A program made the translations under genes and the position numbers. Under the pieces are notes generated by a model. It was given only the letters and a program-made list of their open reading frames with translations, ran no database searches and was not told the origin of the DNA. A stretch of DNA of 64,000 nucleotides from an uncultured Chloroflexia bacterium (GTDB lineage: Bacteria; Chloroflexota; Limnocylindria; Limnocylindrales; CSP1-4), in the NCBI GenBank assembly GCA_963734535.1, contig CAVTHS010000008.1:384001-448000 (forward strand), read 5' to 3'. This document shows, piece by piece, positions 1 through 64,000 of the stretch (position 1 is its first letter; each line of letters opens with the position of its first letter).

Positions 1-1
1 G

Positions 2-2557
2 CGGCGCCGTGTCTCCGGTGCGCTGCTGGAGATCAGCGTCGACGACCTGCGGTTTCGGTCGTGGGAGGTGGAGCGGCTCTTCCGCGACTTCTACGACGAC
101 GCCCTCCGCCCGGACGAGCTCGCCCGGCTCGCCCGAAGGACCGAGGGCTGGGCCGCCGGGCTGCAGCTCTTCCACCTCGCCACCCGCGGCAAGCCACGCG
201 ACGAGCGACTGCGGATCCTCGCGGGCCTCGGCTCCAGCCCCCGGTTCGTGCGCGACTACCTGGCCCGCAACGTCGTCGCGGAGCTCCCCGACGAGCTGCG
301 CGACTTCCTGGTCCGGACCAGCGTCCTGCGCCGGCTGAGCGGGCCACTCTGCGATGCGCTCCTCGCACGGTCGGGGAGCCGGGCCCTGCTCGAGGAGCTC
401 GAGCGACGCAGCGTCTTCACGGTTGCGCTCGACGACGAGGGGACGTTCCGCTATCACGAGGTCCTGCGCAGCCATCTCGAGGCCATGCTCGTCGCGGAAG
501 CCGGCGAGCAGGGCGCGCGGGAGCAGGCACGCCGGGCCGCGGAGCTGCTGGTGGCCGTGGGAGCCGTGGCGGAGGCCCTTGCCGCCTTCAGCCGCGCCGA
601 GGACTGGGCCGCGGTGGATCGACTCCTCGAACGGCACGGGGCGCGGATCGTCGACGGCCACGGGGCGTGGATCGACAGCCTCCCGGCGGCGCTCCTGGTG
701 CAGGATCCGTGGCTCACGCTCGCCACTGCCCGGCGCCACCGCGCCGAGGGACGCTGGGGCCAGGCCCTCGACGCGTACGCAAGCGCCGAGGCGCTCTTCG
801 GGGCGGGCGACTCCGGGGCCGCATGCCGGCGCGAGCGGGTGGCGCTCGCCGCGTGGCTCGACCCGCATCCGGCGCCGAGCACCGAGTGGACGGGCTGGCT
901 GCGGGCCGCGGTCGCCCGCGATCCGCTTTCGCGGCGCGGACCCGTGGTGGCCGGCGCCGCCACGGCCGACCACACGCCAGGCTCCGGGCCGACGTCGCCG
1001 GGCACGGGCGAGCTGCTGGCGACAGGGCTCTCCGCGCTGGTCGCCGGACGGGTCAGGGACGCCAGGTCGCTCCTCGACGAGGCGGCGCGGGCCGCGGTGG
1101 ACGCCCCGACGCTCGCCGCGGCTGCTGCACTCGGCGGAGCGGTCGCCGGACTCCTCGCGGGCGACGCACGGGAGGCCATCGAGGCCGAGGCGGCCGTGGC
1201 GGCCGCCGAGCGGCTCGGCGTCCCGTGGCTGGCCCAGGTCGGACGGGCCGCGCTCGCGATCTCGCGAAGCCCGATCGGCAGCGAGTATGGACGGGCCGAC
1301 GCGTCGGCCGTCCGGGTCGCCGCCGGCCGCGAGCAGGACCCGTGGGGAGAGGCGCTGGCCGCGCTCGCCGAAGGATGGGCCTCGCTCGAGGAGCCGGCGG
1401 AGGCGGGTCCATCGCTGGAGATCGCCGTTGCGCGGTTCCGCGCGCTCGGTGCGTCCTCCCTCGAGGCCTGGGCACGATCGCTCGCCGCCGGCTGCCTGGC
1501 AATCGAGGACGCCCCCGGCGCCCGCGAGGCTGCCCTGGCCGCCGAGGCGTTCGCGCGGACGGCCGGCACGCCGGGACCGCATGCCCTTGCCTACGCGGCC
1601 CTCGCCATCGCCGATCCGGCGCATGCGCCGGATCTCCGCGCCCTTGCGGATGCCCTCTACGACGATACCGGGCTTTCCGAGCCTGAGGCACTCCGACCGG
1701 CGGGTCTTCGATCGCACGTGCCCGAGATCGGCGCCGCTGCGCGCGAGCCTTCGGACGGGGTCCCGCCGCTGGAGATCCGGTGCTTCGGCGCGTTCGCGAT
1801 CTCGGTCGCGGGCCGTGCCGTCGACCTTGCGTCGCTGAAGCCGCGTCCCCGGGCGGTGCTGCGCCTGCTGGCCGTGAACGCCGGCCGACCCGTCCATCGC
1901 GAGGTGATCCAGGATGCGCTCTGGCGGGACGCCGACCCCGAGGCCGGGGCGCGGAGCCTCCATGTCGCGCTCTCGGCGCTCCGCCGGGAGCTCGAGCCGG
2001 CCGAGGGCCGCGTCAGCCGCGAGATCCTGCTTCGCGACGGCGACGCCTACCGGCTCGCGATCCCGCGTGGCTCCCGCGTCGACGTGCTCGCGTTCGAGGA
2101 GGCCATGAGCCGCGGACGATCGGCTCGCGGACGCGACGACCGCGCCACCATCGCGGCGTTCCGGGCGGCCGTGGCGGAATACGCCGGCGACCTGCTGCCG
2201 GAGGATGGCCCGGCCGACTGGGTCGTCGCTCGGCGCGAGCGGGCGCGTGCCGACTATGTCGAGGCGGCGCTCGGCCTCGCCGAGCTCGTCCTCGTCGAGC
2301 GGCCCGGGGAGGCTGCGGCCGTGTGCGTCGCGGCGCTCGGCATCGACCCGTACCACGACCCGCTCTGGCGGCTGCTCATCGATGCGCGGGAGCGCGCCGG
2401 TGATCGCGCGGCAGCCGCGAGCGCTCGTGCGAGCTACGCCCGCATGCTTGCCGATCTCGGGCTCGCCGAATCTGCCGGCGAGGCCCGCGCGACCGCAGGC
2501 ACCCGCCCGGCCGAGTCCGTGCCGCTCACTTCGCCGCGCGGAACTCCACCTCGGTGA
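2..2557 (+). CDS. MalT-like large transcriptional regulator with C-terminal winged-helix + BTAD (SARP-type) module; 5'-truncated by window edge
   Basis: Frame open from base 2 ([12 protein letters not shown]). MalT-family motifs [26 protein letters not shown] and FRYHEVLR; helical region; C-terminal LEIRCFGAF...[33 protein letters not shown] typical of wHTH+BTAD. Confidence 0.85.
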
Positions 2558-4650
2558 TCGCGACGTTCGTGCCGCCGCTCGAGGCATAGACGGACTTCAC
2601 GGTCAACCGGAAGGTCGTTGCTCCCTTGGCGGACACGTCGAACGACTGCGGGTCCTTGACGTCCTTGAGCTCGAGATCCTTGGACGCGACGGCCGCGCCC
2701 GACGCGTCGAGGAACTCGACGCTGATGTCGTGCGGGCGCGGGCTGCCCTGGAAATCGGGGACGGCGCCCGAGGTGACGAGGATCTTCGCGATGTCCGTCG
2801 CCGGGCTGAAGCCGGCGCTGATGGCCGGGGCCGCCCCGCCCGTCACCGGAGCTGCCCAGTACGTGTTGCTGAACCCATCGAACGCCGCCTGGGCCGGGTG
2901 CCCCTTGACGGCCGGCCCGGTCGCCTGGCCGGCGCTGTGGACCGGGACCAGGTTCGGCGCAACCGTCTGCCGAATGGACGAGATGAACGAGTTGACGCCG
3001 TCGCGCCAGTCGGGGACCACGGCGTACCCGACGACCGCGCCGACGAGCGCCGCCACGACCACGACCTGGATCACGAGGGTAAGCAGCCGTCCGATCGAGA
3101 GCCCGCGCCGGCCCGCGCGACCGTCGGTGCGCATGCTCTTCGGCCGCTCGCCGGCGGCAGCCGTCGTTCGACGCCGGCGGAAGATCCGCCGGTACCAGGG
3201 CACCTTCGGCGCCACCGCGACGACGGCCTCGGCCAGGGATTGGCCGCAGCGCCGGCAGAAGCGCCGGGTCGGATCGTTGCCGATCCGGCAGTTCCCGCAG
3301 ATGAGATCGCCGGGGTTTGCCGGCGGCGTCTCGGCCTGCGCCTGGCGGGCCGCCTGTCGGGCATGTTCCGGGCCGGGCCGAACCGCGACGGGCTGCCGGG
3401 AGGCAGGCTGCTCCGGCATCGGCACCGGCACGACGGCCGCGGGCTGGACTGCCGGACTCACGACCGGTGCTGGCGGCGCGACCTGGCGAACCGGGCGGGC
3501 TGCGGGCGGCTGGGCGGGTGGGAGGGCGACGGGCCGAGCGGCTGGCGGCTGAGCTGTCGGAAGGCTCGCCGTCGGCTCGGCGAGGGGCGGGGTCGCGACG
3601 ATCGGCGGTGGGGTCGGACGGGCTGCCTCGAAGAGCGGACGTGGTCGCGGGATCGTGCCTCCGGGGCCCCCCAGGGCAGGCCGAATGCGCGGCGTCGCGG
3701 GCACCACTGGAGCGGGTGCCAGGGTCGGCGCGGCAGAGGGCCCCGGTTCGGGGATGGGTCCGGGTTCGGCAGCTGGCGCCGTGGTCGGTGTCGGCCCAGG
3801 CTCGAGCACCGGCTCGGCCACGACCTGGGGCCCGGGCTCGGGTGTCGAGGCCATTGCCTCGACTGGCTCGGCCACGGTGGACGGCGCGGGCACGGCCGCG
3901 GGCGACGGGGCGGGTGCCATTGTTGCGATCGGTTCTGGCTCCGGTGCGGAGTGGCGGTTCGGGCAACGGCGCTGGCTCGGGTTCGGGCAACGGCGCTGGC
4001 TCGGGTTCGGGCAACGGCGCCGGCTCGGGTTCGGGCAACGGCGCTGGCTCGGGTTCGGGCAACGGCGCCGGCTCGGGTTCGGGCAACGGCGCTGGCTCGG
4101 GTTCGGGCAACGGCGCCGGCTCGGGTTCGGGCAACGGCGCTGGCTCGGGTTCGGGCAACGGCGCCGGCTCGGGTTCGGGCAACGGCGCCGGCTCGGGTTC
4201 GGGCAACGGCGCCGGCTCGGGTTCGGGCAACGGCGCCGGCTCGGGTTCGGGCTCCGCCATCCGATAGACACGGGTACCGGAGACGATCACCGGTGCGGTC
4301 GGGGCTCCCGAGGAACCAGCCTGCGATGTTGCCGCGCCGGCAGCGTCCGCCGCCTCACGAGATCCTGGCGTCTCTCCTGCGCCGGGCTGGGCCGAAGAAG
4401 CGCCGGCCGGCTCGGCTCCGGTCCCAGCCGGTGCTGACCCGGCGCTGCCCAGGCCGACGGCATCGCGCACGCGGCCAACGAAGGTCAGGTGCTCGGGCTC
4501 GACGGGCTGCGGCGCTTCGGGTTCCGGCACGACCGGCTCGGGCGCCGCTTCGGCCACCTTCGACCCGGTCCATTCGAGGAAGCTGCCGCACGATCCGCAG
4601 AAGCTGTCCGCGGCGGTGTTCTGGAACCCGCACTTGGTGCAGACGATCAC
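2526..4650 (-). CDS. CisA-like bitopic membrane protein: zinc ribbon, Pro-rich linker, second zinc ribbon, TM helix, C-terminal discoidin/glycan-binding-like domain; frameshift near 3948
   Basis: GTG at 4650 behind GGAG gives [19 protein letters not shown]. After the PEPEPAPL repeat the coding sense moves to the frame of ORF 2526..4271: [52 protein letters not shown]...VAITEVEF. Last gene of the CIS structural operon. Confidence 0.75.
3956..4250. repeat. Coding tandem repeat, 12 x 24 bp (GGGTTCGGGCAACGGCGCYGGCTC), encoding (PEPEPAPL)n on the minus strand
   Basis: GGGCAACGGC recurs every 24 bp from 3961 to 4225; one C/T variable position. Confidence 0.95.
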
Positions 4651-4783
4651 GTGGCGCTCCCTCGACAGCCAGCCTGCCCGCGTGCTCGCGGTGCGCCCCG
4701 ACGGTTGGTCCGGCCGCGCGCGACCGGACCGGCGGAACGTGCGCGCATCGTAGCAAGCGGGCCGCGTCGAGCGAGCGCGCGGC

Positions 4784-5323
4784 TCACCCCTTGACGATCT
4801 CGATCCGGTGCGGCACGTGTGCCGGCTTGGCCGTCGAGACCAGCGCCTCCAGGCCCGACGCGGAGAGGCTCGCCGGATCCTTGACCCGAACCCGGATGAA
4901 GAGGTCCTCCGAGGTTCCAGCCGGGATCGGTCCGCCCGCATCGTGCGACCAGGCCGTTGCGCCCGGCTCGGCGATCTCCACCTCGCCGCCGCTGAAGACC
5001 GCGACGTGCGCCGCCAGGCCGCCGACGGTGCCCCGGATCCTGAAGAGATCGACGGCCGACGCCACGAAGGCCCGGCGCCGCTCGATGGGCCAGGTCTCGT
5101 CGAGCGCGGCTCCGGTCCACCCACCCAGCCATTCGAGGAAGTCCTCGGGCGCGAGCGCCGGATCGAGGTAGGCGGGGAAGCAGTCGAGCACCTGGACGAC
5201 ACCCGCCAGCACCTCGTCGAACGCCGCGGTGAGACGCTGGGTCATGTCGTCGTCACGGTAGACGCCCGGGAGATGCTCCCCGAGCGGGTGCGGCGAACGG
5301 AGCCCGGGAATGTGCCCCCGCAT
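4784..5323 (-). CDS. Phage tail / baseplate wedge protein (P2 gpI-like; CIS baseplate)
   Basis: LPGVY..DD...R...[18 protein letters not shown], ...FRIRGT..GL, KPAHV motifs; immediately downstream of baseplate J-like gene. Confidence 0.85.
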
Positions 5324-5327
5324 TGCC

Positions 5328-7277
5328 CTACGCCCCCTCGACGAGGAGCTGGTGCTCGTAGCTGAAGACCAGCGCATGCGGCTCGAGGTCGAGGCGCTGG
5401 GTCACCTGGCCGCGCTGGCCGGTGACAGGGTCCGCCCCGAAGAGACGAACGTCCTCCACGAGCTCCGTCCCGCGCAGCCCCTGGAGCACCGCGTACACCT
5501 CGCCCACCTGGACAGGGCGGCCGAACGGCCAGCCGGTGCCCTCCGGGCCGCCCGTGATCGGGTGGAAGTATCCGTAGATGGCACGCATCGCCTCGTCCTG
5601 GAGGCGCGTGGGGTTGACGCGAGGGCGTGCCCGGAGGCGCGCCACGATCGTGATGCCCCGGTAGGCCGGCGGCTCGACCAGCACGCGCGTGCCGACGACC
5701 CGGCATTCGTCGAGCCGGGCGGCGACCCGCGCGAGCGTCTCATCCGACGGCAGCAGCTGGTCGAAGCGGAGCCGCCCGGCGTCGGCCTCGGCAGCCGGCA
5801 CGACGAGGACGCGGACGGAGCCAGCGTCGACCCCGTCGCCCGCGGCCACGGCGCGCACCCGCGCCAGCTCCGGCGCCGCCTCGAGCGCGATGTGCTCGAA
5901 GTCCTCCGTGGTCACGGCGCGGCCGCGTGTGCGGAGCGAGATCGGGCCGCGCAGCTTCGCGTTCTCGATGTCCTCGCCGTCCACGCCGCCCGCCATGGGC
6001 CGGCGGTTCTCGACCCGGGAGACGTAGGCGATCGAGCTCTTGAGCACGCTGATCGCCCGCGGCGCGAGGTTCCCCTCCCGCCCGCCGCCCGTGAGGTACG
6101 CATCGACGCGGATGCGGGCACCCTTCGGCGGGACTCCGCCGTACTGGCGGACGGTCCCATCCTGCTCGCGGACTGCGGGCCCGAACGAGATCTCGCCCGC
6201 CACGGCATCGAGGACGAAGTGACGGTCGTCCGGCCCGGAGTCGGCGAAGTCCGGGACCTGGGTCCATTCCTGCCAGCCGGCCTCGTCGTCGGAGACGCCG
6301 AGCGTCATGGGCCGGTCGCCGGGCACGATGGGGCGATGCCTGACGGGGAACCGGCCGCCGGCAACGCCCTCCGCCGCGCCGAGAATCTCGTCGACGATCA
6401 CGTCGGCATGCACGGCCGCCGCCGTTCCGCCGATCGTGGCTGCCTCCAGGCCACGCACGTTCGGCGACGCGGAGTAGAAGGGCTGACCTTCCTCCGCTTC
6501 CGTGACACGCGCGCGGACCCAGCCCGCCCGTGTCTTCTCGATCACCGAGGCTGAATGGCCCGCCGGCAGGTGGACGACCACGTCGCCGTCCCGGTTCAGG
6601 CCGCCGGTGGTGTCGAGGTCGAGATCGCAGGCCTCCCAGTCCTCGCCCGTCCAGGCCTCCCAGGCGAGCGGCGGCCACGTTGGGTCCACCCCCACGCCCT
6701 CGATCGTGCACTTGAAGCGCAGCCGGAGCGCGTTCGACGGCGCCGGGTCGGAGAGGCCGATGAGAAGGAGGTCGCCTGGCTTCGGCTGGGTCTCGAACGC
6801 CAGGAAGTCGCGCGCGTTGAGCGCCTCGGTGGTGCGGTCGGCGTACTTCTTCCCATCCGCGGAGGTGAACGCGGCCGTGACCGCGACCGGCACGATCGGG
6901 AGGTCGTCGAGGGTCGTGAAGACGATTGCCTGGTCGGCCTCGGTGCGAATCGTCGCGGCCTGCGTCCCGCCGGGGATGCGGAGCGCCTGCGGCTGCGGGC
7001 CGGAGAGCCAGAACGTGACGTCGCCGCGCGCCGCGGACGGCGGGAAGAGCCGGATCCCGATCAGCTCCAGGAACTTGACGTAGTTGCGGTCCGGGACGCG
7101 ATTGACCCGGTAGAGGAGCTGGTCGGTCATCCAGGCGAAGAGCTCGATCAGGGTCACGCCCGGGTCGGAGACGTTGTGGTCGGTCCACTCGGGGCAGCGC
7201 TGCTGGACGAGCCGCTTCGCGTCGTCGACGAGGTCCTGGAAGCGGCGATCGTCCAGGTTGGGGACCGGCAGGGCCAT
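5328..7277 (-). CDS. Baseplate assembly protein (baseplate J / Afp11-like)
   Basis: MALPVPNLDDRRFQDLVDDAK...CPEWTDHNVSDPGVTLIELFAW; RAVTTEDFE; GWPFGR. Confidence 0.95.
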   Translation of the reverse strand: MALPVPNLDDRRFQDLVDDAKRLVQQRCPEWTDHNVSDPGVTLIELFAWMTDQLLYRVNRVPDRNYVKFLELIGIRLFPPSAARGDVTFWLSGPQPQALRIPGGTQAATIRTEADQAIVFTTLDDLPIVPVAVTAAFTSADGKKYADRTTEALNARDFLAFETQPKPGDLLLIGLSDPAPSNALRLRFKCTIEGVGVDPTWPPLAWEAWTGEDWEACDLDLDTTGGLNRDGDVVVHLPAGHSASVIEKTRAGWVRARVTEAEEGQPFYSASPNVRGLEAATIGGTAAAVHADVIVDEILGAAEGVAGGRFPVRHRPIVPGDRPMTLGVSDDEAGWQEWTQVPDFADSGPDDRHFVLDAVAGEISFGPAVREQDGTVRQYGGVPPKGARIRVDAYLTGGGREGNLAPRAISVLKSSIAYVSRVENRRPMAGGVDGEDIENAKLRGPISLRTRGRAVTTEDFEHIALEAAPELARVRAVAAGDGVDAGSVRVLVVPAAEADAGRLRFDQLLPSDETLARVAARLDECRVVGTRVLVEPPAYRGITIVARLRARPRVNPTRLQDEAMRAIYGYFHPITGGPEGTGWPFGRPVQVGEVYAVLQGLRGTELVEDVRLFGADPVTGQRGQVTQRLDLEPHALVFSYEHQLLVEGA

Positions 7278-7280
7278 CGC

Positions 7281-7682
7281 TCACTCCTCCGCGGGGATCA
7301 TGTAGAAGGGAAAGACGAGGTTCCGCGGGTCGTTCGATGACCCGACGGCGTAGCGGATGTCGATGTAGAGGGTCGCGGGCTCGTCGGGGTCGCGCGTGAC
7401 CTCCACCTCGCGCACGTCGATCCGGGGCTCCCAGCGACGAAGCGCGCCTCGAACGTCTGCCGCGATCCGGCCGAACGTGGACGGGTCGATCGCAGCGAAG
7501 ACCTCGTCGTGGATGCCGCACCCGAACTCGGGGCGCATCGGGCGCTCGCCGTAGGCAGTCCCCAGAACGAGCCGGATGCTCTCCTCGATCTCGCGCTCGT
7601 GCGTCACGAGGGCGATCCCGCCGGCAGCGTTGGTCCGGAGCGGGAAGGCCCAGCCGGCGCCGATGAACTCGTCGTTGACCAT
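7281..7682 (-). CDS. GPW/gp25 family baseplate / sheath initiator protein
   Basis: FIGAGWAFP, IEESIRLVLGTAYGERPMRPEFGC, RWEPRI, NLVFPFY. Confidence 0.95.
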   Translation of the reverse strand: MVNDEFIGAGWAFPLRTNAAGGIALVTHEREIEESIRLVLGTAYGERPMRPEFGCGIHDEVFAAIDPSTFGRIAADVRGALRRWEPRIDVREVEVTRDPDEPATLYIDIRYAVGSSNDPRNLVFPFYMIPAEE

Positions 7683-7693
7683 GTCCGTCCTCC

Positions 7694-9448
7694 TCAGCCC
7701 AGCGAGACCATGGAGCCCTTGACGGACGTGATGCCGCTGGACTCGAGGGAGAGCTGGCCTTCGCCGCTCACCTTGGTGCTCGCCGGCGAGCTGATCTCGA
7801 CCCCGCCCAGGCCCTTGATCTTCAACGAACCCTGGCAGTCGATCGTGAAGTCGCCCCCGGTCTTCATCTCGACCGTGCCGCTGCCGTCGGCCGTGACCAC
7901 GACCTTCTTGTTGGCGGCGTCCACGTGGATCTGGATCGTCCCGTCGGCCGAGGAGAGCAGGATCCCCTCGCTGCCGGACTCGTCGGAGAAGACCATCTTC
8001 TGGCCGGTCCGGCTGACGAGCTGGCGCGCCTTGAGCTTCTTGTCGCCGTCGATGTCGAACGGCGGCGGCTTGTCGACGCCGTTCCAGAGCCCGCCCAGCA
8101 CGTAGGGCTCGCTGACGTCACCCTGGTGGAACGCCACGAGCACCTCGTCCTGGACCTCGGGGAGCCAGACCAGGCCCCGGTTCGGGCCGTTGCCGGGAGC
8201 GACGACCCTGGCCCAGTCCGTGACGAAGTCGTGCCCGAGGTATGGCAGCTGGACGCGGACCCGCCCGAGGTCCGACGGGTCGGCGTTGTCCGACACGATC
8301 CCGATCTGCACGCCGGCCATGCCGCCACCCTGGCCGCTGCTGCCGCCACTCCCCGTGGTCAGCCCCAGCAGCGTCCGCTCCTGGCGCCCGCTCACCTCGA
8401 ACTGGGTTCGATATCCCTTCTTGTCGAAGATGTGGCGGGTGTGGGTGAGGGTGTAGCTCCCCGCGAAGGGAGCAGCAACCTCGGAGACGCTGACGGTGCT
8501 CCCAGCCTTGAGCTTCGGGTTGCCCGTGGCGGTGCCACTCGCCTCCGCGAATGCGCTGCCGACCTGCTCCGCGAGGGCCTTCGACGCGCTTTCAACCATC
8601 GGCTGCGTCGTGCGCGGCCGGTTCCCGCTCACGTAGCCGGGCAGACCGAAGATCGCGGCGATCGAGGCCGGCGTGTCGGGCAGCTGCACGCTCGTGGTCG
8701 CCGTGGGCTGCTCCGAGGTCAGCTCCGTCCTGCCGGACATGTCCCAGCCCCGAACGGTGACGGTGGCGACCTGGCCCCCTGCGGTCACGCGCGGCCGGAA
8801 CTCCTTCAGGTTCTGCCCGAAGACGAGCTGGAGGGCATTCGTGCTGTTCAGGTCACCGGCGGCCGGGGCGGTGGACGCATCCGGTGGCGGGGCGAAGCTG
8901 AACTTGCCGTCCGTGACCGCGACCTGGAAGCGGCGCTCACGGCCCAGGTCGGTGAGGAACTCCCAGTCGGTCTGGCCCGCCTGCAGGACGTACTCGAGGA
9001 CGTCGCGCGAGTCGGCGATGGTCCCCACCTCGAGGCCCAGGTCGGACGCGATGGTCCGTGCGATGTCCGAGTACTTCACCTGGCGGTAGACGGCCGAGCG
9101 CCTCGCATGCATGAGCCGGTGGCCCTGGTCGTAGCCGCGGACAACGAGCGTCGGTGCCTTGGACTCGTGGTAGACGCCTTCGAGCGCGGTGACCTCGCCC
9201 GTGATGAGGGGCGCCGGCGCGTCATCCTGGAGCGCTCTCCCCGAGATCACGATCTTCGCCCCGACCTTGAGGTGCGCCTTCGTCGCCACGTCCTTGCCCG
9301 GCGTCTCCTGGAAGACGATCTCGAACGTGTCGGGAAGCAGGAGGTGATCGTCCACGGTGACCTGCAGGACGCTGGGCTCCACGGCAGGGTCGAGCGGCTG
9401 ACCATCGACCTCGATCCGGACGGCGGTTGCGATCGGGGAGTCGGGCAT
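7694..9448 (-). CDS. VgrG-related spike/hub protein (Afp8-like)
   Basis: Q..QTDWEFL..L, gp27-like hub; OB-fold GIVSDNADP..LGRVRV..P, WARVV.PG.G..RG..WLPEV.DEVLVAF; beta-helix C-terminus. Confidence 0.93.
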   Translation of the reverse strand: MPDSPIATAVRIEVDGQPLDPAVEPSVLQVTVDDHLLLPDTFEIVFQETPGKDVATKAHLKVGAKIVISGRALQDDAPAPLITGEVTALEGVYHESKAPTLVVRGYDQGHRLMHARRSAVYRQVKYSDIARTIASDLGLEVGTIADSRDVLEYVLQAGQTDWEFLTDLGRERRFQVAVTDGKFSFAPPPDASTAPAAGDLNSTNALQLVFGQNLKEFRPRVTAGGQVATVTVRGWDMSGRTELTSEQPTATTSVQLPDTPASIAAIFGLPGYVSGNRPRTTQPMVESASKALAEQVGSAFAEASGTATGNPKLKAGSTVSVSEVAAPFAGSYTLTHTRHIFDKKGYRTQFEVSGRQERTLLGLTTGSGGSSGQGGGMAGVQIGIVSDNADPSDLGRVRVQLPYLGHDFVTDWARVVAPGNGPNRGLVWLPEVQDEVLVAFHQGDVSEPYVLGGLWNGVDKPPPFDIDGDKKLKARQLVSRTGQKMVFSDESGSEGILLSSADGTIQIHVDAANKKVVVTADGSGTVEMKTGGDFTIDCQGSLKIKGLGGVEISSPASTKVSGEGQLSLESSGITSVKGSMVSLG

Positions 9449-9451
9449 CGC

Positions 9452-10177
9452 TCAGGGCTCCCGAGCGGAGAGCTGCTTGGCCTCGACGACGGACGGCACG
9501 AGGACGCGCGTCCCGGCTGCCATCCGCAGCGGGTCGTCGATCTCGTTGAAGGCGGCGATCCCGCGCCAGAGGTTCGGGTCGCCGTACTCGCGGTAGGCGA
9601 TCCCGGCGAGGCTGTCGCCGTCGTCGAGCACGACACTGCGCCGGCTCTCGCGCGACCCCGATGTCGGGTTCTGCGCCGGCGTCTCCTCCGGGACCTCCTC
9701 GAGGGCGATCGTGCAGCTGGCGCGGATCGGCGTGCCATCCGATTTGAACAGGATGTACTTGGCGGAGACGGACTTCAGGAAGCAGCGGTAGTCCTGGAAG
9801 ATGCGGCTCGCACCCCACTCGAAGCGCAGGATCGGCGGCTGCGGGACGTGGCGGTCCATCGAGGCCCTGGTGGGCTTGGTCCAGTTGAGAAGCGCCTTGA
9901 CGCTCGTCGTGATGTCCGCGTCGGGGCTGTCCCAGGCGTCGAACCAGATCTCCATCTGGACGCTCTGCGGGCCGGCTCCGTGATACTCGGGCCGGCTCGA
10001 CGACCGCGCGCCGCGCGCCGGCGGGCGGTTCCAGTTCGCGGCCTTGCTGGTCGTGATCTCGGCCGGGTTGTACATGAAGCGGAGCTCGCCGACGGGCGCG
10101 CCACCGTCCGCGGGTGCCTGCGGGCCGCCTTCGACCCGCAGGACCGCGTGCTCCAGCTGGCCGCCGCCGTTGAGCAT
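9452..10177 (-). CDS. CIS tube-initiator protein with C-terminal LysM domain (Afp7-like)
   Basis: F.YNPAEI..K..NW, PPILRFEWG, F.SDGTPIRA, QNPTSG, GDSLAGIAYREYGDP.LWR.IA..N.IDDP. ATG overlaps the upstream stop (TGATG). Confidence 0.9.
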   Translation of the reverse strand: MLNGGGQLEHAVLRVEGGPQAPADGGAPVGELRFMYNPAEITTSKAANWNRPPARGARSSSRPEYHGAGPQSVQMEIWFDAWDSPDADITTSVKALLNWTKPTRASMDRHVPQPPILRFEWGASRIFQDYRCFLKSVSAKYILFKSDGTPIRASCTIALEEVPEETPAQNPTSGSRESRRSVVLDDGDSLAGIAYREYGDPNLWRGIAAFNEIDDPLRMAAGTRVLVPSVVEAKQLSAREP

Positions 10178-10602
10178 CAGCGCGTGAACCCGTTGTGGAC
10201 GAGCTCGAGGACCTCGAGCGCGACCTGGCTGGTGCCGGTGTCGAGGGTCGGCCCGGTCCACTTGGCGGGGTAGACGCCGGCGAGCTTCCACGAGGTGACC
10301 TTGGTGCCGCCCGAGTCGAGCAGCTCGATCTCCGCGGTGGAGCGCTTCGGGTCGCTCGCGACGGACGCCAGCCACACCGCCACCTTGCCGGTGTCCTTGT
10401 CGATCGGCCGGGTCAGCTTGATGTTCTGGTACTTCGCGCGGCCCGGCACGCGATGGACGAAGTCGTTCTGGCCACCCTCCTTGATCTCCTGGACGTCGTA
10501 CTCGACGGTCAGCCCCTCGCACTTGGTCCAGGCGCCAAGGTCCGTGTGGTCGTCCAGGGTGACCTTGAAGCGAAGGACGAGGCCGTACCCGGGATCGCTC
10601 AT
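10177..10602 (-). CDS. T4 gp19-like tail tube protein (second tube, Afp5-like)
   Basis: GAWTKCEGL, EGGQN.FVH..PGR.KY.NI.LTR, YP.KWTGP, VALE.LEL.HNG. Confidence 0.93.
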   Translation of the reverse strand: MSDPGYGLVLRFKVTLDDHTDLGAWTKCEGLTVEYDVQEIKEGGQNDFVHRVPGRAKYQNIKLTRPIDKDTGKVAVWLASVASDPKRSTAEIELLDSGGTKVTSWKLAGVYPAKWTGPTLDTGTSQVALEVLELVHNGFTR

Positions 10603-10636
10603 GGTGACCTCCGGGCGACGACGGTTGTCATGCTTC

Positions 10637-12985
10637 TCACGCGTCGACCAGCGTCCCGGCGCGCTCGCGGTCCAGGAGGAGCTCTGTCGTCAGGCGGGCA
10701 CGGATCCGGTCGTAGAGCTGGTCCGCGAGCTCCTCGTAGTCGGTGCCGGCGCCTCCCCCGGCCGCCGCCGCCGCTCCGGTCGAGCCGGACTGGCCTGCCG
10801 CGGCGGCGCCCGACTCCCCCGCGCCTGCTCCCCCGCCATCCGGCGTGACCGCAACCTCGTCGATCTGGACGGCACGCTGGACCGACGGGCCAGGGATCGG
10901 GGCGACGCTCGTGAACCCGGCCGCGGATGTCCAGCCGAGCGCCCCGCCAGGTCCGGCCGGGATCGTGTCCGGCCCGGACGCCCAGGACGACCCGGCCGCG
11001 CCGGCCGCCGCGCGCGCCACGGGAAGCGCGGAGAGCACGGCCGACGTCGGGCCTCGACCGGCATCCAGCGCGGCGCGGGAGACGACCGGACGCTCATCCC
11101 GCCGGAGGGCGCCGCCCGGAGCGGACGGGAAGCCCGGATGACCGGTCCACGTGGAGTCGGGGCCCGGGGTGCCGTATGGAGCGCCCCCATCGAACGACGG
11201 GAGCGCGATCCGCGCGATGACGGGCGTCGATTCGTCCACGGCGCGACGTGCCGGGCCGGCGATCGATGCCGTCGGGCCCGAACGCATGGCGCGCGCGGCG
11301 ACCATGGGCGCCATCGCGGGCGTTGCGCTTCTCGTGGCCGACGGTACCGGGGCAGACGATCCGGCTCCGGCCCACGCTGCGGCGGCGCGCTGGACGGCTG
11401 CGACGCCCCCGACCTCGGATCCCCCGCCGCTCGCGGGATCGCGGAGGGAGGCTGTGCTCGTCCATCCGGGTCCCGTCGCGCCAGCCGGCTGGCCCGCGCC
11501 CGGGACAACCGCCGAGCTGCTCGCGCGCTGGAGGGCGCCGACGCCCGGCTCCGCGGGTGCTTCCGCGTCGGACTCCGTGTCCTGGTCCTCCCGGGCAAGG
11601 CGCGCCACACCGATCGGCGACTCGCCCACGAGCGGTCGCACCGGGCGCGGCGCGTCGGGGGCCGTGTCCCCGGGGGACGCGTCGGTGGACGAGTCGACCG
11701 CGACGTCGGAGGGCACCTGCTCGGCCGGCGCAGACGAGCCCAGCCCGGACGAGACGGCCGGCGCAGACGAGCCCGGCGCACCGGATGACGCGGGCGCGGC
11801 GATCGGCGGGATCGCGGCGGTCGTGGTCGCGGACGCCGTCGCCGCGCGCCGCGCGACCACGAGGCGAGGCAGTGGCGAGGACGCGGCCGCGGCCGGGACC
11901 ATGCCCGGCAGCGCGGCCGGGTCCGGGGCCGTCGAGAGCATGGCGTCCCCGGTGCGGGCGCGCCGCATCACCGGCAGGTCGAACCGCGCGGCGTCCCGCG
12001 TCGCCGACGGAGGCGGGCCGACCAGCGGCGCCCCGAGGCCGAGGCGCCGGGACTCCCCGAGCGTCCGCCTCGTGACCGCCTGGGGATGATCGTCGGGTCG
12101 GCTCGGTGCGGCCGGCACCACCTCCGCCAGGTTCGGTCGGGAGCCGGCCGCGGGCTCCCCGGCGGCCTGCCCGCCCGCGGTCGCGTCAGCCGTCGCAGCA
12201 GCCGTCGCCGGCACGGGCGTCGCGGCCGCCGCGTCGCCATGGAGCGGCGATCCGGACGCGATGACCCGGGCCAGCGCCAGGACCGGGAGCGGCGCGCTCG
12301 TAGCGGCAACGCGCGTCGCCGCGATGGCCGGCGTGTCCGCCGCGAGCCGCGCGACGGGCAGCACGCGAAGTCCGGGGCCGGGAGCATCACTCGCCGAGAT
12401 CCCGGATGGCGCGCGGCGCTCGGCTGCGTCGGCTGCTTCGGCTGCGTCGGCTGCTTCGGCGCCCGTTTCGTCCTTGGGCCCGCGGACATCGGGGCCAGCT
12501 TCGAGCCCGGGATCCGCGGCCCCATGCCGTGGCAGCGTGGCCACCGTCGTGACCCCGCGCTGCGCGCTGGGCCGACCGCGCCGTGGAGTCGCCGCGGAAG
12601 GCATCGGCGGCGCGACCCGCGGGTCGGAGCCGGATGGCACGCGCTGGACCAGCGGCACCGTGATGCCGCTCACGAGACCCGCCGGACCGTCGGACGTCAC
12701 GTCGTGGCCGAGCGGCGCCAGGATCGGGTCGGGCGCGCGGCGGCTCGCCAGGTCGCGGGCGAAGGCTGCGCTCGGCGCGGTGAGGGGCGCCGCGCCGACG
12801 GTCCGCTGAACCGGGGCCAGGTCGCGCCAGGCGGAGGGACGCGATTCCACGCGCGGCCCCGGCCCGGGACCCGGCGGCGCGGACAACCCTCCCGCGGGCG
12901 CGGTGGGCGCGGCCTCGGGTGCGCCGGGCGCCGGATCGTCCCGGGCCGGTGCGCCGCGAAGCCAGTTCATGAAGGGCCAGCGCAC
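10637..12985 (-). CDS. Pro/Ala-rich low-complexity CIS protein with repeated VQR/VAR motifs; candidate tape-measure / tube-lumen protein
   Basis: 782-aa ORF, GTG behind GAGGAG. N-terminal AWRDLAPVQR, central RRLGLGAPL, C-terminal YEELADQLYDRIRARL..EL.LDRERAG resemble actinobacterial CIS 'extensin-like' proteins. Function inferred from position. Confidence 0.7.
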   Translation of the reverse strand: MRWPFMNWLRGAPARDDPAPGAPEAAPTAPAGGLSAPPGPGPGPRVESRPSAWRDLAPVQRTVGAAPLTAPSAAFARDLASRRAPDPILAPLGHDVTSDGPAGLVSGITVPLVQRVPSGSDPRVAPPMPSAATPRRGRPSAQRGVTTVATLPRHGAADPGLEAGPDVRGPKDETGAEAADAAEAADAAERRAPSGISASDAPGPGLRVLPVARLAADTPAIAATRVAATSAPLPVLALARVIASGSPLHGDAAAATPVPATAAATADATAGGQAAGEPAAGSRPNLAEVVPAAPSRPDDHPQAVTRRTLGESRRLGLGAPLVGPPPSATRDAARFDLPVMRRARTGDAMLSTAPDPAALPGMVPAAAASSPLPRLVVARRAATASATTTAAIPPIAAPASSGAPGSSAPAVSSGLGSSAPAEQVPSDVAVDSSTDASPGDTAPDAPRPVRPLVGESPIGVARLAREDQDTESDAEAPAEPGVGALQRASSSAVVPGAGQPAGATGPGWTSTASLRDPASGGGSEVGGVAAVQRAAAAWAGAGSSAPVPSATRSATPAMAPMVAARAMRSGPTASIAGPARRAVDESTPVIARIALPSFDGGAPYGTPGPDSTWTGHPGFPSAPGGALRRDERPVVSRAALDAGRGPTSAVLSALPVARAAAGAAGSSWASGPDTIPAGPGGALGWTSAAGFTSVAPIPGPSVQRAVQIDEVAVTPDGGGAGAGESGAAAAGQSGSTGAAAAAGGGAGTDYEELADQLYDRIRARLTTELLLDRERAGTLVDA

Positions 12986-12992
12986 GACGAAC

Positions 12993-13151
12993 TCACTCCT
13001 CTTCGGTCAGGCGCCGGTTGATCCCCGCGATCTCGTCGACGAAGCGGTGCCGGTCCGGGTGCTCCAGGTCGAGGATCTCGTCCATGGACCAGTGAAGGTG
13101 GTAGGCGACGTACGCGACCTCCTCGAAGAGGCGGTCGGCCGCGTACGTCAG
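12993..13151 (-). CDS. DUF6760-like small protein (absent from ORF track); probably the -1 frameshift extension of the upstream chaperone
   Basis: Manual translation (L)TYAADRLFEEVAYVAYHLHWSMDEILDLEHPDRHRFVDEIAGINRRLTEEE*. Matches the eCIS DUF6760 pattern EVAYxAYHxHWxxxxIxxLxH. No ATG/GTG/TTG at its conserved N-terminus. Confidence 0.8.
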   Translation of the reverse strand: MTYAADRLFEEVAYVAYHLHWSMDEILDLEHPDRHRFVDEIAGINRRLTEEE

Positions 13152-13585
13152 GATTCCCCCGGCGACGCGCCCCCGATCTCGACGCTGAACTCGTGGCGGC
13201 AGGCCGGACAGGTCACGGACGCCTGGGACGTCCCCTCCTGGTTGACGCGGCGGTAGAGATCCTGGAGGAACGCGAGGTCCGAGGCGAACATCCCCTCGAT
13301 GACCTGCGGCGTGATCATGGGGACGGTCCCCAGCCGGGAAACCACCCGGCTGAGCAGGATCACCGTGAGGTACGCCTCGTTCTCCCGGACGCGCGGATCG
13401 CGCAGCGGGAGGATCTCGTCGCGAGCCGTCGCCAGGCGCATCGCGCCCTCACGGTGGAGGGTGCCCGCGTCGTCGACATAGCCACGCGGCAGGACGAACG
13501 GGAACTCGGTCCGCAGGCCCGCCGGCGCGGGGCCGGACGCGCCGCCGGAGGCGGCTGCCGGCCCCGCGATCAGGTCGAGCGCCAC
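13148..13585 (-). CDS. Phage-type tail assembly chaperone (gpG / Mu gp41-like) of CIS
   Basis: TEF.F.LPRGYVD..G.LHREG.MRLATARDE, DPRV..N.AYL, SDLAFLQDLY.R.N, CPAC. Sits right after the major tube gene. Confidence 0.8.
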   Translation of the reverse strand: MALDLIAGPAAASGGASGPAPAGLRTEFPFVLPRGYVDDAGTLHREGAMRLATARDEILPLRDPRVRENEAYLTVILLSRVVSRLGTVPMITPQVIEGMFASDLAFLQDLYRRVNQEGTSQASVTCPACRHEFSVEIGGASPGES

Positions 13586-13586
13586 G

Positions 13587-14048
13587 TCACTTGATCCGCT
13601 CGAGCCGCTCGCAGACGATCGTGACGCTCTCGACCGACGGCGTGTTGTCCCCGGCCTTCATCCCGGTCGCCTCGAACTTCGAGATCCACGCGTGGAAGAA
13701 GTTGTACCGGGCAACCTCGCCGCCGGCGAAGTCGTACTGGACGATCGAGCCGTCCTTGCGGGCGCCGGTGATGGCGCCGTCGAGGGCAGCCTTGTGCCAG
13801 TTGTAGAGATCCATGCTCGAGTCGGCGGCGCGCTTCAGGGTGATGGTCGGCGGCTTCGTCGCCCCGATCATCTTCTTGAGGATGGGCTTGCCGAGGGCAT
13901 CATTCGCCTTCAGCTCCACGACCTCGATCTCGGAGCTGATGCCGCCCACCTCCTGGAAGGAAGCGATCGTGACGCCCCCGATCTCGATCTTGAAGCGCTG
14001 GGCGACGAGCGAGTCGAAGGGCGTCGCCGAGGGGAGTCCGGCTGCCAT
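13587..14048 (-). CDS. Major tail tube protein (gp19-like, Afp1-like)
   Basis: F.IEIGG..IASFQEVGG, PTITLKR, RKDGSI..YD..G.EVARYNF..AW, E.VTI.CE; directly after sheath. Confidence 0.93.
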   Translation of the reverse strand: MAAGLPSATPFDSLVAQRFKIEIGGVTIASFQEVGGISSEIEVVELKANDALGKPILKKMIGATKPPTITLKRAADSSMDLYNWHKAALDGAITGARKDGSIVQYDFAGGEVARYNFFHAWISKFEATGMKAGDNTPSVESVTIVCERLERIK

Positions 14049-14098
14049 GGATGTGGATCCTCCAGTCTGTCGTCAGGCAGGGTGGTTGGGCGTCCTCG

Positions 14099-15616
14099 TC
14101 ACTCGCTGAGCGACGTGCCGCCGGAGAACTGGGCGAGGCGGAAGATCACGAACTCGGCCGGCTTCACCGGGGCAACCCCGATGTCGACGATGAGCTGGCC
14201 GGCATCGATCGACTCCGCGGTGTTGTTCTCGCCGTCGCACTTGACGAAGAAGGCTTCGGCCGGCGACGCCCCGAAGAGCGCCCCGTCGCGCCACGTGCGG
14301 ACGAGGAACGACCCGACCGTGCGCTTCACGCGCTCCCAGAGGTCCATGTCGTTCGGCTCGAAGACAACCCACTGCGTCCCGAGCAGGATCGACTCCTCCA
14401 TGTAGTTGAACAGGCGTCGCACGTTGAGGTAGCGCCATGCCGGGTCCGACGAGAGCGTCCGGGCGCCCCAGACGCGGATCCCGCGACCGGGGAAGGTGCG
14501 GATGCAGTTGACCCCGATCGGGTTGAGCTGGTCGTGCTCCGCGCGGGTCAGGTTCAGCTCGAGCGAGATGGCACCCCGCACGATCTCGTTGGCGGGCGCC
14601 TTGTGCACCCCCCGCTCGCCGTCGCTGCGGGCCCAGATGCCGGCCATGTGACCGGACGGCGGCACGAACGCGGCCTGGCCCGCGATCGGATCGAAGACCT
14701 TGATCCACGGCCAGTAGAGCGTGGCGTACTTGGAATCGTAGCCCGCCTTGTCCTGGCGCCACTCCTTGATCTGCTGGGCGTTGTAGTCCGGTGGGGCGTC
14801 GAGGATCGCGACGCGATCGCCCATCAGCTCGCAGTGGGCCATGATCGCGAGCTGGACCGCCTTGACCCCTTCGAGGTCGATGACGCCCCGCTGGTAGAGC
14901 GCCATCAGGTCCGGCGCCGCCACCATCGTGATCTCCTCGACCGCCTCGAGGCCGCCGAACCCGGTCCGGTCCGCGGTGCTCCCAACGTATTCGTCGGGGG
15001 TGACGCGTGCGGGCGTGGCGCTCGTCCCGCCGGCCAGCATCGCCTTCGTCCCGGTGGCGGGGGCGAGGTCGCCCTTCGCGGTCTCCTCCAGGCGGACCAG
15101 CTTCGAGGTCTTCGTCGCGGTGAAGACGTTGTTGCGGCCCTTCTTGAGGCTGACGTTGTCGTAGACCTCGGTCTCGCTGCCGCGCGTCACGACCAGCTTG
15201 AAGACGCCCTCGCCGGGCTCGCCCGGGTCGCTCACCTCGACGGACACGTCGTTGCCGGTGGCGCCCGCGTCGAGCGCGACCACGCGGAAGGCCGCCTGGC
15301 CCTTGTCGGTGGAGCTCGGCAGCTCGAGGCGTGCGGTCGGGGCACCGGCGCCATCGGCGCCGATCCGGACGATGTAGGCGGTCGTGCCCCCGTTGAGGAA
15401 GAACCCGTAGACGGAGTGGGCCAGGTAGGACCCCTCCATGAAGTCGCCGAACGAGGCGACGAACTGGGTCCAGTTCGTGACCATCACCGGCGTGTTGGCG
15501 GGCCCCTTCTGGGCCAGGCCGACGAAGGCCGCGACGGCCGTCCCGACCCCCTCGATCGGGCGCGAGGCGGCCTGGACCTCCTCGACGTAGACGCCGGGCG
15601 AAAGGTAGTTCGGCAT
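14099..15616 (-). CDS. Contractile tail sheath protein
   Basis: MPNYLSPGVYVEE, DRVAILD.P, YWPWI, VPPSGHMAGIWAR.D..RGVHKAPAN, LNPIGVNCIR.FPGRGIRVWGARTLS, W.YLNVRRLF, P.KPAEFVIFR. Confidence 0.98.
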   Translation of the reverse strand: MPNYLSPGVYVEEVQAASRPIEGVGTAVAAFVGLAQKGPANTPVMVTNWTQFVASFGDFMEGSYLAHSVYGFFLNGGTTAYIVRIGADGAGAPTARLELPSSTDKGQAAFRVVALDAGATGNDVSVEVSDPGEPGEGVFKLVVTRGSETEVYDNVSLKKGRNNVFTATKTSKLVRLEETAKGDLAPATGTKAMLAGGTSATPARVTPDEYVGSTADRTGFGGLEAVEEITMVAAPDLMALYQRGVIDLEGVKAVQLAIMAHCELMGDRVAILDAPPDYNAQQIKEWRQDKAGYDSKYATLYWPWIKVFDPIAGQAAFVPPSGHMAGIWARSDGERGVHKAPANEIVRGAISLELNLTRAEHDQLNPIGVNCIRTFPGRGIRVWGARTLSSDPAWRYLNVRRLFNYMEESILLGTQWVVFEPNDMDLWERVKRTVGSFLVRTWRDGALFGASPAEAFFVKCDGENNTAESIDAGQLIVDIGVAPVKPAEFVIFRLAQFSGGTSLSE

Positions 15617-15670
15617 GCGGATCGGCCCTCCCGGGCTGCGAAGGTAGGGACCGGTCGAGCGTGGCACCGG

Positions 15671-15843
15671 GGGCACGATCGCGGCAACGGGCGACCGGAC
15701 AGCCGAAGGGGCCGGTCGAGCTGCCCGATGGGGCACCGGGGGCGACCCGATCGGCTGCCCCAGGGCGGCTTGCCGCACGACGGACACCTTGCGAGGCTGA
15801 CCCAGGCGGGTCGACGTGCCCGCGGCCGAATGCGCGCCTGCCC
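15671..15843. promoter_or_regulatory. Divergent promoter region with clustered GGGCA/TGCCC boxes, including a TGCCC-N4-GGGCA palindrome
   Basis: Boxes at 15671, 15722, 15731, 15756, 15817 and 15839, between the divergent sheath and DUF4255 starts. Confidence 0.35.
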
Positions 15844-15906
15844 GGACCCGCGATCGGGGTCGGCCGGCGACCAGCGTCCCGCGACGGACCACCAGGGGTG
15901 CACCGG

Positions 15907-16659
15907 ATGATCGAGGAAGTCGACGAGACGCTTCGGGGCCTGATCCGGACCGAGGTCCTGAGCGGAAGCCAGGTGGAGGTCTCGTTCGACGCCCCCACCA
16001 AGGACTGGGCGTCGCGGCGCAACGCGCCGACGATCAACCTCTACCTCTACGACATCCGCGAGGACCTGTCGCGGCGCGACGCCGCGTGGGCACCGGTGTA
16101 CGCCGCGGAGGGCTACGTCACCGGCCACCAGCCTCCGCCGCGGCACTACAAGCTCCAGTACATGGTCACCGCGTGGACGCAGCGTCCGGAGGACGAACAC
16201 CGGCTCCTCTCCGCGTGCCTCGGGGCGTTCCTCCGCCACGAGACGCTGGGCCCATCCGAGATGACGGGCGCGCTCGCCGAGCAGCCGCTGCCGGCCATGC
16301 TGAGCGTGGGCCTGCCGCTCGGGCCGGACCGCTCCATCGCCGACGTCTGGTCGGCCCTCGGCGGGGAGCTGAAGCCGTCTCTCGACGTCATCTTCAACGC
16401 GCCGTTCGTGGTCGGTCGGAGCCTGTCTGCCGGGGCACCCGTTCGCGAGCTGCCGCGGCTCTCGATCGCCCGTGCCGACGATCGCGGCGAGCCCGAGCGC
16501 CCGGCACGCGCCATGGCGGGCCGCGGGAACGCCTCGGTCCGCCGGAGCAGGCCGCTGTCCCCCGACGAGACGCCCGTTGCCCAGGACGAGACCGTGGTCG
16601 GCGGGACGAAGGCGAAACCCGGACGCACGTACCGGATCCGCGGCTATCCGCGGCCCTGA
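15907..16659 (+). CDS. DUF4255 / Pvc16 (Afp16-like) cap / tail-terminator protein
   Basis: MI.EVD..LR.L, V.FDAPT.DW..RRNAPTINLYLYDIRED, PP....L.Y.VTAW, EDEHRLL, VWSALGGELKPSLD. Confidence 0.92.
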   Translation: MIEEVDETLRGLIRTEVLSGSQVEVSFDAPTKDWASRRNAPTINLYLYDIREDLSRRDAAWAPVYAAEGYVTGHQPPPRHYKLQYMVTAWTQRPEDEHRLLSACLGAFLRHETLGPSEMTGALAEQPLPAMLSVGLPLGPDRSIADVWSALGGELKPSLDVIFNAPFVVGRSLSAGAPVRELPRLSIARADDRGEPERPARAMAGRGNASVRRSRPLSPDETPVAQDETVVGGTKAKPGRTYRIRGYPRP

Positions 16660-16682
16660 CCGTCCATGACCGGCGGCCCAGC

Positions 16683-18770
16683 ATGACCCTCGCGTCCCCC
16701 GTCACCGACGCGTCCGTCCGCCACCTTGCCGCTCGACTCGAGCTGGTCGAGGCCCGGATCCGGGTCGCGGTCGCTCGCCGGCGGGCCACCGACCCCGACC
16801 CCGACGACCGGTTCCGGGGCCTCTACGTCTCCGACGTGCAGGTCGACGAGATGCTGGCCGGCGCGCCCGTGCCACTCCTGCCCGCGGCCCCCGACGCGGA
16901 GGCGACGGCGCGGCTGGAGGCCATCGAGGCGGGCGCGGACGCGGCCGAGGCGGCGGGGGTCGACGTGCGACTGCGCCGGCTGATCCGGTCGTTCGCGCTC
17001 GAGCAGCTCGACGTGGAGCTCCTGCTCGTCGCGCTGGCGCCGGACCTCGACCCGCGCTTCGAGCGGCTCTACGGCTACCTCCACGACGATGTCTCGCGCC
17101 GACGGGCGAGCATCGGCCTGGCCCTGGAGCTGGTCGGTGCAGGCGGCGCGTCGGGCGCCGGCCGGGCGCGGCTCGGGCCGTCGGGACCGCTCATCGCGGG
17201 CGGGCTGCTGATCGTCGAGGACGTCGACCGGCCCTTCCTGACACGTGCGCTCCGCGTGCCGGACCGCGTCGCCGGCCATCTCGTCGGCGACGACACGACC
17301 GATCCGCTCGTGGCCGCCCTCGAGGTGACGCCGTCCGGGAGGGATCTCGCGGGCGCCGAGCCGCTGGAGCGCGGCCTGCGCGCAGGGGCGCGCCTCGCGT
17401 ATGTCCGCGAGCGCATCGGCACGGCCCCGCTCACCGTGGCCGCCCGCGCGCTGGCGCGCCTCGGGCCGCCGCCCATCGTCGTCGACCTGGGCCGCCTGGG
17501 GCCGCACGAGGAGATCGGGGAAGCGGCGACGGCCGCGATCCGCGAGGCACGGCTCCGCGGCGCCGGCCTGCTGGCGGGTCCCGTCGAGGTGCTCGCAGAA
17601 CGGGGCGCCGCTGCCGTCCGCGCCTTCGCGGAAGCCGGCTGCGTGACCGTGCTGCACGGCGCGCGCGGCTGGGATCCCGCCTGGTCGCGAACGGTCGCCT
17701 TCCTCGTCGAGGCGGAGCTCCCGACGGCGACCGAGCGCCGCGACGTCTGGCTGGCCGCCCTGGACGGGTCGGCGTCGGACGAGATGGCGGCGGCGATCGC
17801 CGCGCTCCCCTACCGGCTGGCGCCCGAACAGGTCGAACGCGCAGCCGAGGCGGGCCGCCTCACCGCGGCGGCATCCGGCCGGGCGGTGGGCGTCGCGGAC
17901 GTCGCGGCCGGCGCTCGATCCCAGAACGCGGCCGGCCTGGATCGCCTCGCGCGCCGGATCGATCCGCGCGTCGGCTGGGCGGACCTGGTCCTGCCGGCTC
18001 CGGTCGTGGAGCAGCTCGGCGAGCTGACCGCGCGGGCGCGCCACCGCGACCGCGTCCTCGATGATTGGGGACTCGCCCGCACGTCGCTCAAGGGACGTGG
18101 CGTGACTGCCCTGTTCGCGGGCGACTCCGGCACGGGCAAGACCATGTCGGCGGAGGTGATCGCCCGGTCGCTCGGCCTGGACCTCTACGTGATCGACCTC
18201 TCGACGATCGTGGACAAGTACATCGGCGAGACCGAGAAGAACCTGGACCGCGTCTTCAACGAGGCCGACCGGGTCAACGGCGTCCTCCTCTTCGACGAGG
18301 CCGATGCGATCTTCGGCAAGCGCTCGGAGGTGAAGGACGCCCGCGACCGCTATGCGAACGTGGAGGTTGCCTACCTGCTCCAGCGGATGGAGGTGTTCGA
18401 CGGGATGGCGATCCTCACCACGAACCTCCGCGCCAACGTGGACGAGGCGTTCCTGCGCCGGCTCGACGCGATCGTCGAGTTCCCGGTACCCGACGTCGAC
18501 GATCGCCGGCGCCTCTGGGAACGCAACCTCCCCGGGGCGCTCCCGACGACGGACGACATCGACCTCGACTTCCTGGCGCGCCGCTTCACGCTCTCGGGCG
18601 GGAACATCCGGAACGTGGCGGTGGGCGCCGCCTTCCGCGCCGCCGAGGGCGAACGGCGCGTGGCCATGGCCGACCTGGTCCGGGAGACGGCCCGGGAGTA
18701 TCGCAAGCTGGGCCGCCTCTGCGTGGAGGCCGAGTTCGGCTCGTGGTTCGGCGTGGTCGCGAGCGCCTGA
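16683..18770 (+). CDS. CIS-associated AAA+ ATPase (Afp15-like)
   Basis: LAPDLDPRFERLYGYLHDD N-domain; Walker A GDSGTGKT; KYIGETEKNL; Walker B LLFDEAD; FGKRSEVKDA.DRYAN.E..YLLQR.E. Confidence 0.95.
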   Translation: MTLASPVTDASVRHLAARLELVEARIRVAVARRRATDPDPDDRFRGLYVSDVQVDEMLAGAPVPLLPAAPDAEATARLEAIEAGADAAEAAGVDVRLRRLIRSFALEQLDVELLLVALAPDLDPRFERLYGYLHDDVSRRRASIGLALELVGAGGASGAGRARLGPSGPLIAGGLLIVEDVDRPFLTRALRVPDRVAGHLVGDDTTDPLVAALEVTPSGRDLAGAEPLERGLRAGARLAYVRERIGTAPLTVAARALARLGPPPIVVDLGRLGPHEEIGEAATAAIREARLRGAGLLAGPVEVLAERGAAAVRAFAEAGCVTVLHGARGWDPAWSRTVAFLVEAELPTATERRDVWLAALDGSASDEMAAAIAALPYRLAPEQVERAAEAGRLTAAASGRAVGVADVAAGARSQNAAGLDRLARRIDPRVGWADLVLPAPVVEQLGELTARARHRDRVLDDWGLARTSLKGRGVTALFAGDSGTGKTMSAEVIARSLGLDLYVIDLSTIVDKYIGETEKNLDRVFNEADRVNGVLLFDEADAIFGKRSEVKDARDRYANVEVAYLLQRMEVFDGMAILTTNLRANVDEAFLRRLDAIVEFPVPDVDDRRRLWERNLPGALPTTDDIDLDFLARRFTLSGGNIRNVAVGAAFRAAEGERRVAMADLVRETAREYRKLGRLCVEAEFGSWFGVVASA

Positions 18771-18826
18771 GATGGAGACGCACCGGCGGCACGCGCGGCC
18801 GAGCAGGGATTGACGGGAGCGGGACG

Positions 18827-19750
18827 ATGTCAGACGACGCCACGGCCATGCGGGAGGACGCGAGCATGCACCGCCACGAGCACGAGCGGGAGACGCCGCC
18901 ACGCCGCCCGATCCGGCGCTCCGGCGATGAAGCCGCCGCGACGGCGCTCGCGGCCCGGGCCGCTGCCGCAGGACGAACGGACGCGCTCGGCCCGGCTTCG
19001 GTCCTGCGCCTCCAGCGTGCGGCGGGCAATGCCGGTGTCGCCGGACTCTTCGATGGCGCGTCGGAGCCGGAATCGCCGGTGAAGGACGTGGTCGGCCGTG
19101 GAGGCGGAGCCCCGCTCGCGCCCGCCGTCCGGGAGCGCATGGAGTCGAGCTTCGGGACCGACTTCTCCGACGTCCGGGTCCACAGCGGCGGGGGCGCGGC
19201 GGCGTCGGCCCGCGCCGTCGATGCGCACGCCTACACCGTCGGCAACGAGATCGTCCTGGGCGACGGCCACGCCGAGGGCTCGTCGGCGCACGAGCGGACG
19301 CTGGCCCACGAGCTGACCCACGTGGTCCAGCAGCGATCCGGGCCCGTGGATGGCACCCCCGCCCCCGGCGGGATCTCGGTCAGCAGCCCGAGCGATCGCT
19401 TCGAGCGCGCCGCCGAGACGACCGCCGATCAGGTCATCTCGACGGGACGAGCCGGCGACGGCGCGGGACACGCAGCACCGGCGATCCAGCGCGAGGCCGC
19501 CCCCGAGGATGAGAACGAGGTCCAGGAGCTCGCGATCCAGCGTCGCGACGAGTCGGAGGACGTGCCGGACGAGGTGCCGACGCCCGGGGATGAGCCGCAC
19601 GACGTCCAGCGGCCCGAGGAAGGGCCGGCGCCGGCCGGCGCTTCGGAGGTCCAGCGGCCCGAGGAGGAACAGGACGAGGTCCAGCAGCTCGCGATCCAGC
19701 GCCGGGCCTCGCGGCGGACGGGTGGCGGGGCCGCGGCTGGGCAGCTGTAG
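18827..19750 (+). CDS. DUF4157 (eCIS-core) domain protein with acidic IQR/VQR-repeat tail
   Basis: LRLQR.AGN..V, G.PL...VR..ME..FG.DFSDVRVH, A.AYTVG..IV, LAHELTHVVQQ (HExxH). Confidence 0.9.
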   Translation: MSDDATAMREDASMHRHEHERETPPRRPIRRSGDEAAATALAARAAAAGRTDALGPASVLRLQRAAGNAGVAGLFDGASEPESPVKDVVGRGGGAPLAPAVRERMESSFGTDFSDVRVHSGGGAAASARAVDAHAYTVGNEIVLGDGHAEGSSAHERTLAHELTHVVQQRSGPVDGTPAPGGISVSSPSDRFERAAETTADQVISTGRAGDGAGHAAPAIQREAAPEDENEVQELAIQRRDESEDVPDEVPTPGDEPHDVQRPEEGPAPAGASEVQRPEEEQDEVQQLAIQRRASRRTGGGAAAGQL

Positions 19751-19774
19751 CGGGAATGTCGGCGGCGGCGCGCC

Positions 19775-20455
19775 TCAGATGAGGCCCTGGCGGATCGCGT
19801 AGGCGACCGCATGGGTCCGGTTGCGAAGGTCAAGGCGCGACGTCACGTCGTGGATGACGTTCTTCACGGTCCGCTCGGAGAAGTACAGCCGGCGGCCGAC
19901 CTCGGCGGTGTCGTGGCCCTCGGCCAGCAGCCGCAGGACGGCGATCTCCCGCTCCGTGAGGCCGGCGAACGTGAGCCCGCGCGGGTGCAGCACCTGGCGC
20001 TGGAGGCGCCCGACCTGGGACAGGAGCCTGCCCAGGAGATCGGGCGGAAGGGTCCCCTCCCCGACCGCCGCGGCCCGGATCGCGGTGGCAAGGTGGCCCG
20101 CTGTCGCCTGGCTGCGCCTGACCACGCCGCTCACGCCCGCCTCGACCGCCGCGAGCAGCCCGGCGTCGTCGACCTTCGCGACCAGGAGGACCAGGCGCTC
20201 GTGGCCTGCGGCCCGGAGACCGCGCAGCTCGCGGGTCGTCTCCTCGTCCACGTCGTCGGCGACGACCACCATGACCGCGGCGGCCTCGGCGGCGGACTCG
20301 GGGACGACGTCGATTCCGGCCTGGTCGCGGAGGTGGGCCGCGAGGCCGGCGCGCGACAGGGGGTCGGCGCTGGCGATCGCGACGGCGATGCGGTCGACCC
20401 GGGCCGCCAGCGCCGCGGCGGTGGGACGGATGGAGATCGGCGCGGCGGTCAACAT
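19775..20455 (-). CDS. LuxR/NarL-family regulator with degenerate receiver domain
   Basis: C-terminal LTERE..VLRLLAEG.DT.EV...L..SERTVKN..H....L.LRNR.HAVAYA HTH; N-terminal DPLSRAGL receiver-like fold without a clear canonical phospho-site. Confidence 0.9.
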   Translation of the reverse strand: MLTAAPISIRPTAAALAARVDRIAVAIASADPLSRAGLAAHLRDQAGIDVVPESAAEAAAVMVVVADDVDEETTRELRGLRAAGHERLVLLVAKVDDAGLLAAVEAGVSGVVRRSQATAGHLATAIRAAAVGEGTLPPDLLGRLLSQVGRLQRQVLHPRGLTFAGLTEREIAVLRLLAEGHDTAEVGRRLYFSERTVKNVIHDVTSRLDLRNRTHAVAYAIRQGLI

Positions 20456-20800
20456 CTCGATGGCCCCTTCCCCCTGCGCCGCCGCGGCAGTCCCGTTCCG
20501 GACCGGATCTCGCGACGAGCGCGACAAGGGTGCGCCTGCGGCACATCCGGGCACTTAACGCCGGCATAACGGGCCGCTCTTCGGGCACTCGTCAGGGGTC
20601 GGGCGGACGCCGCCTGCGCGGGCCGGTTCCACGGGACGCCGTGATACGGAGTCCCTCGTGACCTTCCGGTCAGGCGCGCGCTGACCGGGTCCGCCGGGAC
20701 GACGGCCGCCTGATCGGGCAGCCGAACCTGCCCGACGGTCGTCGCGTGAACCGACACGGATGCTGGCGCGGCCCGAGCGCGGCCCCTACACTCCGCCACC

Positions 20801-22066
20801 ATGGGAGCACTCGTCACCCTCGCCTCGAAGGCGCTCGAGGTCGTGCCCGGCTCGGTCGCGTCGTGCACGGTGACCGTCAAGAACACCGGCACGGTCGTGG
20901 ACCAGTTCACGATCGACGTCCTGGGCGACCCTGGCGCGTTTGCCTCGGCCGAACCGCCGGCGCTCTCGCTCTTCCCGGGCGCCGAGGGCACCGCGGTGGT
21001 CACGTTCGCACCTCCCCGCGAGGCCGCCACACCGGCGGGCGCACTCCCATTCGGGATCCGCGCGCGGTCGCAGGAGGATCCGGGAGGCTCGGCGGTCGAG
21101 GAGGGCGTCCTCGCGGTCGGGACGTTCAGCGACACGTTCGCCGAGCTCGTCCCGCGGGCATCCCGCGGCAGCCGAGGCGCGACCCACGAGCTTGCCGTCG
21201 ACAATCGCGGCAACGCCCGCCTCAATGCCTCGATCACGGCCGCGGACCCGGACCAGCTGCTCGGATTCGATGTGCAGCCGCCGGGGCTGGTGGTCGACCC
21301 GGGCACGGCCGGGTTCGCGAAGGTCCGGGTCAGGCCCGCGAAGCGCTTCTGGCGCGGCCAGCCGAAGACGCGACCCTTCAAGGTCGCCGTTTCCGGTGAC
21401 GACGGGCGGCCGATCGTCCTCGACGGCACGATGCTCCAGGAGGCGATCCTCCCGCGCTGGCTCGTGCCGGCGCTCCTGGCGCTGCTCGGCCTGCTCCTCC
21501 TTGCCGCGATCCTGTGGGCCACCATCCTCCAGCCGGCGATCAGGAGCGCCACGACGCAGGCGCTTGCCGATGCCGGGTTCACGCCGATCCCGAGCCTGGC
21601 CTCGGGAGGCGGTGGTGGTGGCGCAAGCCCCGCACCCGGCGGCGGCTCACCATCTCCGGCGGCCTCGCTCGCGCCGGGCGCCTCGCCGAGCCCGGCCGCC
21701 TCGCCGAGCCCGGCCGCCTCGGCCGGCCCTCCCACGCCCACGCCGGCCCCGGTCGGCAACGGCGTGCCGCAGGATGGCCGGCTGGCCGCGGACGGGTCCA
21801 ACCCGCCGTCGGCGAAGTTCACCTCGACCTTCTACATGACGGACCTCGTCTTCGCGAACCCGAACGGCCGGGCCGGGACTCTTCAGCTCCTGCGGGACGG
21901 GTTCGTCCTGATCACGCTGCGGCTCGAGAACTTCCGTGATCTCGACTTCCACTACGTGACCCCGATCGTCATCCAGAAGGGGCAGACGCTGAGCTTCGCG
22001 GCCAGCTGCACGTCGTCCGGTGCGTGCGACCCATCCGTCTACTACTCGGGGTTCGTCCGCCCCTGA
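20801..22066 (+). CDS. CIS-associated membrane protein: tandem Ig-like (COG1470-like) domains, TM helix, Pro/Ser linker, small C-terminal beta domain
   Basis: V.PG......V.V.NTG.VVD.F...V.G, EP..LSLFPG, P.G..PF, LAVDNRGN; TM WLVPALLALLGLLLLAAILWA; C-terminal TDLVF.NP.G..G.L.L. Confidence 0.75.
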   Translation: MGALVTLASKALEVVPGSVASCTVTVKNTGTVVDQFTIDVLGDPGAFASAEPPALSLFPGAEGTAVVTFAPPREAATPAGALPFGIRARSQEDPGGSAVEEGVLAVGTFSDTFAELVPRASRGSRGATHELAVDNRGNARLNASITAADPDQLLGFDVQPPGLVVDPGTAGFAKVRVRPAKRFWRGQPKTRPFKVAVSGDDGRPIVLDGTMLQEAILPRWLVPALLALLGLLLLAAILWATILQPAIRSATTQALADAGFTPIPSLASGGGGGGASPAPGGGSPSPAASLAPGASPSPAASPSPAASAGPPTPTPAPVGNGVPQDGRLAADGSNPPSAKFTSTFYMTDLVFANPNGRAGTLQLLRDGFVLITLRLENFRDLDFHYVTPIVIQKGQTLSFAASCTSSGACDPSVYYSGFVRP

Positions 22067-22091
22067 GGCGGCCCGGGAGCCGGTGACAGGC

Positions 22092-24288
22092 ATGACCTCA
22101 CGCGGCCGCGCCGGCATCGCGGTCGCGGCGTGGTTCGCCCTGGCCATCACCGTGGTGCCGGCACTTGCAGCGGTCACGAGCCAGGGCCGCGGCATTCCCG
22201 GCAGGGGCCCGGCAGCGCCGATCGCGATCTCGCTCGAGCCGGGCGCGAACACCCGGGTGTCGGTCAACGACGACGGATCCCAGCTCCTCCGGATCGCGTC
22301 GGACGAGGCCGCGGTGAGCCCGGACGGCCGCTGGGTCACCTACCGGGCCTCGCTGGTCGGGGCGAACGTCAGGTCGGACAACGTGATGCTCGCGGATCGC
22401 GCGGCGGGGACGACCACGCGGATCTTCCCGGCTACCAGCGCCCCGGTCGCCGGGACACTCGACGGGCCGGTCGGGCCGGTCACGGTCGAGGAGCCGAGCG
22501 TCTCCGGGGACGGCTCGCTCGTGGCTTTCGGGCTGGCCAGCGGCAACCAGACGCCCACGATCATTCTCTGGCGTCGCGAGGGCGGCCTCACGTTCCCGTT
22601 GAGCGGGGCCCTGACCGGGAACGTGCCGGGGCTTGCCAACCTGCGGTACTCGGCGCTCCACCACCCACGGCTCTCGGCCGACGGAAGCGTCCTCGCGTTC
22701 CAGTCGGACGGCTACGCCCCGCTGACCAGACTGGCGGTTGTCACGCCGCTGCCCGCCGGCTTCTACGTCCTCGTGCTGGCGACCGGACAGGTCGAGGCGG
22801 TGAGCGCACCCACGGGCTCGACCACCCCGGGACCGATCGGGCGGCAGTACGGTTCCCTCGCCGTGTCGGGCGATGGCTCCGTGGTCGCATTCGCCTCGAG
22901 CCAGAACCTGCTCCCGCCAGGGGCGGCCGGCGGGGCGAACATCCGAGGCGTCCTGACGTCGATGCAGGTCTGGCGCCGCGATCGGTCCTCGCTGACGACC
23001 ACGCTCGTCTCCGCGGCGGACGGCGCACCGGCGGCCGGGACGAGCGACCACCCCGCCCTCTCGTCGGACGGCGGCGTCGTCGCGTTCGAGTCGGACGCCG
23101 CCAACCTGGTCCCCGGTGACACGAACGAGACCATCGACGTCTTCGCCTGGACGGCCGATGCGGGCGTCCGCCGCATCTCGACCGCCCCCGACGGGACGGA
23201 GGCCAACGATTCCAGCGCGTGGCCTGCCGTGTCAGCCGACGGTCGCTCGATTGCGTTCGCCTCGCGCGCCTCCAACCTCGTGCCGGGCGACACGAACGGC
23301 AACTGCCTTCGCCCAGACGGACCGGGCAACCCCGTTCGACATCTTCGTGGCCGGGCCCGAGACCGACCGGCTGGCGCGCGTCAGCGTCGGCGTCGGGCCG
23401 ACCGAGGCCGATGACACGAGCCTGCGGCCATCGCTCGCCCTGGGGGCCCGCCTCGTCTTCTTCGAGTCGCTGGCGACGAACCTGGTTCGCGGCGACACGA
23501 ACGGCAACTCCGACATCTTCGTCCGGGAGCGGCGCCCCCCGCAGCCGACGCCGTCTCCGTCACCGTCGCCGACCCCCACCCCGACGCCGACACCCACGCC
23601 GATCGTGAAGCCCGCGATCATCGTCTCGCCCAACCCCGTCGACTTCGGCAGCGTCCCGATCGGCACGCTCGGCACGTCGCGGAATGCGTCGATCCTGAGC
23701 GTGGGGACGGGCCCGGCGGACATCGGCGCCATCGCGATCAGCGGCACCAACGCGGGTGACTTCCTGGTCAGCGCAAACCCGTGCACGGGGACCAGCCTGG
23801 CGCCGGGAGCCTCGTGCGTCATCGGGATCCTCTTCATCGGCACGGCGACCGGGACACGGACGGCGATTCTCTCGGTGGCCTCGAACGCAGGACCCCCCGA
23901 GACCGTCCCGCTCGTCGCCGCGGTCGGCGTTGGCATCCTCCGCCTCGACCCCGCGACCGGCCCGACCGGCACCGTCACGATCGCAACGGGCGCCGGCTTC
24001 CCGGCGAACGCGCCGGTCGTGCTCACCTGGTCCGTCGGGATCACGCCCACGCCTCTCCAGGCGATCTTCACCGACACGAACGGTTCGTTCACGGCGCAGG
24101 TCCTGGTGCTGCCGAAGGATCGCGAGGGGCCCCGGACGCTCAGCGCCGTGGCCACGCTCTCCGGCGTCCCGGCGCCACCCGCGACCGCGCGCTTCCTCGT
24201 CGTCGCCGGGACGGCAGCGCCGCCCGTCAGCGGCCTGATCCAGGTCTTCCGCGACTCGTTCGGCCAGCCGATCATCCTGCGCCGGTGA
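22092..24288 (+). CDS. Secreted TolB/PD40-like beta-propeller + PT linker + choice-of-anchor-D/Ig-like domains; frameshift near 23300
   Basis: Signal-peptide-like N-terminus; repeats P.LS.DG..VAF.S.A.NLV.GDTN...D.F. The repeat continues in the frame of ORF 23116..24288 (DIFV...RVSV...NLVRGDTNGNSDIFVRE), then P.PVDFG.V..G and C....LAPGASC. Confidence 0.75.
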
Positions 24289-24373
24289 GCGAAGACCGCG
24301 TGGCCGCGCCATCCCCCACCGGGTGGGCTACGCTGCATCCGACGAGCGAGCGATGGAGGCGAACGCCAGCAGG

Positions 24374-25738
24374 ATGATCTGCGCGAAATGCGGCACGCAG
24401 AATGCGGCCGGGGACGCCTTCTGCGGCAGCTGCGGCGCGTTCCTCGAGTTCGCGGCCGAGGAGGCCGGCTCGCCCGGGACCGCGGCAGCCGAACCGCAGC
24501 CCGGGGCGTCCACGTCCGCGCAGGCCGCGCTCCCGACGGCGGCCGCGCCGACGCCGATGGGCGCTGCGCCGGCCGTGGACGCTCCCCCACCCGCCCCGCA
24601 GGCCCCGGCACCGGTCGCAGCCTCCGTGCCCGCGGTGGCGCCGTCGCTGGCGCCGTCGGGTCCCACCTGCCCGGCCTGCGGCCGTGCCAACCCAGCGGGT
24701 CGGACGTTCTGCATCTCGTGCGGCGAGCGCCTGCCCGCCGCGGGACGGGTGACCACGTCAGGCGCGCGCCCGGGGACGGCATCGCACCCGGCGGGACCGA
24801 TCGCCGCGGCGCCCATCGCAGCGGCGACGCGCCCTACCGCGCCGGCCCCCGTTCCGCCCGCCCCGCTCGCGTCGGCCCCGGCCCCAACGGCCGCTCCTGT
24901 CGCGCCGCCGCAGCCGGCCGCAGCGGCGTGGGAGTTCCCGACGGCGCCCGGCCGGCCGGTCGTTCCGCCGGGCGCCCGGCCCGGTGCCGGACCCGAGACG
25001 CCCGCGCCGGCCACGACCCGGCGCCGCGGCGGGAGCCCGCTCCCGTTGATCGTCGGCGCCGGCGTCCTGTTCCTCGTCCTCGCCGGCGGCGGTGCGGCCG
25101 TCCTGCTCGGCGGGAAGCCAGGCCCGACGGCGTCGGCGCCGGTCGCGTCGGCGCCGGTCGCATCGGGCGGCTCGGCGGCGGCGAGCGCTGCGGTCCCCGG
25201 TGCCTCTGCAGCTGCAGCGTCCGCGGGTGGAGCCTCGTTCGCGCCGTCCGCCGCCCCCGCCACGCTCCCGCCCGGCCCCTCGATCGGGCTGACCCTGACA
25301 GCCGCAACTGCCTCGTCGTCGCTCGCGGGCCATGCCGCATCGGCGGCCACCGACAACGACCCGACCACGGCCTGGAAGACGGGCGGATCGGATCCGTCCG
25401 ACCAGTGGATCGAGATCACGTTCGCGCCCGCCGCCGTGACGCGCGTCCAGCTGTGGAACGGCTGGCAGCGCACGCAGGACTACTTCGCCGGCAACCGGCG
25501 GCCGCGCAACGTCACGCTCCGCTTCGATTCCGAGACACCGATCCCGCTCAAGCTCGTGGACGTGTACGGATCCCAGCGCGTGGACATCCCCCCGGAGCTC
25601 GGGATCGTCGGCGTGACCCGTCTCCGGATCGCGATCCTCGACTGGTACCCGGCGAAGAAGACCCCGGCGGCCGGGAGCCCCACCACGCAGGCCGCGATCA
25701 GCGAGATCCGCCTCTATGGCATCCCGATGACACCATGA
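24374..25738 (+). CDS. Second CisA-like protein: two zinc ribbons, Pro/Ala linker, TM helix, C-terminal discoidin/NADase-type glycan-binding-like domain
   Basis: MICAKCGTQN..GDAFCGSCGAFLEF; CPACGRANP.GR.FCISCG; TM LIVGAGVLFLVLAGGGAAVLL; ATDND..TAW...QWI...V..V.LWNG.Q......NRRP...AISEI. Confidence 0.8.
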   Translation: MICAKCGTQNAAGDAFCGSCGAFLEFAAEEAGSPGTAAAEPQPGASTSAQAALPTAAAPTPMGAAPAVDAPPPAPQAPAPVAASVPAVAPSLAPSGPTCPACGRANPAGRTFCISCGERLPAAGRVTTSGARPGTASHPAGPIAAAPIAAATRPTAPAPVPPAPLASAPAPTAAPVAPPQPAAAAWEFPTAPGRPVVPPGARPGAGPETPAPATTRRRGGSPLPLIVGAGVLFLVLAGGGAAVLLGGKPGPTASAPVASAPVASGGSAAASAAVPGASAAAASAGGASFAPSAAPATLPPGPSIGLTLTAATASSSLAGHAASAATDNDPTTAWKTGGSDPSDQWIEITFAPAAVTRVQLWNGWQRTQDYFAGNRRPRNVTLRFDSETPIPLKLVDVYGSQRVDIPPELGIVGVTRLRIAILDWYPAKKTPAAGSPTTQAAISEIRLYGIPMTP

Positions 25739-28700
25739 GCAGGCGCGAGTTCCACGTCTCGTCCGAGGCCCGGGCCCGCTACCGCCTGAACGAGACGCTC
25801 TTCGAGCTGTCGGGGAACGTCATCCTGGCGAACCTGCGAGCGGTCCGGGGCCTGGCCGCGGAGATGACCGCGCGCCGGCGCGCCGATGGCGTGGCCGACG
25901 CGACGATCAGCCCGGGCGAGCTCAACGCGCTCGGCCTCGTCGACGAGATCCTGCACGCCGTCGTCGGCATCTACCGCGAGCAGGAGGATCCGGAGGCGAT
26001 CGACGACGCGCTCGACCACCTCGACGAGGTCCTCGGCGCGGACGCCGTCGACGCGACGCTCGCCCGGTTCACCACGCGGTTTCCGCCGCTGGCGGTCCAC
26101 CGCGGGGAGCTGACGCCCCTCGACTACCTGGCCGGCGAGACCGACGGCACGCCCAACCGGGAGGTCGCCCTCGAGGAGCTCGCCAACTGCTGGCTCGCCA
26201 ACGCGAACCCGGCGGCCGACCCGTTCCGCGAGCTGTTCGATGACGCCGACCTGGCGGCCGCCACGCGTTATCGGGCCGTCATCGCGGAGATCGGTCGCTT
26301 CTTCGCCATGCGGACGCCGTTCGGGCCCCAGAGCCAGGACCTGGTGACGATGCTGCGCGCGCCGGCCGTGGCGGAACCGGCGAGCCTGGGCGGCCAGCTG
26401 CGCTGGATCCGCACCCACTGGGGTGCCTTCCTCGCGGCGGCGCTCGGGGACCGGTTCGGCGCGCTGCTGGACCGGCTGGTCATGGGCATCGACATCGCGG
26501 CCGAGGACGAGCGCGCCCTCTGGCTCCGCTTCCATGGCGGCCCCGGCGGGGGCGCCGCCGCCGAACCACCCGACTTCGGGGAGCTGGATGTGGAACCCGA
26601 GCGATTCTCGGAGGACAAGGCGTGGATGCCGCGCGCCGTCCTCATGGCCAAGAGCACCTACGTCTGGCTGGACCAGCTCTCGAAGTCGTACGGGCGCCCG
26701 ATCGGGCGTCTCGACGAGATCCCCGACGAGGAGCTGGACCGGCTCGCGCGCTGGGGGTTCGGCGGGCTCTGGCTGATCGGGCTCTGGGAGCGCAGCCTTG
26801 CGTCGCAGCGGATCAAGCAGCGCCGCGGGAACCCCGATGCCGTGGCGTCCGCCTACTCTCTGCGCGACTACGCGATCGCGGAGGACCTCGGCGGCGAGGC
26901 CGCCTACTCGAACCTGCGGGACCGCGCCTGGGCGCGCGGCATCCGCCTCGCGTCGGACATGGTCCCGAACCACATGGGGATCGACTCGCGGTGGGTGATG
27001 GAGCACCCGGACTGGTTCCTCTCGCGGCCGGACGCGCCGTACCCCGCGTACAGCTTCAGCGGCCCCGACCTCTCGGACGACCCGCGCGTGGGCGTCTACC
27101 TCGAGGACCACTACTGGGACGCCACGGACGCGGCGGTCGTCTTCAAGCGCGAGGACCGCGGGTCCGGCCACGTGCGCTACGTCTACCACGGCAACGATGG
27201 GACCAGCATGCCGTGGAACGACACGGCGCAGCTCGACTACCTTCGCGCCGACGTCCGGGAGGCGGTCATCCAGACGATCCTGGCCGTCGCCCGGCGCTTC
27301 CCGATCATCCGCTTCGACGCTGCCATGACGCTCGCCAAGAAGCACATCGAGCGGCTCTGGTACCCGGAGCCCGGGCAGGGCGGCGCGATCCCGTCACGCG
27401 CGGAATCGGCGATGTCGAAGGAGGCGTTCGACGCCGCGATCCCCGTCGAGTTCTGGCGCGAGGTCGTGGACCGGGTCGCCGCGGAGGTCCCCGACACGCT
27501 CCTCCTGGCCGAGGCGTTCTGGCTCATGGAGGGCTACTTCGTCCGGACGCTCGGCATGCACCGCGTCTACAACAGCGCCTTCATGAACATGCTCCGGGAC
27601 GAGAAGAACGCCGAGTATCGCCTCGTCGTCAGGAACACCCTCGAGTTCGACCCGGAGATCCTCAAGCGCTACGTGAACTTCATGAACAACCCCGACGAGA
27701 AGACCGCCGTGGAGCAGTTCGGGACCGGCGACAAGTACTTCGGGATCGCCACCGTGATGTCCACGATGCCGGGCCTGCCCATGTTCGGGCACGGCCAGGT
27801 GGAGGGCTTCGCCGAGAAGTACGGGATGGAGTTCCGCCGCGCCTACTGGGACGAGCGCCCGAACGAGGGTCTCGTGAGCCGTCACGAGTGGCAGATCTTC
27901 CCGCTCCTCCACCGCCGCCGGCTCTTCGCCGAGGTCCGCGACTTCCGCCTGTACGACGTCATCGACGACGGCGGCCATGTCAACGAGGATGTCTTCGCCT
28001 ACTCGAACCGGAGCGGCGACGAGCGGGCGCTCGTCGTCTACCACAACCGGTTCGGGTCGATGCACGGCCGCATCCGCCAGAGCGTCGCGTTCGCGGAGAA
28101 GGACGCCGACGGCGAGAAGCGCCTGGTCCGGTCCACGCTCGCGGAGGGCCTGGGCCTGGCCGACGCGCCCGGGGCGGTGGTGGTCTATCGCGACGTGCTC
28201 GCCGGGCTGGAGCACGTCCGCGAGATCTCCGACCTGCGGGCCCACGGGTTCCGGGTGGTCCTCGACGCGTACGCCACGCATGTCTACCTCGGCTGGCGCG
28301 AGGTCGCCGGCGAGGCCGCGGCGGAATACCGGGCGCTCGCCGGCGAGCTGGCAGGCGCTGGCGTGCCCAGCGTCGAGGCGGCCCTCGCCGAGCGGCGCCT
28401 CCGCCCGCTCCACGACGCGGTCGCCATCGTGATGAACGAGGGCCAGCTCCGCGACATCGTCGACGCGGTCGGGGCAACGCTCGCCGGGCATGCCCGCGCG
28501 GCGAAGGCGGTGTCCGGCGCGTTGCCCGCCACGTCGGTCATTCCCGGCGAACCGGGCGGATTCCCGGCGGCATCACCGACGCACCCGGCTCCGGGCGCAT
28601 CGGATGCGTCCGCTTCGGAGCAGGCGCCGGCATCCCCGACCGCGGAGCCCCCGCTCGCCCTCCCCGACCTCGATGGGATCGCGGCGTCGGCCGCGGCGCG

Positions 28701-29485
28701 CTGCGCGGACGCGCTCCGGGGTGCCCGCGCGGTGACGCACGCGGTCGTGGACGACGGGGCGATCGATGCGCTCGCGTCGCGCTTCGGTGCGCGGCTCCGG
28801 AGCGCGCTCCTGCTTGCCACGGACCCGGGCTCTGGTCGCGGGCCCGGCTCCGCCACCGGGGAGCCGGCCGAGGCAGCGGCGCTTGCCCACGCCCGGACGA
28901 ACGGTCGCCGACGCCCTGCCGCCCGACACCGCCACGTGGGGCGCGCTCCTGGGCTGGCTCGTGGCCGATGCGCTCGGCGGCATCCTGGAGCCCGACGACT
29001 CGGCGCGTCGAGCCCGCGGCTGGTTCGACCGGGCGAGCCTGGGCCGGGTGATGGCGGATGCCTACCGCTGGCGCGGGCTCGACGAGGGTGCCGCGTGGTG
29101 GACGGTGGAGGCCGTGCGCCACCTGCTGGCGCGGCCCGGGGACGCGGCCCTCGCCGCTCCCGAGGAGCAGCGGGCCGGCCGGCTGGTCCGGGCATGGTTC
29201 GCGGACGACGATCTGGGCCGCTGGCTCGGCGTCAACCGCCATGACGGAATCGCCTACGTGAACCGCGAATCGCTCGAGCGGGCGCTCCGCTGGATCGTCG
29301 TGGTGGCCGCCGTCGAGGGCGGCCTGGAAGCTGCCGGGGCCAGGGGCGCGGCGGGCAGCGGCGCGACGGGCGTGGATGCGATCGCGCGCGTGGTCGCGGC
29401 CGACGAGCTGAGCGTGCTCCTGGCGCGGGAGGCGGCAGCAGTCGGCTACCAGGTGGGCCGGCTCGTCGAGCACGTCACCCGCTGA
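25735..29485 (+). CDS. Large GH13 alpha-amylase-family glycoside hydrolase; frameshift near 28890
   Basis: GLWLIGLWERS, SAYS..DY, LASDMVPNH, WNDTAQLDY, IRFDAAM (nucleophile), LLAEAFW (acid/base), NFMNNPDE. Family-like C-terminus (W.....LGVN.HDG..Y.N.E) lies in the frame of ORF 28766..29485. Confidence 0.88.
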
Positions 29486-29562
29486 GGCCCGGGCGTCCCG
29501 CGGACGGGGACGTCAGGCGCGGGCGGCCAGTCCAGCATCCCGCGTCGGCGCGCGGGACGGGA

Positions 29563-29823
29563 TCACCGTTCGCGACGACCGCGCGCGGGCTCCCGCTCCT
29601 TGATCTTCGGCTCGTGACCGGGGCGTGGCGGCCGCGGGAGCGTCCCGGGCGCCATGTCCGGCCGGCGCGGCTCGGGGCCCCGCGCGCGCGCCGCCTCGAC
29701 GCTCGTCGCGAACGCCTTGGCGACGGCAGGCGGGAGGCTGCCGATCCATGCGGCCTCGATCTGCTTGACCCGCTCCGTCTCCTCGGCGCGCCGCTCGCGC
29801 TCGCGCTTCGAGTGCTTCGTCAT
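29563..29823 (-). CDS. Small basic hypothetical protein
   Basis: MTKHSKRERERR... 86 aa, GGAG RBS upstream, GC-rich codon pattern. Confidence 0.6.
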   Translation of the reverse strand: MTKHSKRERERRAEETERVKQIEAAWIGSLPPAVAKAFATSVEAARARGPEPRRPDMAPGTLPRPPRPGHEPKIKEREPARGRRER

Positions 29824-29914
29824 CCGTTCCTCTCCTGAGCCGAACCGGTGCGATCGCTGACCGGGGTGAGAGTGTACCGCTCGGGCGCCGATCGGGGCGC
29901 TATCGTTGGATGCG

Positions 29915-30802
29915 ATGTCCGGCCAGCTCGCTCTGCCCGTCTCGTTCACCGCGTACGGCGCCCGGTCCATGACCGCACCGCTCGTCGACGTCCTCGTCCA
30001 GCGCCCGGGGCGGGCCTTCGGTCGCGCGTTCGACGATCCGGCGCACGGCTTCCTCCACGCCGTCGATCTCGAGCGGGCGCAGCACGAGCACGACGCGTTC
30101 GTGGCGCTCCTGCGGCGGCTGGGCGTCATCGTCCACGAGCTGGGATCGGATTCCTGGCACCCGGACCTCGCGTACACGTTCGACCCCCTCCTCGTCACCG
30201 ATCGGGGCGCCATCCCCCTGCGCTCCGGCAAGCCGACCCGGCGCGGGGAGGAGGCCGAGCTCGAGCGGTGGATGAACGTTCGCGGAATCCCGACGCTGGG
30301 CCGGGTACGGGCGCCCGGGACCGTCGACGGCGGGGACACGTTCTGGCTTCGGCCCGACCTCTTCTGCATTGCGAGGACGCTCCGCTCCAACGACGCCGGG
30401 TCGCGCCAGCTCGCGGCGATCGTCGGCGGCGATGTCCGTGTCTTCGATGTCCCGTACTGGCGCGGGCCTGCCGAGCTGCTCCATCTCCTGTCCGTGATCT
30501 CGCCCGTCGCGGATGACCTCGCGGTCGTCTACCTGCCCCTCCTGCCGGCCGGGCTGTGGGAGCTCCTCGGGGACCTCGGGATCCGGCTCATCACCGTCCC
30601 CGACGAGGAGCTCCCAACCCTCGGCTGCAACGTCCTCGCGGTCCGGCCCGGCGTCTGCGTCGTGGCGGATGGCAACCCGGTCACTCGACGCGCACTCGAG
30701 GCGGCCGGCTGCGAGGTCCACGCGTACGCGGCACAGGAGATCGGGATCAACGGCTCGGGCGGCCCGACCTGCCTGGCCCGGCCGATCCTCCGGCTCGAAT
30801 GA
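29915..30802 (+). CDS. Dimethylarginine dimethylaminohydrolase / amidinotransferase (pentein) family protein
   Basis: A..EH..F...L...GV, PD..Y..DP, R.GE, DGGD, HL.S, GCNVLA, GGP.CL (catalytic Cys). Confidence 0.88.
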   Translation: MSGQLALPVSFTAYGARSMTAPLVDVLVQRPGRAFGRAFDDPAHGFLHAVDLERAQHEHDAFVALLRRLGVIVHELGSDSWHPDLAYTFDPLLVTDRGAIPLRSGKPTRRGEEAELERWMNVRGIPTLGRVRAPGTVDGGDTFWLRPDLFCIARTLRSNDAGSRQLAAIVGGDVRVFDVPYWRGPAELLHLLSVISPVADDLAVVYLPLLPAGLWELLGDLGIRLITVPDEELPTLGCNVLAVRPGVCVVADGNPVTRRALEAAGCEVHAYAAQEIGINGSGGPTCLARPILRLE

Positions 30803-32112
30803 CCGACCGCCCCGCGGCCGGCGACCGGCAGGCCGACCCGGTCCGGCTGCGCCCGTCGCAGCGCCTCGCGGCAGGAGCGGTCGATCCAGCGGCCGTCGCC
30901 GAAGACCTCCTCGCGCTCTGCGCGATCCCGTCGGTCACGGGCGACGAGACCGCGGCCCGCGACCATCTCGCGCGTGCCCTCGAGCGGGCAGGCCTCGGGG
31001 TGCACGCGTGGGACGAAGACCCGGCAGCCCTTGCGACCGATCCGGCATTCCCGGGGATGGAGGTTCCCCGCACGGTCCTGCCGCTGGTGGCGGGGACGCT
31101 GCGGGGCGTGCTGCCGGGAAAGCGGCTCCTGCTCGTGGCGCACACCGACGTCGTGCCGCCTGGCGATCCGGCGACCTGGACGACACCGCCGTTCGCGCCC
31201 GAGGTCCGCGACGGCTGCGTGGTCGGCCGCGGCGCCTGCGACATGAAGGGCGGCCTGGTCGCCGCGCTCGCCGCCATCGGGGCGGTCGCGACGGCCGTCG
31301 GGGCGTCGGGGCTCGCGGGCGAGGTGGTCCTCGTCGGGGTCCCGTCCGAGGAGGACGGCGGAGCCGGCACGTTCGCCGCGATTCGGGCCGGCTACGTGGG
31401 CGACGCGGCCGTCATCCCGGAGCCCACCCGGCTGGAGATCGTCACGGTGTCCGCGGGCGCGATCACGTTCCGCCTGACGGTCCCGGGTCGTGCCGCGCAT
31501 GCGTCGACGCGCCGTGAGGGCGTCTCCGCGCTCGACAACCTCGAGCTGCTGCATGCGGCGCTCCGTGCGGACGAGAGTGTTCGCAACGCGTCGGAGACAC
31601 GGCCCGAGATGCGCGTGCTCGGGCTCCCCTATGCCACCATGATCGGGACGGTCCACGGCGGCGACTGGCCGTCCAGCCTGCCGGACCGGCTCGTCGCCGA
31701 GGGCCGCTACGGCGTCCGGGCGGGACAGACGGCGGCAGCGGCCGAGGCCGAGCTGCGGGCCGTGGTCGGCGCCGCATGTGCCGGTGACCCCTGGCTTCGC
31801 GATCATCCGGCCAGGCTCGACGTCTGGGGAGGACGCTTCTCGTCGTGCGAGGTGCCGGCCGGGCACCCGCTCGCTGCCGGCCTTGCGGACGCGGCCGCCG
31901 CGGTGATGGGCCATCGGCCGGCGCTCGTCGGCGTTCCCTACGGTTCCGACATGCGGCTGCTGGTCAACGAGGGCGGAACGCCGTGCGTCCTGTTCGGCCC
32001 CGGAGACGTCCGCGTCGCCCACGCCGCGAACGAGCAGGTCGCGCTGGCCGAGGTGGTCGCGTGCGCCCGGACGCTCGCCGCGTGGATCGTCGGCGAGCTC
32101 TCCCCGGACTGA
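30799..32112 (+). CDS. M20 ArgE/DapE-family deacylase
   Basis: AHTDVVP, GRGACDMKGG, SEEDGG, IPEPT, AH..NE; ATGA-coupled to the previous gene. Confidence 0.92.
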   Translation: MTDRPAAGDRQADPVRLRPSQRLAAGAVDPAAVAEDLLALCAIPSVTGDETAARDHLARALERAGLGVHAWDEDPAALATDPAFPGMEVPRTVLPLVAGTLRGVLPGKRLLLVAHTDVVPPGDPATWTTPPFAPEVRDGCVVGRGACDMKGGLVAALAAIGAVATAVGASGLAGEVVLVGVPSEEDGGAGTFAAIRAGYVGDAAVIPEPTRLEIVTVSAGAITFRLTVPGRAAHASTRREGVSALDNLELLHAALRADESVRNASETRPEMRVLGLPYATMIGTVHGGDWPSSLPDRLVAEGRYGVRAGQTAAAAEAELRAVVGAACAGDPWLRDHPARLDVWGGRFSSCEVPAGHPLAAGLADAAAAVMGHRPALVGVPYGSDMRLLVNEGGTPCVLFGPGDVRVAHAANEQVALAEVVACARTLAAWIVGELSPD

Positions 32113-32179
32113 CGAGGCGCTCCCGATCGGGGCGTAGCTCCCGCGTGCCGGGGCGTGGCTCGTGCGTGCCGGCGCCCAC

Positions 32180-32602
32180 CTACTTCTTGCCGGCGCGCTT
32201 CTTCCCGTGCTTCTTCTTGCCGCCGTCTTCCCTGGCAGCCGATCGACCCGCCTTGGTCCCGGCTCGAGGGCCCGGGGCCGCGACCGCCGCTGGGGCGGGA
32301 ACCCCCACGCCGACGGCCGCGGCATGGCCGCGGCGCGCGTCGACGACGAGGCCCTCGACCCAGCGCTGCAGCTCCTCGATCCCGGCTGGCTCCAGCCGGT
32401 AGATCCGGCGCGTGCCCTCACGGTGCTCGCTGACGAGCCCGGCGGTCTTGAGAACGGTCAGATGCTGCGAGACGGCCGGGCGGCTGACCGGCATTCCATC
32501 CGCGAGCCGGCCGACCGGGGACGGTCCGCGGCGAAGCCGGTCCACGATCGCGCGGCGGGTGGGATCACCGAGGACGTCGAGAGCGCGTGGGTTCATCTCC
32601 AT
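32180..32602 (-). CDS. ArsR/SmtB-family transcriptional regulator with Lys-rich tail
   Basis: LGDPTRRAIV..L, VG.LA.....SRPAVSQHL.VL..AGLV....GT.R.Y. Confidence 0.9.
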   Translation of the reverse strand: MEMNPRALDVLGDPTRRAIVDRLRRGPSPVGRLADGMPVSRPAVSQHLTVLKTAGLVSEHREGTRRIYRLEPAGIEELQRWVEGLVVDARRGHAAAVGVGVPAPAAVAAPGPRAGTKAGRSAAREDGGKKKHGKKRAGKK

Positions 32603-32854
32603 GGACGGTAAGTATCACCTCACGGATCGGCCGGTCAAGCCCCACGCACGCGTTCCCGCCCCGTGCCGCTCCGGTTTCGGACGAACCCCGGCGCGGGGTG
32701 CGGTCCCACGGGCCCGGTGGACCGGGTCCCGCGGCCGGGGCACCGGCGACGCCTCCTGGCCCCACCCGCGCGGGCCACACCATGTGCCGAATGGCGCCAC
32801 GCGAGGGGCCGATCCTCTCGCCGTCGCGGCTCCGCCCGGACCTATGCTACCGGG

Positions 32855-34519
32855 ATGGCGCCGGACCTCGTCCATGCCGGGCACCGCGTCCCCCTCGTTC
32901 CCGGGCGGACGCTCTTCGACGCGGCCGATGAGCTGGAGCTCGTGGTGCCGGCCTCGTGCCGTCGGTCCGGTCGCTGCCACGAGTGCATCGTCGAGGTCAC
33001 CGCGGGTGGCGAGGCCCTGACCGCGCCCGGCGACGAGGAGGGGTTCCTGCGCCCCGGCTACCGGCTCGCCTGCCGCGCGGGCGTGAAGCGGAGCGACATC
33101 GACATCGAGTTCGACGTCCTGCGCCGGCGCCTCCGCATCTTCATGCCGCCGGACGGGCCCCCGCTCGAGGTGGATCCCGCGGCGCGAGTGATCGACGGTC
33201 GCGTGCGCCTCCTGGCGGACGATGGGACCATGGCCGATGACCTGGGTCCGGCGCACGGCCGATTGCTCGGGATGGCGCTCGACGTCGGCACCACCACCGT
33301 CGTCCTCGAGCTCGTCGACCTCGCGTCGGGTGAGGCGCTCGCGGCGGCCGCCTTCGAGAACCCCCAGCGCTTCGGCGGCAGCGACGTCATGGCCCGCATC
33401 ACGTACGACGACGAGCACCCGGGCGAGCTGCGACGGGCGCTGCGACGCGCGCTCAACCATGAGCTGGGGCGCCTCTATGCGGCCTGGGACGTCGACCGCC
33501 ACCAGGTCGTCGAGGTCGTGGTGGTGGGCAACGCGACGATGCGTGATCTCGCCTTCGGCCTGGACGTGACGCCGATCGGGCGAACCCCGTACCGGTCGAC
33601 GACCGAGGTGGCCTGGCGCGCCGGCGAGACGGCCTCCACGGCGATCGAGCGCCGCGCCCACGAGCTTGGCTTCCTGGTCCATCCGCGCGCCCGGGTCTGG
33701 GGCGCGCCCCTGGTCGCCTGCCACGTCGGGGCGGACGCAGCCGCCGACCTCGTGGCGATGGACGGCGAGGCGGCCGGGCTCCCGCGCATGCTCGTGGACG
33801 TCGGCACGAACACCGAGGTGATCCTCACCGACGGTCATCGGACCCTGGCCTGCTCGTGCCCTGCCGGCCCCGCGTTCGAGGGCGGCCTGATCCGCCATGG
33901 CATGCCGGGCTCGGAGGGCGCGATCGAGTCTGTCCGCAGCGTCGACGGGGCGTTCGTCGTGCGGACCATCGGGGACGTCGAGCCGGAGGGGATCTGCGGT
34001 TCGGGGCTTGTGGACCTCCTCGCCGAGCTCCGCCGGACCGGCGCCATGAACGCCCGCGGCGGGTTCGCGGACGGGACCTCCGGGGTGACAATCGTGCCGG
34101 AGCGCCGGATCACGTTCTCGCGCGCCGATGCGAGCCATCTCGCCCAGGCGAAGGCGGCCAACGCGGTCGGCATGCAGGTCCTGCTGCGCATGCTCGGATT
34201 GGCCGCGGCCGACCTCGCGCGGCTCGATCTCGCGGGCGGGTTCGCCTCGTCGCTCGACGTCCCGAACGCGATCGCGATCGGCTTCCTTCCGCAGGTCCAC
34301 CCCGAGCGGGTCGTGCGACACGGCAACGCGTCGGTCCGGGGGGCGAAGGCCCTGCTCCTCTCGCGCGCCGCCCGGACGCGGCTGGCGGCGCGGGTCGCGC
34401 GAATCGAGCACGTCGAGCTCGAGGCTGAGCCTGACTTCTTCGAGCTGTTCGTGGACGGCTGCCGGTTCGAGCCGCTGGCCGCGGCGACTCTCCCGTCGAC
34501 CGCGGGGATTCCCGCGTGA
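32855..34519 (+). CDS. Reductive activator of corrinoid proteins (RACo/RamA-type, [2Fe-2S] + ASKHA, DUF4445)
   Basis: C...G.C..C...RLAC ferredoxin; DVGTTT, NPQ..GGSDVM.RI, VGN.TM, DVGTNTE, AGPAFEG, GICGSG. Confidence 0.92.
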   Translation: MAPDLVHAGHRVPLVPGRTLFDAADELELVVPASCRRSGRCHECIVEVTAGGEALTAPGDEEGFLRPGYRLACRAGVKRSDIDIEFDVLRRRLRIFMPPDGPPLEVDPAARVIDGRVRLLADDGTMADDLGPAHGRLLGMALDVGTTTVVLELVDLASGEALAAAAFENPQRFGGSDVMARITYDDEHPGELRRALRRALNHELGRLYAAWDVDRHQVVEVVVVGNATMRDLAFGLDVTPIGRTPYRSTTEVAWRAGETASTAIERRAHELGFLVHPRARVWGAPLVACHVGADAAADLVAMDGEAAGLPRMLVDVGTNTEVILTDGHRTLACSCPAGPAFEGGLIRHGMPGSEGAIESVRSVDGAFVVRTIGDVEPEGICGSGLVDLLAELRRTGAMNARGGFADGTSGVTIVPERRITFSRADASHLAQAKAANAVGMQVLLRMLGLAAADLARLDLAGGFASSLDVPNAIAIGFLPQVHPERVVRHGNASVRGAKALLLSRAARTRLAARVARIEHVELEAEPDFFELFVDGCRFEPLAAATLPSTAGIPA

Positions 34520-36084
34520 CCGCGACGAAGCCCGGGCTGCGCGAGCGCCTCGCCACGAGCGACGAGTTCGTGACGGTCACCGAGCTCGTCCCATGGCGCG
34601 GGCCGGTGGCCGACAAGGCCGGACAGGCGGGGCTCGCGGCCGCGCATGCGCTCGTCGACGACCCGCGGATCGCAGCGATCTCGATCACCGACAACGCCGG
34701 CGGTCACGCGATGGCCCGTCCCACGCTGCTCGCCGAGGAGTTCCTGGCGCGGGGGCAGGACGTCATCGTCCACGTCGCCTGCCGCGACCGCAGCCGCAAC
34801 GGGCTCCTTTCGCTCGCCTGGGAGCTGGAGCGACGCGGCGTCCAGAACGTGCTGGCCGTCTCCGGCGACCATCCGGTGGAGGGCTTCGAAGGCCTGTCCA
34901 GGCCGGTGTTCGACGTGGACTCGGTGGGCCTTCTCGCGCTGTACCGCGACCTGGTCGACGGGAGCTCGAACGGGAGCCCGGGTGGCGCCTCCGCGGCCGA
35001 CCCCCCGCAGCCGGGCTTCTACCTCGGCTGTGCCGTCTCGCCCTTCAAGCGCCTCGAGGCCGAGGTCATCCCGCAGTACCTCAAGCTCGCGCTCAAGGTG
35101 CGGGCTGGCGCGGACTTCGTCATTCCCCAGCTCGGCTACGACGCGCGGGCGTGGGATGAGCTCCTGCGCTGGATGCGCCGGGCCGACCTGCGCATCCCGG
35201 CGCTCGCCAACGTGTACGTCCTGTCGCGGACCGTCGCTCGCCTCTTCCACGCGAACCGGGTCCCGGGCTGCGTGGTCTCGGACGAGCTGCTCGCGGTCGC
35301 CGAGCGGGAGGCGGCATCGGCCGATAAGGGTCGGGCCTTCTTCCTCGAGCTCGCCGCACGGCAGGTCGCGATCGCGCGCGGCCTCGGCTTCCAGGGCGTC
35401 TACCTGGCGGGCCACCTGCCGGCGGCCGACGTGTCGCGGGTGCTCGACACCGCGTCCTCCTATGCGCCCGACGACTGGCGGGCATTCGCGCGCGAGATCG
35501 CCTACGCGCCGAAGGGGAGCTTCCGGATGTTCGCCGGGAACCCGGAGACCGGCCTCGCGACCGACGAGCTCTCGCCCGGGTACGCCCGCACGCTGACGCC
35601 CCGTGTGCGCGGCCGGGCGCGCCGCCGGGCATCGCCCTGGTACAGGGCGAACCGCCTCGCGCACCGCGTCGTCTTCGCGCCCGGAACGCCCGGCTTCCGC
35701 GCGGCCGGCCGCGTCTACGGACGGCTCGAGGCGGCCCATGTCGGCCGGCCGCTGCACGTGCTGGAGCAGGCGGTCAAGGTGCCGCTCTACGACTGCCGGG
35801 ACTGTGGCGACTGCTCGCTGCCCGACGTCGCCTACCTCTGCCCGGAATCCCAGTGCCCGAAAGGCGAGCGCAACGGTCCCTGCGGCGGGTCCCACGACGG
35901 CATCTGCGAGGTGCTCCCGCGGCGCTGCGTCTGGGTCCGCGCGTACGAGCGCCTCAAGCCGTACGGCGAGGAGCTCGCGATGCTCGAGCGCCCACCCGTG
36001 ATCGTCGACAATCGCCTCCGGCGCACGAGCGCCTGGGCGAACACCTTCCTCGAGCGCGACCACTTTGCGAAGGGAACCCCATGA
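34516..36084 (+). CDS. metF: Methylenetetrahydrofolate reductase, MetF domain fused to C-terminal MetV-like Cys-rich domain
   Basis: ITDN.GG, HV.CRD..R, NVLA.SGD, K..AGA.F...Q..YD; C-terminal CRDCGDC.L..VAYLCP..QCPK..RNGPCGGS..G.CEV....CVW. Confidence 0.85.
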   Translation: MTATKPGLRERLATSDEFVTVTELVPWRGPVADKAGQAGLAAAHALVDDPRIAAISITDNAGGHAMARPTLLAEEFLARGQDVIVHVACRDRSRNGLLSLAWELERRGVQNVLAVSGDHPVEGFEGLSRPVFDVDSVGLLALYRDLVDGSSNGSPGGASAADPPQPGFYLGCAVSPFKRLEAEVIPQYLKLALKVRAGADFVIPQLGYDARAWDELLRWMRRADLRIPALANVYVLSRTVARLFHANRVPGCVVSDELLAVAEREAASADKGRAFFLELAARQVAIARGLGFQGVYLAGHLPAADVSRVLDTASSYAPDDWRAFAREIAYAPKGSFRMFAGNPETGLATDELSPGYARTLTPRVRGRARRRASPWYRANRLAHRVVFAPGTPGFRAAGRVYGRLEAAHVGRPLHVLEQAVKVPLYDCRDCGDCSLPDVAYLCPESQCPKGERNGPCGGSHDGICEVLPRRCVWVRAYERLKPYGEELAMLERPPVIVDNRLRRTSAWANTFLERDHFAKGTP

Positions 36085-37115
36085 CCCAGCGTGCCGGCGG
36101 CCCGTTCATCGTCATCGGCGAGAACATCCACGCGACGCGGGTCGTCCTGCGCGGCGGCGCCCGCGTCGTCGCGCTCGCCGACGGACGGCCGGCGCTCCCG
36201 TTCGCCGACGAGTCCGGGGCGGAGCGGCTCCTGCCGGTCCCGGACACGGCGCTCGACGGGCCCGAAGGTCCGAAGCAGCGCGTGAAGCACGTCAAGGCGG
36301 CCGTGCTCGCCGGAATGGGCGACGATCCCGCGCACGCGGCGCTCGGACGCGCCTACATCCGCTCGATGGCGCGCCGGCAGGCGGCCGCGGGCGCGCACTT
36401 CCTCGACCTCAACGTCGACGAGGTGACGACCGACGTCGAGGGCCGGATCGACGCGATGCGCTGGATCGTGGGGGCGGTCGAGGACGCGACCGACGTCGCG
36501 CTCGCGCTCGACTCGTCGTCGGCGGCGGTGCTCCGGGCGGGCCTGGCCACCGCCGCGCGCCGAGCCGGCGCCCCGCTCCTCAACTCCGCGGCGCTCGACC
36601 GGATGGACGTGCTGGACCTCGCGGCGGCGGAGGGCTGCGCCGTCGTCCTCTCCGCGACCGGCGCGGGATCGATGCCGGCGAACGCGGACGAGCGGGTCGC
36701 GAACGGTCGCGCGCTCGTCGACGCCGCGACGGCCCGGGGCCTGGGCCTCGACGCGCTGCACGTGGATGCGCTCGTGCTGCCGGTCGCGGTCGACCCGGAG
36801 GTCGGCGGCTTCTTCCTCGACGCCGTCCGCGGGCTGCGGGCGGCATTCGGGACCGGGATCCACCTGACCGGCGGCCTCTCGAACGTCAGCTACGGGCTGC
36901 CGGCACGCCGGCTTCTCAACGATGTCTTCATCGACCTCGCCACGGCCGCCGGGGCGGACAGCGGCATCATCGACCCGCTCGCGAACGACCTCGGGCGGAT
37001 CGCGGCGCTCGATCGGGAGGCACGGCCGTACCGGCTTGCTTCCGACCTCCTGACCGGCGCCGACCCGTACGGCGGCGCGTTCCTGGTGGCATTTCGCGCC
37101 GGCGAGCTCGCCTGA
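36081..37115 (+). CDS. Methyltetrahydrofolate:corrinoid methyltransferase (AcsE / MetH pterin-binding domain, DHPS fold)
   Basis: IVIGENI, Q...GA..LD.N, L.LDS, LNS, D.LV.P, GLSNVSYGLP.R...N..F. Confidence 0.88.
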   Translation: MTQRAGGPFIVIGENIHATRVVLRGGARVVALADGRPALPFADESGAERLLPVPDTALDGPEGPKQRVKHVKAAVLAGMGDDPAHAALGRAYIRSMARRQAAAGAHFLDLNVDEVTTDVEGRIDAMRWIVGAVEDATDVALALDSSSAAVLRAGLATAARRAGAPLLNSAALDRMDVLDLAAAEGCAVVLSATGAGSMPANADERVANGRALVDAATARGLGLDALHVDALVLPVAVDPEVGGFFLDAVRGLRAAFGTGIHLTGGLSNVSYGLPARRLLNDVFIDLATAAGADSGIIDPLANDLGRIAALDREARPYRLASDLLTGADPYGGAFLVAFRAGELA

Positions 37116-37193
37116 CGGTCGCCCGGCCGAGCGGGCCCGGCAGCCGCGCAAGGGGCCAACACGAGACAATGACGAGACAAGGGGAGACGACGG

Positions 37194-37826
37194 ATGGCGG
37201 ACCTGGCGGCACTCACGGCGGCGATCGAGGCGGGCGACCGTGCGACCGCGGTCACGATCACGCGACAGGCGGTGGAGGAGGGCCTCGACCCCCGCATCGT
37301 GCTGGGCGCGATGACCGCCGCGATGGAGGTGATCGGGGCGAAGTTCCAGTGCCAGGAGATCTATGTCCCGGAGATGCTCATCTCCGCCCGGGCGATGAAG
37401 GAGGCCACGGCCGTCCTCGAGCCGGTCCTCGTCAAGGCGGGGATTCGCCCGGAGCACACCGCGGTCCTCGGAACCATCAAGGGCGACCTCCACGACATCG
37501 GCAAGAATCTCGTCGGGATGATGTGGAAGGGCGCCAACATCGAGGTGATCGACCTCGGCACGAACGTCACGCCCGAACGGTTCGTCGAGGCGGCCCGCGA
37601 GCACGACGCGCACATCGTGGGGATCAGCGCCCTGCTCACGACCACGATGGTCGGCATGCGGGACGTCGTCGCCGCGATCCGCGCGGCCGACCTCGGCGGA
37701 GTCAAGGTGATCGTCGGCGGCGCCCCGGTGACCCAGGACTTCGCCGACATGATCGGCGCCGACGGCTATGCCTCCGACGCGGCGTCGGCCGTCGAGGCGG
37801 CCCGGCAGGCGCTCCGCGCGGGCTGA
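37194..37826 (+). CDS. Corrinoid (B12-binding) methyltransferase protein (MtaC/MttC-like)
   Basis: Cap domain M..IG.KF...EIYVPEML..A.AM; B12 motif GDLHDIGKNLV...SALLTTTM...IVGGAPV. Confidence 0.95.
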   Translation: MADLAALTAAIEAGDRATAVTITRQAVEEGLDPRIVLGAMTAAMEVIGAKFQCQEIYVPEMLISARAMKEATAVLEPVLVKAGIRPEHTAVLGTIKGDLHDIGKNLVGMMWKGANIEVIDLGTNVTPERFVEAAREHDAHIVGISALLTTTMVGMRDVVAAIRAADLGGVKVIVGGAPVTQDFADMIGADGYASDAASAVEAARQALRAG

Positions 37827-37900
37827 CACCCCGACGAGGACGAGCGCAGGCGCCGGCCCGTCGGCGGAGCGGCGTCGTCGACGGCGGGACCGACGGGCCG

Positions 37901-38659
37901 TCAGGGGGCGGACGGGACCGGCTCGGCCCGGATCACGCTCTCGTCGTACGACATCGCCAGCCGCTCGCCCGGCTGCAGGACCAGGTAGTCCGCCGGGTTC
38001 CAGGTGCCCTCGATGAGGCCCCGGATCAGGAGCAGCTCCCCGGCGAGCTTCGCGAAGCGCCAGCCGCGCCGGTCGGCGTCGTCGCGCGCCCGTGTCGCCG
38101 CCGCCGCGGCCGCCTCCGGCGCCGCGACACCCATGTCGATGAAGGCGGCGCGGTCGTAGTGCGAGCTCCAGGCGCCCAGCGCCTCCATCAGATAGGCCGC
38201 GTTGTCCTCGCCGTACTTCGCCACGTACTCGCGGTATGTCTCGAGCGCGGACGCGTCCGATACCGCTCCCACCCCACCGAACGCGCTCCCGTCGTCGGTC
38301 CGTTCCAGGTAGTCCTGGATGTACCAGTACGTGCCTGGGTTCGCCGCGAACTCCGCCTGGTAGCGCCCACGGTCGCCCAGGAAGAGCGTGATGCAGTCGT
38401 GGGCCCGTGGCACGACCAGCGGGATCGCGCCCGCGCGGAGGCCCGCGGTCGCGCCGCCACACAGTCCGTAGGCGAGGACGGCCGCGTCATACGGCGAGCC
38501 GGTCTCGTCGATCTCCGCCTGGAGGAGCGCACGGAGGTTCGGTGGGTCGTCGTGGAGGCCGCGCCGGTTCAGCCGCACGTCCACCACGTGCCGCGAACGC
38601 GCCGCGCACAGGTAGACGGAGCGGGCGAGAACCTCGCAGGTCAGGGCGAGCAGGCGCAT
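37901..38659 (-). CDS. DUF1638 family protein
   Basis: L.CEVL, GLH..P..L...LQ..ID, YGLCG, VPR.HDCI.LFLG, GTY. Confidence 0.85.
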   Translation of the reverse strand: MRLLALTCEVLARSVYLCAARSRHVVDVRLNRRGLHDDPPNLRALLQAEIDETGSPYDAAVLAYGLCGGATAGLRAGAIPLVVPRAHDCITLFLGDRGRYQAEFAANPGTYWYIQDYLERTDDGSAFGGVGAVSDASALETYREYVAKYGEDNAAYLMEALGAWSSHYDRAAFIDMGVAAPEAAAAAATRARDDADRRGWRFAKLAGELLLIRGLIEGTWNPADYLVLQPGERLAMSYDESVIRAEPVPSAP

Positions 38660-38777
38660 CGATCGCTAGCCTACCAGCGCCGATGATGGCCGCGCAGCCG
38701 TCCCCGCTGCCGAGGCATGGCAGCCCCGCGCCCCTGTATCGTTCGCGGCGTCCATCCGTACCCAGGAGCACCGAGCC

Positions 38778-39983
38778 GTGGCCCTACCGTCGCTCGCGCG
38801 CGTCCCCGCCCCGCCCGACGCGATCCTCGGCCTGGCCGAGGCCGCCCGTGCCGACACGCGGACCGGCAAGATCAACCTGTCGTCGGGCGTCTTCGTGGAC
38901 GAGACCGGGACGACGCCGGTCCTGCCATCCGTGACCGAGGCGGAGCGGCGGATCCTGGCCGTCGGGCGGACGAAGCTCTACCGCCCAATCGACGGTGAGC
39001 CTGCCTTCCGCGACGCCGTCCGCGACCTCGTCTTCTCGCCGGACCACGAGGTGGTGCGATCGGGTCGCGTCGCCGTCAGCCAGACGCCCGGCGGGACGGG
39101 CGGCCTCCGGGTCGCGGCCGACTTCCTCCGCCAGACCGGGTCGGGCGGCACGATCTGGATGAGCCAGCCCACCTGGCCGAACCACCCGCAGCTGTTCCTG
39201 GCTGCCGGCTTCCGGATTCGCGAATACCCGTACACGGATCCGACCGGCCGGCGGATCGACGAACCTGCGCTGCTGGCTGCGCTCGGCGAAGCCTCCCCGG
39301 GTGACGTCGTCCTGCTCCATGGCTCGTGCCACAACCCGACCGGCGTCGACCCGTCGCCCGACCTCTGGCGCAGGATCGGCGACCTCGTCGAGGACCGGCG
39401 GATCCTGCCGCTCGTCGACTTCGCCTACCAGGGATTCGGCGACGGGCTGCGCGAGGACGCCGACTGGATGGACGGGCTGCTCCGGCCGGGCCTGGAGCTC
39501 CTCGTGTCGACGTCGTTCTCGAAGAGCTTCGCCCTCTACAACGAGCGGGTCGGCGCCCTGCTTCTTGTCGCCGGGTCGGCCGGGCAGGCTGCGGCGGCCC
39601 AGTCGCACGTGAAGGTCGCCATCCGATCGAACTACTCGAACCCGCCGTCGCACGGTGGCGACATCGTGGCAACGATCCTGGCGGATCCGGCCCTGCGGGC
39701 CCAGTGGGAGGGCGAGCTCGCCGGGATGCGGACCCGGATCAAGGCGAATCGGGCGGCGCTCGTCGAGGCGATCACGGGCCGCGGGATCCCGGGTGACTGG
39801 GCCCCGATCGCGACGCAACGGGGGATGTTCGCGCTCCTCGGGCTCAGCCTCGAGCAGGTGGCGCGCCTCCGCGAGGAGCACGCCGTCTACGTGGTCGGCC
39901 GCGGCCGGATCAACGTGGCGGGCTTCACCTCCGCGACCGTCGGGCCGTTCGCCGACGCGCTCGGAGCCGTCATCGCGGGGTAA
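38778..39983 (+). CDS. aspC: Aspartate / aromatic amino-acid aminotransferase (class I)
   Basis: KINL..GV, QTPGGTG.LR, PTWPNH, LLH..CHNPTG.D, DFAYQGFG, SFSK.F.LY.ERVGA, QRGMF, GRINVAG. Confidence 0.92.
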   Translation: MALPSLARVPAPPDAILGLAEAARADTRTGKINLSSGVFVDETGTTPVLPSVTEAERRILAVGRTKLYRPIDGEPAFRDAVRDLVFSPDHEVVRSGRVAVSQTPGGTGGLRVAADFLRQTGSGGTIWMSQPTWPNHPQLFLAAGFRIREYPYTDPTGRRIDEPALLAALGEASPGDVVLLHGSCHNPTGVDPSPDLWRRIGDLVEDRRILPLVDFAYQGFGDGLREDADWMDGLLRPGLELLVSTSFSKSFALYNERVGALLLVAGSAGQAAAAQSHVKVAIRSNYSNPPSHGGDIVATILADPALRAQWEGELAGMRTRIKANRAALVEAITGRGIPGDWAPIATQRGMFALLGLSLEQVARLREEHAVYVVGRGRINVAGFTSATVGPFADALGAVIAG

Positions 39984-40064
39984 CCGTGCCGGGCAGCCGA
40001 GCTCTTCCCCTCGAGGCTGGGACGAAGCGCGGCCGGCAGGGCGTCCGCGCCGTACCATCCGGGT

Positions 40065-40949
40065 ATGCCGATCGTCGCCGCCGAACTCCTTCGAAGCGTC
40101 GGGCTCAGCGCCGACGGACCTGTCGTCTGGGGCAGCCCCGTCCGTGCCAACGGCCCCGGCATCTACATCGTCGAGCTGCCGGTGGTGCCGGAGCGCGCAC
40201 CGGTCGACATCTCGGCGGTCGGGACGTGGCTCAGCCGCGTGCCCACGCTCGCGGTCGACGGTGAGCGGCCGACGGGCAAGGGGCTCGCCGCACGCCTCGC
40301 CGCGTGGTGGCTCCCCGGGGAGCCGATCGTCTTCATCGGGAGCACCGGGAAGTCGATCGCGCGCCGCGTCGACGCCTTCTACCGCACGCCGCTCGGGGAC
40401 GCGCGCCCGCACGCCGCGGGGCAGTGGCTCAAGGCCCTCACGAACCTCGGGCGCGCGCGCGTCTGGTGGGCATCGACCGACGCCGCGGAGGAGTACGAGG
40501 ACGCCTGCTTCGAGGCGTTCGCCGCCGCCGTCCCGGCCGAGGTCCGGGCGAACATCCCCGGCAAGGGCCCTGTCCTCCCCTTCGCCAACCGCCGCCACCC
40601 CAACGGCACCGCGCGGCCCGATGGGGTCACCGGATCCACGGTCGAACCACCCGCGCCCGCCGAGCCGGTCGCGGCCGGGAAGGGCGCGGTCCGGCGGAGC
40701 CCAACCACCATCTCCGACGATGACCTTGCCCGGGTGAACGAGCTGCTCCAGGACCTCGCCTGCGGCGAGCCCGGCCTGGAGATCACGCCCTCGCAGGCGA
40801 ACGCCGAGGGATCCATCCGGCGCCTGCTCGGGGAATCGCCCGCTCGTCCCGCCAGCGCGCTCGGTCAGCTGCTGCGAGCCGGGAGGATCGCCGGGGCCCA
40901 CCAGGACCTGGATGGTCGCTGGGCGATCCGCTGCACGCGGCGAGGCTGA
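40065..40949 (+). CDS. Hypothetical protein, GIY-YIG-like fold with extra C-terminal domain
   Basis: PGIYIV...IVFIGST..SI.RR spacing resembles GIY-YIG; TACCAT -10 just upstream. Confidence 0.55.
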   Translation: MPIVAAELLRSVGLSADGPVVWGSPVRANGPGIYIVELPVVPERAPVDISAVGTWLSRVPTLAVDGERPTGKGLAARLAAWWLPGEPIVFIGSTGKSIARRVDAFYRTPLGDARPHAAGQWLKALTNLGRARVWWASTDAAEEYEDACFEAFAAAVPAEVRANIPGKGPVLPFANRRHPNGTARPDGVTGSTVEPPAPAEPVAAGKGAVRRSPTTISDDDLARVNELLQDLACGEPGLEITPSQANAEGSIRRLLGESPARPASALGQLLRAGRIAGAHQDLDGRWAIRCTRRG

Positions 40950-41039
40950 GGGCTCGATCGGACGCTCGTCACCGGCGGTCCGTAGGGGCCACGAGGGGTA
41001 GACTCGGGGCATTCCTGATCGCATCTCCCGGAGTCATCC

Positions 41040-41513
41040 ATGCCTGTTCGACCAAGCCTCGCCGTGATCGCGCACGACGGGAAGAAGACCGATCTCGTGG
41101 CCTACGCCACGTACAACCGCGAGGTTCTCGCGCAGTTCGACCTCTACGCGACCGCGACCACCGGGCGCCTGCTCGCGGAGAAGGTCGGGCTCGACGTGGT
41201 GACCAAGCTGTCAGGCCCGCTCGGCGGCGACGCGCAGATCGCGGCCATGGTCGCCGAGGGCAAGATCCGCGCCGTCCTCTTCTTCGTGGATCCCCTGAGC
41301 GCGCACCCGCACGATCCGGACATCCGGACGCTCCTCCGCGTCTGCAACGTGCACAACGTCCCGATCGCAACGTCGCTCGCGGCTGCGGACCTCTTCCTGA
41401 CCTCGCCGCTCCTCTACGTGGGGATGAACGAGGAGGCGGACTTCCTCGAGGCCGGGACCGAGGTGCTGGGCGTCGGCGCGGCGCAGGGCCGCGGCCCGAG
41501 TCGCGCCTCGTAG
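41040..41513 (+). CDS. mgsA: Methylglyoxal synthase
   Basis: AVIAHD.KK, ATATTG, SGPLGGDAQI, FFVDPL..HPHDPDI..LLR.C.VHNVP.AT. Confidence 0.96.
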   Translation: MPVRPSLAVIAHDGKKTDLVAYATYNREVLAQFDLYATATTGRLLAEKVGLDVVTKLSGPLGGDAQIAAMVAEGKIRAVLFFVDPLSAHPHDPDIRTLLRVCNVHNVPIATSLAAADLFLTSPLLYVGMNEEADFLEAGTEVLGVGAAQGRGPSRAS

Positions 41514-41519
41514 GCAAAC

Positions 41520-41624
41520 CCGGCGCCGGACTGCGCTACCGGCGCCGGACTGCGCTACCGGCGCCGGACGGCGCTCCCGGCGTCGGACGGCGCTCCCGGC
41601 GTCGGACGGCGCTCCCGGCGCCGG
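41520..41624. repeat. Intergenic tandem repeat, ~5.5 x 19 bp, with palindromic CCGGCGCCGG core
   Basis: Units start at 41520, 41539, 41558, 41577, 41596 and 41615 (CCGGCGYCGGACKGCGCTM). Confidence 0.9.
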
Positions 41625-41630
41625 GCATGA

Positions 41631-41665
41631 ACGGCAGGCAGGAGCTCTCGGCTCCCGCCCGCCGT
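41631..41665 (-). terminator. Stem-loop between convergent genes, probable terminator
   Basis: 15-bp stem ACGGCAGGCAGGAGC / GCTCCCGCCCGCCGT, fully paired with two G-U pairs on the minus strand; weak U-tract. Confidence 0.5.
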
Positions 41666-41703
41666 CGAACCGTCCGAGGAACGGATCGCCCGTGAGGGTC
41701 AGA

Positions 41704-42330
41704 TCATGCGCGGATGGCCGCGAGGCGGCGCGCCGTCACGACGAAGCCGAGGACCGCAAGCCCCGCAAACAGGAGCGCGGGCACCTCGTCGCTGCCGTTC
41801 GGGGACCCGGTGCCCGCCGGGGACGTCGAGGTCGGGGGCGGCGTCGCTGCCTGCGAGGTTGCCGTCGCCGCGGGCGTCGGGGTCGCCGCGGCTGCGAGGA
41901 CGACGGCCTGCCAGCCCGGGTAGATCCCGTTGGTGTCGCCGGGCGCGGCGTCCTTGGCGAAGAAGTAGAGGGGCTTGCCGTTGTACGTGACCTGGATCGC
42001 CGCCGCGGAGCCTGTCGAGGCATCAGTCCGGGTGATCGTGCCGAGCGTGCCCGTGACAGTCGAGTCGCCGGTCGGGGTTGCGCCGGCGCCGATGGTCAGG
42101 GCGGGCCAGTTGGTCAGGCATCCGCCGGTGCAGTTGCTGACGCCGCTGCCCGCCACGTCCTTGTCGAACGTGTAGACGGTCATCTGGTTGCTCGAGGCGA
42201 CCATCAGCGTCCCGTGCGTGCCGATTACCTTGCCGGCCACGACCTGCGTGTCAGCGGCCGCGACGATGCCCGGTAGGACGAGCGCAACGATGGCCGCGGC
42301 AGCGGCGAAGCTGGCGAGCCGGTGTTTCAT
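41704..42330 (-). CDS. Secreted COG4315 (Y-x4-D repeat, Lipoprotein_15-like) protein with C-terminal sorting-signal-like tail
   Basis: Signal peptide; MTVY.FDKD......C.G.C...WP, QVTYNG.PLY.F.KD..PGD.NG; ends PPPTST-linker-TM-RR. Confidence 0.85.
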   Translation of the reverse strand: MKHRLASFAAAAAIVALVLPGIVAAADTQVVAGKVIGTHGTLMVASSNQMTVYTFDKDVAGSGVSNCTGGCLTNWPALTIGAGATPTGDSTVTGTLGTITRTDASTGSAAAIQVTYNGKPLYFFAKDAAPGDTNGIYPGWQAVVLAAAATPTPAATATSQAATPPPTSTSPAGTGSPNGSDEVPALLFAGLAVLGFVVTARRLAAIRA

Positions 42331-42458
42331 CAGTGAGGCCTCCCAGGTGACCGTGGGCTTGTGCCACGGTGTGGGGGGTACTACGCCGGCGTCGGGCCAA
42401 CGGATCTCGGGGTGCTCGCGCACACTCGCGCACACTCGCGCACAACAGAACGCTGCGG

Positions 42459-45400
42459 TCAGGCTCCCGGCAGGGACATCTCGACGAGCCGGCAGAGCGC
42501 GTTTGCGAGGCGCATCTGGCGCGGCGTCTGGCATTCGACGCGAACGAGGGCGGGCGACGCGACGACCGCCGCGACGCAGCGCGCGCGCGAGGTGGCCACG
42601 TTCAGCCGGTTGAGCGAGTACAGGAACTCCATGCCCCGCGGCGCATCTTCCGGTGACGAGGAGCCCATCGCATAGATCGAGAGCGGCGCCTGCTGGCCCT
42701 GGAACTTGTCGACGGTGCCGACCCGGACGCCGCCCAGGCCGGCCGCCCGGAGGGCCGCCGAGATTCGGTCCACGTGCGCGTTGTACGGCGCCACCACGAC
42801 CACGTCCTCCGGGCGGAGCGGCGCCTCCCGCCCCTCCGCGTTCGTCCAGGACGCGGAGGTCGCGGGGTCGAACAGGTCCCCGAGGAGCCGCGCAATCTCG
42901 GCGGCCTCCTCCGGGCTGTCGACGTCGTTCGCGGTGTGCTTCACGGGCAGCCAGCGGATCCCGGCCCCCCGCAGGGGCGGCACACCGGGCCTCGATGCGG
43001 GAGGCACGCCGTGCACGGTCTGCAGCTCGCGCCCGGGTTCGGGCGTCAGCTTCGATTCGTAGAAGACCTCGCTCGTGAACGCGCAGACGTCGGGATGGAG
43101 CCGCCACGTCTTCTCGATGAACAGGCCACGATCGAGGGGCATCGTGGCATGGGGCGGCTGTCCCGGGTTCCCCGCGAGCAGGTGGGCGAGGGCGCTGCGC
43201 TCCGCGCCGGGCGGATGGCTCCCCTTGAGGGGCTGGTCGAGCTGCTGGGGATCGCCCAGGAGCACGAGCGAGGTCGCGGCCGGTGACATCGCAACCGTCG
43301 TGGCCAGGTTCATCTGGCCCGCCTCGTCGACGAGGAGAACGTCGACGCTGCCTGCCATGGCGAGGTTTGACCAGAGCCAGGCCGTGCCCCCGACCACGTG
43401 CACGGCGCCCGCGGCGAGGGCCGAGGCGATGTCCCGCGCCTCGCCGAGGGGCCGCGCGGCGCCACACGTGGGCTCCTCGTCCGTGGCCGGCTTCTGGCCG
43501 ATGACGATGGGCGCACCGGCTGCGGTGGTGGCCCCGGTCTCCCGTGCCGCCTCGACCACGGCGTCGAGCATGTTGCCGATCACCTTGTGGCTGGTGGCGG
43601 CCACCCCCACGGTCCTACCCGCGGCCACGAGGGCGAGGATCATCCGTGCCCCGGTGTACGTCTTCCCGGTGCCGGGTGGGCCCTGGATCGCGAGGGTGCC
43701 CTCGCCGAGGACCAGCGCGTGGCGCACGGCCGCGTCCAGGGCGCGCTCGCCGGCAGCCTGGAGCGCCGCGCCCGGAGGGCTTCCCGGGATCCGCGGGGGA
43801 CGGCGGAGAACGAGCTCGCGTCCAGCCCGGTCGGGGCCTGCGGCCGCGATTCCCTCGTCGGCGACCCACGCGCCGATCCGGAGCAGCGAATCCTCGATCA
43901 CGACCGTGCTCACGAAGTCGTACGGGATCAGCGAGACGGGCATCCCGCGCTCCAGCTCCGCGCTCGTGCGGTGAAGCGTGACCGTTCCGACGAGATCGTC
44001 CACCTCGCGGACCGTGCCGACCGACCGCTGCGTCCGCGGGTCGTCGACCCGGCGTCCCTCCTTCACCGCGTGATCCTGGGGAGGGAACCGGAATCGCTGG
44101 AGGCGTGCGCCACGCCGGCTGACTTCGCCGAGGTCGGCGTCGAGCTCGACCATCCCGATCGGCTCACGCTCCTCGGCGAGGTCGGCGTCGGTCATGCCAC
44201 AGAGCGCGTAGTAGCGCCACCAGAAGGCCTTGTTCTCGCGGCGGTGCCAGCCCATCAGCTGCGCCAGGAGCCACGTCGAGCGCTGCTCCTCGGTCGTCGT
44301 CGGGGCCGCGAGGTCGATCTCCTCGAGGCCGCGTGTCAGCGCCGCCACCACCTCGGCGACCCTTGCCGCCCGGCCCTCAAGCTCGGGAGGCTCGACGGCT
44401 TCGGGCTGGAGGGGTGGCCGCGGGATCTCGATCCCGAGCCGCTCGCCAAGATCGCGCCGCCGGAGCTCGAGCCAGTCGCGGAGGCGCCACGTGCTCAGCA
44501 CGTCGTCGCGGTTGTAGCCCTCGATCCCACGGAGGATCTGGTCGCCGACCAGCCCTTCGGCGGTGGCGCCGCGACCGAGCCAGACCTCGAACTCGACGAT
44601 GCTGCTCCCCGCGTCCTTGAGGGCGACCTCGCGATGAAGCCCGTAGAGAGGCTCGAGGCGCTTGATGGAGTAGCTCTCGACGCTGGCCCGGATCCCCTGG
44701 CGCACGACGCGATAGAGGTCCACGAGCACGCGGCCACGCAGGAGCCGGTCCACCTCGTCCTCGCGGGTCGCATGGCGCTGGGCCAGTCGAGCCAGCGCCG
44801 TCTTCTCGTACGCCGCGTAGTGGTACACGTGCAGCGAAGGGTCCGCGTCGAGGCGCGCGATCACGAAGTCGACCATGTGCTCGAAGGCGGCCTTCTCGGC
44901 CGCCAGGGTGACGAGGCCCTCGGCGTCACGGCTCCAGAACGCATGGAATCGCGGCGCGACCGAGCCCCGGCCGTCGGGCGCCCACCGCGGGTCCACCTCG
45001 GCGGCCGTGCCCGGATCGTCGGGCGCCCACCGCGGGTCCACCTCGGCGGCCGCCGGATCGAGGATGCCGAAGAGGTAGTCGATCCCGTCGTCGAACGCGA
45101 ACGGGTCGCCTTCGAGGTCGAGGAACAGGTCGTTCGCCGATGGCTCGGGCAGCACCAGGAACCCGCGATCCGCGACGAGCGTTCGTGCTCCGGTTCCTTC
45201 GACGCCAGACCACTCGGGATCGAGCAGCTCCCAGAGGATCTCGCCGCGGTCCTCGCCCTCGACCTGGATCCGGGCCTGCTCGCGGACGCGCGCCAGCGCG
45301 GCGTCACCGCTTCCGTCGAGCCTCGGCCGAAGCGGGAGGTGGAGCGCGGCAAGGCCGCGGCGCGTGCGGACGGGGCCCGGCGGCAGCTCCGGGCCGCGCT

Positions 45401-46208
45401 CCTTGAGCCCGCGTCGCTGCCGGCCGGTGATGCCCGCGACGAGGCTCAGGTCGTCGTCGGCGCGGCGGCGGTCGCGACAGGCCGCCCACCAGCGACACAC
45501 ATCGCAATGCTGGACCGGGTCCGGGTAGGTGTTCGCCGGCGGATAGACCGGCCGGCCAACGTGCCGCTCGTCCGCTGCGGCCATGAAGTCGGCCTTCACG
45601 CGCCGGTAGTACGCCATGAAGTCGTCGACCCGGAGGACGACGGTCTCACGGGCGCTGCCGCCGAGCGCAACGTGGAGCCGCTCCGGCTGCGTCCCCTGGA
45701 CCCGGGTCAGCTGGTCGACGTACGAGCAGATCTGGACGACGGCGGAAGCCTTGACGTGGCGGGCAAGCTTCGTGTCGGCAACCTCGTAGTGCCAGGCACC
45801 GAGCGCGCTGTCCGTTTCCGCGGGCTCGTGGTCGACCCGGAGCAGGAAGTCGGCATGACCACGCCAGGTTCCGTCGAAGAACGTGGCCTGGTAGACGACG
45901 TCCGCCCCGTCGAGCATTGCCCGGCGGGTCAGCTCGGCGGCATCCGCGAGGCCTGCTCGCGTGTTCGCGACCGAGCCATCGCGCGAGATCTCGACGATCC
46001 GCCGGCCGGCCGCCGCCAGGTCAGCGAGGTAGCGCTTCTCGTGCTCGTACCCGCGTGCCTGGACAAGCTCGATCGTCGGGTCGCTCCGGATCGGCTTCGT
46101 GACCAGGCCCGCCAGCGCCGCCCGCTCGAGCTCGAAACGGTGCCCGCAGGCGAGGAAGCCCACGAGGTCGGTCGCGGAATAGACGGGCGCGCCGTCGAGG
46201 AGCTGCAT
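42459..46208 (-). CDS. TM0106-family RecB-like nuclease / RNase H-like / SF1 (DNA2/NAM7-like) helicase fusion
   Basis: SATDL..FL.C, G.ADFL, YEV.DTKLA, C..C.W...C, FLDLEGDP, HYAAYE, SYSIK.LE, YN.DD, IQGPPGTGKT, VDEAGQ, LGDPQQL, GTVDKFQGQ, RLNVA.SRA. Confidence 0.93.
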   Translation of the reverse strand: MQLLDGAPVYSATDLVGFLACGHRFELERAALAGLVTKPIRSDPTIELVQARGYEHEKRYLADLAAAGRRIVEISRDGSVANTRAGLADAAELTRRAMLDGADVVYQATFFDGTWRGHADFLLRVDHEPAETDSALGAWHYEVADTKLARHVKASAVVQICSYVDQLTRVQGTQPERLHVALGGSARETVVLRVDDFMAYYRRVKADFMAAADERHVGRPVYPPANTYPDPVQHCDVCRWWAACRDRRRADDDLSLVAGITGRQRRGLKERGPELPPGPVRTRRGLAALHLPLRPRLDGSGDAALARVREQARIQVEGEDRGEILWELLDPEWSGVEGTGARTLVADRGFLVLPEPSANDLFLDLEGDPFAFDDGIDYLFGILDPAAAEVDPRWAPDDPGTAAEVDPRWAPDGRGSVAPRFHAFWSRDAEGLVTLAAEKAAFEHMVDFVIARLDADPSLHVYHYAAYEKTALARLAQRHATREDEVDRLLRGRVLVDLYRVVRQGIRASVESYSIKRLEPLYGLHREVALKDAGSSIVEFEVWLGRGATAEGLVGDQILRGIEGYNRDDVLSTWRLRDWLELRRRDLGERLGIEIPRPPLQPEAVEPPELEGRAARVAEVVAALTRGLEEIDLAAPTTTEEQRSTWLLAQLMGWHRRENKAFWWRYYALCGMTDADLAEEREPIGMVELDADLGEVSRRGARLQRFRFPPQDHAVKEGRRVDDPRTQRSVGTVREVDDLVGTVTLHRTSAELERGMPVSLIPYDFVSTVVIEDSLLRIGAWVADEGIAAAGPDRAGRELVLRRPPRIPGSPPGAALQAAGERALDAAVRHALVLGEGTLAIQGPPGTGKTYTGARMILALVAAGRTVGVAATSHKVIGNMLDAVVEAARETGATTAAGAPIVIGQKPATDEEPTCGAARPLGEARDIASALAAGAVHVVGGTAWLWSNLAMAGSVDVLLVDEAGQMNLATTVAMSPAATSLVLLGDPQQLDQPLKGSHPPGAERSALAHLLAGNPGQPPHATMPLDRGLFIEKTWRLHPDVCAFTSEVFYESKLTPEPGRELQTVHGVPPASRPGVPPLRGAGIRWLPVKHTANDVDSPEEAAEIARLLGDLFDPATSASWTNAEGREAPLRPEDVVVVAPYNAHVDRISAALRAAGLGGVRVGTVDKFQGQQAPLSIYAMGSSSPEDAPRGMEFLYSLNRLNVATSRARCVAAVVASPALVRVECQTPRQMRLANALCRLVEMSLPGA

Positions 46209-46337
46209 GCACGCGGCATGCTACGGGCTCTCGGTGCCAGCTTGCCTGGCGCGGGAGTTACGGCAACGGCGGTGGCGCCCCGCCGACGAGGCACGCTGCA
46301 CCGGGCAGAGCTGGTGCCAACCCAACCCCCCTCGCTC

Positions 46338-47663
46338 TCAGGAGCCTGGAGCCTGCGCGGTGGTCGCGGGGAGCCGGACCTCGAAGCGCGCCCCGCCCTC
46401 GGGGCGATTGGCGGCGGACATCGCGCCACCGTGCGCCTCCACGATCCACGCGGCGATCGACAGCCCCAGCCCGGTGCCGCCGGCCGGCGCGTTGTCGGCG
46501 CGCCAGAAGCGCTCGAAGATCCGCGGCAGGTCCTCGTCGCGGACCCCGGGTCCCTGGTCCTCGACGCTGAGCACGGCGTGCTGCCCGTCGGGGCGGACCC
46601 GCACCGAGACGGTGGTCCCGGCTGGGCTGTGCACGAGTGCGTTGTCGGCGAGGATTGTCACGAGCTGGCGAAGGCGGAGTGCGTCGCCGATCACGAGCGC
46701 GGGCCGCGGATCGACCTCGAGCTGGACCCCGCGCTGCGCCGCGACCGGCGTGAGGGGGCCGGCCGCCTCGGCGGCGACGTCTGCCAGGTCGAGCGGGACG
46801 TGCTCGAGGGCCAGGGCACCCGAATCCGTGCGGGCCAGGAGCAGGAGGTCCTCCACCAGCGCAGTGAGGTGCGAGACCTCGGCGTCGATGTCGTCGAGCG
46901 CCTCGCCGACGGTCTCCACGGGCTGCTTCCTGTTGCGCCGGAGGTCGGCGACGCTCGCGCGGATGACGGTCAGCGGCGTGCGGAGCTCGTGGCTCGCGTT
47001 CGCGGTGAACTCCCGCTGGCGCCGGAGCGCGGCGTCCCGCCGATCCATCGACGATCGCACCGGGATGAGGGCACGCCCCGCATAGACGTAGCCCGCGGCA
47101 AGGGCCAGCAGGAACGCGGCCAGGCCGCCGAATGCGAGCACGGTGAGGAGCGTCGAGAGGAGCTGCACCTCGGACGACCGCTCGCCGAGCACCTGCACGA
47201 CGTAGGCGCCGTCCGCCCGGGTGACCGACACCGAGTAGACGCGGACCGGGATCGACGAGACCTCGATCTGGCGCACGTCGACGACTCCGGCCCGGGCGGC
47301 CGCGACACCCGCCGGGTCGGGAATCCCGTCGATCGCCTGGACCTCGGCCGGCCCGACGAGCCCTCCATCGGGGCGGACGATGAGCGCGAGCGTCCCGGAC
47401 GCCTCGCCACTGAAGCCCGGCCCCAGCACGAATTGGTCCGGGATCTGCCCAGGCCGCTGGAGCAGCCGCTCGAGCCCATCCGCCCGGGTGGCCAGGAGAT
47501 CCGTTCCCCGGGCCGCCAGCGACCCCGAGACCGCGGCGTAGAGCGCCGCGCCGAGCAGGACGAGAATGAGCAGGGTGAGTCCGCCGCTCCACGCGAGAAG
47601 GCGAAGCCGCGTACGCCGGAGAAGCGCTGCGTCGCCGCCCTCGCGCGGGGCCTCAGCTGCCAC
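46338..47663 (-). CDS. Sensor histidine kinase
   Basis: Two TM helices; H-box FTANASHELRTPL; N-box DNA; V.DQGPG; IFERFWR; GTGLGLSI. Confidence 0.95.
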   Translation of the reverse strand: MAAEAPREGGDAALLRRTRLRLLAWSGGLTLLILVLLGAALYAAVSGSLAARGTDLLATRADGLERLLQRPGQIPDQFVLGPGFSGEASGTLALIVRPDGGLVGPAEVQAIDGIPDPAGVAAARAGVVDVRQIEVSSIPVRVYSVSVTRADGAYVVQVLGERSSEVQLLSTLLTVLAFGGLAAFLLALAAGYVYAGRALIPVRSSMDRRDAALRRQREFTANASHELRTPLTVIRASVADLRRNRKQPVETVGEALDDIDAEVSHLTALVEDLLLLARTDSGALALEHVPLDLADVAAEAAGPLTPVAAQRGVQLEVDPRPALVIGDALRLRQLVTILADNALVHSPAGTTVSVRVRPDGQHAVLSVEDQGPGVRDEDLPRIFERFWRADNAPAGGTGLGLSIAAWIVEAHGGAMSAANRPEGGARFEVRLPATTAQAPGS

Positions 47664-47689
47664 GAGGATCGCCTCCCCCGCGCAGGACG

Positions 47690-48361
47690 TCAGCTGCCAC
47701 GAAGGCGATACCCCATCCCACGGACTGTCTCGATGCAGGCCGCGCCGTCCGGCCCCAGCTTCTCGCGAAGGAGATGGATGTATGCCTCGACCGTGTTCGG
47801 GGTCAGGGCGGCCCCATATGGCCACGCATAGTCGAGCAGCTGATCGCGGCTCAGGACCTGTCCCGGCCGGCGCAGGAGGCACTCCAGGATCGAGTACTCG
47901 CGGCCGCTGAGCTGGACTTCCTTCCCGGCCACGGTGACCCGGCGCAGGGCCTCGTCGAGCATGATCGAGCCCGCCGTGAGGCGCATCGTCGAGCGTGGCG
48001 GCGGTCGCCGGCCCAGCGCGCGGAGCCGTGCCAGCAGCTCCTCATACGCGAAGGGCTTGACGAGGTAGTCGTCCGCCCCTGCGTCCAGCCCCGCGACCCG
48101 GTCCCCGACCGCGTCACGGGCCGTGAGCATCAGGATCGGCACCGCGTTTCCGGCCCGGCGGAGCTGGCGCGCGACCTCGAACCCGGACCGGTCCGGCAGT
48201 CCGACGTCGAGGATGACGGCATCGAGGCCCGGCGAAGCGCCGGCGACCTCGAGGCCTTCGTCGGCCGTCTCGGCCGTCTCCACCACGTGGCGATCCTGCG
48301 TCAGGAGCCTCCGGAGGAGCCGGACGAGCCGCGCGTCATCCTCGATGACCAGCAGGTGCAC
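47690..48361 (-). CDS. OmpR-family response regulator
   Basis: LVIEDD, ILDVGLP, LMLTA, GADDYL.KPF, wHTH ending ETVRG.GY. Confidence 0.96.
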   Translation of the reverse strand: MHLLVIEDDARLVRLLRRLLTQDRHVVETAETADEGLEVAGASPGLDAVILDVGLPDRSGFEVARQLRRAGNAVPILMLTARDAVGDRVAGLDAGADDYLVKPFAYEELLARLRALGRRPPPRSTMRLTAGSIMLDEALRRVTVAGKEVQLSGREYSILECLLRRPGQVLSRDQLLDYAWPYGAALTPNTVEAYIHLLREKLGPDGAACIETVRGMGYRLRGS

Positions 48362-48406
48362 GAGATCTCCTGTGCGCGTAAGGCAGGTTCGTGCCGTGGA
48401 TGCCCG

Positions 48407-49042
48407 TCAGGGCGTGATCAGCGTGACGTCACGGGCGGTGATCGTCCGCGTCGCGGCGCTTGCGCCCGGAACCGGGTTCGCGTCCGCGCCCGGGCTCGCA
48501 CCCGGGACACCCTGGCCGCCGAAGCCGCCGGCGACCTGGACCTCGACCTGGACCTGCTTCCCGGCCGTCACGTCGGCGACCGTTGCCGCCGCCTGCGCAT
48601 GGTACGTCGTGGTGCCGGCAAGGTTCACCGTGACCGTGCCGCCGTTGGCCTCCTTGAGGGTCATGGTCGTGCCGGAGATCGAGTCGACGGTGCCGGTGAC
48701 GAGGACGCCGCCGCCGAAGCCGCCGCGTGCGAAGCCCGTGCCCGGGCTCGCGCCGGCAGCGCCGGTTCCGCCAGTGCCGAATCCGCCAGTGCCGAATCCG
48801 CCATTGCCGCGCGTCGTTGCGGCCGCCGCCGGGGCGGTGATTCGGCCGACAGCGAACGTCACGCCGCCGACGGCGATGAGGAGGCCCACGGCCAATAGGA
48901 TGGTGAACGTCCGGTCTGCCTTCTTGGCGGGGGCGATCACGGGCGGCGGCGGTGTCGAAACGGTATGGCTGAACGGCGCGGCCGACGGCACCTGGGATCC
49001 GGCCTGCGGACCAGGCTCGACGGGCGCAAAGGGATCACTCAC
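48407..49042 (-). CDS. Membrane-anchored Gly-rich protein with DUF5666-like OB-fold
   Basis: One TM; GGF repeats; GTV.SI.G.T.T.....G.TVTV....T. Confidence 0.65.
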   Translation of the reverse strand: MSDPFAPVEPGPQAGSQVPSAAPFSHTVSTPPPPVIAPAKKADRTFTILLAVGLLIAVGGVTFAVGRITAPAAAATTRGNGGFGTGGFGTGGTGAAGASPGTGFARGGFGGGVLVTGTVDSISGTTMTLKEANGGTVTVNLAGTTTYHAQAAATVADVTAGKQVQVEVQVAGGFGGQGVPGASPGADANPVPGASAATRTITARDVTLITP

Positions 49043-49054
49043 TGGGCAGTCCTT

Positions 49055-50266
49055 TCATTCATAGCGGAGGGCGACGACGGGATCGAGTCGGGCCGCCTGG
49101 CTGGCGGGCCACACGCCGAACACGATGCCCACGAGAAGGCTGAAGCCGGCGGCCGCCACGACCGTCAGCGGGCTGAAGATGAATCCCCAGCCGGCGATGA
49201 TGCCGATCACGGCGGAGATGATCAGGCCGATCAGGATCCCGAAGAGGCCGCCTGCCAGCGAGAGGGCCAGCGCCTCGATGAGGAACTGGGCCATGATGTC
49301 CCGCCCGCGCGCGCCGATTGCCTTGCGGATCCCGATCTCGCGCGTCCGCTCCCGGACCGACACCAGCATGATGTTCATGATCCCGATCCCGCCGACGATC
49401 AGCGAGATCGACGCGATCCCGGCCAGCAGCACGCTCAGCAGCGTCGTGACCGACGACACCGTGGCCAGCAGCTGGTCCTGGTTCTGGACCGTGAAGTCGT
49501 CCGCGGCCGTCCCGGTGAGACCGTGGCGGGTACGGAGCGCGGCCGTGATCTCTGCCGTGACGGTGGTCATCTGGTCCGGCGACGCGACGCTCACCCCCAC
49601 GGACCGGACGCTGGTCCCGCCCACGAGGAGCGCGTTGGCCGTGGAGACCGGGATCAGGATCTGATCGTCGGGGCTCGCGAATCCCGTGCCGCCCTTCGGC
49701 TGGAGGATCCCGACGATGCGGAACGGGAGGCCGCCGATGGCGACGTCCGTCCCGACCGAGCTCGCGCCCAGGCCCAGGTCGTCGGCCGTCGTGGAACCGA
49801 GGACCGCCACCCGGAGCCCGGCGTCGAGACTGGCCTGGGTCAGGAACGATCCCTGCCACATGGTGTAGGCCCGGACGGTCGGATAGTCGGGCGTCGTGCC
49901 GATGATCGTCGTGGTCGTGTTCTTGGCGCCGGCGATGACGAGCTTCTGGGTCGAGAGCTCGGGTGCGACGGCCTGCACGCCGGTCAGCGACCGAAGGGCG
50001 GTGGCGTCGGCGAGGGTGAGCGTGGTCGACGAGCCCGCCGCCCCGCGCGTGAAGCCGCTGACCGAGGAGCCCGCGTTGACCGTCAGGAGGTTCGTGCCGA
50101 GCCCTGCGAGCCGGTTGGTGATCCCGCTCGTGGCGCCCTGGCCGACCGCGACCAGCGCGACCACCGACGCGACGCCGATGATCACTCCGAGCATCGTCAG
50201 CGCCGTCCGCAGCTTGCCGGTCCCCAGGCGCCCCAGCGCGAGCTGGAGCAGGTCGCGCGCGCTCAT
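49055..50266 (-). CDS. MacB/FtsX-family ABC transporter permease
   Basis: LT.LGV.IGV.SV, GIA.ISL.VGGIGIMNIMLVSV.ERT.EIGIRKA.GA, P...A..LDPV.ALRYE. Confidence 0.95.
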   Translation of the reverse strand: MSARDLLQLALGRLGTGKLRTALTMLGVIIGVASVVALVAVGQGATSGITNRLAGLGTNLLTVNAGSSVSGFTRGAAGSSTTLTLADATALRSLTGVQAVAPELSTQKLVIAGAKNTTTTIIGTTPDYPTVRAYTMWQGSFLTQASLDAGLRVAVLGSTTADDLGLGASSVGTDVAIGGLPFRIVGILQPKGGTGFASPDDQILIPVSTANALLVGGTSVRSVGVSVASPDQMTTVTAEITAALRTRHGLTGTAADDFTVQNQDQLLATVSSVTTLLSVLLAGIASISLIVGGIGIMNIMLVSVRERTREIGIRKAIGARGRDIMAQFLIEALALSLAGGLFGILIGLIISAVIGIIAGWGFIFSPLTVVAAAGFSLLVGIVFGVWPASQAARLDPVVALRYE

Positions 50267-50937
50267 GCCGCGATCCGTCCGTCGCGGATGTGGACCTGTC
50301 GGTCGGCGACGGCCGCGACCTCCGGGTCGTGGGTGATCAGGATGATGGTCCGGCCGGACGCATGGAGGTCGTGGAAGAGCGCGATGACCTCGGCCCCCGA
50401 GTGGCTGTCGAGGTTGCCGGTCGGCTCGTCGGCCAGGAGGAGCGCGGGCTCGGTGACGAGCGCGCGGGCGATCCCCACGCGCTGCTGCTGGCCACCCGAC
50501 AGCTCGGTCGGCTCGTGGTCCAGCCGGTCGCCGAGGCCCAGGCGCTCCAGCGCCGCCTGCGCGCGGGCGTGGCGCTCGCGGCGCCGAACGCCCTGGTACA
50601 TGAGCGGCGCCGAGACGTTCTCCAGCGCAGAGGTCCGTGGCAGCAGGTTGTATGACTGGAAGACGAAGCCGATCGAGCGGCTCCGGAGGCGGGCAAGCCC
50701 GTCGTCGTCGAGCGTGTCGACCGGGGTGCCGTCGAGGATGTAGCGACCCGATGTGGGCCGGTCCAGGCACCCGAGGATGTTCATCATCGTGGACTTCCCG
50801 GAGCCCGATGGCCCGATGATCGCGACGAACTCGCCCCGGTCGATCTGGAGATCCACGGACACGAGCGCGGGCACGGCGAGACGGCCGGAGGTGTAGACAC
50901 GGGAGACGCCCTCGAGGGCGATGATCGCGTCGCTCAT
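50263..50937 (-). CDS. ABC transporter ATP-binding protein (LolD/MacB type)
   Basis: GPSGSGKST, IGFVFQ, LSGGQQQRV, LLADEPTGNLD, ITHD. Confidence 0.97.
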   Translation of the reverse strand: MSDAIIALEGVSRVYTSGRLAVPALVSVDLQIDRGEFVAIIGPSGSGKSTMMNILGCLDRPTSGRYILDGTPVDTLDDDGLARLRSRSIGFVFQSYNLLPRTSALENVSAPLMYQGVRRRERHARAQAALERLGLGDRLDHEPTELSGGQQQRVGIARALVTEPALLLADEPTGNLDSHSGAEVIALFHDLHASGRTIILITHDPEVAAVADRQVHIRDGRIAA

Positions 50938-52961
50938 GGCGCGACGATCCCGCCTCGGCCGAAGCCGCCGCCACCATTGCCGACGCCGGGGATCGCCACG
51001 CCGCCGCCCGTGGTGGTCGTGGACGTGCGCGCCGACACGGTCCCGATCGAGACCGTCTGGCCTTCCGTGATGCCCGACTTGACCTCCGCGAGGCTCGTCG
51101 TGACGAGGCCAACCTGGACCGGGACGACCTCGGACGTGCCGTCGGCCGCGACGACGCGCACGCCGTAGTTGCCGGCGGATCCGACGAGGGAGATGGCAGG
51201 GACGGCGACGACGCTTGCCGCCTGTGCCGTCGTGACCGCGGCGCTCGCGGTCATCCCGGAGAGCACGCTCGCCGGCGCGTTGGTCAGCGTGATCCGGACT
51301 GCGTACGTGACAACACTCGAACCGCCGGCGCTCGTGGACGCGGTCGGCGTGATCTGGCTGACGGTCCCCTCGATCGGCGTCGAGCCGGCGGCGGCGACCG
51401 TCACCGTCGTCGGCTGGCCGACCTTCAGCTTGCCGATGTCGCTCTCCGCGAAGCTCGAGGTCACCTGCATCGGGCCCACCTCGAGCGTGACCGCGTTGCC
51501 CGACGGTGCGAGCACACCGGCGACCACGCCGACGGAGGCCACGACCCCATCCGCAGGAGCGGTGAGCGTCGCGGCTGCAACCTGGATCTTGGCCTGGCGG
51601 ACGGACTCCTGGGCGTTCGTGATGGCGGCCTGGTCGGACGCGAGGGTCGCGGCCGTCGCGGGCGCCGTCCGGCTCGCATACGAGAGCTGCGCGGACGTGA
51701 GGCCAAGGCTCGCGGACGCGAGCTGCGCGGCCGACGAGTTGGCGGATGTCGAGAGCTGGAGCTTGAGCGAGGCGAGCTGATTGGTCGCGTTGGTGACAGC
51801 CGCCTGGTCGGACTTGATCAGGGTGCTGGGCGGGCCCGCGGCAAGGTCAGCGGCGAGCTGGTCCTGCGCGCTCTTGAGCGCTGCCTGGGCCTGGCTGAGC
51901 TTGAGCGCGTTCTGCTGGTCCGTGATCGAGGAGATCGTGCCGGTGCCGGAGAGTTGGGCATTGAGCGTGTCGAGCTTGGCCTGGGCGGCGGCCACCTGGC
52001 TCGCGACTGCGGCCTGCGCGCTGTTCGTTGCGCTCGCGATTGCCGACTGCGCGTTGGCGATCGCGACGTGGTCGGCGGTGATCGTGGCCGAGTCGGCGTT
52101 GGCGGCCGTGTCCTGGGTCAGCTTGGCGTTCGCGTCGATGAGCGCCTGCTGCAGCTGTTGGGACACCGGCTGCGGCGTCTGCTGCTGTGCCGTCTGGAGC
52201 GCCTGCTGCGCCTGCTGGAGCGAGAGGGTGTTCTGCGTGGAGGTGGAGCTCGACTGCGCCTGCGCGGCCGCGATCTGCAGGTTCAGCGAATCGAGGTTGT
52301 TCTGGGCGGACGTCACCGCGTTCTTGTCCGCGGTGATCGTGTTGGCGAGCGGACCGGCCGCAGTGTCCGCGGCAAGCTGGTCCTGGGCGCTCTTGAGGGC
52401 CGCCTGGGCCTGGCTCAGCTGGAGGTTGGCCGAGGCCGTGCTGATCGGGGCGCTCTTCTGGGCCTGGGCCAGCTGCTGCTGCGCCTGCTGGATCGAGACC
52501 GCGGCGGCGGCCCGATCCGTCGCGGAGAGACCGCCCTTGTCGGTCGCGAGCTTCGCCTTCGCGACCGCGAGGCTGGCGTTGGCGATCGCCAGCGTCGAGC
52601 TGACCGTGCTGGAGTCGGCGACGGCAAGGGTCTGGCCTGCCGTGACGGCGTCACCCACCGCCACGTTGACGCTCTTCACGAACCACGTGCTGGCCCCGCC
52701 CCCAGTTCCAGACGAGCTGGACGAGCTCGACGCGGTCGACGCGACGAGCTGCGGCTGACTGCCGAAGGCAAGGCCGTAGATCGCGCTGGGGGCCACGCTC
52801 CCGGTGGCCACCGACTGGGCGACCACGTTCTCCCGGGTCGCCGTCGCGGTCAGGTATTGCGTGGCCGCGGTCGACCCGAGGCTGGGACCGATCACCGCGA
52901 ACCCGATGGCGCCGACCCCGACGGCGATGAGGCCGATCACGGCGAGGAGACGAAGCTTCAT
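50934..52961 (-). CDS. MacA/HlyD-like adaptor subunit with a very long coiled coil
   Basis: N-terminal TM; V.V.VGD.V..GQ.LA lipoyl half; long Ala/Gln helix; L.AP.DGVV, E.DI.K.KVGQ, V.VGL......E..SG..EG..V. Confidence 0.85.
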   Translation of the reverse strand: MKLRLLAVIGLIAVGVGAIGFAVIGPSLGSTAATQYLTATATRENVVAQSVATGSVAPSAIYGLAFGSQPQLVASTASSSSSSSGTGGGASTWFVKSVNVAVGDAVTAGQTLAVADSSTVSSTLAIANASLAVAKAKLATDKGGLSATDRAAAAVSIQQAQQQLAQAQKSAPISTASANLQLSQAQAALKSAQDQLAADTAAGPLANTITADKNAVTSAQNNLDSLNLQIAAAQAQSSSTSTQNTLSLQQAQQALQTAQQQTPQPVSQQLQQALIDANAKLTQDTAANADSATITADHVAIANAQSAIASATNSAQAAVASQVAAAQAKLDTLNAQLSGTGTISSITDQQNALKLSQAQAALKSAQDQLAADLAAGPPSTLIKSDQAAVTNATNQLASLKLQLSTSANSSAAQLASASLGLTSAQLSYASRTAPATAATLASDQAAITNAQESVRQAKIQVAAATLTAPADGVVASVGVVAGVLAPSGNAVTLEVGPMQVTSSFAESDIGKLKVGQPTTVTVAAAGSTPIEGTVSQITPTASTSAGGSSVVTYAVRITLTNAPASVLSGMTASAAVTTAQAASVVAVPAISLVGSAGNYGVRVVAADGTSEVVPVQVGLVTTSLAEVKSGITEGQTVSIGTVSARTSTTTTGGGVAIPGVGNGGGGFGRGGIVAP

Positions 52962-53088
52962 GTGGATTCCTCTTTGTATGCGTGCCGAGGGGCCGGGGCG
53001 GCACGGTCCAGTGGGCCGGGGCGGGGCCTGATCGTCGGACGATGAGAGGCAGGTGTACCGCGGTCCCCTGAAAGGAGCCTGAACCGGC

Positions 53089-53886
53089 TCAGGCGAGGAG
53101 CGACTCCACCGTCGGCGTCCAGACGAGGCGCTCGTCCGAGGTGATCGCCAGCGCGCCGTAGCCGGGGTGCGTCCCGACCCACCCGGGGCCGGCGACGCCC
53201 ATCGCGAAGGCGGTGGTCGCATAGACGTCCGCCCACGTCAGGCTTGGCCCAACCACCGTGACGCTGAGGAGGCCGGCAGGGGCCGCTCCGGTGCGCGGGT
53301 CCCGGATGTGCTCGCCCCGCTCGTACGTGCCGGATGTGGCCACCGCGAGATCGCGGACGGCAAGGACGCGGGCCACGGCATCGGCGCGGTCGGGGTGGCG
53401 GATCCCGACCCGCCAGGGACGGCCGGGCTCCGGCTCGCCACGGGCGATCACGTCCCCGCCGCAGTTGCAGCTGTAGTTGCGGGCACCGGCCTCGTCGAGG
53501 AGGAGCGCGGCCTCCTCCACCGCCCAGCCCTTCACGATCCCGGATGGGTCCAGGCGGCCGTCGGCGCGGTGGCCGCGCGCGTCGAACCAGCCGTCCGTGG
53601 TCCGGTGCAGGTCATCGACCATGCCCAGGACGAACCGGACCTCCGCCGATGCGTCGGCCTCGGCCAGCTCGCCGCGGGCGATGCGGCTGATCTCGCTTCC
53701 GGGCCGATACGTGCTGAACCGGTCCTCGATCTCCTCGAGTCGCGCGAGCATCGCGTCGAGGACCGATTCCGGGATCCCCGGGTCGCGGACGTCGATGCTG
53801 ATCACGGTGCCCATCACGGGCGCGACGCGATGCGGGCCGCGCGTGCGAGGCTCCGAACGGGAGGCCGCAGCTGTCGTGTCAGCCAC
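53089..53886 (-). CDS. apbE: FAD:protein FMN transferase
   Basis: VMGT, FS.Y...SE, LDP.G.VKGWA, GGD, W.VGI.HP, ATSG.YERG.HI.DP, AD..AT. Confidence 0.93.
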   Translation of the reverse strand: MADTTAAASRSEPRTRGPHRVAPVMGTVISIDVRDPGIPESVLDAMLARLEEIEDRFSTYRPGSEISRIARGELAEADASAEVRFVLGMVDDLHRTTDGWFDARGHRADGRLDPSGIVKGWAVEEAALLLDEAGARNYSCNCGGDVIARGEPEPGRPWRVGIRHPDRADAVARVLAVRDLAVATSGTYERGEHIRDPRTGAAPAGLLSVTVVGPSLTWADVYATTAFAMGVAGPGWVGTHPGYGALAITSDERLVWTPTVESLLA

Positions 53887-53909
53887 GCGACGGCTCAGCC
53901 ACGGACGGC

Positions 53910-54479
53910 TCAGCCATGCGCCGCCTGGTCCAGCGCGGACTGGAGGGACTGGGCGTAGGCGTCGCTCGTGTAGGTGGCCCCGGAGACCAGGTCGATCTGC
54001 GCGCTCTGGGCCGTCAGGGCCTCGCTGCGCAGCATCGGCTCGACGATCTGGCTGATCTCGGCGGAGCGCTGGCGGTCGTTCGGCAGCTGGAGGGCCGTCA
54101 CGTCCGAGATCTTCCCACCGGCGATGGTGACCTGGACCTGGACCGGCCCGAACCGCGTCTGGACGAGCTGGCCGGTGACCGTCCCGTTGGCCAGGGCAGC
54201 GCCGCCGGCACCGGAGGCAGGAGCCGTCGAGGCGGCGGCCGGGGCCGTCGAGGCGGCGGGAGCGGTCGTGGCTCGGGGTGCCGTGCCCCTGCCCTGGCCG
54301 GCTGCCGACAGGGGCGCGGCGGCGGGCCCGGACGTGGCCGCCGGGGCAGCTCCCGCGCCGGACGCGACGATCGCAGTATTCCTGCCGGTCGTGATCGCGA
54401 CGTCCGGGGTCTTGAACGAGAAGAGCAGGACCAGCGCGAGGGCGGTGAGCGAGAGGGCGATGGCGCCGCGTTTCGGCAT
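53910..54479 (-). CDS. Secreted FMN-binding (flavinylated) domain protein
   Basis: Signal/TM; T.FGPVQV.V...GGKI; flavinylation motif ID.VSGATYTS. Confidence 0.92.
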   Translation of the reverse strand: MPKRGAIALSLTALALVLLFSFKTPDVAITTGRNTAIVASGAGAAPAATSGPAAAPLSAAGQGRGTAPRATTAPAASTAPAAASTAPASGAGGAALANGTVTGQLVQTRFGPVQVQVTIAGGKISDVTALQLPNDRQRSAEISQIVEPMLRSEALTAQSAQIDLVSGATYTSDAYAQSLQSALDQAAHG

Positions 54480-54493
54480 GTTCGATCTCCGAA

Positions 54494-55864
54494 TCAGAAC
54501 GCGAAGCGTTCGACGTGGACTTGCGACGCCGGCACGCCCAGCGCCGTCAGGCTTGCCCGAACCGACTCCATGAGCCGGAACGGACCGCACAGGTAGACGT
54601 CGCGGTCACGCACGTCGGGTACCAGCGCACGGAGGCCGGCGGCGTCGAGCGGGTCGCGCGGCATCTGGCGGCTTCCGCGGTGGCCGACGAGGTAGTGGAC
54701 CGAGGCGCCACGATGGGCAGCCAGCGCATCGAGCTCCTCGCGGAACACGACGTCCGATTCGCGACTGGCGCGGTAGATGAGGGTGAGATCGCCGGGGCGG
54801 GCCGGCAGCGACTCCATGAGCGCACGCAGCGGCGAGATGCCGATCCCACCGGCCACCAGGAGAACCCGCTGGCGCGTTCGGCGCGCCCCGGTGAGCGTCC
54901 CGTACGGGCCTTCGAGGGCCACGCGGGTCCCCGGCGCGAGGGCCTGGAGGCGCGCCGTCCAGTCGCCCAGGTCCTTGACCGTGAAGCGCAGCGACCGCCC
55001 GTTCGGCGCCGCGGAGAGCGAGAACGGGTGCGCCCGCCACCATCCGTCGCGAGTCAGGAGACGAAGGTTGAAATACTGCCCGCTGCGGACCGCGAGGCGG
55101 TCGAGATCCCGGCCCGTGACATAGACCGAGACGACGCCCGGCGCCTCCGTCACGACGCTTCCGATCCGGGGCTGGTGGCGAAGCGTCGTGGCGATCGGCT
55201 GGCCGAAGCGGAAGACCACCATCATCGCCCCCGTCATGACGAAGAGCGAGATCCAGTAGAGCCGGGCCACGGGGTCGCCGAGGAAGTCAGTGCCCACGAC
55301 CAGCTGGTGCGCGAAGCCAAGGGCGATCCCGAGGTACGCGTAGAGGTGGATCCCGTACCAGGTCTCGTACGACAGCCGGCGCCGGGCGGCGCGAACGGAG
55401 GTGACCGCGACCACGAGGAAGCAGGCCAACCCAGCCGTGCCCATCAGCACGAACGGATACGTCCCCAGGAGGTTGGTTGCCTCGTCGAGGACGCTCCGAC
55501 CGTCGCCCAGCGACCAGCCGACCGTCGTCAGGACCGCGTGTCCGGCGATCAGCCACACCGTCGCGAACCCGAGCCAGCGATGCGCCCATGCCAGGCGGTC
55601 CATCCCGAAGACCTGGTCCAGCCACGGGCTGCGCGACATGAGGACAAGCTGGATGAGCGCGAGATAGGTGCCGAGAAGCGCGGTGACCTGGCCGGCGGCC
55701 GTCAGGATGGCCCCCGCGCTCGTCAGGTGGTCGGCCCCGCCGTGTCGCACCCACATCGCGAGGATGAGCGCGCCGTTGGCGGCGAGGAGCGCGACGATGT
55801 CGGACGCGCGGACCGGCCAGCGGCGCGGGAGCGGGACGCGGACGGGTCGCGAGGCGGACTGCAC
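54494..55864 (-). CDS. Ferric-reductase-like transmembrane protein fused to FAD/NAD(P)-binding oxidoreductase
   Basis: TM helices with His pairs (HRWLG..H; W...H...Y.....H); HPFSLS, EGPYG, AGGIGI.P, YLCGP, H.ERF. Confidence 0.92.
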   Translation of the reverse strand: MQSASRPVRVPLPRRWPVRASDIVALLAANGALILAMWVRHGGADHLTSAGAILTAAGQVTALLGTYLALIQLVLMSRSPWLDQVFGMDRLAWAHRWLGFATVWLIAGHAVLTTVGWSLGDGRSVLDEATNLLGTYPFVLMGTAGLACFLVVAVTSVRAARRRLSYETWYGIHLYAYLGIALGFAHQLVVGTDFLGDPVARLYWISLFVMTGAMMVVFRFGQPIATTLRHQPRIGSVVTEAPGVVSVYVTGRDLDRLAVRSGQYFNLRLLTRDGWWRAHPFSLSAAPNGRSLRFTVKDLGDWTARLQALAPGTRVALEGPYGTLTGARRTRQRVLLVAGGIGISPLRALMESLPARPGDLTLIYRASRESDVVFREELDALAAHRGASVHYLVGHRGSRQMPRDPLDAAGLRALVPDVRDRDVYLCGPFRLMESVRASLTALGVPASQVHVERFAF

Positions 55865-56056
55865 GGATGGTCCCCGGTGGCATGGCGACCCCAGCCGGGA
55901 GCCGCTCGATGCCCGCATCCTGTGTCCGGCGGCTGAAGCGAGCCTGAAGGCAACATGTGGAGCTTCACACGCAATGCGGCCCTTGGTCGTCGCGGGCATC
56001 GCGAAGCGCCGTCACGCCAAACAACGAACCCTCACAATCGGTTCGAGTCGAGCCCC

Positions 56057-56671
56057 TTACCCGTGAAGATGCAGCGCCTCCGGGTTGCCAGGCGTGCGCC
56101 ACGAGGTCCGCTCCATTGGCTGGCCGTCCTGCGCGCGGAAACCGAGCGGCCGGACCATCGCAAGGACGCCAATGAGGTCGACGGCGATCACCGGGGCCGC
56201 TATGCGCGCCGCCCGGTAGTCCAACGTCCGGCGGACGAGCCCAGGCCGGTCGACCTCCGCCGGCATGAGGACCAGGGACGCATGCGTGTGCGCGACTGCC
56301 TCGGCCAACCCGGCGACACTTGGCCCGTATGACACCCAGACCGCGACTTCAACCCCGGATTCCCGCAGCGAATCGGCCTGGCGCCGAAGAGCTGCACCTC
56401 GAGGCGAGGAGCCGGGCACATACCCAACGTCACGATCCGGGCGCGCGCCACGTTCGAACAGGCGCCACGTCCGGTCGGTGTGGTCCGATTGGCCGACTGG
56501 AGCATGGAACAGGAGGACTTTGGCGCCCAGTGTTGCCGCCACCGAGATCGCCGCGGCGCGGACGGATGCGTATCGAGGGTCCGAGCCATCGTCGGTCATG
56601 GCGATCACGACCCCGCCCGACGGGAGCAGTGCCGAAAGGTCGGAGGCGATCAGCGGTGTTGCATGTGCCAT
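56057..56671 (-). CDS. Universal-stress-protein-like hypothetical protein
   Basis: VVIA.D......A.....A...GA...L.H, L...GV, LAE......A.LVLM, PVIAV pattern. Confidence 0.5.
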   Translation of the reverse strand: MAHATPLIASDLSALLPSGGVVIAMTDDGSDPRYASVRAAAISVAATLGAKVLLFHAPVGQSDHTDRTWRLFERGARPDRDVGYVPGSSPRGAALRRQADSLRESGVEVAVWVSYGPSVAGLAEAVAHTHASLVLMPAEVDRPGLVRRTLDYRAARIAAPVIAVDLIGVLAMVRPLGFRAQDGQPMERTSWRTPGNPEALHLHG

Positions 56672-56922
56672 CGAAGCAGGCCTCGGGTTTCCGAATGGCG
56701 GGCGCACGTGGGTCGGCGCTCATCCCGGCGTGTGAGAGTCCGAGTCTCCGTCTCGTTCCTGAGGTCATGCTGAAGCCTGTCCGACGCGCACGGCTGCGAG
56801 CACGCGCGAGGGACCGGTGTCGTGCGGCCCACCTTGCCGACCGCGAGGCACGGTCGCCGGTCACACCGACGACGAGCGTGCCTGCCGGGACGGGCGCGCT
56901 GCGAAAGTTCGGGGCGGGACCC

Positions 56923-57255
56923 TTAGCTGGCGGAACGCGCCGGCGCGCGTCGCGCGGGCGGCTTGAGGGCCTTGATCGCCTCTTCGATGTCGCGCGTCAC
57001 GCCGTCGCTGCCGGCGGAGGTCTTGGCAGACCGGAGGCACGCGAGCGCGACGACGAGCGTGTCGGGGTTGGCGGCCTTGCGAATGACGCGGACCGCGAAC
57101 GCGCCGAGCGCCGGATCGGCCAGCCATGGGCTGACGCCCTTGATCGCGGCCTCGCCGTGTGCCGCGATCGGGTCGCGATACTCGATGCGGCGATCGGGCG
57201 CCGCTTCTGCGGCAGCCTCGAGCAGCGACGCCAGGGACCGATCTTCGGAGCTCAT
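56923..57255 (-). CDS. Small helical (HEAT-like) hypothetical protein
   Basis: 110-aa helical ORF, RIEYRDPIAAHG..AI..V.PWL.DP; GGAG RBS. Confidence 0.55.
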   Translation of the reverse strand: MSSEDRSLASLLEAAAEAAPDRRIEYRDPIAAHGEAAIKGVSPWLADPALGAFAVRVIRKAANPDTLVVALACLRSAKTSAGSDGVTRDIEEAIKALKPPARRAPARSAS

Positions 57256-57510
57256 CGACAGTCTCTCCATCCAGTGGACCGTCTCGCCGAGTGACTGACA
57301 ACCACGGCGGGTGTCTGGACGCGAGGTACCCGGAGGCGTGGGAGGCGGCGCGCTGTCCACCAGCCTACCGCGTTAGGGGCTGCCCCGTGCGGCGCGGCGA
57401 CAGCGCGTTCCGGCGACGGATAACGGCCGGGCAATGTGTACCCGTCACACCCGCTCGAGGCGTGTTCCGGCTGGTGTCCCGGCGGGTGTGCTCGCGCTGG
57501 CACGATCCCC

Positions 57511-60500
57511 TCAGTCCCCGTTTGTCGACTTCGGTCCGGGCGGCCCTGCCGGAGGGACGAGCCCCGCGCGAACGGCCACCGCAGCGGCGGCGCCACGGCT
57601 GTTCACGCCGAGCTTGTCGAGGATGATGCGTGACGTGCACGGAGGCGGTCTTTGGGCTGATAAAGAGCTCCTTGGCGATTTCCCCATTGCTGCGCCCATC
57701 GACCAACATGGCTAGCACCTCGCGCTCACGGGGACTGAGCCCATAGGGGTCGGCCGGGGTCGCCGCCAGATCCGACTCCCTAATCGGCAGGGCCGCTGCC
57801 GCCAGCTGGGTGCGGGAGCGGCGGGCCAGGGCTTCAATGTCTGCGATGAGAGGCTGGGCGCCCAAGGCGCGAGCCTCGTCATGGGCATCCTGGAGAGCCC
57901 GCGCTGCTCGAACGCGATCGGTGCGATTGGCGAACCTGGCCTCCGCCTCGCGATAGTGCGCATACGCCACGAGATACGGCTGGTGCACGGCGGCGAGCGC
58001 CGTCCCGGCCGTCGCCCAGTGATCCGGGGCGAGTGTCCCTGCGAGTCGATCCGCTTCGGCGAACCCCCATGCCGCCACGGCGCGCAAGGGACCGTTCACG
58101 CCGGCGCCAGCGATGAGCCGCCCTTCCAGGGCCGCCTCGAGCACCCGGCGATCCGAGGCGGCCTCCGCCAGAATCGGAGCGGCATCGCCCTCCCGGCGCC
58201 GCGCCCGCAGCCGCTCGACGTGATCGGCTGACGCTCGGAGTCGCAGGGCGGCGAGGAACGAGCGTCCCACCACCTCCTCCGACCGCTCGGATTCCGCCAG
58301 CGCTTCCCGCATGATCGACAGCGCGGTCGCCGGCTTGCCCCGCGCCAGCGCGGCCTCGGCCAGGCCGCAGGTGACCTCGAGCCTCATCTGTGCGTCGTCG
58401 GGGCCGTCTCGGGCCGCCCGCAGGTCGGCCTCGCCGGCCTCGAGCTGGCCCCGCCGGACCCGCAGGGTCCCTCGTAACATATAGAGCAACCCACGGAACC
58501 TCGGGTGTGCTGCCTCGTCCGCAAGTGCGTCGGTGGCGATCTCGATCGCCTCCTCCCCGCGCCCGAGGTGCCCTAGGATGCGGGTCGTGTACGAGCCGAG
58601 GGCGACCTCGTGCCAGTCCCCCACGCCCTCACGCTCGGCGACCGTGCGCACGGCCTCGAGCGCCCGCTCTGCCTCGACCGGAAGCCACAGCCACCGGATC
58701 AACATCGCGGTCCGTTCTCCGTAGATAAAGAACACGGAGTCGCTGCCGCTGGAGCGGTCGGCGGCCTCCAGCGCGCGGTCCGACTCGACGAAGGCCTCAT
58801 GGTCGCGACATAGGCCCGCATGCGCCCAGGCGAGGGTCATACGGGCAGACCCCTCGAGCGCGTCGGCGCCGACCGCGACGGCGATCTCAATGGCCTCGCG
58901 CGCCGCCACGCCCGTTTCCGTGTAGCGGCCCTGCCACCACAGACCGGAGGAGAGCATCCAGACGGCTTCGGCCCGCTCGCTCGTCGGCGGATCGCGGGGC
59001 AGGATCGCGACGGCGGCCTCCGCCGGGAGGATCATCTCGGCGACCTCACCGGCGAATTCACAGGCACCCGCCAGCCGCGCAAGGAGATACCCTGCGCGGA
59101 GCGGATCTCCGAGCGGGTCGACCAGACTTGCAGCCTGCCGCTGGAGCCCCAGTGCCCGTGCCCGGTCACCGGCCAAAAGCGCCGTGCGCGCCGCGCGGTC
59201 GAGAAGGTCGACGAAGTCCGCGCCAGCCCGTTGGGGCGCGTCCTCCACCCTGTCCCAGAGTCCCACGGCACGCTCGTAGGCGCGCAACGCCTCGGGAAAG
59301 GCTCGTGCGTGGACGGCGGTCTCGGCGGCTCGCAGGGACGCCTCAAAGGCGGCAGGCAGATCGCGGGCTCCGTACCAGTGGTGGGCGAGCTCGGCGGCGG
59401 CACCGGCTGCCGTAGGGCCGGCGAGATCCGGCCGCTCCGTGAGGAGTCGCGCAAGACGGCTGTGCAAGCGGACCCGCGTGCCGGGCAGCAGATCCCTCTC
59501 GACCGCCTCAGCGAGGAGCGCGTGACGGAAACCGACGAATTGGTCTGCGGCGTGCAGCACGAGGATCGACCGATCAACGCATTCGCGCAGCCCCGGCTCG
59601 AAGCCCCGGGCCGCTCCCTCCCAGGCACGCTCCAGGAGCTCGGCGCTCACGGGCCTGCCTGCCACCGCGGTGATCCGAGCGATCTCGCCGGCGGCGTCGG
59701 ACAGGCGCTCGATCCGGGCCAGCAGGGTCTCGACCAACGTCACTGGGAGCGGCGCACCGCGCCCGGCGCCGAGCGCCAGGAGCTCCTCGGCGAGGAACGG
59801 GTTGCCCTCCGACCGTTCGACGATGCCCGAAACCAGCGATGAGGGTGCATCCGCGCCGCGGATCTCGCGAACCAGCGCCCCGACGTCGGCGTCACTCAAC
59901 GGCGGCAGGTCGAGCCGGGTGGTTCGTCGGCTTCGTGCGAACTCCGCAAGCACCGGCGCCAATGGATGGCGGCGATGCAGCTCGTCGTTGCGGAACGTTG
60001 CCACCAGGAGCGTCCGGCCCGCGCGAAGGCGCCGGACCAGGTAGTCGAGGAGCTCGAGCGTGGAACGGTCCGCCCAGTGGAGATCCTCGAGAACCAGGAC
60101 GAGCGGTGCGGGGCCCCGATCCAGGACCTCTCGCACCGCCTCGTACAGCCGACCGAGCCCCAGTTGGCCCGAGGTGCGGTCCGGACCGGACGCCTCGACG
60201 TCTGGCGTCGGCGCGGCGAAAGGATTCGGGCCGGAGCCGGAAAGACTGGAATCGACCACGCCCGCCAGTTCGCTGAGCCGGTCGAGGGCTTCGACGAACG
60301 GGGCGAATGGCAGCACCTCCGCCCCGAGCTGGAGACAGCCGCCACTCACGACCGTCACCCCTTCGGAGGCGGCCCAACGAGCCAACTCCGCGATGAGTCG
60401 GGTCTTCCCGATACCGGCTTCTCCGCCGATAAGGAAGCACGGGCGGGCCGCGCGATCGGCCAGGGCGACCTGAAGCCTGGCGAACTCCTGCTCGCGTCCC

Positions 60501-60532
60501 CGGAACGCAGGACCGGCCTCCCCCGTCGGCAT
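57511..60532 (-). CDS. LAL-type regulator (AAA_16 ATPase + TPR + LuxR HTH); frameshift near 57628
   Basis: F.GRE.E, GEAGIGKTRL, VLEDLHWAD, EGNPF..EE, FRHAL; LSPRE.EVL..L..G.SN.EIA..LFIS.KTASVHV continues in another frame as ILDKLGV.SR..AAA. Confidence 0.9.
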
Positions 60533-60800
60533 GGTCGCAGGGTAGGCGCTCGTCGGGCGTTCGGGAAGGGCGGTCGCGCGAGCTGAGCGATCCGAGCTCA
60601 TCTGCACCGATGTTGGCGGGGCCGACCAGGGAGCCTGACACCCGCAGCGGTGGGGTCTGCGCCCGCGAAATGAGGTAGCGAGCCGGTCAGGCTAAGGCTA
60701 TCGCCCGATGTCGGGCGGTCTCACCGTGCCTAGGGTCCTCGCCATGAAGGCAGGCGCCGCAGGTGACGGTGCTGCCGCTGGTGCACGGGGAGAACCAGAC

Positions 60801-61373
60801 ATGCACGCCACCACCGCCTCGATGCTGATGATCGCCCGCGACCTCCGCGAGGCGGATCGGCGCTCTGCCCGTGAAGCCCGGGTTGCGACCGGCCGCGCCG
60901 CCCAGCGGCAGACGGCCAGCGGCCCCGAGACGATCCGCGTTTCGCTTCGCAGACTCCTGGTGGTGGCAGGCGCCATCCTTGCTGTCGCGCTCGCCGTCCC
61001 ATCGGTTTCGGCGGGCACCCAGAAGGCGTTCCACCTGGACAAGACCTGCGCGGCCGACGCGTCGGAGCCGCTCGGGTACGTCTGCACCGTCCAGCACTCC
61101 GACTTCAAGTGGATGCCGTCGGGCACGAAGGTCCACTACACCAGCCAGGCCGGGAACGTGGTGCAGGCGACCATCAGGATCAGGAACGGCAGCACGAGCG
61201 GTGCCTGTGTCTGGAGCACCGCCGTGAACGCGATCTGCACGTTCAGCAACGGAACCGGCCGTTTGAGCGAGTTCCATCTCCGGGTCGTCGTCACCGCGAA
61301 CGCCGACGCGTCCATCTGGTACTGGGACGGCTGGTACTCGTTCGGCGATGACGGGCGCCACGGCCGCGATTAG
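60801..61373 (+). CDS. Hypothetical exported protein divergent from the LAL regulator
   Basis: GGGAG RBS; hydrophobic segment LLVVAGAILAVALAVP; beta-rich domain with Cys pairs. Confidence 0.6.
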   Translation: MHATTASMLMIARDLREADRRSAREARVATGRAAQRQTASGPETIRVSLRRLLVVAGAILAVALAVPSVSAGTQKAFHLDKTCAADASEPLGYVCTVQHSDFKWMPSGTKVHYTSQAGNVVQATIRIRNGSTSGACVWSTAVNAICTFSNGTGRLSEFHLRVVVTANADASIWYWDGWYSFGDDGRHGRD

Positions 61374-61392
61374 AGGAGAGGTGAAGCTGAAG

Positions 61393-61468
61393 TGGAGCGG
61401 GAGACGGGGTTCGAACCCGCGACATGCAGCTTGGAAGGCTGCCGCTCTGCCAACTGAGCTACTCCCGC
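61393..61468 (-). tRNA. tRNA-Gly (TCC)
   Basis: GCGGGAGTAGCTCAGTTGGCAGAGCGGCAGCCTTCCAAGCTGCATGTCGCGGGTTCGAACCCCGTCTCCCGCTCCA: 76 nt cloverleaf, anticodon TCC, encoded CCA. Confidence 0.98.
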
Positions 61469-61645
61469 TCGAGTTTGTGCTCAACTACAGCGGATAACTG
61501 TAGAATTTGGCCTCCGTCAGTTGACCACACCGCTCGTACAGCGGATAATATCGCCGAAAGCGACCACTTCTGAGCGTGGGACAGCGTCAAAGCATACGCT
61601 GTGCGCTCGCTGCTGAACTCGGCCAGGGAGGCTGACTGATTCCGG

Positions 61646-62579
61646 ATGGCCAGATCGTCTCGCACGTCCCCCATCGTAGCCGAAACGAGTCGTCGGCGGC
61701 AACCGGGCTGACGATCGACGCTGCGATCGACTCGCTACCGGCTCAGCCTTCGAGCGGGCAACAAGAGCCCGGCCACGATCAAGACCTACCTCGCGGCCCT
61801 GGCCCGGTTCAGCCGGTTCCTCGCCGAGCGGGGCATGCCTCGGACCCTGCGGGCGATCCGGCGGGAGCACGTCGAGGCCTTCATCGTCGCCCTCCAGGAC
61901 GCGGGCCAACGCCCGGCGACCGTGTCGATCGCCTACCGGAGCCTCCAGCCGTTCTTCAAGTGGGCCCTCGGCGAAGACGAGATCGCCGCCTCACCGATGG
62001 AGCGGATGACGCCCCCGATCGTGCCCGAGGAGCCGCCGGCCGATACTGCGCAACGAGGAGCTCAAGGCGATCCTCGACGCGTGTGCCGGGGCCGACTTCG
62101 ACGCCCGCCGCGACACGGCGATCATCCGGCTCCTCCTCGACACCGGCATGCGGCGGGCCGAGCTCGCCGGGCTCGAGCGCGACGACATCGACATGGACCA
62201 GCAGGTCGCGATCGTGATGGGCAAGGGCCGTCGACCGCGGGCCTGTCCGTTCGGCAACAAGACCGCCCAGGCGCTCGATCGCTACCTGCGGCTTCGCGCT
62301 GGCTCATCCTCACGCGCAACGGACGGAGCTCTGGCTCGCCCCCAGGGGCGTCCTCACCGACAGCGGCGTGTTGCAGGTGCTGCGGCGCCGCGGCGCCACA
62401 GCTGGGACTCGCCGAAGCTCCACCCGCACCAGTTCCGCCACACCTACGCCCACCTCTGGCTCGCCGACGGCGGCAACGAAGGCGACCTCATGCGCCTCGC
62501 CGGCTGGAAGAGCCGCCAGATGCTCAGCCGCTACGGCGCGTCGGCGGCTGACGAGCGGGCGAGGGATGCCTACCGGTGA
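61646..62579 (+). pseudogene. Tyrosine recombinase / integrase with several frameshifts (pseudogene or sequencing errors)
   Basis: Fragments across frames: KSPATIKTYL...F..FL, RD.AII.LLLDTGMRR.EL (R), GKG (K), HPHQFRHT (HxxR), LAGW....M..RY (Y). Confidence 0.88.
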
Positions 62580-62689
62580 CGGAGTCCGGGAGATCGGATC
62601 TGAGCCAGGTTCCACGGTAGATCGCTCAATCCCACCGCCCCGCCGGTACGGCCCGCGTGGGTCGGAAGACCTATACCATCGAATGCTCA

Positions 62690-62706
62690 TATACCACTGT
62701 GGTATA
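62690..62706. promoter_or_regulatory. Perfect inverted repeat TATACCAC-T-GTGGTATA overlapping a TATAGT -10; candidate AbiEi operator
   Basis: Seen directly, 10 bp upstream of the ATG at 62717; an extra half-site CTATACCA at 62671. Confidence 0.65.
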
Positions 62707-62716
62707 GTGGCTCTCG

Positions 62717-63763
62717 ATGGTACAACTAGTCACCGAGCGCGACCTTCGCGAGTCACTCGAGGCAGGCCTTCAGAAGACCCTACCTGCAGGGTGGCACGCT
62801 GCATTCTCGCCTACCAGCGCGTCGGATGACCCACAGATCGACGGCGTGCTTGACCTCGTCGCACCAACGGGGGAGACGAGCCGGGCCGGTGTGATCTTCA
62901 AGGCTCGGCTGGAGCCTGCGCAGATCCACGCTAGCTGCCCTGGTTGACGAAGAACCCATCGTCGCTTGTTGTGGCGCCCCGGATGAGCGCCCGAGCCCGA
63001 AGCCTCTTGAACGATGCCGGCGTGAGCTCGGTATGTGCCGGGCGGTGACTGCCGAATTGCGATCGGCGGGCTGTTCATCGAGCGACTCATCGGGCAATCC
63101 AAGCGACGATCGGCCGGTGCTCCGGACACAAGGTTCGTCGCCGACGTGTTCGCGGGCGGAGCACTGCGTGTGGTCCGCTGGCTCCTCATCGAACCTGGCC
63201 GATCTTGGTCCGTTGGCGACATGGCGGAACGCAGCGGCCTCACCCTGGGCTTCGCCAGCCGAACGTTCAAGACCCTCGCTCGGGATGCCTACATCGAGCG
63301 AGTTCGTGGCGCGACCCGACTGACCGACCGAGACGCTCTGCTAGAGGCATGGGCAGCAGCGCCGTCGCCCCGTCAGTCCGCCTTCGAGCGTGTCGCGACG
63401 GTGGACGGCCCGGAGGCGCTCCTCCGAATGATCCGCGCGTTCACGACGCCATCTCCGTACGCCGTAACTGCCGAAGCGGCCGCCGACAGGCTCGCGCCAT
63501 TCGCCCGGTTCAGCCGAGTCGAGATGTACGTCCAGGACGTCGCGGGTTGGGATCGGGCACTCGGTTTGACCAGCGTCCCGCGCGGCGGGACCGTGGTACT
63601 GATCAAGCCTGCGGACGCTGGTGTGTTCGACGGCTCGTTCGAGCGTGACGGAGTGCCGCTGACGAGTCGACCCCAGCTGTACGTCGATCTCGTCCGCCGC
63701 GGTGGAGCGGCCGCTGAGGCTGCGGCCTTCATGCGTGAGAGGGGCGCGCTGTGGCCGCAATAG
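62717..63763 (+). CDS. AbiEi-type (type IV TA) antitoxin / transcriptional regulator; frameshifted near 62930-63035
   Basis: Central wHTH (RVVR.LL..P...W....AE..G...G..S.....L); LL.AW, YA.T...AA...AP, V.L..P.D.GVF, QLY.DL...GG...EAA. Confidence 0.75.
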
Positions 63764-64000
63764 ACCCGCGCGACGACCCGGCGTCGGTCGTCGCGGCCGA
63801 GCGGGTGATGCTCGAGCTCTGGACGATCCTCGGCGGCTTCGCCGACGCCATGACGATCGTCGGCGGCAGCGCGCCGCCCCTGCTCACCGGCGATCGGCCC
63901 GACGATCCCTACGTCGGAACCCTAGATGTCGATCTCGTGGTTGACCCGATCGACGTCCCCGATGAGGTCTACCGGACGATCGCGGAGCTCCTCCGTGAGC
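63751..64000 (+). CDS. AbiEii-like nucleotidyltransferase toxin, 3'-truncated by window edge
   Basis: Manual translation MAAIDPRDD...MTIVGGSAP.LL......Y.GTLDVDLV (GG...T.DxD Pol-beta-like motif); overlaps the antitoxin stop. Confidence 0.75.
   Translation, partial: MAAIDPRDDPASVVAAERVMLELWTILGGFADAMTIVGGSAPPLLTGDRPDDPYVGTLDVDLVVDPIDVPDEVYRTIAELLRE

Follow-up and report, generated by a model that had tools for sequence, protein, structure and literature searches.

A full gene set for a contractile injection system (CIS) is encoded at positions 2-25738 of the window, i.e., the whole stretch of 64,000 nucleotides analysed here. Genes were called with a codon-score caller and families were assigned with Pfam. 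The locus includes a minus-strand operon running from the sheath gene to cisA, a divergent plus-strand unit with the genes for the cap, the ATPase and a DUF4157 protein, and regulators. The core set (Cis1a, Cis1b, Cis2, Cis7, Cis8, Cis9, Cis11, Cis12, Cis15 and Cis16) is complete according to Pfam, and eight core proteins find their best PDB match in the S. coelicolor CIS, to which 9GTP, 9GTR and 9GTS are assigned in the data-availability section of PMC12237407. The first-pass annotation had proposed a complete Streptomyces-type CIS, and gene calls, Pfam and PDB matches place all the parts that it named where it had put them; in its gene list, the chaperone, the NarL-like regulator and the three membrane/surface proteins need the qualifications given below.

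The minus-strand operon opens with the sheath gene (Cis2, 14099-15676; 685 bits to 8bky_A/9gtp), the sole sheath gene of the genome, followed by a tube gene (Cis1a, 13587-14048; 65 bits to 8bl4_v/9gtp/9gts). The next gene (13148-13585) encodes a conserved protein of 145 amino acids, 55-89% identical across loci, which matches no Pfam family and in the Atlas only clusters named "hypothetical protein", commonest in Actinomycetota; it was earlier called a chaperone, a label based on its position only. It is followed by a DUF6760 protein of 52 amino acids (12993-13151), whose Pfam match is weak (E 1.2e-4, 22.5 bits, cut-off 27) and which shares 90% identity with the same-genus copy (locus L009). 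In the position of the tape measure, a low-complexity protein of 782 amino acids is encoded (10637-12985), having no Pfam family, a conserved C-terminal helix and no membrane helix; its conservation in relatives is confined to the N-terminal and C-terminal ends. Downstream lie a second tube (Cis1b, 10177-10602; Phage_T4_gp19, 122 bits to 9gtp_a), a tube initiator with a LysM-like C-terminus (Cis7, 9452-10177; CIS_tube, 146 bits to 9gtp_P, "LysM domain-containing protein"), a VgrG-type spike (Cis8, 7694-9448; 295 bits to 9gtr_q), a gp25-type sheath initiator (Cis9, 7281-7682; GPW_gp25, E 8e-26) and the two wedge proteins, of the Cis11 type (Baseplate_J, 5328-7277; 783 bits over the full length to 9gtp_1K) and of the Cis12 type (Tail_P2_I, 4784-5323; 140 bits to 9gtp_E). 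Each of the CIS genes other than cisA aligns to its same-genus copy in one frame; the spike is only 50% identical to that copy, whereas the neighbouring genes reach 77-88%.

The plus-strand unit contains the cap or tail terminator gene (Cis16, Pvc16_N, 15898-16659; 187 bits to 9gts_0A), a Cis15-type AAA+ ATPase gene (16683-18770; WHD and AAA domains) and the gene for a DUF4157/eCIS_core protein (18827-19750) with an HExxH motif, an acidic repeat tail and, according to Pfam and its translation, no added toxin domain. A LuxR/GerE regulator is encoded on the minus strand (19775-20527); it has copies 43-69% identical in related loci, and actinobacterial loci also keep this gene next to the cap gene. 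The label "NarL-like" given to it earlier is not borne out, since Pfam finds no receiver domain. The second regulator, previously described as BTAD-type, was confirmed as such (AAA/STAND, Trans_reg_C and BTAD); its C-terminal part, with Trans_reg_C and BTAD, occupies 2-2557 on the plus strand, convergent with cisA, and its AAA/STAND NTPase N-terminus starts upstream of the window. It is located in the same position in the relatives L009-L012 and in some actinobacterial loci.

Three membrane or surface proteins had been announced earlier. One of them is a bitopic membrane protein (20801-22066, plus strand; Cep192_D3 and hydropathy), formed by an Ig-like N-terminal part, a membrane helix at residues 215-247 and a small C-terminal domain, and conserved in most related loci. 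The others are one split gene and a second CisA-family paralogue. The split gene (22020-24288, plus strand) encodes a PD40 and Ig-like surface protein (Pfam) made up of a signal anchor, PD40 repeats, a Pro/Thr linker and Ig-like domains, and a single surplus base at 23303/23304 divides it into two ORFs (22020-23414 and 23347-24288). This base is missing from the contigs of all three DNA runs compared, including one with 0.83 of the sampled words, so that the break is either an artefact of assembly or a variant of low frequency. The paralogue (24323-25738, plus strand; Pfam, and hhalign 99.9%, E 2.6e-32 to the CisA family profile) contains two Zn ribbons, a membrane helix and a divergent discoidin-like outer domain. 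It sits at the locus end opposite to cisA, in synteny in relatives; of the 18 same-genus genomes, 12 carry it, at a distance of some 9-10 kb from the sheath gene.

The cisA homologue is split into two pieces on the minus strand. The N-terminal piece (3955-4650; Zn_Ribbon_1, E 2.7e-4; positions 1-146 of the family profile) carries a Zn ribbon, a short helix and 12 repeats of EPEPAPLP, the latter corresponding to a 24-bp tandem repeat at 3956-4252 (12.4 copies, 97% matches, 297 bp). The C-terminal piece, in another frame (2526-3953, from the translation; profile positions 36-415), comprises a disordered Pro/Ala-rich linker, a second Zn ribbon, the basic motif PWYRR, one membrane helix and a discoidin/CBM32-like outer domain. 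A single surplus base near 3954, at the 3' edge (in gene sense) of the repeat, interrupts the frame, and the CisA protein of L009 aligns to the window in two frames. Close relatives have intact CisA proteins of 705-850 amino acids, and that of the window would measure about 707 if read through; because of the frame break, the strain may lack a working adaptor.

The cisA gene starts 134 bp past the P2-I gene, a position shared with relatives and Streptomyces. A homologue of its C-terminal 344 amino acids was retrieved directly after P2-I in three of five Streptomyces/Nocardia genomes (E 1e-18 to 1e-25), and none was found in two of the five actinobacterial genomes tried. The Streptomyces copies share the order Zn ribbon, linker, Zn ribbon, PWWRR, membrane helix and outer domain, and one of them (Streptomyces sp., L103) matches Pfam NADase_transloc (F5/8 type C) with 39 bits. 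The CisA-like protein claimed by the first-pass annotation is therefore there, at the CisA position and with the same architecture, in a gene split by one base; judged by sequence comparison, it is a homologue of Streptomyces CisA, the comparators being CisA by position, length and architecture and not SCO4242 itself. The family is a large one, with 1064 cluster representatives at E <= 1e-3.

An AF2 model of the second Zn ribbon, the helix and the outer domain (pLDDT 91.3) shows a helix at residues 74-99 followed by a beta sandwich. In Foldseek, this model gave 237 hits in the PDB (E <= 1e-3), with APC10/DOC1, CBM32 and F5/8 type C domains at the top, and it matched 2v72 with a TM score of 0.81 (rmsd 2.9, 144 columns); hence, the outer domain is predicted to fold as a discoidin/CBM32 jelly roll. 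These matches differ from the reading of the eLife authors, who likened the CisA outer domain to periplasmic substrate-binding domains in a main text that mentions neither "zinc" nor "carbohydrate" (PMC12237407). A complex prediction for Cis11, Cis12 and the first 135 amino acids of CisA scored 0.42 (runs 0.42, 0.43 and 0.38; best control 0.00), in a range (<= 0.60) where only seven of 80 solved complexes passed and where both passing mismatches fall; overall, 58 of the 80 solved complexes and two of 110 mismatches scored high enough to pass. Partner pLDDT was 44 or higher, and 55% or more of the contacts were shared between runs. This weakly suggests that the N-terminal arm of CisA might contact the Cis11/Cis12 wedge.

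The host genome is a 3.2-Mb Chloroflexota MAG with 73% GC, probably Limnocylindria-like. The earlier proposal of a non-streptomycete host agrees with the named sheaths closest to that of the window, which come from "MAG: Chloroflexota bacterium" (88% and 82%) and "Candidatus Limnocylindrales bacterium" (74, 71 and 70%), with the Streptomyces sheaths further off at 59-63% identity. Also in a 59-row tree, the window sheath groups with Chloroflexota and Actinomycetota sheaths, including those of Streptomyces, as the sheath phylogeny suggested earlier as a check now documents; same-phylum sheaths of another type (33-35% identity) lie on branches longer than 5. The tree contains no labelled references for the other lineages, and the name of lineage IId is taken from the available parts of PMC12237407 and PMC12998442. 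The synteny check gave a concordant picture, the locus being kept in place across the genus and beyond. Since the same sheath type occurs in 12 of the 18 sampled same-genus genomes (87-94% identity) and the GC content of the locus does not differ from that of its flanks, the locus is, on this genomic evidence, regarded as native to its uncultured Chloroflexota genus.

The sheath-positive and CisA-positive genomes among 401 sampled from the phylum were compared by eye. Of the 15 genomes with a sheath at least 69% identical to that of the window, 14 have a CisA homologue (E <= 1e-6), which is present in none of the 66 other sheath-positive and 320 sheath-negative genomes; in six genomes the two genes share a contig, some 12 kb apart. 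As kin are not independent, the co-occurrence rests on three families (f1, f18 and f8). Within the sampled genomes, cisA is seen to track exactly the CIS clade of the window.

Contigs of a soil RNA library, 93-98% identical to the window, carry pieces of the spike, tube, DUF6760/145-aa gene, sheath, cap and LuxR genes (eight pieces among the matches listed), at most a hint of transcription in a related population.

The phage-tail origin of several parts, visible in their Pfam names, raises the possibility of a prophage tail remnant or a tailocin. The first-pass annotation had found no capsid, terminase or lysis genes. Pfam likewise yielded no match (E <= 0.01) to a capsid, terminase, portal, holin or endolysin family, either among 46 of the 52 window ORFs (all except 22340-22564, 29563-29823, 56923-57270, 62148-62579, 63146-63763 and 63751-63999) or among the 10 ORFs scanned, out of 20 called, in the 20 kb upstream, where capsid or terminase genes just outside the window had been named as evidence for a prophage. 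A Holin_2-3 match of ORF 60801-61373 was discarded, its E value of 0.12 being at chance level. Integrase families were likewise missing from the scanned ORFs, the Pvc16 cap, the AAA ATPase and DUF4157 mark a CIS, and the locus is conserved in place across the genus and beyond, which together make a prophage remnant or a tailocin extremely improbable. The same marks, together with the sheath, tubes, spike and wedge, are common to extracellular CIS, and lower-scoring PDB matches to Afp, PVC and AlgoCIS were also obtained. It could be imagined, then, that the particle is made in the cytoplasm, freed by lysis of the producer and bound to other cells; however, Pfam reveals neither a tail-fibre nor a lysis family (holin or endolysin) in the locus, the slot after the wedge genes is filled by cisA, and the nearest characterised relatives are cytoplasmic (PMC12237407, PMC12998442, in the parts available), so this life style appears quite improbable.

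The two or three bitopic membrane proteins encoded in the locus, the lectin-like outer domain of CisA and the divergence of the spike within the genus, as under conflict-driven selection, would fit a machine anchored by CisA and the Ig-like protein and firing outwards at neighbours, as T6SS- or thylakoid-type systems do. Such a device is given a low probability, as the locus encodes no trans-envelope complex and no immunity gene beside a toxin domain, which the DUF4157 protein itself lacks. Somewhat more weight, albeit as a rather unlikely scenario, is assigned to decay of the locus in this strain, with cisA and the PD40 gene as pseudogenes and a silent machine: both genes carry a one-base frame break. 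Yet the PD40 break is missing from the contigs of the three DNA runs, the cisA break falls exactly at the edge of the 297-bp repeat, a typical assembly trouble spot, the remaining CIS genes are in frame and the CisA proteins of relatives are intact.

The reading that we favour, with a probability of about 0.75, is that of a chromosomal type IId CIS of the Streptomyces (CIS-Sc/SLP) kind, native to an uncultured Chloroflexota genus, the function of the particle being assigned by homology. Sequence comparison shows the structural gene set, its order, cisA, LuxR and the Ig-like membrane protein to be homologous to those of actinobacterial loci, and the Streptomyces gene order recognised earlier, including LuxR, cap, ATPase, Ig-like membrane protein and DUF4157, is common to the latter. 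Cytoplasmic location and membrane anchoring are inferred from this homology, and the firing mode is carried over from Streptomyces (PMC12237407) and from the imaging of other type IId members (PMC12998442), both as far as the available text goes. The particle (cap, sheath, tube, spike and Cis11/Cis12 wedge) would assemble free in the cytoplasm, without tail fibres, and would fire only once CisA has docked it to the membrane of the cell that produced it. In the cytoplasm, the Zn-ribbon/disordered arm of CisA may touch the baseplate wedge, and its discoidin/CBM32-like domain would reside in the cell wall, where it probably reads or binds wall glycan; the machine would fire under envelope stress and thereby kill the cell that made it. 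A second docking or sensing input may come from the other CisA paralogue, whose gene accompanies those of the Ig-like and PD40 surface proteins. As cargo, the likeliest candidates are the low-complexity protein occupying the tape-measure slot, the DUF4157 protein, or both.

To our knowledge, CisA is the only known firing factor and has been described in actinomycetes only. A Streptomyces-type CIS with its adaptor gene in another phylum widens the host range of the same kind of system, and a second Chloroflexota lineage now carries a Streptomyces-like version with cisA, whose two Zn ribbons and discoidin/CBM32 outer domain point to possible contacts with wall glycan and, through the Zn ribbon, with the baseplate. 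The kind of system is already known, because a Chloroflexota type IId cytoplasmic CIS was published in 2026, albeit without cisA in the part of that paper available (PMC12998442), where thermophilic Chloroflexota and Deinococcota join Streptomyces as hosts; this lowers the surprise of the locus. In the literature searched, no paper joined Limnocylindria with contractile injection systems, and CisA, Chloroflexota and "contractile" occurred together only in PMC12998442. The new points are therefore modest: CisA outside Actinomycetota, its duplication and its domain make-up. A wider reading is tentative and in our view doubtful, namely that CisA belongs to a large envelope-spanning family beyond actinomycetes, with two Zn ribbons flanking a disordered arm, then a membrane helix and a lectin-like discoidin domain, that machine, adaptor, LuxR and Ig-like protein moved as a package between Actinomycetota and Chloroflexota, and that the duplicated adaptor gates firing on two envelope signals. 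If it were true, two wall-facing lectin domains would represent two envelope inputs to firing, and a stress-triggered suicide device would exist in small-genome soil/peat Chloroflexota without a Streptomyces-like life cycle.

Among known systems, the Afp/PVC extracellular CIS resemble the window locus in their core architecture and in having the cap, the ATPase and DUF4157 as marks; they are defined by tail fibres and release, neither of which was found in the window locus, and their PDB scores are much lower (180 bits for Pvc2 against 685 for the S. coelicolor sheath). The CIS of the Roseiflexus clade, published in 2026 as a type IId cytoplasmic system of Roseiflexus, other Chloroflexota and Deinococcota, belongs to the same phylum and lineage IId, and its cytoplasmic mode was proposed by likeness to Streptomyces; the part of that paper available reports no close cisA homologues in Roseiflexus (PMC12998442). 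In the same-phylum loci of this type (L014, L017, L018 and L019), a kinase-FHA-Ig-like membrane protein follows P2-I where the window has cisA, and the sheaths, 49-60% identical, form a separate clade. With SLP of S. lividans (PMC13277306, in the part available), the locus has in common that the cluster encodes a LuxR-type regulator (SlpR in SLP) and a DUF4157 protein of small size, but the DUF4157 gene of the window comes after the ATPase gene, and no coiled-coil protein with a membrane hairpin resembling Sle1, of the Sle1/Sle2 cargo, was seen beside it. The closest likeness is to CIS-Sc of S. coelicolor, which, as described in the available part of PMC12237407, has the same structural proteins and order, LuxR beside the cap gene, no tail fibre, and cisA directly after cis12, its product having a disordered arm in the cytoplasm, a single membrane helix and a conserved outer domain. 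The window locus differs in its host, a 3.2-Mb genome of another phylum, in its sheath (59-63% identical to Streptomyces), in cisA being frame-broken in the assembly, and in a longer CisA (about 707 amino acids read through, with the 12-copy repeat, against 468 for SCO4242), and it adds to the CIS-Sc plan a second CisA paralogue and a PD40/Ig-like surface protein.

Because GC is 73% throughout the window, gene calling relied on a codon-score model that had been trained with long ORFs; names were assigned by Pfam. The first-pass annotation had claimed a complete contractile injection system (CIS) within 2-25738, and this was borne out by the called ORFs: the full structural gene set lies at 2526-19750, split into two divergent units. 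The minus-strand unit encodes, in order, the sheath, the tube, a 145-aa protein (13148-13585), a 52-aa DUF6760 protein, a 782-aa low-complexity protein (10637-12985), a second tube, a LysM-type tube initiator, a VgrG spike (7694-9448), gp25, Baseplate_J, Tail_P2_I and the product of a long Zn-ribbon gene. The plus-strand unit encodes a Pvc16_N cap, a WHD+AAA ATPase and a DUF4157/eCIS_core protein, after which a LuxR/GerE gene is found. Farther along, on the plus strand, lie genes for a bitopic Ig-like protein (20801-22066), a surface protein combining PD40 and Ig-like parts, and a second membrane protein with Zn ribbons. The left edge of the window cuts through a large AAA/STAND + Trans_reg_C + BTAD regulator: it starts upstream, and its C-terminal part falls inside. 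The naming of the 145-aa protein as a chaperone was dropped, since even at E <= 1 Pfam gave chance Zn-finger matches alone; its Atlas clusters are unnamed, Phage_TAC_7 reaching just a score of 0.75 on 14% of one cluster.

In a search of the PDB, the top solved-structure match of each of eight core proteins was a chain of the Streptomyces coelicolor CIS: the sheath (685 bits; 8bky/9gtp), the tube (65 bits; 8bl4_v/9gtp/9gts), full-length Cis11 (783 bits; 9gtp_1K), Cis12 (140 bits; 9gtp_E), the spike (295 bits; 9gtr_q), the cap (187 bits; 9gts_0A), the LysM initiator (146 bits; 9gtp_P) and the second tube (122 bits; 9gtp_a). The S. coelicolor models are 9GTP, 9GTR and 9GTS (PMC12237407); the Afp, PVC, AlgoCIS and Anabaena structures, in contrast, gave far lower match scores. 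GTDB species genomes were also scanned with a sheath alignment, yielding 80 loci against which the window proteins were run by tblastn. Among the matches listed, the gene order common to Streptomyces and other actinomycetes is LuxR, cap, ATPase, Ig-like membrane protein and DUF4157, continuing with sheath, tube, 145-aa protein, a variable large gene, second tube and LysM initiator, and ending with spike, gp25, Cis11 and Cis12. Both the structure matches and this synteny agree with the earlier assignment to the Streptomyces type. Homologues of the Ig-like bitopic protein 20801-22066 are present in nearly all related loci looked at (identity 33-39% in Streptomyces, about 30% in the other CIS type of Chloroflexota), a wider conservation than that of the membrane adaptor CisA; this protein might be a second membrane partner of the CIS.

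Some genes of the minus-strand unit are strongly diverged within the genus. The spike is 50% identical to that of a locus from the same genus (L009:10567-12351), vs 77-88% for the flanking CIS genes, and the 782-aa gene has diverged even more, 83 residues aligning between the same two loci. Neither a Pfam family nor, by hydropathy of the translation, a membrane helix was found in the 782-aa protein; its position and conserved C-terminal helix allow the guess that it is a tape measure. Neither this protein nor the DUF4157 protein contains a recognisable toxin domain (Pfam, translation). In some relatives the large gene at the tape-measure position carries a DUF4157-like stretch (L012:7824-8042, L030:11676-11903, L015:9867-10106), which the window copy does not have; Tme-type effectors of S. 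davawensis have such a stretch as well (PMC11126660).

The gene following P2-I (2526-4650, minus strand) had been described as CisA-like. The last 344 residues of its product have a homologue in three of the five actinobacterial genomes tried, all three Streptomyces (E 1e-18 to 1e-25), and none in the other two, S. nymphaeiformis and a Nocardia. In 3/3 cases the Streptomyces match lies directly 3' of the P2-I gene, and the Streptomyces and Chloroflexota ORFs have a common plan: a Zn ribbon, a disordered linker and a second Zn ribbon, then a basic PWWRR-like segment, a single membrane helix and, at the C-terminus, a domain of ~150 aa with a terminal AIxExEFF motif. The description therefore holds; the putative orthology to the studied CisA of S. 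coelicolor (SCO4242) rests on position, size and plan, the direct comparators being other Streptomyces copies. In PMC12237407, 75 of 120 genomes, all from Streptomyces and other actinomycetes, are CisA-positive. The family is large, its representatives numbering 1064 at E <= 1e-3; the stricter cut-offs of 1e-10 and 1e-30 leave 733 and 172, and a separate homologue search confined to longer proteins returned seven matches of 626-922 aa. An AF2 model built from 130 sequences, covering Zn ribbon 2 to the C-terminal end, has a pLDDT of 91.3. Its outer domain matches discoidin-type jelly rolls, namely APC10/DOC1, galactose-bound CBM32 modules and F5/8 type C, with 237 PDB matches at E <= 1e-3 and a top target-normalised TM-score of 0.81 (2v72, rmsd 2.9, 144 columns). 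The same domain in Streptomyces copies is called NADase_transloc by Pfam (39 bits on the Streptomyces sp. locus L103). In Stackebrandtia albiflava (L087), a CisA-family gene at 745-2996 adjoins the gene for the Ig-like membrane protein rather than P2-I, and a BTAD regulator comes directly after P2-I.

The window cisA is split into two frames, 4650-3955 and, after one extra base, 3953-2526. In the first piece, Zn ribbon 1 and a short helix are accompanied by twelve EPEPAPLP repeats, the product of a 24-bp tandem repeat of 12.4 copies. The CisA family profile hits the two pieces in different frames (profile positions 1-146 and 36-415), and the CisA of the same genus, a single ORF of 850 aa, aligns to the window in two frames, all the other CIS proteins aligning in one. 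If read through, the window copy would measure ~707 aa; CisA lengths in close relatives are 705-776 aa. The break may indicate a pseudogene or an assembly artefact, and contigs of public runs bear on this choice through another site. Parts of the stretch are found in 20 runs of 17 studies; contigs were aligned from X1 and X2 (peat metagenome), X6 (soil metagenome) and X19 (soil metatranscriptome), the remaining runs holding shares of 0.05-0.27. No indel was listed near 3954, but none of the contig pieces listed from these four runs covers 3501-4383, and contigs of this sort probably do not span the 297-bp repeat. An extra base at 23303/23304 is absent from the contigs of 3/3 DNA runs (one contig in X1, one in X2, two in X6), and by frame arithmetic its removal joins the PD40 ORF 22020-23414 and the Ig-like ORF 23347-24288 into one gene. 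The frameshift splitting this joined gene is thus probably not real, which suggests that indel errors are present in the assembly. With one or more indels in the assembly, and with the cisA break placed at the edge of a repeat, an artefact is favoured over a pseudogene by about two to one. As for expression, X19 yielded RNA contigs with 93-98% identity to the window that match parts of the spike, second tube, DUF6760/145-aa, tube, sheath, cap and LuxR genes, the zero depth in bins 3501-4167 and 11505-12171 being an absence of cover; this is a hint of CIS transcription in a related soil population, and DNA carry-over could also leave such contigs.

The second Zn-ribbon membrane protein (24323-25738) is a CisA paralogue: besides two Zn ribbons and a membrane helix it has an outer domain, which was matched to the family profile of CisA with 99.9% probability (E 2.6e-32, 23% identity over 129 columns). 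By profile search, these two are the only family members in the genome. The paralogue is found in 12/18 same-genus genomes, the same 12 that have this sheath type, at 9-10 kb from the sheath. The unit formed by the Ig-like, PD40/Ig-like and paralogue genes is conserved in a same-genus genome and also in a genome from a different genus of the family. A GH13 (alpha-amylase family) gene (25735-29244, 1169 aa) overlaps the paralogue by 4 bp and follows it also in the same-genus genome (81% identity), not in the other genus.

A prophage tail would be expected to have other phage genes nearby. Capsid, terminase, portal, holin and endolysin families were found by Pfam neither in 46 of the 52 window ORFs nor in the 10 of 20 ORFs scanned in the 20 kb upstream, in keeping with the earlier claim that capsid, terminase and lysis genes are lacking; the locus is accordingly not regarded as a prophage. 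The upstream sequence encodes cobalt and ABC transporters, a LysM protein and CopC, and the genome has one sheath gene. A corrinoid methyltransferase cluster is located at 32855-38659 (RACo activase, MTHFR + DUF5981 fusion, pterin-binding methyltransferase, B12-binding corrinoid protein and DUF1638), and the genes of a CbiM-CbiQ cobalt transporter are found upstream (L106:7246-9426). For cobalamin riboswitches no Rfam match came up to threshold; the sole Rfam match in the window is a tRNA (61396-61468, minus strand). At 56-64 kb, GC falls to 68-70% and ORFs score weakly.

The source genome is a MAG of 3.2 Mb in 14 contigs (89.9% complete, 7.1% contamination), with the window on contig 8. The nearest named sheaths belong to "MAG: Chloroflexota bacterium" (88% and 82%), "Candidatus Limnocylindrales bacterium" (74, 71 and 70%), which is placed in Chloroflexota by the NCBI taxonomy, and other Chloroflexota MAGs; next come Acidimicrobiales (69 and 67%) and Streptomyces (59-63%). 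The phylum Chloroflexota is thus well supported for the host, as the suspicion of a non-streptomycete organism had anticipated. A sheath match occurs in 13/18 other genomes of the genus (12 at 87-94% identity, one of another type at 49%) and in none of 12 genomes of the sister family, whose sizes are 1.0-1.4 Mb. The class Limnocylindria is a likely but tentative placement for the host, resting in part on the very small genomes of Ca. Limnocylindrus. Since the sheath type is widespread in the genus and GC is the same as in the flanks, the locus is regarded as native to the genus.

Across the phylum, 81 of the 401 genomes drawn have a sheath match (E <= 1e-20), including the unpublished G256, which has no CisA. 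A CisA homologue (E <= 1e-6) is present in 14/401, all of them among the 15 genomes with sheaths sharing 69% identity or more with that of the window; the sole exception is G166, a 140-contig assembly. At the same threshold CisA was found in 0/66 other sheath-positive and 0/320 sheath-negative genomes, the two lists being matched up by eye. In six genomes cisA and the sheath gene are ~12 kb apart on one contig, and within the window's family 7/60 other genomes have a CisA homologue. Because the 14 CisA genomes fall in three families, the co-occurrence reflects few independent events.

In a maximum likelihood sheath tree (59 rows, quick search), the window sheath lies inside a starred clade of 12 Chloroflexota-side rows and one contig labelled Verrucomicrobiia, joined with support 95 to six Actinomycetota rows. 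The main actinomycete clade (30 rows, including all Streptomyces; support 97) is separate, as is a clade of six other same-phylum sheaths, and the branching order among the sheath groups is unresolved. Monophyly of all 19 Chloroflexota-side sheaths, a group picked after the tree was seen, was rejected with p-AU 2.1e-11, a value confounded by L028 and two very long outgroup rows; without these three the rejection is weaker (p-AU 0.019, delta lnL 28.8). An exchange of CIS between Chloroflexota and Actinomycetota, with no direction claimed, appears likely from these weakly tested sheath relationships, and is also proposed in PMC12998442. On L028, the contig labelled MAG Verrucomicrobiia, the gene order is the same and the sheath groups within the Limnocylindria-type clade, next to one from a genome of the window's family (support 99); this may reflect mis-binning of the contig or a transfer.

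Homology with S. coelicolor predicts free assembly of the particles in the cytoplasm and, after stress, firing on the membrane of the producer itself, with CisA needed for contraction. The authors of PMC12237407 predicted that CisA contacts Cis11 through its cytoplasmic arm, and found Streptomyces CisA at full length to be toxic to E. coli. When Cis11, Cis12 and the first 135 residues of CisA were folded with alignments, the complex scored 0.42 (runs 0.42, 0.43, 0.38), the best of three controls 0.00, with a partner pLDDT of at least 44 and a run-to-run contact agreement of at least 55%. The pass mark was reached by 58/80 solved complexes and 2/110 mismatches; at scores <= 0.60, just seven of those 80 passed, and both passing mismatches fell in that range. 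The model hence lends weak support to docking, with which it is compatible without being proof. The lectin-like outer domain might contact wall glycan, and candidate cargoes are the protein at the tape-measure position and the DUF4157 protein.

The main surprise of the first-pass annotation was already known, because type IId CIS in Chloroflexota, with their likeness to the Streptomyces system, were published in February 2026 (PMC12998442). The literature searched contained no link between Limnocylindria and CIS and no cisA outside actinomycetes, CisA, Chloroflexota and contractile occurring together in PMC12998442 alone. In the other CIS type of the phylum (L014, L017, L018, L019), the slot after P2-I is instead filled by a protein of ~1030-1110 aa in which Ser/Thr kinase and FHA domains are joined to an Ig-like part and a membrane helix, in agreement with the lack of close cisA homologues that PMC12998442 reports for Roseiflexus. 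The Ig-like part of this protein is a homologue of the window's Ig-like protein 20801-22066. The discoidin/CBM32 outer domain modelled here differs from the account in PMC12237407, where the domain is likened to periplasmic substrate-binding domains and whose main text does not contain the words "zinc" and "carbohydrate". The Zn ribbons of CisA, this outer domain, the duplication of the adaptor and its strict co-occurrence with one CIS clade can all be tested in Streptomyces.

What the first reader, a model, noticed from the sequence alone, without database searches (positions are those of the whole stretch)
12993..13585. Candidate programmed -1 ribosomal frameshift joining the CIS tail chaperone to DUF6760 (lambda gpG/gpGT analogue)
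Seen: the chaperone ends CCG GGG GAA TCC TGA, with G GGG GAA at 13160-13154. The -1 frame reads GGG GGA ATC CTG ACG TAC GCG... straight into the DUF6760-like sequence TYAADRLFEEVAYVAYHLHW..., which has no ATG/GTG/TTG at its N-terminus. Known: long-tailed phages make G and G-T chaperones by a frameshift between the tube gene and the tape-measure gene, which is this position. Inference: DUF6760 is the 'T' part of a recoded chaperone rather than a separate gene. I am not aware of this being established for eCIS. The heptamer is an imperfect X XXY YYZ, with only P-site re-pairing.
Basis: partly seen in the sequence, partly recalled or inferred. Interest (0 to 1): 0.78.

Follow-up and report, generated by a model that had tools for sequence, protein, structure and literature searches.

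The report
Frameshift joins CIS chaperone to DUF6760
In a phage-tail-like injection machine of soil bacteria, the small "DUF6760" reading frame has no usable start of its own and is most likely made only when ribosomes slip back one base at a run of G's at the end of the tail-assembly chaperone gene, as phage lambda does with its G and GT proteins.

Summary

- **The junction in the window.** The chaperone at 13148-13585(-) hits the PHROG tail-assembly-chaperone family. It ends CCG GGG GAA TCC TGA. DUF6760 (Pfam, 55 bits) follows in the -1 frame, with CTG at the stop overlap and no ATG/GTG/TTG upstream.
- **93 related loci.** 91 carry an in-phase G_GGG_GAA, G_GGG_GGA or G_GGG_GGG. The base before TGA is G 59, C 26, A 7, T 1. 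This matches neutral Ser-codon usage (p=0.41) and changes as often as free synonymous sites, so no start codon is selected there.
- **A second subfamily.** It includes a genome at 46% GC and uses TAG or TAA stops. 16 of 19 loci have no start codon near DUF6760, yet all 19 keep the heptamer.
- **Hairpin.** A conserved hairpin with covariation sits about 5 nt downstream. The two subfamilies build it from different sequences.
- **Known motif.** GGGGGAA is the motif annotated in about a thousand actinophage chaperone frameshifts (PMC10885494).
- **Not an assembly error.** DNA and RNA-library contigs show no indel at the junction.
- **Limits.** No protein evidence exists. The G-run also resembles a ribosome-binding site. 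A distant subfamily makes DUF6760 as a separate gene.

I found no report of this in my literature searches.

The parts
13587..14048 (-). tail tube gene (gp19 type), immediately upstream of the chaperone
   Evidence: PF06841, 99 bits
13148..13585 (-). tail assembly chaperone, 145 aa, zero frame, the 'G' analogue. Its C-terminal part carries a CPxC motif.
   Evidence: phrog_508 'tail assembly chaperone', E 3.3e-7. 33 of 33 aligned homologues hit the same family.
13154..13160 (-). slippery heptamer G_GGG_GAA in the chaperone frame, one sense codon before the stop
   Evidence: In phase in 91 of 93 related loci as GGGGGAA 34, GGGGGGA 24, GGGGGGG 32. Same motif as actinophage chaperone frameshifts (PMC10885494).
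13148..13153 (-). Last sense codon TCC plus stop TGA of the chaperone. In the -1 frame the CTG at 13151-13149 overlaps the stop (C-TGA). Bases 13153-13149 form the 5-nt spacer between heptamer and stem.
   Evidence: N of NTGA is G 59, C 26, A 7, T 1, which is neutral.
13108..13148 (-). RNA hairpin. The 5' arm is 13148-13139 and the 3' arm is 13117-13108, a 10-bp core ACGUACGCGG / UCGCGUACGU. It starts at the A of UGA.
   Evidence: MFE -28.5 kcal/mol, z -3.9, 0 of 200 shuffles as good. RNAalifold finds the same stem. 92.4% of cells paired. Pair 30-54 is GC 54, AU 7, CG 5, GU 5.
12993..13160 (-). -1 frame read after the slip: GGG GGA ATC CTG, then DUF6760 (TYAADRLFEEV... to ...TEEE, stop at 12995-12993). 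This is the 'T' analogue. The predicted fusion is 197 aa: chaperone residues 1-144 plus 53 residues.
   Evidence: PF20546, 55 bits. No canonical start. dN/dS is 0.18 in CTG loci. AF2 model is three helices, pLDDT 84.
10637..12985 (-). 782-aa Ala/Pro-rich protein, tape-measure-like by position, starting 10 nt after the DUF6760 stop
   Evidence: No Pfam hit. Length is 320-936 aa across 64 loci, and only residues about 50-120 and the last 35 or so are conserved. The role is inferred from position only.
5328..10602 (-). Rest of the contractile-injection-system core downstream: second tube (10177-10602), CIS_tube protein (ORF 9452-10522), VgrG-like spike (7694-9448), gp25 (7281-7682), baseplate J (5328-7277)
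   Evidence: Pfam hits
14099..15892 (-). tail sheath gene upstream of the tube
   Evidence: PF04984 and PF17482

Best explanation
A programmed -1 ribosomal frameshift of the lambda G/GT type operates in a bacterial contractile injection system.

**Default product.** Most ribosomes translate the chaperone to its UGA and release a 145-aa protein.

**Frameshift product.** A fraction pause with tRNA-Gly on GGG (P site) and tRNA-Glu on GAA (A site). The pause is held by the hairpin that begins 5 nt downstream. Both tRNAs slip back one base onto GGG and GGA, the latter through a G:U pair. Translation then continues in the -1 frame through Ile-Leu into DUF6760. The result is a 197-aa chaperone-DUF6760 fusion made at a fixed low ratio to the chaperone.

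**Inferred function.** By analogy with lambda, the chaperone part would coat the tape-measure protein. The DUF6760 part, a three-helix domain, would recruit the tube protein to start tube polymerisation.

**Shown here:**
- the anatomy of the junction;
- its conservation in phase;
- the lack of selection for a start codon;
- the hairpin and its covariation;
- purifying selection on DUF6760 in loci without a start codon.

**Inferred:**
- that slippage occurs, and its efficiency;
- the binding partners.

In relatives whose overlap codon happens to be GTG or ATG, some free DUF6760 may be made as well.
For: 1. **No start codon in the window.** CTG sits at the overlap and no ATG/GTG/TTG lies upstream in the open frame. 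L003, L004, L049 and L071 have none anywhere in the frame.
2. **The overlap base is unconstrained.**
   - N of NTGA is G 59, C 26, A 7, T 1 in 93 loci.
   - Where the last codon is Ser, counts are TCG 54, TCC 25, TCA 5, TCT 1. Usage in long ORFs of the same loci is .564/.347/.053/.036 (n=3720). Chi2 is 2.89, p 0.41.
   - On an ML tree of 88 loci N changes 14 times. Free synonymous sites change 13-24 times and constrained ones 0-1.
3. **DUF6760 is equally constrained without a start.** dN/dS is 0.18 in 25 CTG loci and 0.23 in 56 GTG loci.
4. **The heptamer is kept at nucleotide level.**
   - It is in phase in 91 of 93 loci. The two exceptions, L009 and L016, are long-read assemblies with one G fewer.
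   - Codon GGG occurs in 90 of 90 loci against 22% usage.
   - The third base of the preceding codon is G in 88 of 90, although the residue varies.
5. **The GYP-type subfamily.** This covers 19 loci from Chloroflexota and Actinomycetota, GC 0.46-0.75.
   - The heptamer is in phase in 19 of 19. For L129 this comes from reading, because the script matched an upstream run there.
   - It lies 0-1 codons before a TAG, TAA or TGA stop in most.
   - 16 of 19 have no canonical start within 8 codons of the domain.
   - L107 sits between tube genes in a 46% GC genome.
6. **Hairpin about 5 nt after the heptamer.**
   - TYA type: 92.4% of cells paired and 12 double changes at pair 30-54. 0 of 500 shuffles reach the observed covariation score.
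   - Synonymous invariance in the arms: ACG 90 of 90 (usage .49), GCG 88 of 89 (.41), and two Tyr codons TAC 88 of 89 and 90 of 90. The next Tyr is TAC 48, TAT 40.
   - GYP type uses a different stem, GGCUACC.CCUCG / CGAGG.GGUAGCC. 89.9% of cells are paired, and the rare Val codon GTA occurs in 18 of 19.
8. **Gene identity and order.** The order is tube, chaperone, -1 ORF, tape-measure-like gene.
9. **The G-run sits badly as a ribosome-binding site in some loci.** In L085 and L104 it lies 1 nt from the ATG. In the window's own genome, ATGA junctions use GGAGG in 42 of 48 cases, mostly 6-10 nt upstream.
10. **A different heptamer at the same place.** L108 has C_CCT_TTA, in phase, one codon before the stop.
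11. **No indel at the junction** in DNA or RNA-library contigs.
Against: - **No protein evidence.** There is no junction peptide, ribosome profile or reporter assay, and the efficiency is unknown.
- **The cited precedent is annotation.** The phage frameshifts at GGGGGAA are curated annotations. Their authors say they are mostly not experimentally tested.
- **The G-run resembles a ribosome-binding site.** GGGGG can pair with the anti-Shine-Dalgarno. 67 of 93 TYA-type loci do have GTG, ATG or TTG at the NTGA overlap, so coupled re-initiation could make free DUF6760 there.
- **Ordinary look-alikes exist.** At least one other junction in the same genome (C3:219316) has G7-TC-GTGA before a 225-codon ORF.
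- **DUF6760 can work as its own polypeptide.** In a distant subfamily (7 of 25 Actinomycetota loci) it has its own ATG or GTG and ribosome-binding site, in variable phase, behind a longer chaperone homologue.
- **The hairpin is not universal.** Three TYA-type loci (L082, L094, L106) lack a good one.
- **Most stem pairs cannot covary.** They are invariant, and the stem core is a palindrome set by Thr/Ala-Tyr codons. Covariation therefore rests on a few pairs.
- **Loci are not independent.** They are related, and many come from metagenome bins.
Confidence: 0.82

Rival explanations
1. DUF6760 is a separate small protein made by termination-reinitiation. The ribosome that stops at UGA restarts on the overlapping NUG (CUG in the window). 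The G-run serves as Shine-Dalgarno, and the hairpin enforces coupling by blocking free initiation.
For: - The NTGA overlap is present in 93 of 93 TYA-type loci, and 67 of 93 have GTG, ATG or TTG there.
- Most database entries are called as 52-aa proteins starting at that codon.
- GGGGG occurs as a ribosome-binding-site-like motif at other overlaps in this genome, and a 4-nt spacing is seen in 4 of 48 ATGA junctions.
- C3:219316 has the same G7-TC-GTGA layout.
- A distant subfamily makes DUF6760 from its own ATG.
Against: - N follows neutral codon usage and changes at the neutral rate. CTG occurs in 26 of 93 loci with equal purifying selection on DUF6760.
- 16 of 19 GYP-type loci have TAG or TAA stops and codons such as ATA, GTA, GCC or GTT instead of any NUG, yet keep the in-phase heptamer.
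- The run is never GGAGG, the usual ribosome-binding site of this genome, in 93 loci.
- In L085 and L104 it is 1 nt from the ATG.
Confidence: 0.1
2. RNA polymerase slips on the G-run, and a fraction of mRNAs carry one extra G. This puts DUF6760 in frame with the chaperone, so the same fusion arises at the transcript level.
For: - The site is a homopolymer of 5-7 G in 92 of 93 loci (4 G in L071).
- An added G would give the same fusion.
- L009 and L016 show that one-base length changes occur at this run, at least in assemblies.
Against: - From my own knowledge, known transcriptional slippage uses longer runs, mostly A or T.
- The run must be in codon phase, which polymerase slippage would not require.
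- A conserved hairpin at frameshift-stimulator spacing lies downstream.
- RNA-library contigs X15 and X17 show no indel at the run, though contigs drop rare variants.
Confidence: 0.05
3. The junction is an assembly or sequencing error, or DUF6760 here is a decaying pseudogene after loss of its start codon.
For: - Homopolymer runs are error-prone.
- Some database 'fusions' are visibly garbled long-read assemblies.
Against: - The identical junction occurs in independent assemblies and in contigs of 2 DNA and 2 RNA-library runs without indels.
- CTG clades are old and keep DUF6760 under purifying selection, with dN/dS 0.08-0.28 within clades.
Confidence: 0.02

Closest known systems
Phage lambda gpG / gpGT tail assembly chaperones (-1 frameshift at G_GGA_AAG near the end of G). 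Source: Levin 1993 and Xu, Hendrix, Duda 2004/2013/2014, as summarised in PMC5009743 (passages read).
   Same: - The chaperone gene sits just before the tape-measure gene.
- The slip site is at the very 3' end of the chaperone ORF.
- The -1 ORF has no start of its own.
- Two products share an N-terminal part.
   Different: - The host is a bacterial contractile injection system, not a phage.
- The heptamer is a G-run.
- A conserved downstream hairpin is present. From memory, lambda needs none.
- The extension is a 52-aa DUF6760 three-helix domain with no detectable similarity to phage T parts.
- The ratio and the binding partners are untested.
Actinobacteriophage tail-assembly-chaperone frameshifts at GGGGGAA (SEA-PHAGES annotations; 'fivetwo' motif in PRFect, PMC10885494, passages read)
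   Same: - The heptamer is identical.
- The context is likewise high-GC.
- The gene class is the same (phrog_508 tail assembly chaperone).
- The G:U re-pairing logic is the same.
   Different: - tblastn finds no similarity of either protein to 50,697 phage records.
- The locus is cellular, with sheath, VgrG and baseplate genes.
- Relatives also use GGGGGGA and GGGGGGG.
P2 E / E+E' and related contractile-tail phage or tailocin chaperone frameshifts. This is recalled; PMC5009743 mentions P2 in the passage seen, but I did not read the details.
   Same: It is a contractile tail with a chaperone frameshift ahead of the tape measure.
   Different: The proteins and the slippery sequence differ. I did not test homology to E or E'.
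E. coli dnaX -1 frameshift (heptamer plus downstream stem-loop plus upstream SD-like element). This is recalled.
   Same: A chromosomal bacterial gene has a heptamer followed after a short spacer by a stable stem-loop. G-rich SD-like sequence is involved.
   Different: dnaX shortens the product by reaching a stop in the -1 frame, whereas here the shift extends it. The Rfam DnaX model gives only a sub-threshold hit at another place (17.9 against 35 bits).

Membership tests
G/GT-type tail assembly chaperone frameshift | The upstream ORF is a tail assembly chaperone placed after the tube gene and before the tape measure. | tested here: met
   phrog_508, E 3.3e-7, and 33 of 33 homologues match. 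The order is tube, chaperone, DUF6760, 782-aa protein. The tape-measure identity of the 782-aa protein rests on position and variable length only.
G/GT-type tail assembly chaperone frameshift | The downstream ORF overlaps in the -1 frame and lacks its own start. | tested here: met
   The window has CTG and no canonical start. 26 of 93 TYA-type and 16 of 19 GYP-type loci lack one. In the other TYA-type loci the overlap codon is a start codon at the frequency expected from neutral codon usage.
G/GT-type tail assembly chaperone frameshift | [quoted passage not shown] | tested here: met
   G_GGG_GAA at 13160-13154. It is in phase in 91 of 93 and 19 of 19 loci.
G/GT-type tail assembly chaperone frameshift | Both the short and the extended protein are made, at a fixed ratio, and both are needed for tail assembly. 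| not testable with these tools
   Needs protein analysis and genetics in a carrier or a heterologous host.
G/GT-type tail assembly chaperone frameshift | The G part binds the tape measure and the T part binds the tube protein (PMC5009743). | not tested
   The pairing expected from lambda (DUF6760 with the tube protein) was not submitted. See Tried and rejected for the one complex job that was run.
Pfam DUF6760 (PF20546) | Score over the gathering threshold | tested here: met
   55 bits against 27, residues 8-55, profile positions 5-52 of 89.
Contractile injection system (phage-tail-like, eCIS/CIS) | Sheath, tube, VgrG-like spike, gp25 and baseplate J genes in one cluster | tested here: met
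Contractile injection system (phage-tail-like, eCIS/CIS) | AAA+ ATPase (Afp15-like) and tail terminator (Afp16/DUF4255-like). No capsid or replication genes, that is, not a prophage. | not tested
   The ORFs upstream of the sheath (16146-16628, 16644-18902) gave no Pfam hit. The rest of the window was not annotated.

The most novel reading that the evidence does not exclude
A lambda-like G/GT recoding switch is an ancestral, conserved part of cellular contractile injection systems in at least three bacterial phyla. The Pfam family DUF6760 is its 'T' domain, not a gene. The signal has been rebuilt at least twice: two different hairpins, three G-run heptamers and one CCCTTTA. One lineage resolved it into two separately translated genes. 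That lineage offers a natural experiment on why the chaperone-to-fusion ratio matters for assembling a tube of set length.
Probability: 0.7. Interest if true: 0.72.

Novelty: new member of a known kind. Interest (0 to 1): 0.68.

Why it matters
- **A rare kind of case.** Conserved programmed frameshifts in chromosomal bacterial operons are few. This one would add a case that spans three phyla and is directly testable.
- **It assigns a role to DUF6760.** The role would be the frameshift-added domain of the tail assembly chaperone. It also explains why gene callers annotate the family inconsistently. Of the 150 best cluster representatives, 40 carry 10 or more spurious N-terminal residues read from the overlapping frame.
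- **It bears on engineering.** For people who engineer contractile injection systems as delivery devices, it points to an assembly factor. That factor would be lost if the operon were recoded or split at the annotated gene borders.
- **It supports the motif.** It gives independent comparative support that GGGGGAA, so far an annotation-based motif in actinophages, is a functional slippery site.

Tried and rejected
- **Complex prediction.** DUF6760 was tested against the N-terminal 130 and C-terminal 90 residues of the 782-aa protein. The result was no answer (score 0.00), which is not evidence either way. After reading PMC5009743 I note that the lambda model predicts the tube protein, not the tape measure, as the T partner.
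- **AF2 model of the chaperone.** Built from a 33-row alignment, it had pLDDT 51.7. That is too poor for a fold search, so none was run.
- **AF2 model of DUF6760.** pLDDT was 84, with three helices. Foldseek against BFVD gave no match with E<=0.001 (best 2.5).
- **tblastn against 50,697 phage records.** Neither protein gave a match.
- **Pfam and NCBIfam for the chaperone and the 782-aa protein.** Nothing over threshold. Only weak zinc-ribbon hits for the CPxC tail, in 17 of 33 members at E<=0.1.
- **Rfam.** Three sub-threshold hits, none at the junction.
- **Natural in-frame fusions as support.**
  - 10 longer proteins were found. Most carry garbled stretches typical of indel-rich long-read assemblies.
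  - L009 and L016 have one G fewer.
  - I do not count any of these.
- **Genome-wide survey of NTGA overlaps in the window's genome.** It was meant to get a background rate of CTGA junctions. My ORF criteria let through too many non-junctions (C 198 of 634), so it is not usable. Only the ribosome-binding-site spacing table was kept.
- **The search of earlier findings by sequence and by place.** Nothing returned.
- **Literature searches.** None turned up a report of a frameshift in a contractile injection system.
  - 'DUF6760': 0 papers.
  - 'contractile injection system' + 'tail assembly chaperone' + 'frameshift': 2 papers, unrelated by their listings.
  - 'extracellular contractile injection' + 'ribosomal frameshifting': 0 papers.
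  - 'eCIS' + 'frameshift': 37 papers, and the 15 listed are unrelated by title.
  - With 'Streptomyces': 1 unrelated paper.
  - 'tailocin' + 'tail assembly chaperone' + 'frameshift': 2 papers, 1 listed, unrelated.
  - Subscription journals and supplements were not searchable.
Full report
**What is in the window**

All genes of interest lie on the minus strand. The order, from high to low coordinates, is:

| Coordinates | Gene | Evidence |
|---|---|---|
| 14099-15892 | sheath | |
| 13587-14048 | gp19-type tube | |
| 13148-13585 | 145-aa protein (chaperone) | |
| stop at 12995-12993 | DUF6760 frame | |
| 10637-12985 | 782-aa Ala/Pro-rich protein | |
| 10177-10602 | second tube | |
| ORF 9452-10522 | CIS_tube protein | |
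| 7694-9448 | VgrG-like spike | |
| 7281-7682 | gp25 | |
| 5328-7277 | baseplate J | |

- The 145-aa protein has no Pfam or NCBIfam hit. It matches PHROG 508, 'tail assembly chaperone' (E 3.3e-7). All 33 of 33 aligned homologues match the same family.
- The next frame is DUF6760 (PF20546, 55 bits against 27).
- The window belongs to a 3.2-Mb metagenome bin with 72% GC. Its relatives are labelled Chloroflexota or Limnocylindrales.

**The observation**

- The chaperone ends CCG GGG GAA TCC TGA, with GGGGGAA at 13160-13154.
- The -1 frame reads GGG GGA ATC CTG ACG TAC..., which is GGILTYAADR... It is open for 100 codons upstream of the Thr without any ATG, GTG or TTG.
- Contigs of two DNA runs and two RNA-library runs lie across the junction. 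The only indel row in the 801 bases is at 12994, in one contig.
- L002, L003 and L007 are independent assemblies with the same junction. It is therefore not an assembly error.

**First impression, and why it did not hold**

- Most database DUF6760 proteins are 52 aa and begin M/V-TYAADRLF. Their start is the NTG that overlaps the chaperone stop as NTGA.
- That looks like ordinary translational coupling, with the window carrying a mutated start.
- The DNA of 93 'TYA-type' loci says otherwise. These are the window, 79 of the 80 loci, and 13 of the 25 loci.
- N is G 59, C 26, A 7, T 1. N is the third base of the chaperone's last codon, usually Ser TCN.
- The observed counts are TCG 54, TCC 25, TCA 5, TCT 1. 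Ser codon usage in long ORFs of the same loci is .564/.347/.053/.036 (n=3720). The two match: chi2 2.89, p 0.41.
- On a maximum-likelihood tree of 88 loci N changes 14 times. That is the same as freely evolving synonymous sites (13-24), while constrained synonymous sites change 0-1 times.
- CTG clades are not decaying. dN/dS of DUF6760 is 0.18 in 25 CTG loci and 0.23 in 56 GTG loci.
- Four loci have no canonical start anywhere in the frame.
- A start codon at this position is therefore not under selection, although the protein is.

**What is under selection**

- *The G-run.*
  - The Gly codon before the last two codons is GGG in 90 of 90 loci, against 22% usage.
  - The third base of the codon before it is G in 88 of 90, while the residue varies among L, P, S, Q and A.
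  - The run therefore always reads G_GGG_G.. in the chaperone frame: GGGGGAA 34, GGGGGGA 24, GGGGGGG 32.
  - There are three exceptions. One locus has GGGGAAA. L009 and L016 are long-read assemblies that have one G fewer, which puts both ORFs in one frame.
- *A hairpin.*
  - RNAalifold and my own proposal give the same 10-bp stem, alignment columns 22-31 with 53-62. This is window 13148-13139 with 13117-13108. It begins at the A of UGA, 5 nt after the heptamer.
  - In the window it folds at -28.5 kcal/mol, z -3.9.
  - The arms are frozen at synonymous sites: ACG 90 of 90 (usage .49), GCG 88 of 89 (.41), and TAC 88 of 89 and 90 of 90. The next Tyr codon, outside the stem, is TAC 48, TAT 40.
  - The one freely variable pair covaries: GC 54, AU 7, CG 5, GU 5, other 6. 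0 of 500 shuffles reach the observed covariation score, and 92.4% of cells pair against at most 49% when the partner is slid.
  - The tool warns that relatedness inflates the shuffle test. Most pairs never vary, so this is moderate evidence, not proof.

**The second subfamily settles the start-codon question**

Sampling 401 Chloroflexota and 401 Actinomycetota genomes with the Pfam model gave 34 and 22 genomes with a match. Among them are 19 tabulated 'GYP-type' loci with GC 0.46-0.75. Their chaperone homologue has the same CPxC tail.

- The chaperone ends with the in-phase G-run heptamer in 19 of 19. For L129 this comes from reading, because the script matched an upstream run there.
- In one search's table the heptamer lies 0 codons (10 loci) or 1 codon (6 loci) before a TAG, TAA or TGA stop.
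- In 16 of 19 the DUF6760 frame has no ATG, GTG or TTG within 8 codons of the domain. The codons there are ATA, GTA, GCC, GTT and the like. The exceptions are L085 and L104 (ATG) and L134 (GTG).
- L122, read by eye, also has none.
- L098 is a related locus outside the table. It has a G7 heptamer, then TAG, then a GTG one codon before Tyr.
- L107 comes from a 46% GC genome. It has sheath, tube, chaperone, DUF6760 and tube in order, and ATG GGG GGA TAG at the junction.
- These loci carry a different hairpin, GGCUACC.CCUCG / CGAGG.GGUAGCC, again 4-6 nt after the heptamer. 89.9% of cells pair, the outer pair covaries (GC 11, CG 2, UA 1), and the rare Val codon GTA occurs in 18 of 19.
- L095 and L120 lack the stop overlap altogether. 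The chaperone frame runs on 12 and 5 codons past the heptamer, which makes the heptamer the only conserved link.
- L108 has no G-run but carries C_CCT_TTA, a canonical heptamer. It is in phase, one codon before the stop. This is a single case.

**Link to known biology**

[quoted passage not shown] It adds that G:U pairing lets the second tRNA re-pair on GGA (PMC10885494, passages).
- The same paper says those frameshifts are annotations, mostly untested (section 7).
- The lambda model is summarised in PMC5009743 (passages).
  - gpG and the G part of gpGT bind the tape measure.
  - The -1 encoded T part binds the tube protein.
  - The ratio is about 30:1.
  - The arrangement is conserved in long-tailed phages.
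- The locus here has the same gene order and logic.

**Mechanism proposed**

- Tandem -1 slippage occurs on G_GGG_GAA, stimulated by the hairpin 5 nt downstream and perhaps by the nearby stop.
- The product is a 197-aa fusion: chaperone residues 1-144 plus 53 residues.
- DUF6760 folds as three helices (pLDDT 84).
- Its partner is inferred, not shown.

**Evidence against, and limits**

- There are no protein data.
- The G-run could double as a ribosome-binding site.
  - In this genome ATGA junctions mostly use GGAGG (42 of 48), 6-10 nt upstream. GGGGG and 4-nt spacings do occur.
  - Another junction, C3:219316, has G7-TC-GTGA before a 225-codon ORF.
- 67 of 93 TYA-type loci could make free DUF6760 by coupled restart.
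- In 7 of 25 Actinomycetota loci ('type D') DUF6760 has its own ATG or GTG and a GGAGG-like ribosome-binding site, in variable phase. It follows a longer chaperone homologue with an Ala/Glu-rich tail (phrog_508, E 1.6e-5). So the domain can work as a separate polypeptide.
- L082, L094 and L106 lack a convincing hairpin.
- Many loci are related metagenome bins. Six of the ten TYA-type loci duplicate loci and were not counted twice.
- Loci L088 and L115 come from unpublished genomes and were left out of all counts.

**Novelty**

- Six literature searches found no report of a frameshift in a contractile injection system and no paper that mentions DUF6760.
- The library lacks most subscription journals.
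- The mechanism is the known G/GT kind. The new points are its presence in cellular injection systems of three phyla, the reading of DUF6760 as the T domain, and the two alternative stimulatory hairpins.
- The family has 488 cluster representatives at E<=0.001. Of the best 150, 40 are annotated with 10 or more extra N-terminal residues taken from the overlapping frame.

**Verdict**

- Confidence in a -1 frameshift at this junction is 0.82.
- It is a new member of a known kind. Interest is 0.68.

Noticed in passing
L009:2995-3072 and L016:2995-3072: Two long-read metagenome bins have one G fewer in the run (GGGGGAT). This puts the chaperone and DUF6760 in one frame. It is probably a homopolymer assembly error, but a true fused allele is not excluded.
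   Followed up: partly
L093, L096, L097, L099, L101, L102, L103 (Actinomycetota): In a distant subfamily DUF6760 (M-[RK]-RYP...) has its own ATG or GTG and ribosome-binding site. It follows a longer chaperone homologue with an Ala/Glu-rich C-terminal extension ending ..EEVGRSTGRP.. The phase varies: ATGA, TGATG, TAG-ATG, or spaced. L096 still keeps an in-phase G_GGG_GGC.
   Followed up: partly
L108 (G695:C2), junction about 1400-1440 of the oriented locus: The chaperone ends TCC CCT TTA GCG TGA. This gives a canonical C_CCT_TTA heptamer in phase instead of a G-run, plus a GTGA overlap. DUF6760 there has a longer acidic linker.
   Followed up: partly
window 10637-12985 and homologues: The tape-measure-like protein varies from 320 to 936 aa among 64 loci. 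Only residues about 50-120 and the last 35 or so are conserved. In L107 and L108 no such gene lies between DUF6760 and the second tube gene.
   Followed up: partly
proteins P0003, P0005-P0009, P0133 and others: Gene callers give many DUF6760 entries a false N-terminus of 17-30 residues (for example MPPRVRRGDRGR...). This is the chaperone's C-terminus read in the -1 frame. It affects 40 of the 150 best cluster representatives.
   Followed up: yes
proteins P0127, P0155, P0224, P0239: A few database proteins of 315-773 aa begin with DUF6760 and run on, as if fused to the following tape-measure-like gene. Whether these are real fusions or assembly errors was not checked.
   Followed up: no
G000:C3:219316(+), G000:C8:433458(-), G000:C3:115648(+), G000:C6:178100(+): Four other places in the window's genome have an in-phase G-run heptamer within 10 codons of a stop and a long open -1 frame. 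Two of them have a GTGA overlap. They are probably ordinary coupled genes with a G-rich ribosome-binding site. The gene identities were not examined.
   Followed up: no
alignment A2, columns 10-14 with 69-74 (window 13160-13156 with 13101-13096): RNAalifold also pairs the G-run itself with the downstream CAC-YUN of the His codons. This would enclose the hairpin. It may be incidental G:pyrimidine pairing.
   Followed up: no
window 12900-13700: Contigs from soil and peat RNA libraries (6 RNA runs of 4 studies hold part of the stretch) cover the chaperone and DUF6760. One 636-base contig spans exactly 12993-13628. Contigs cannot prove transcription or transcript ends.
   Followed up: partly
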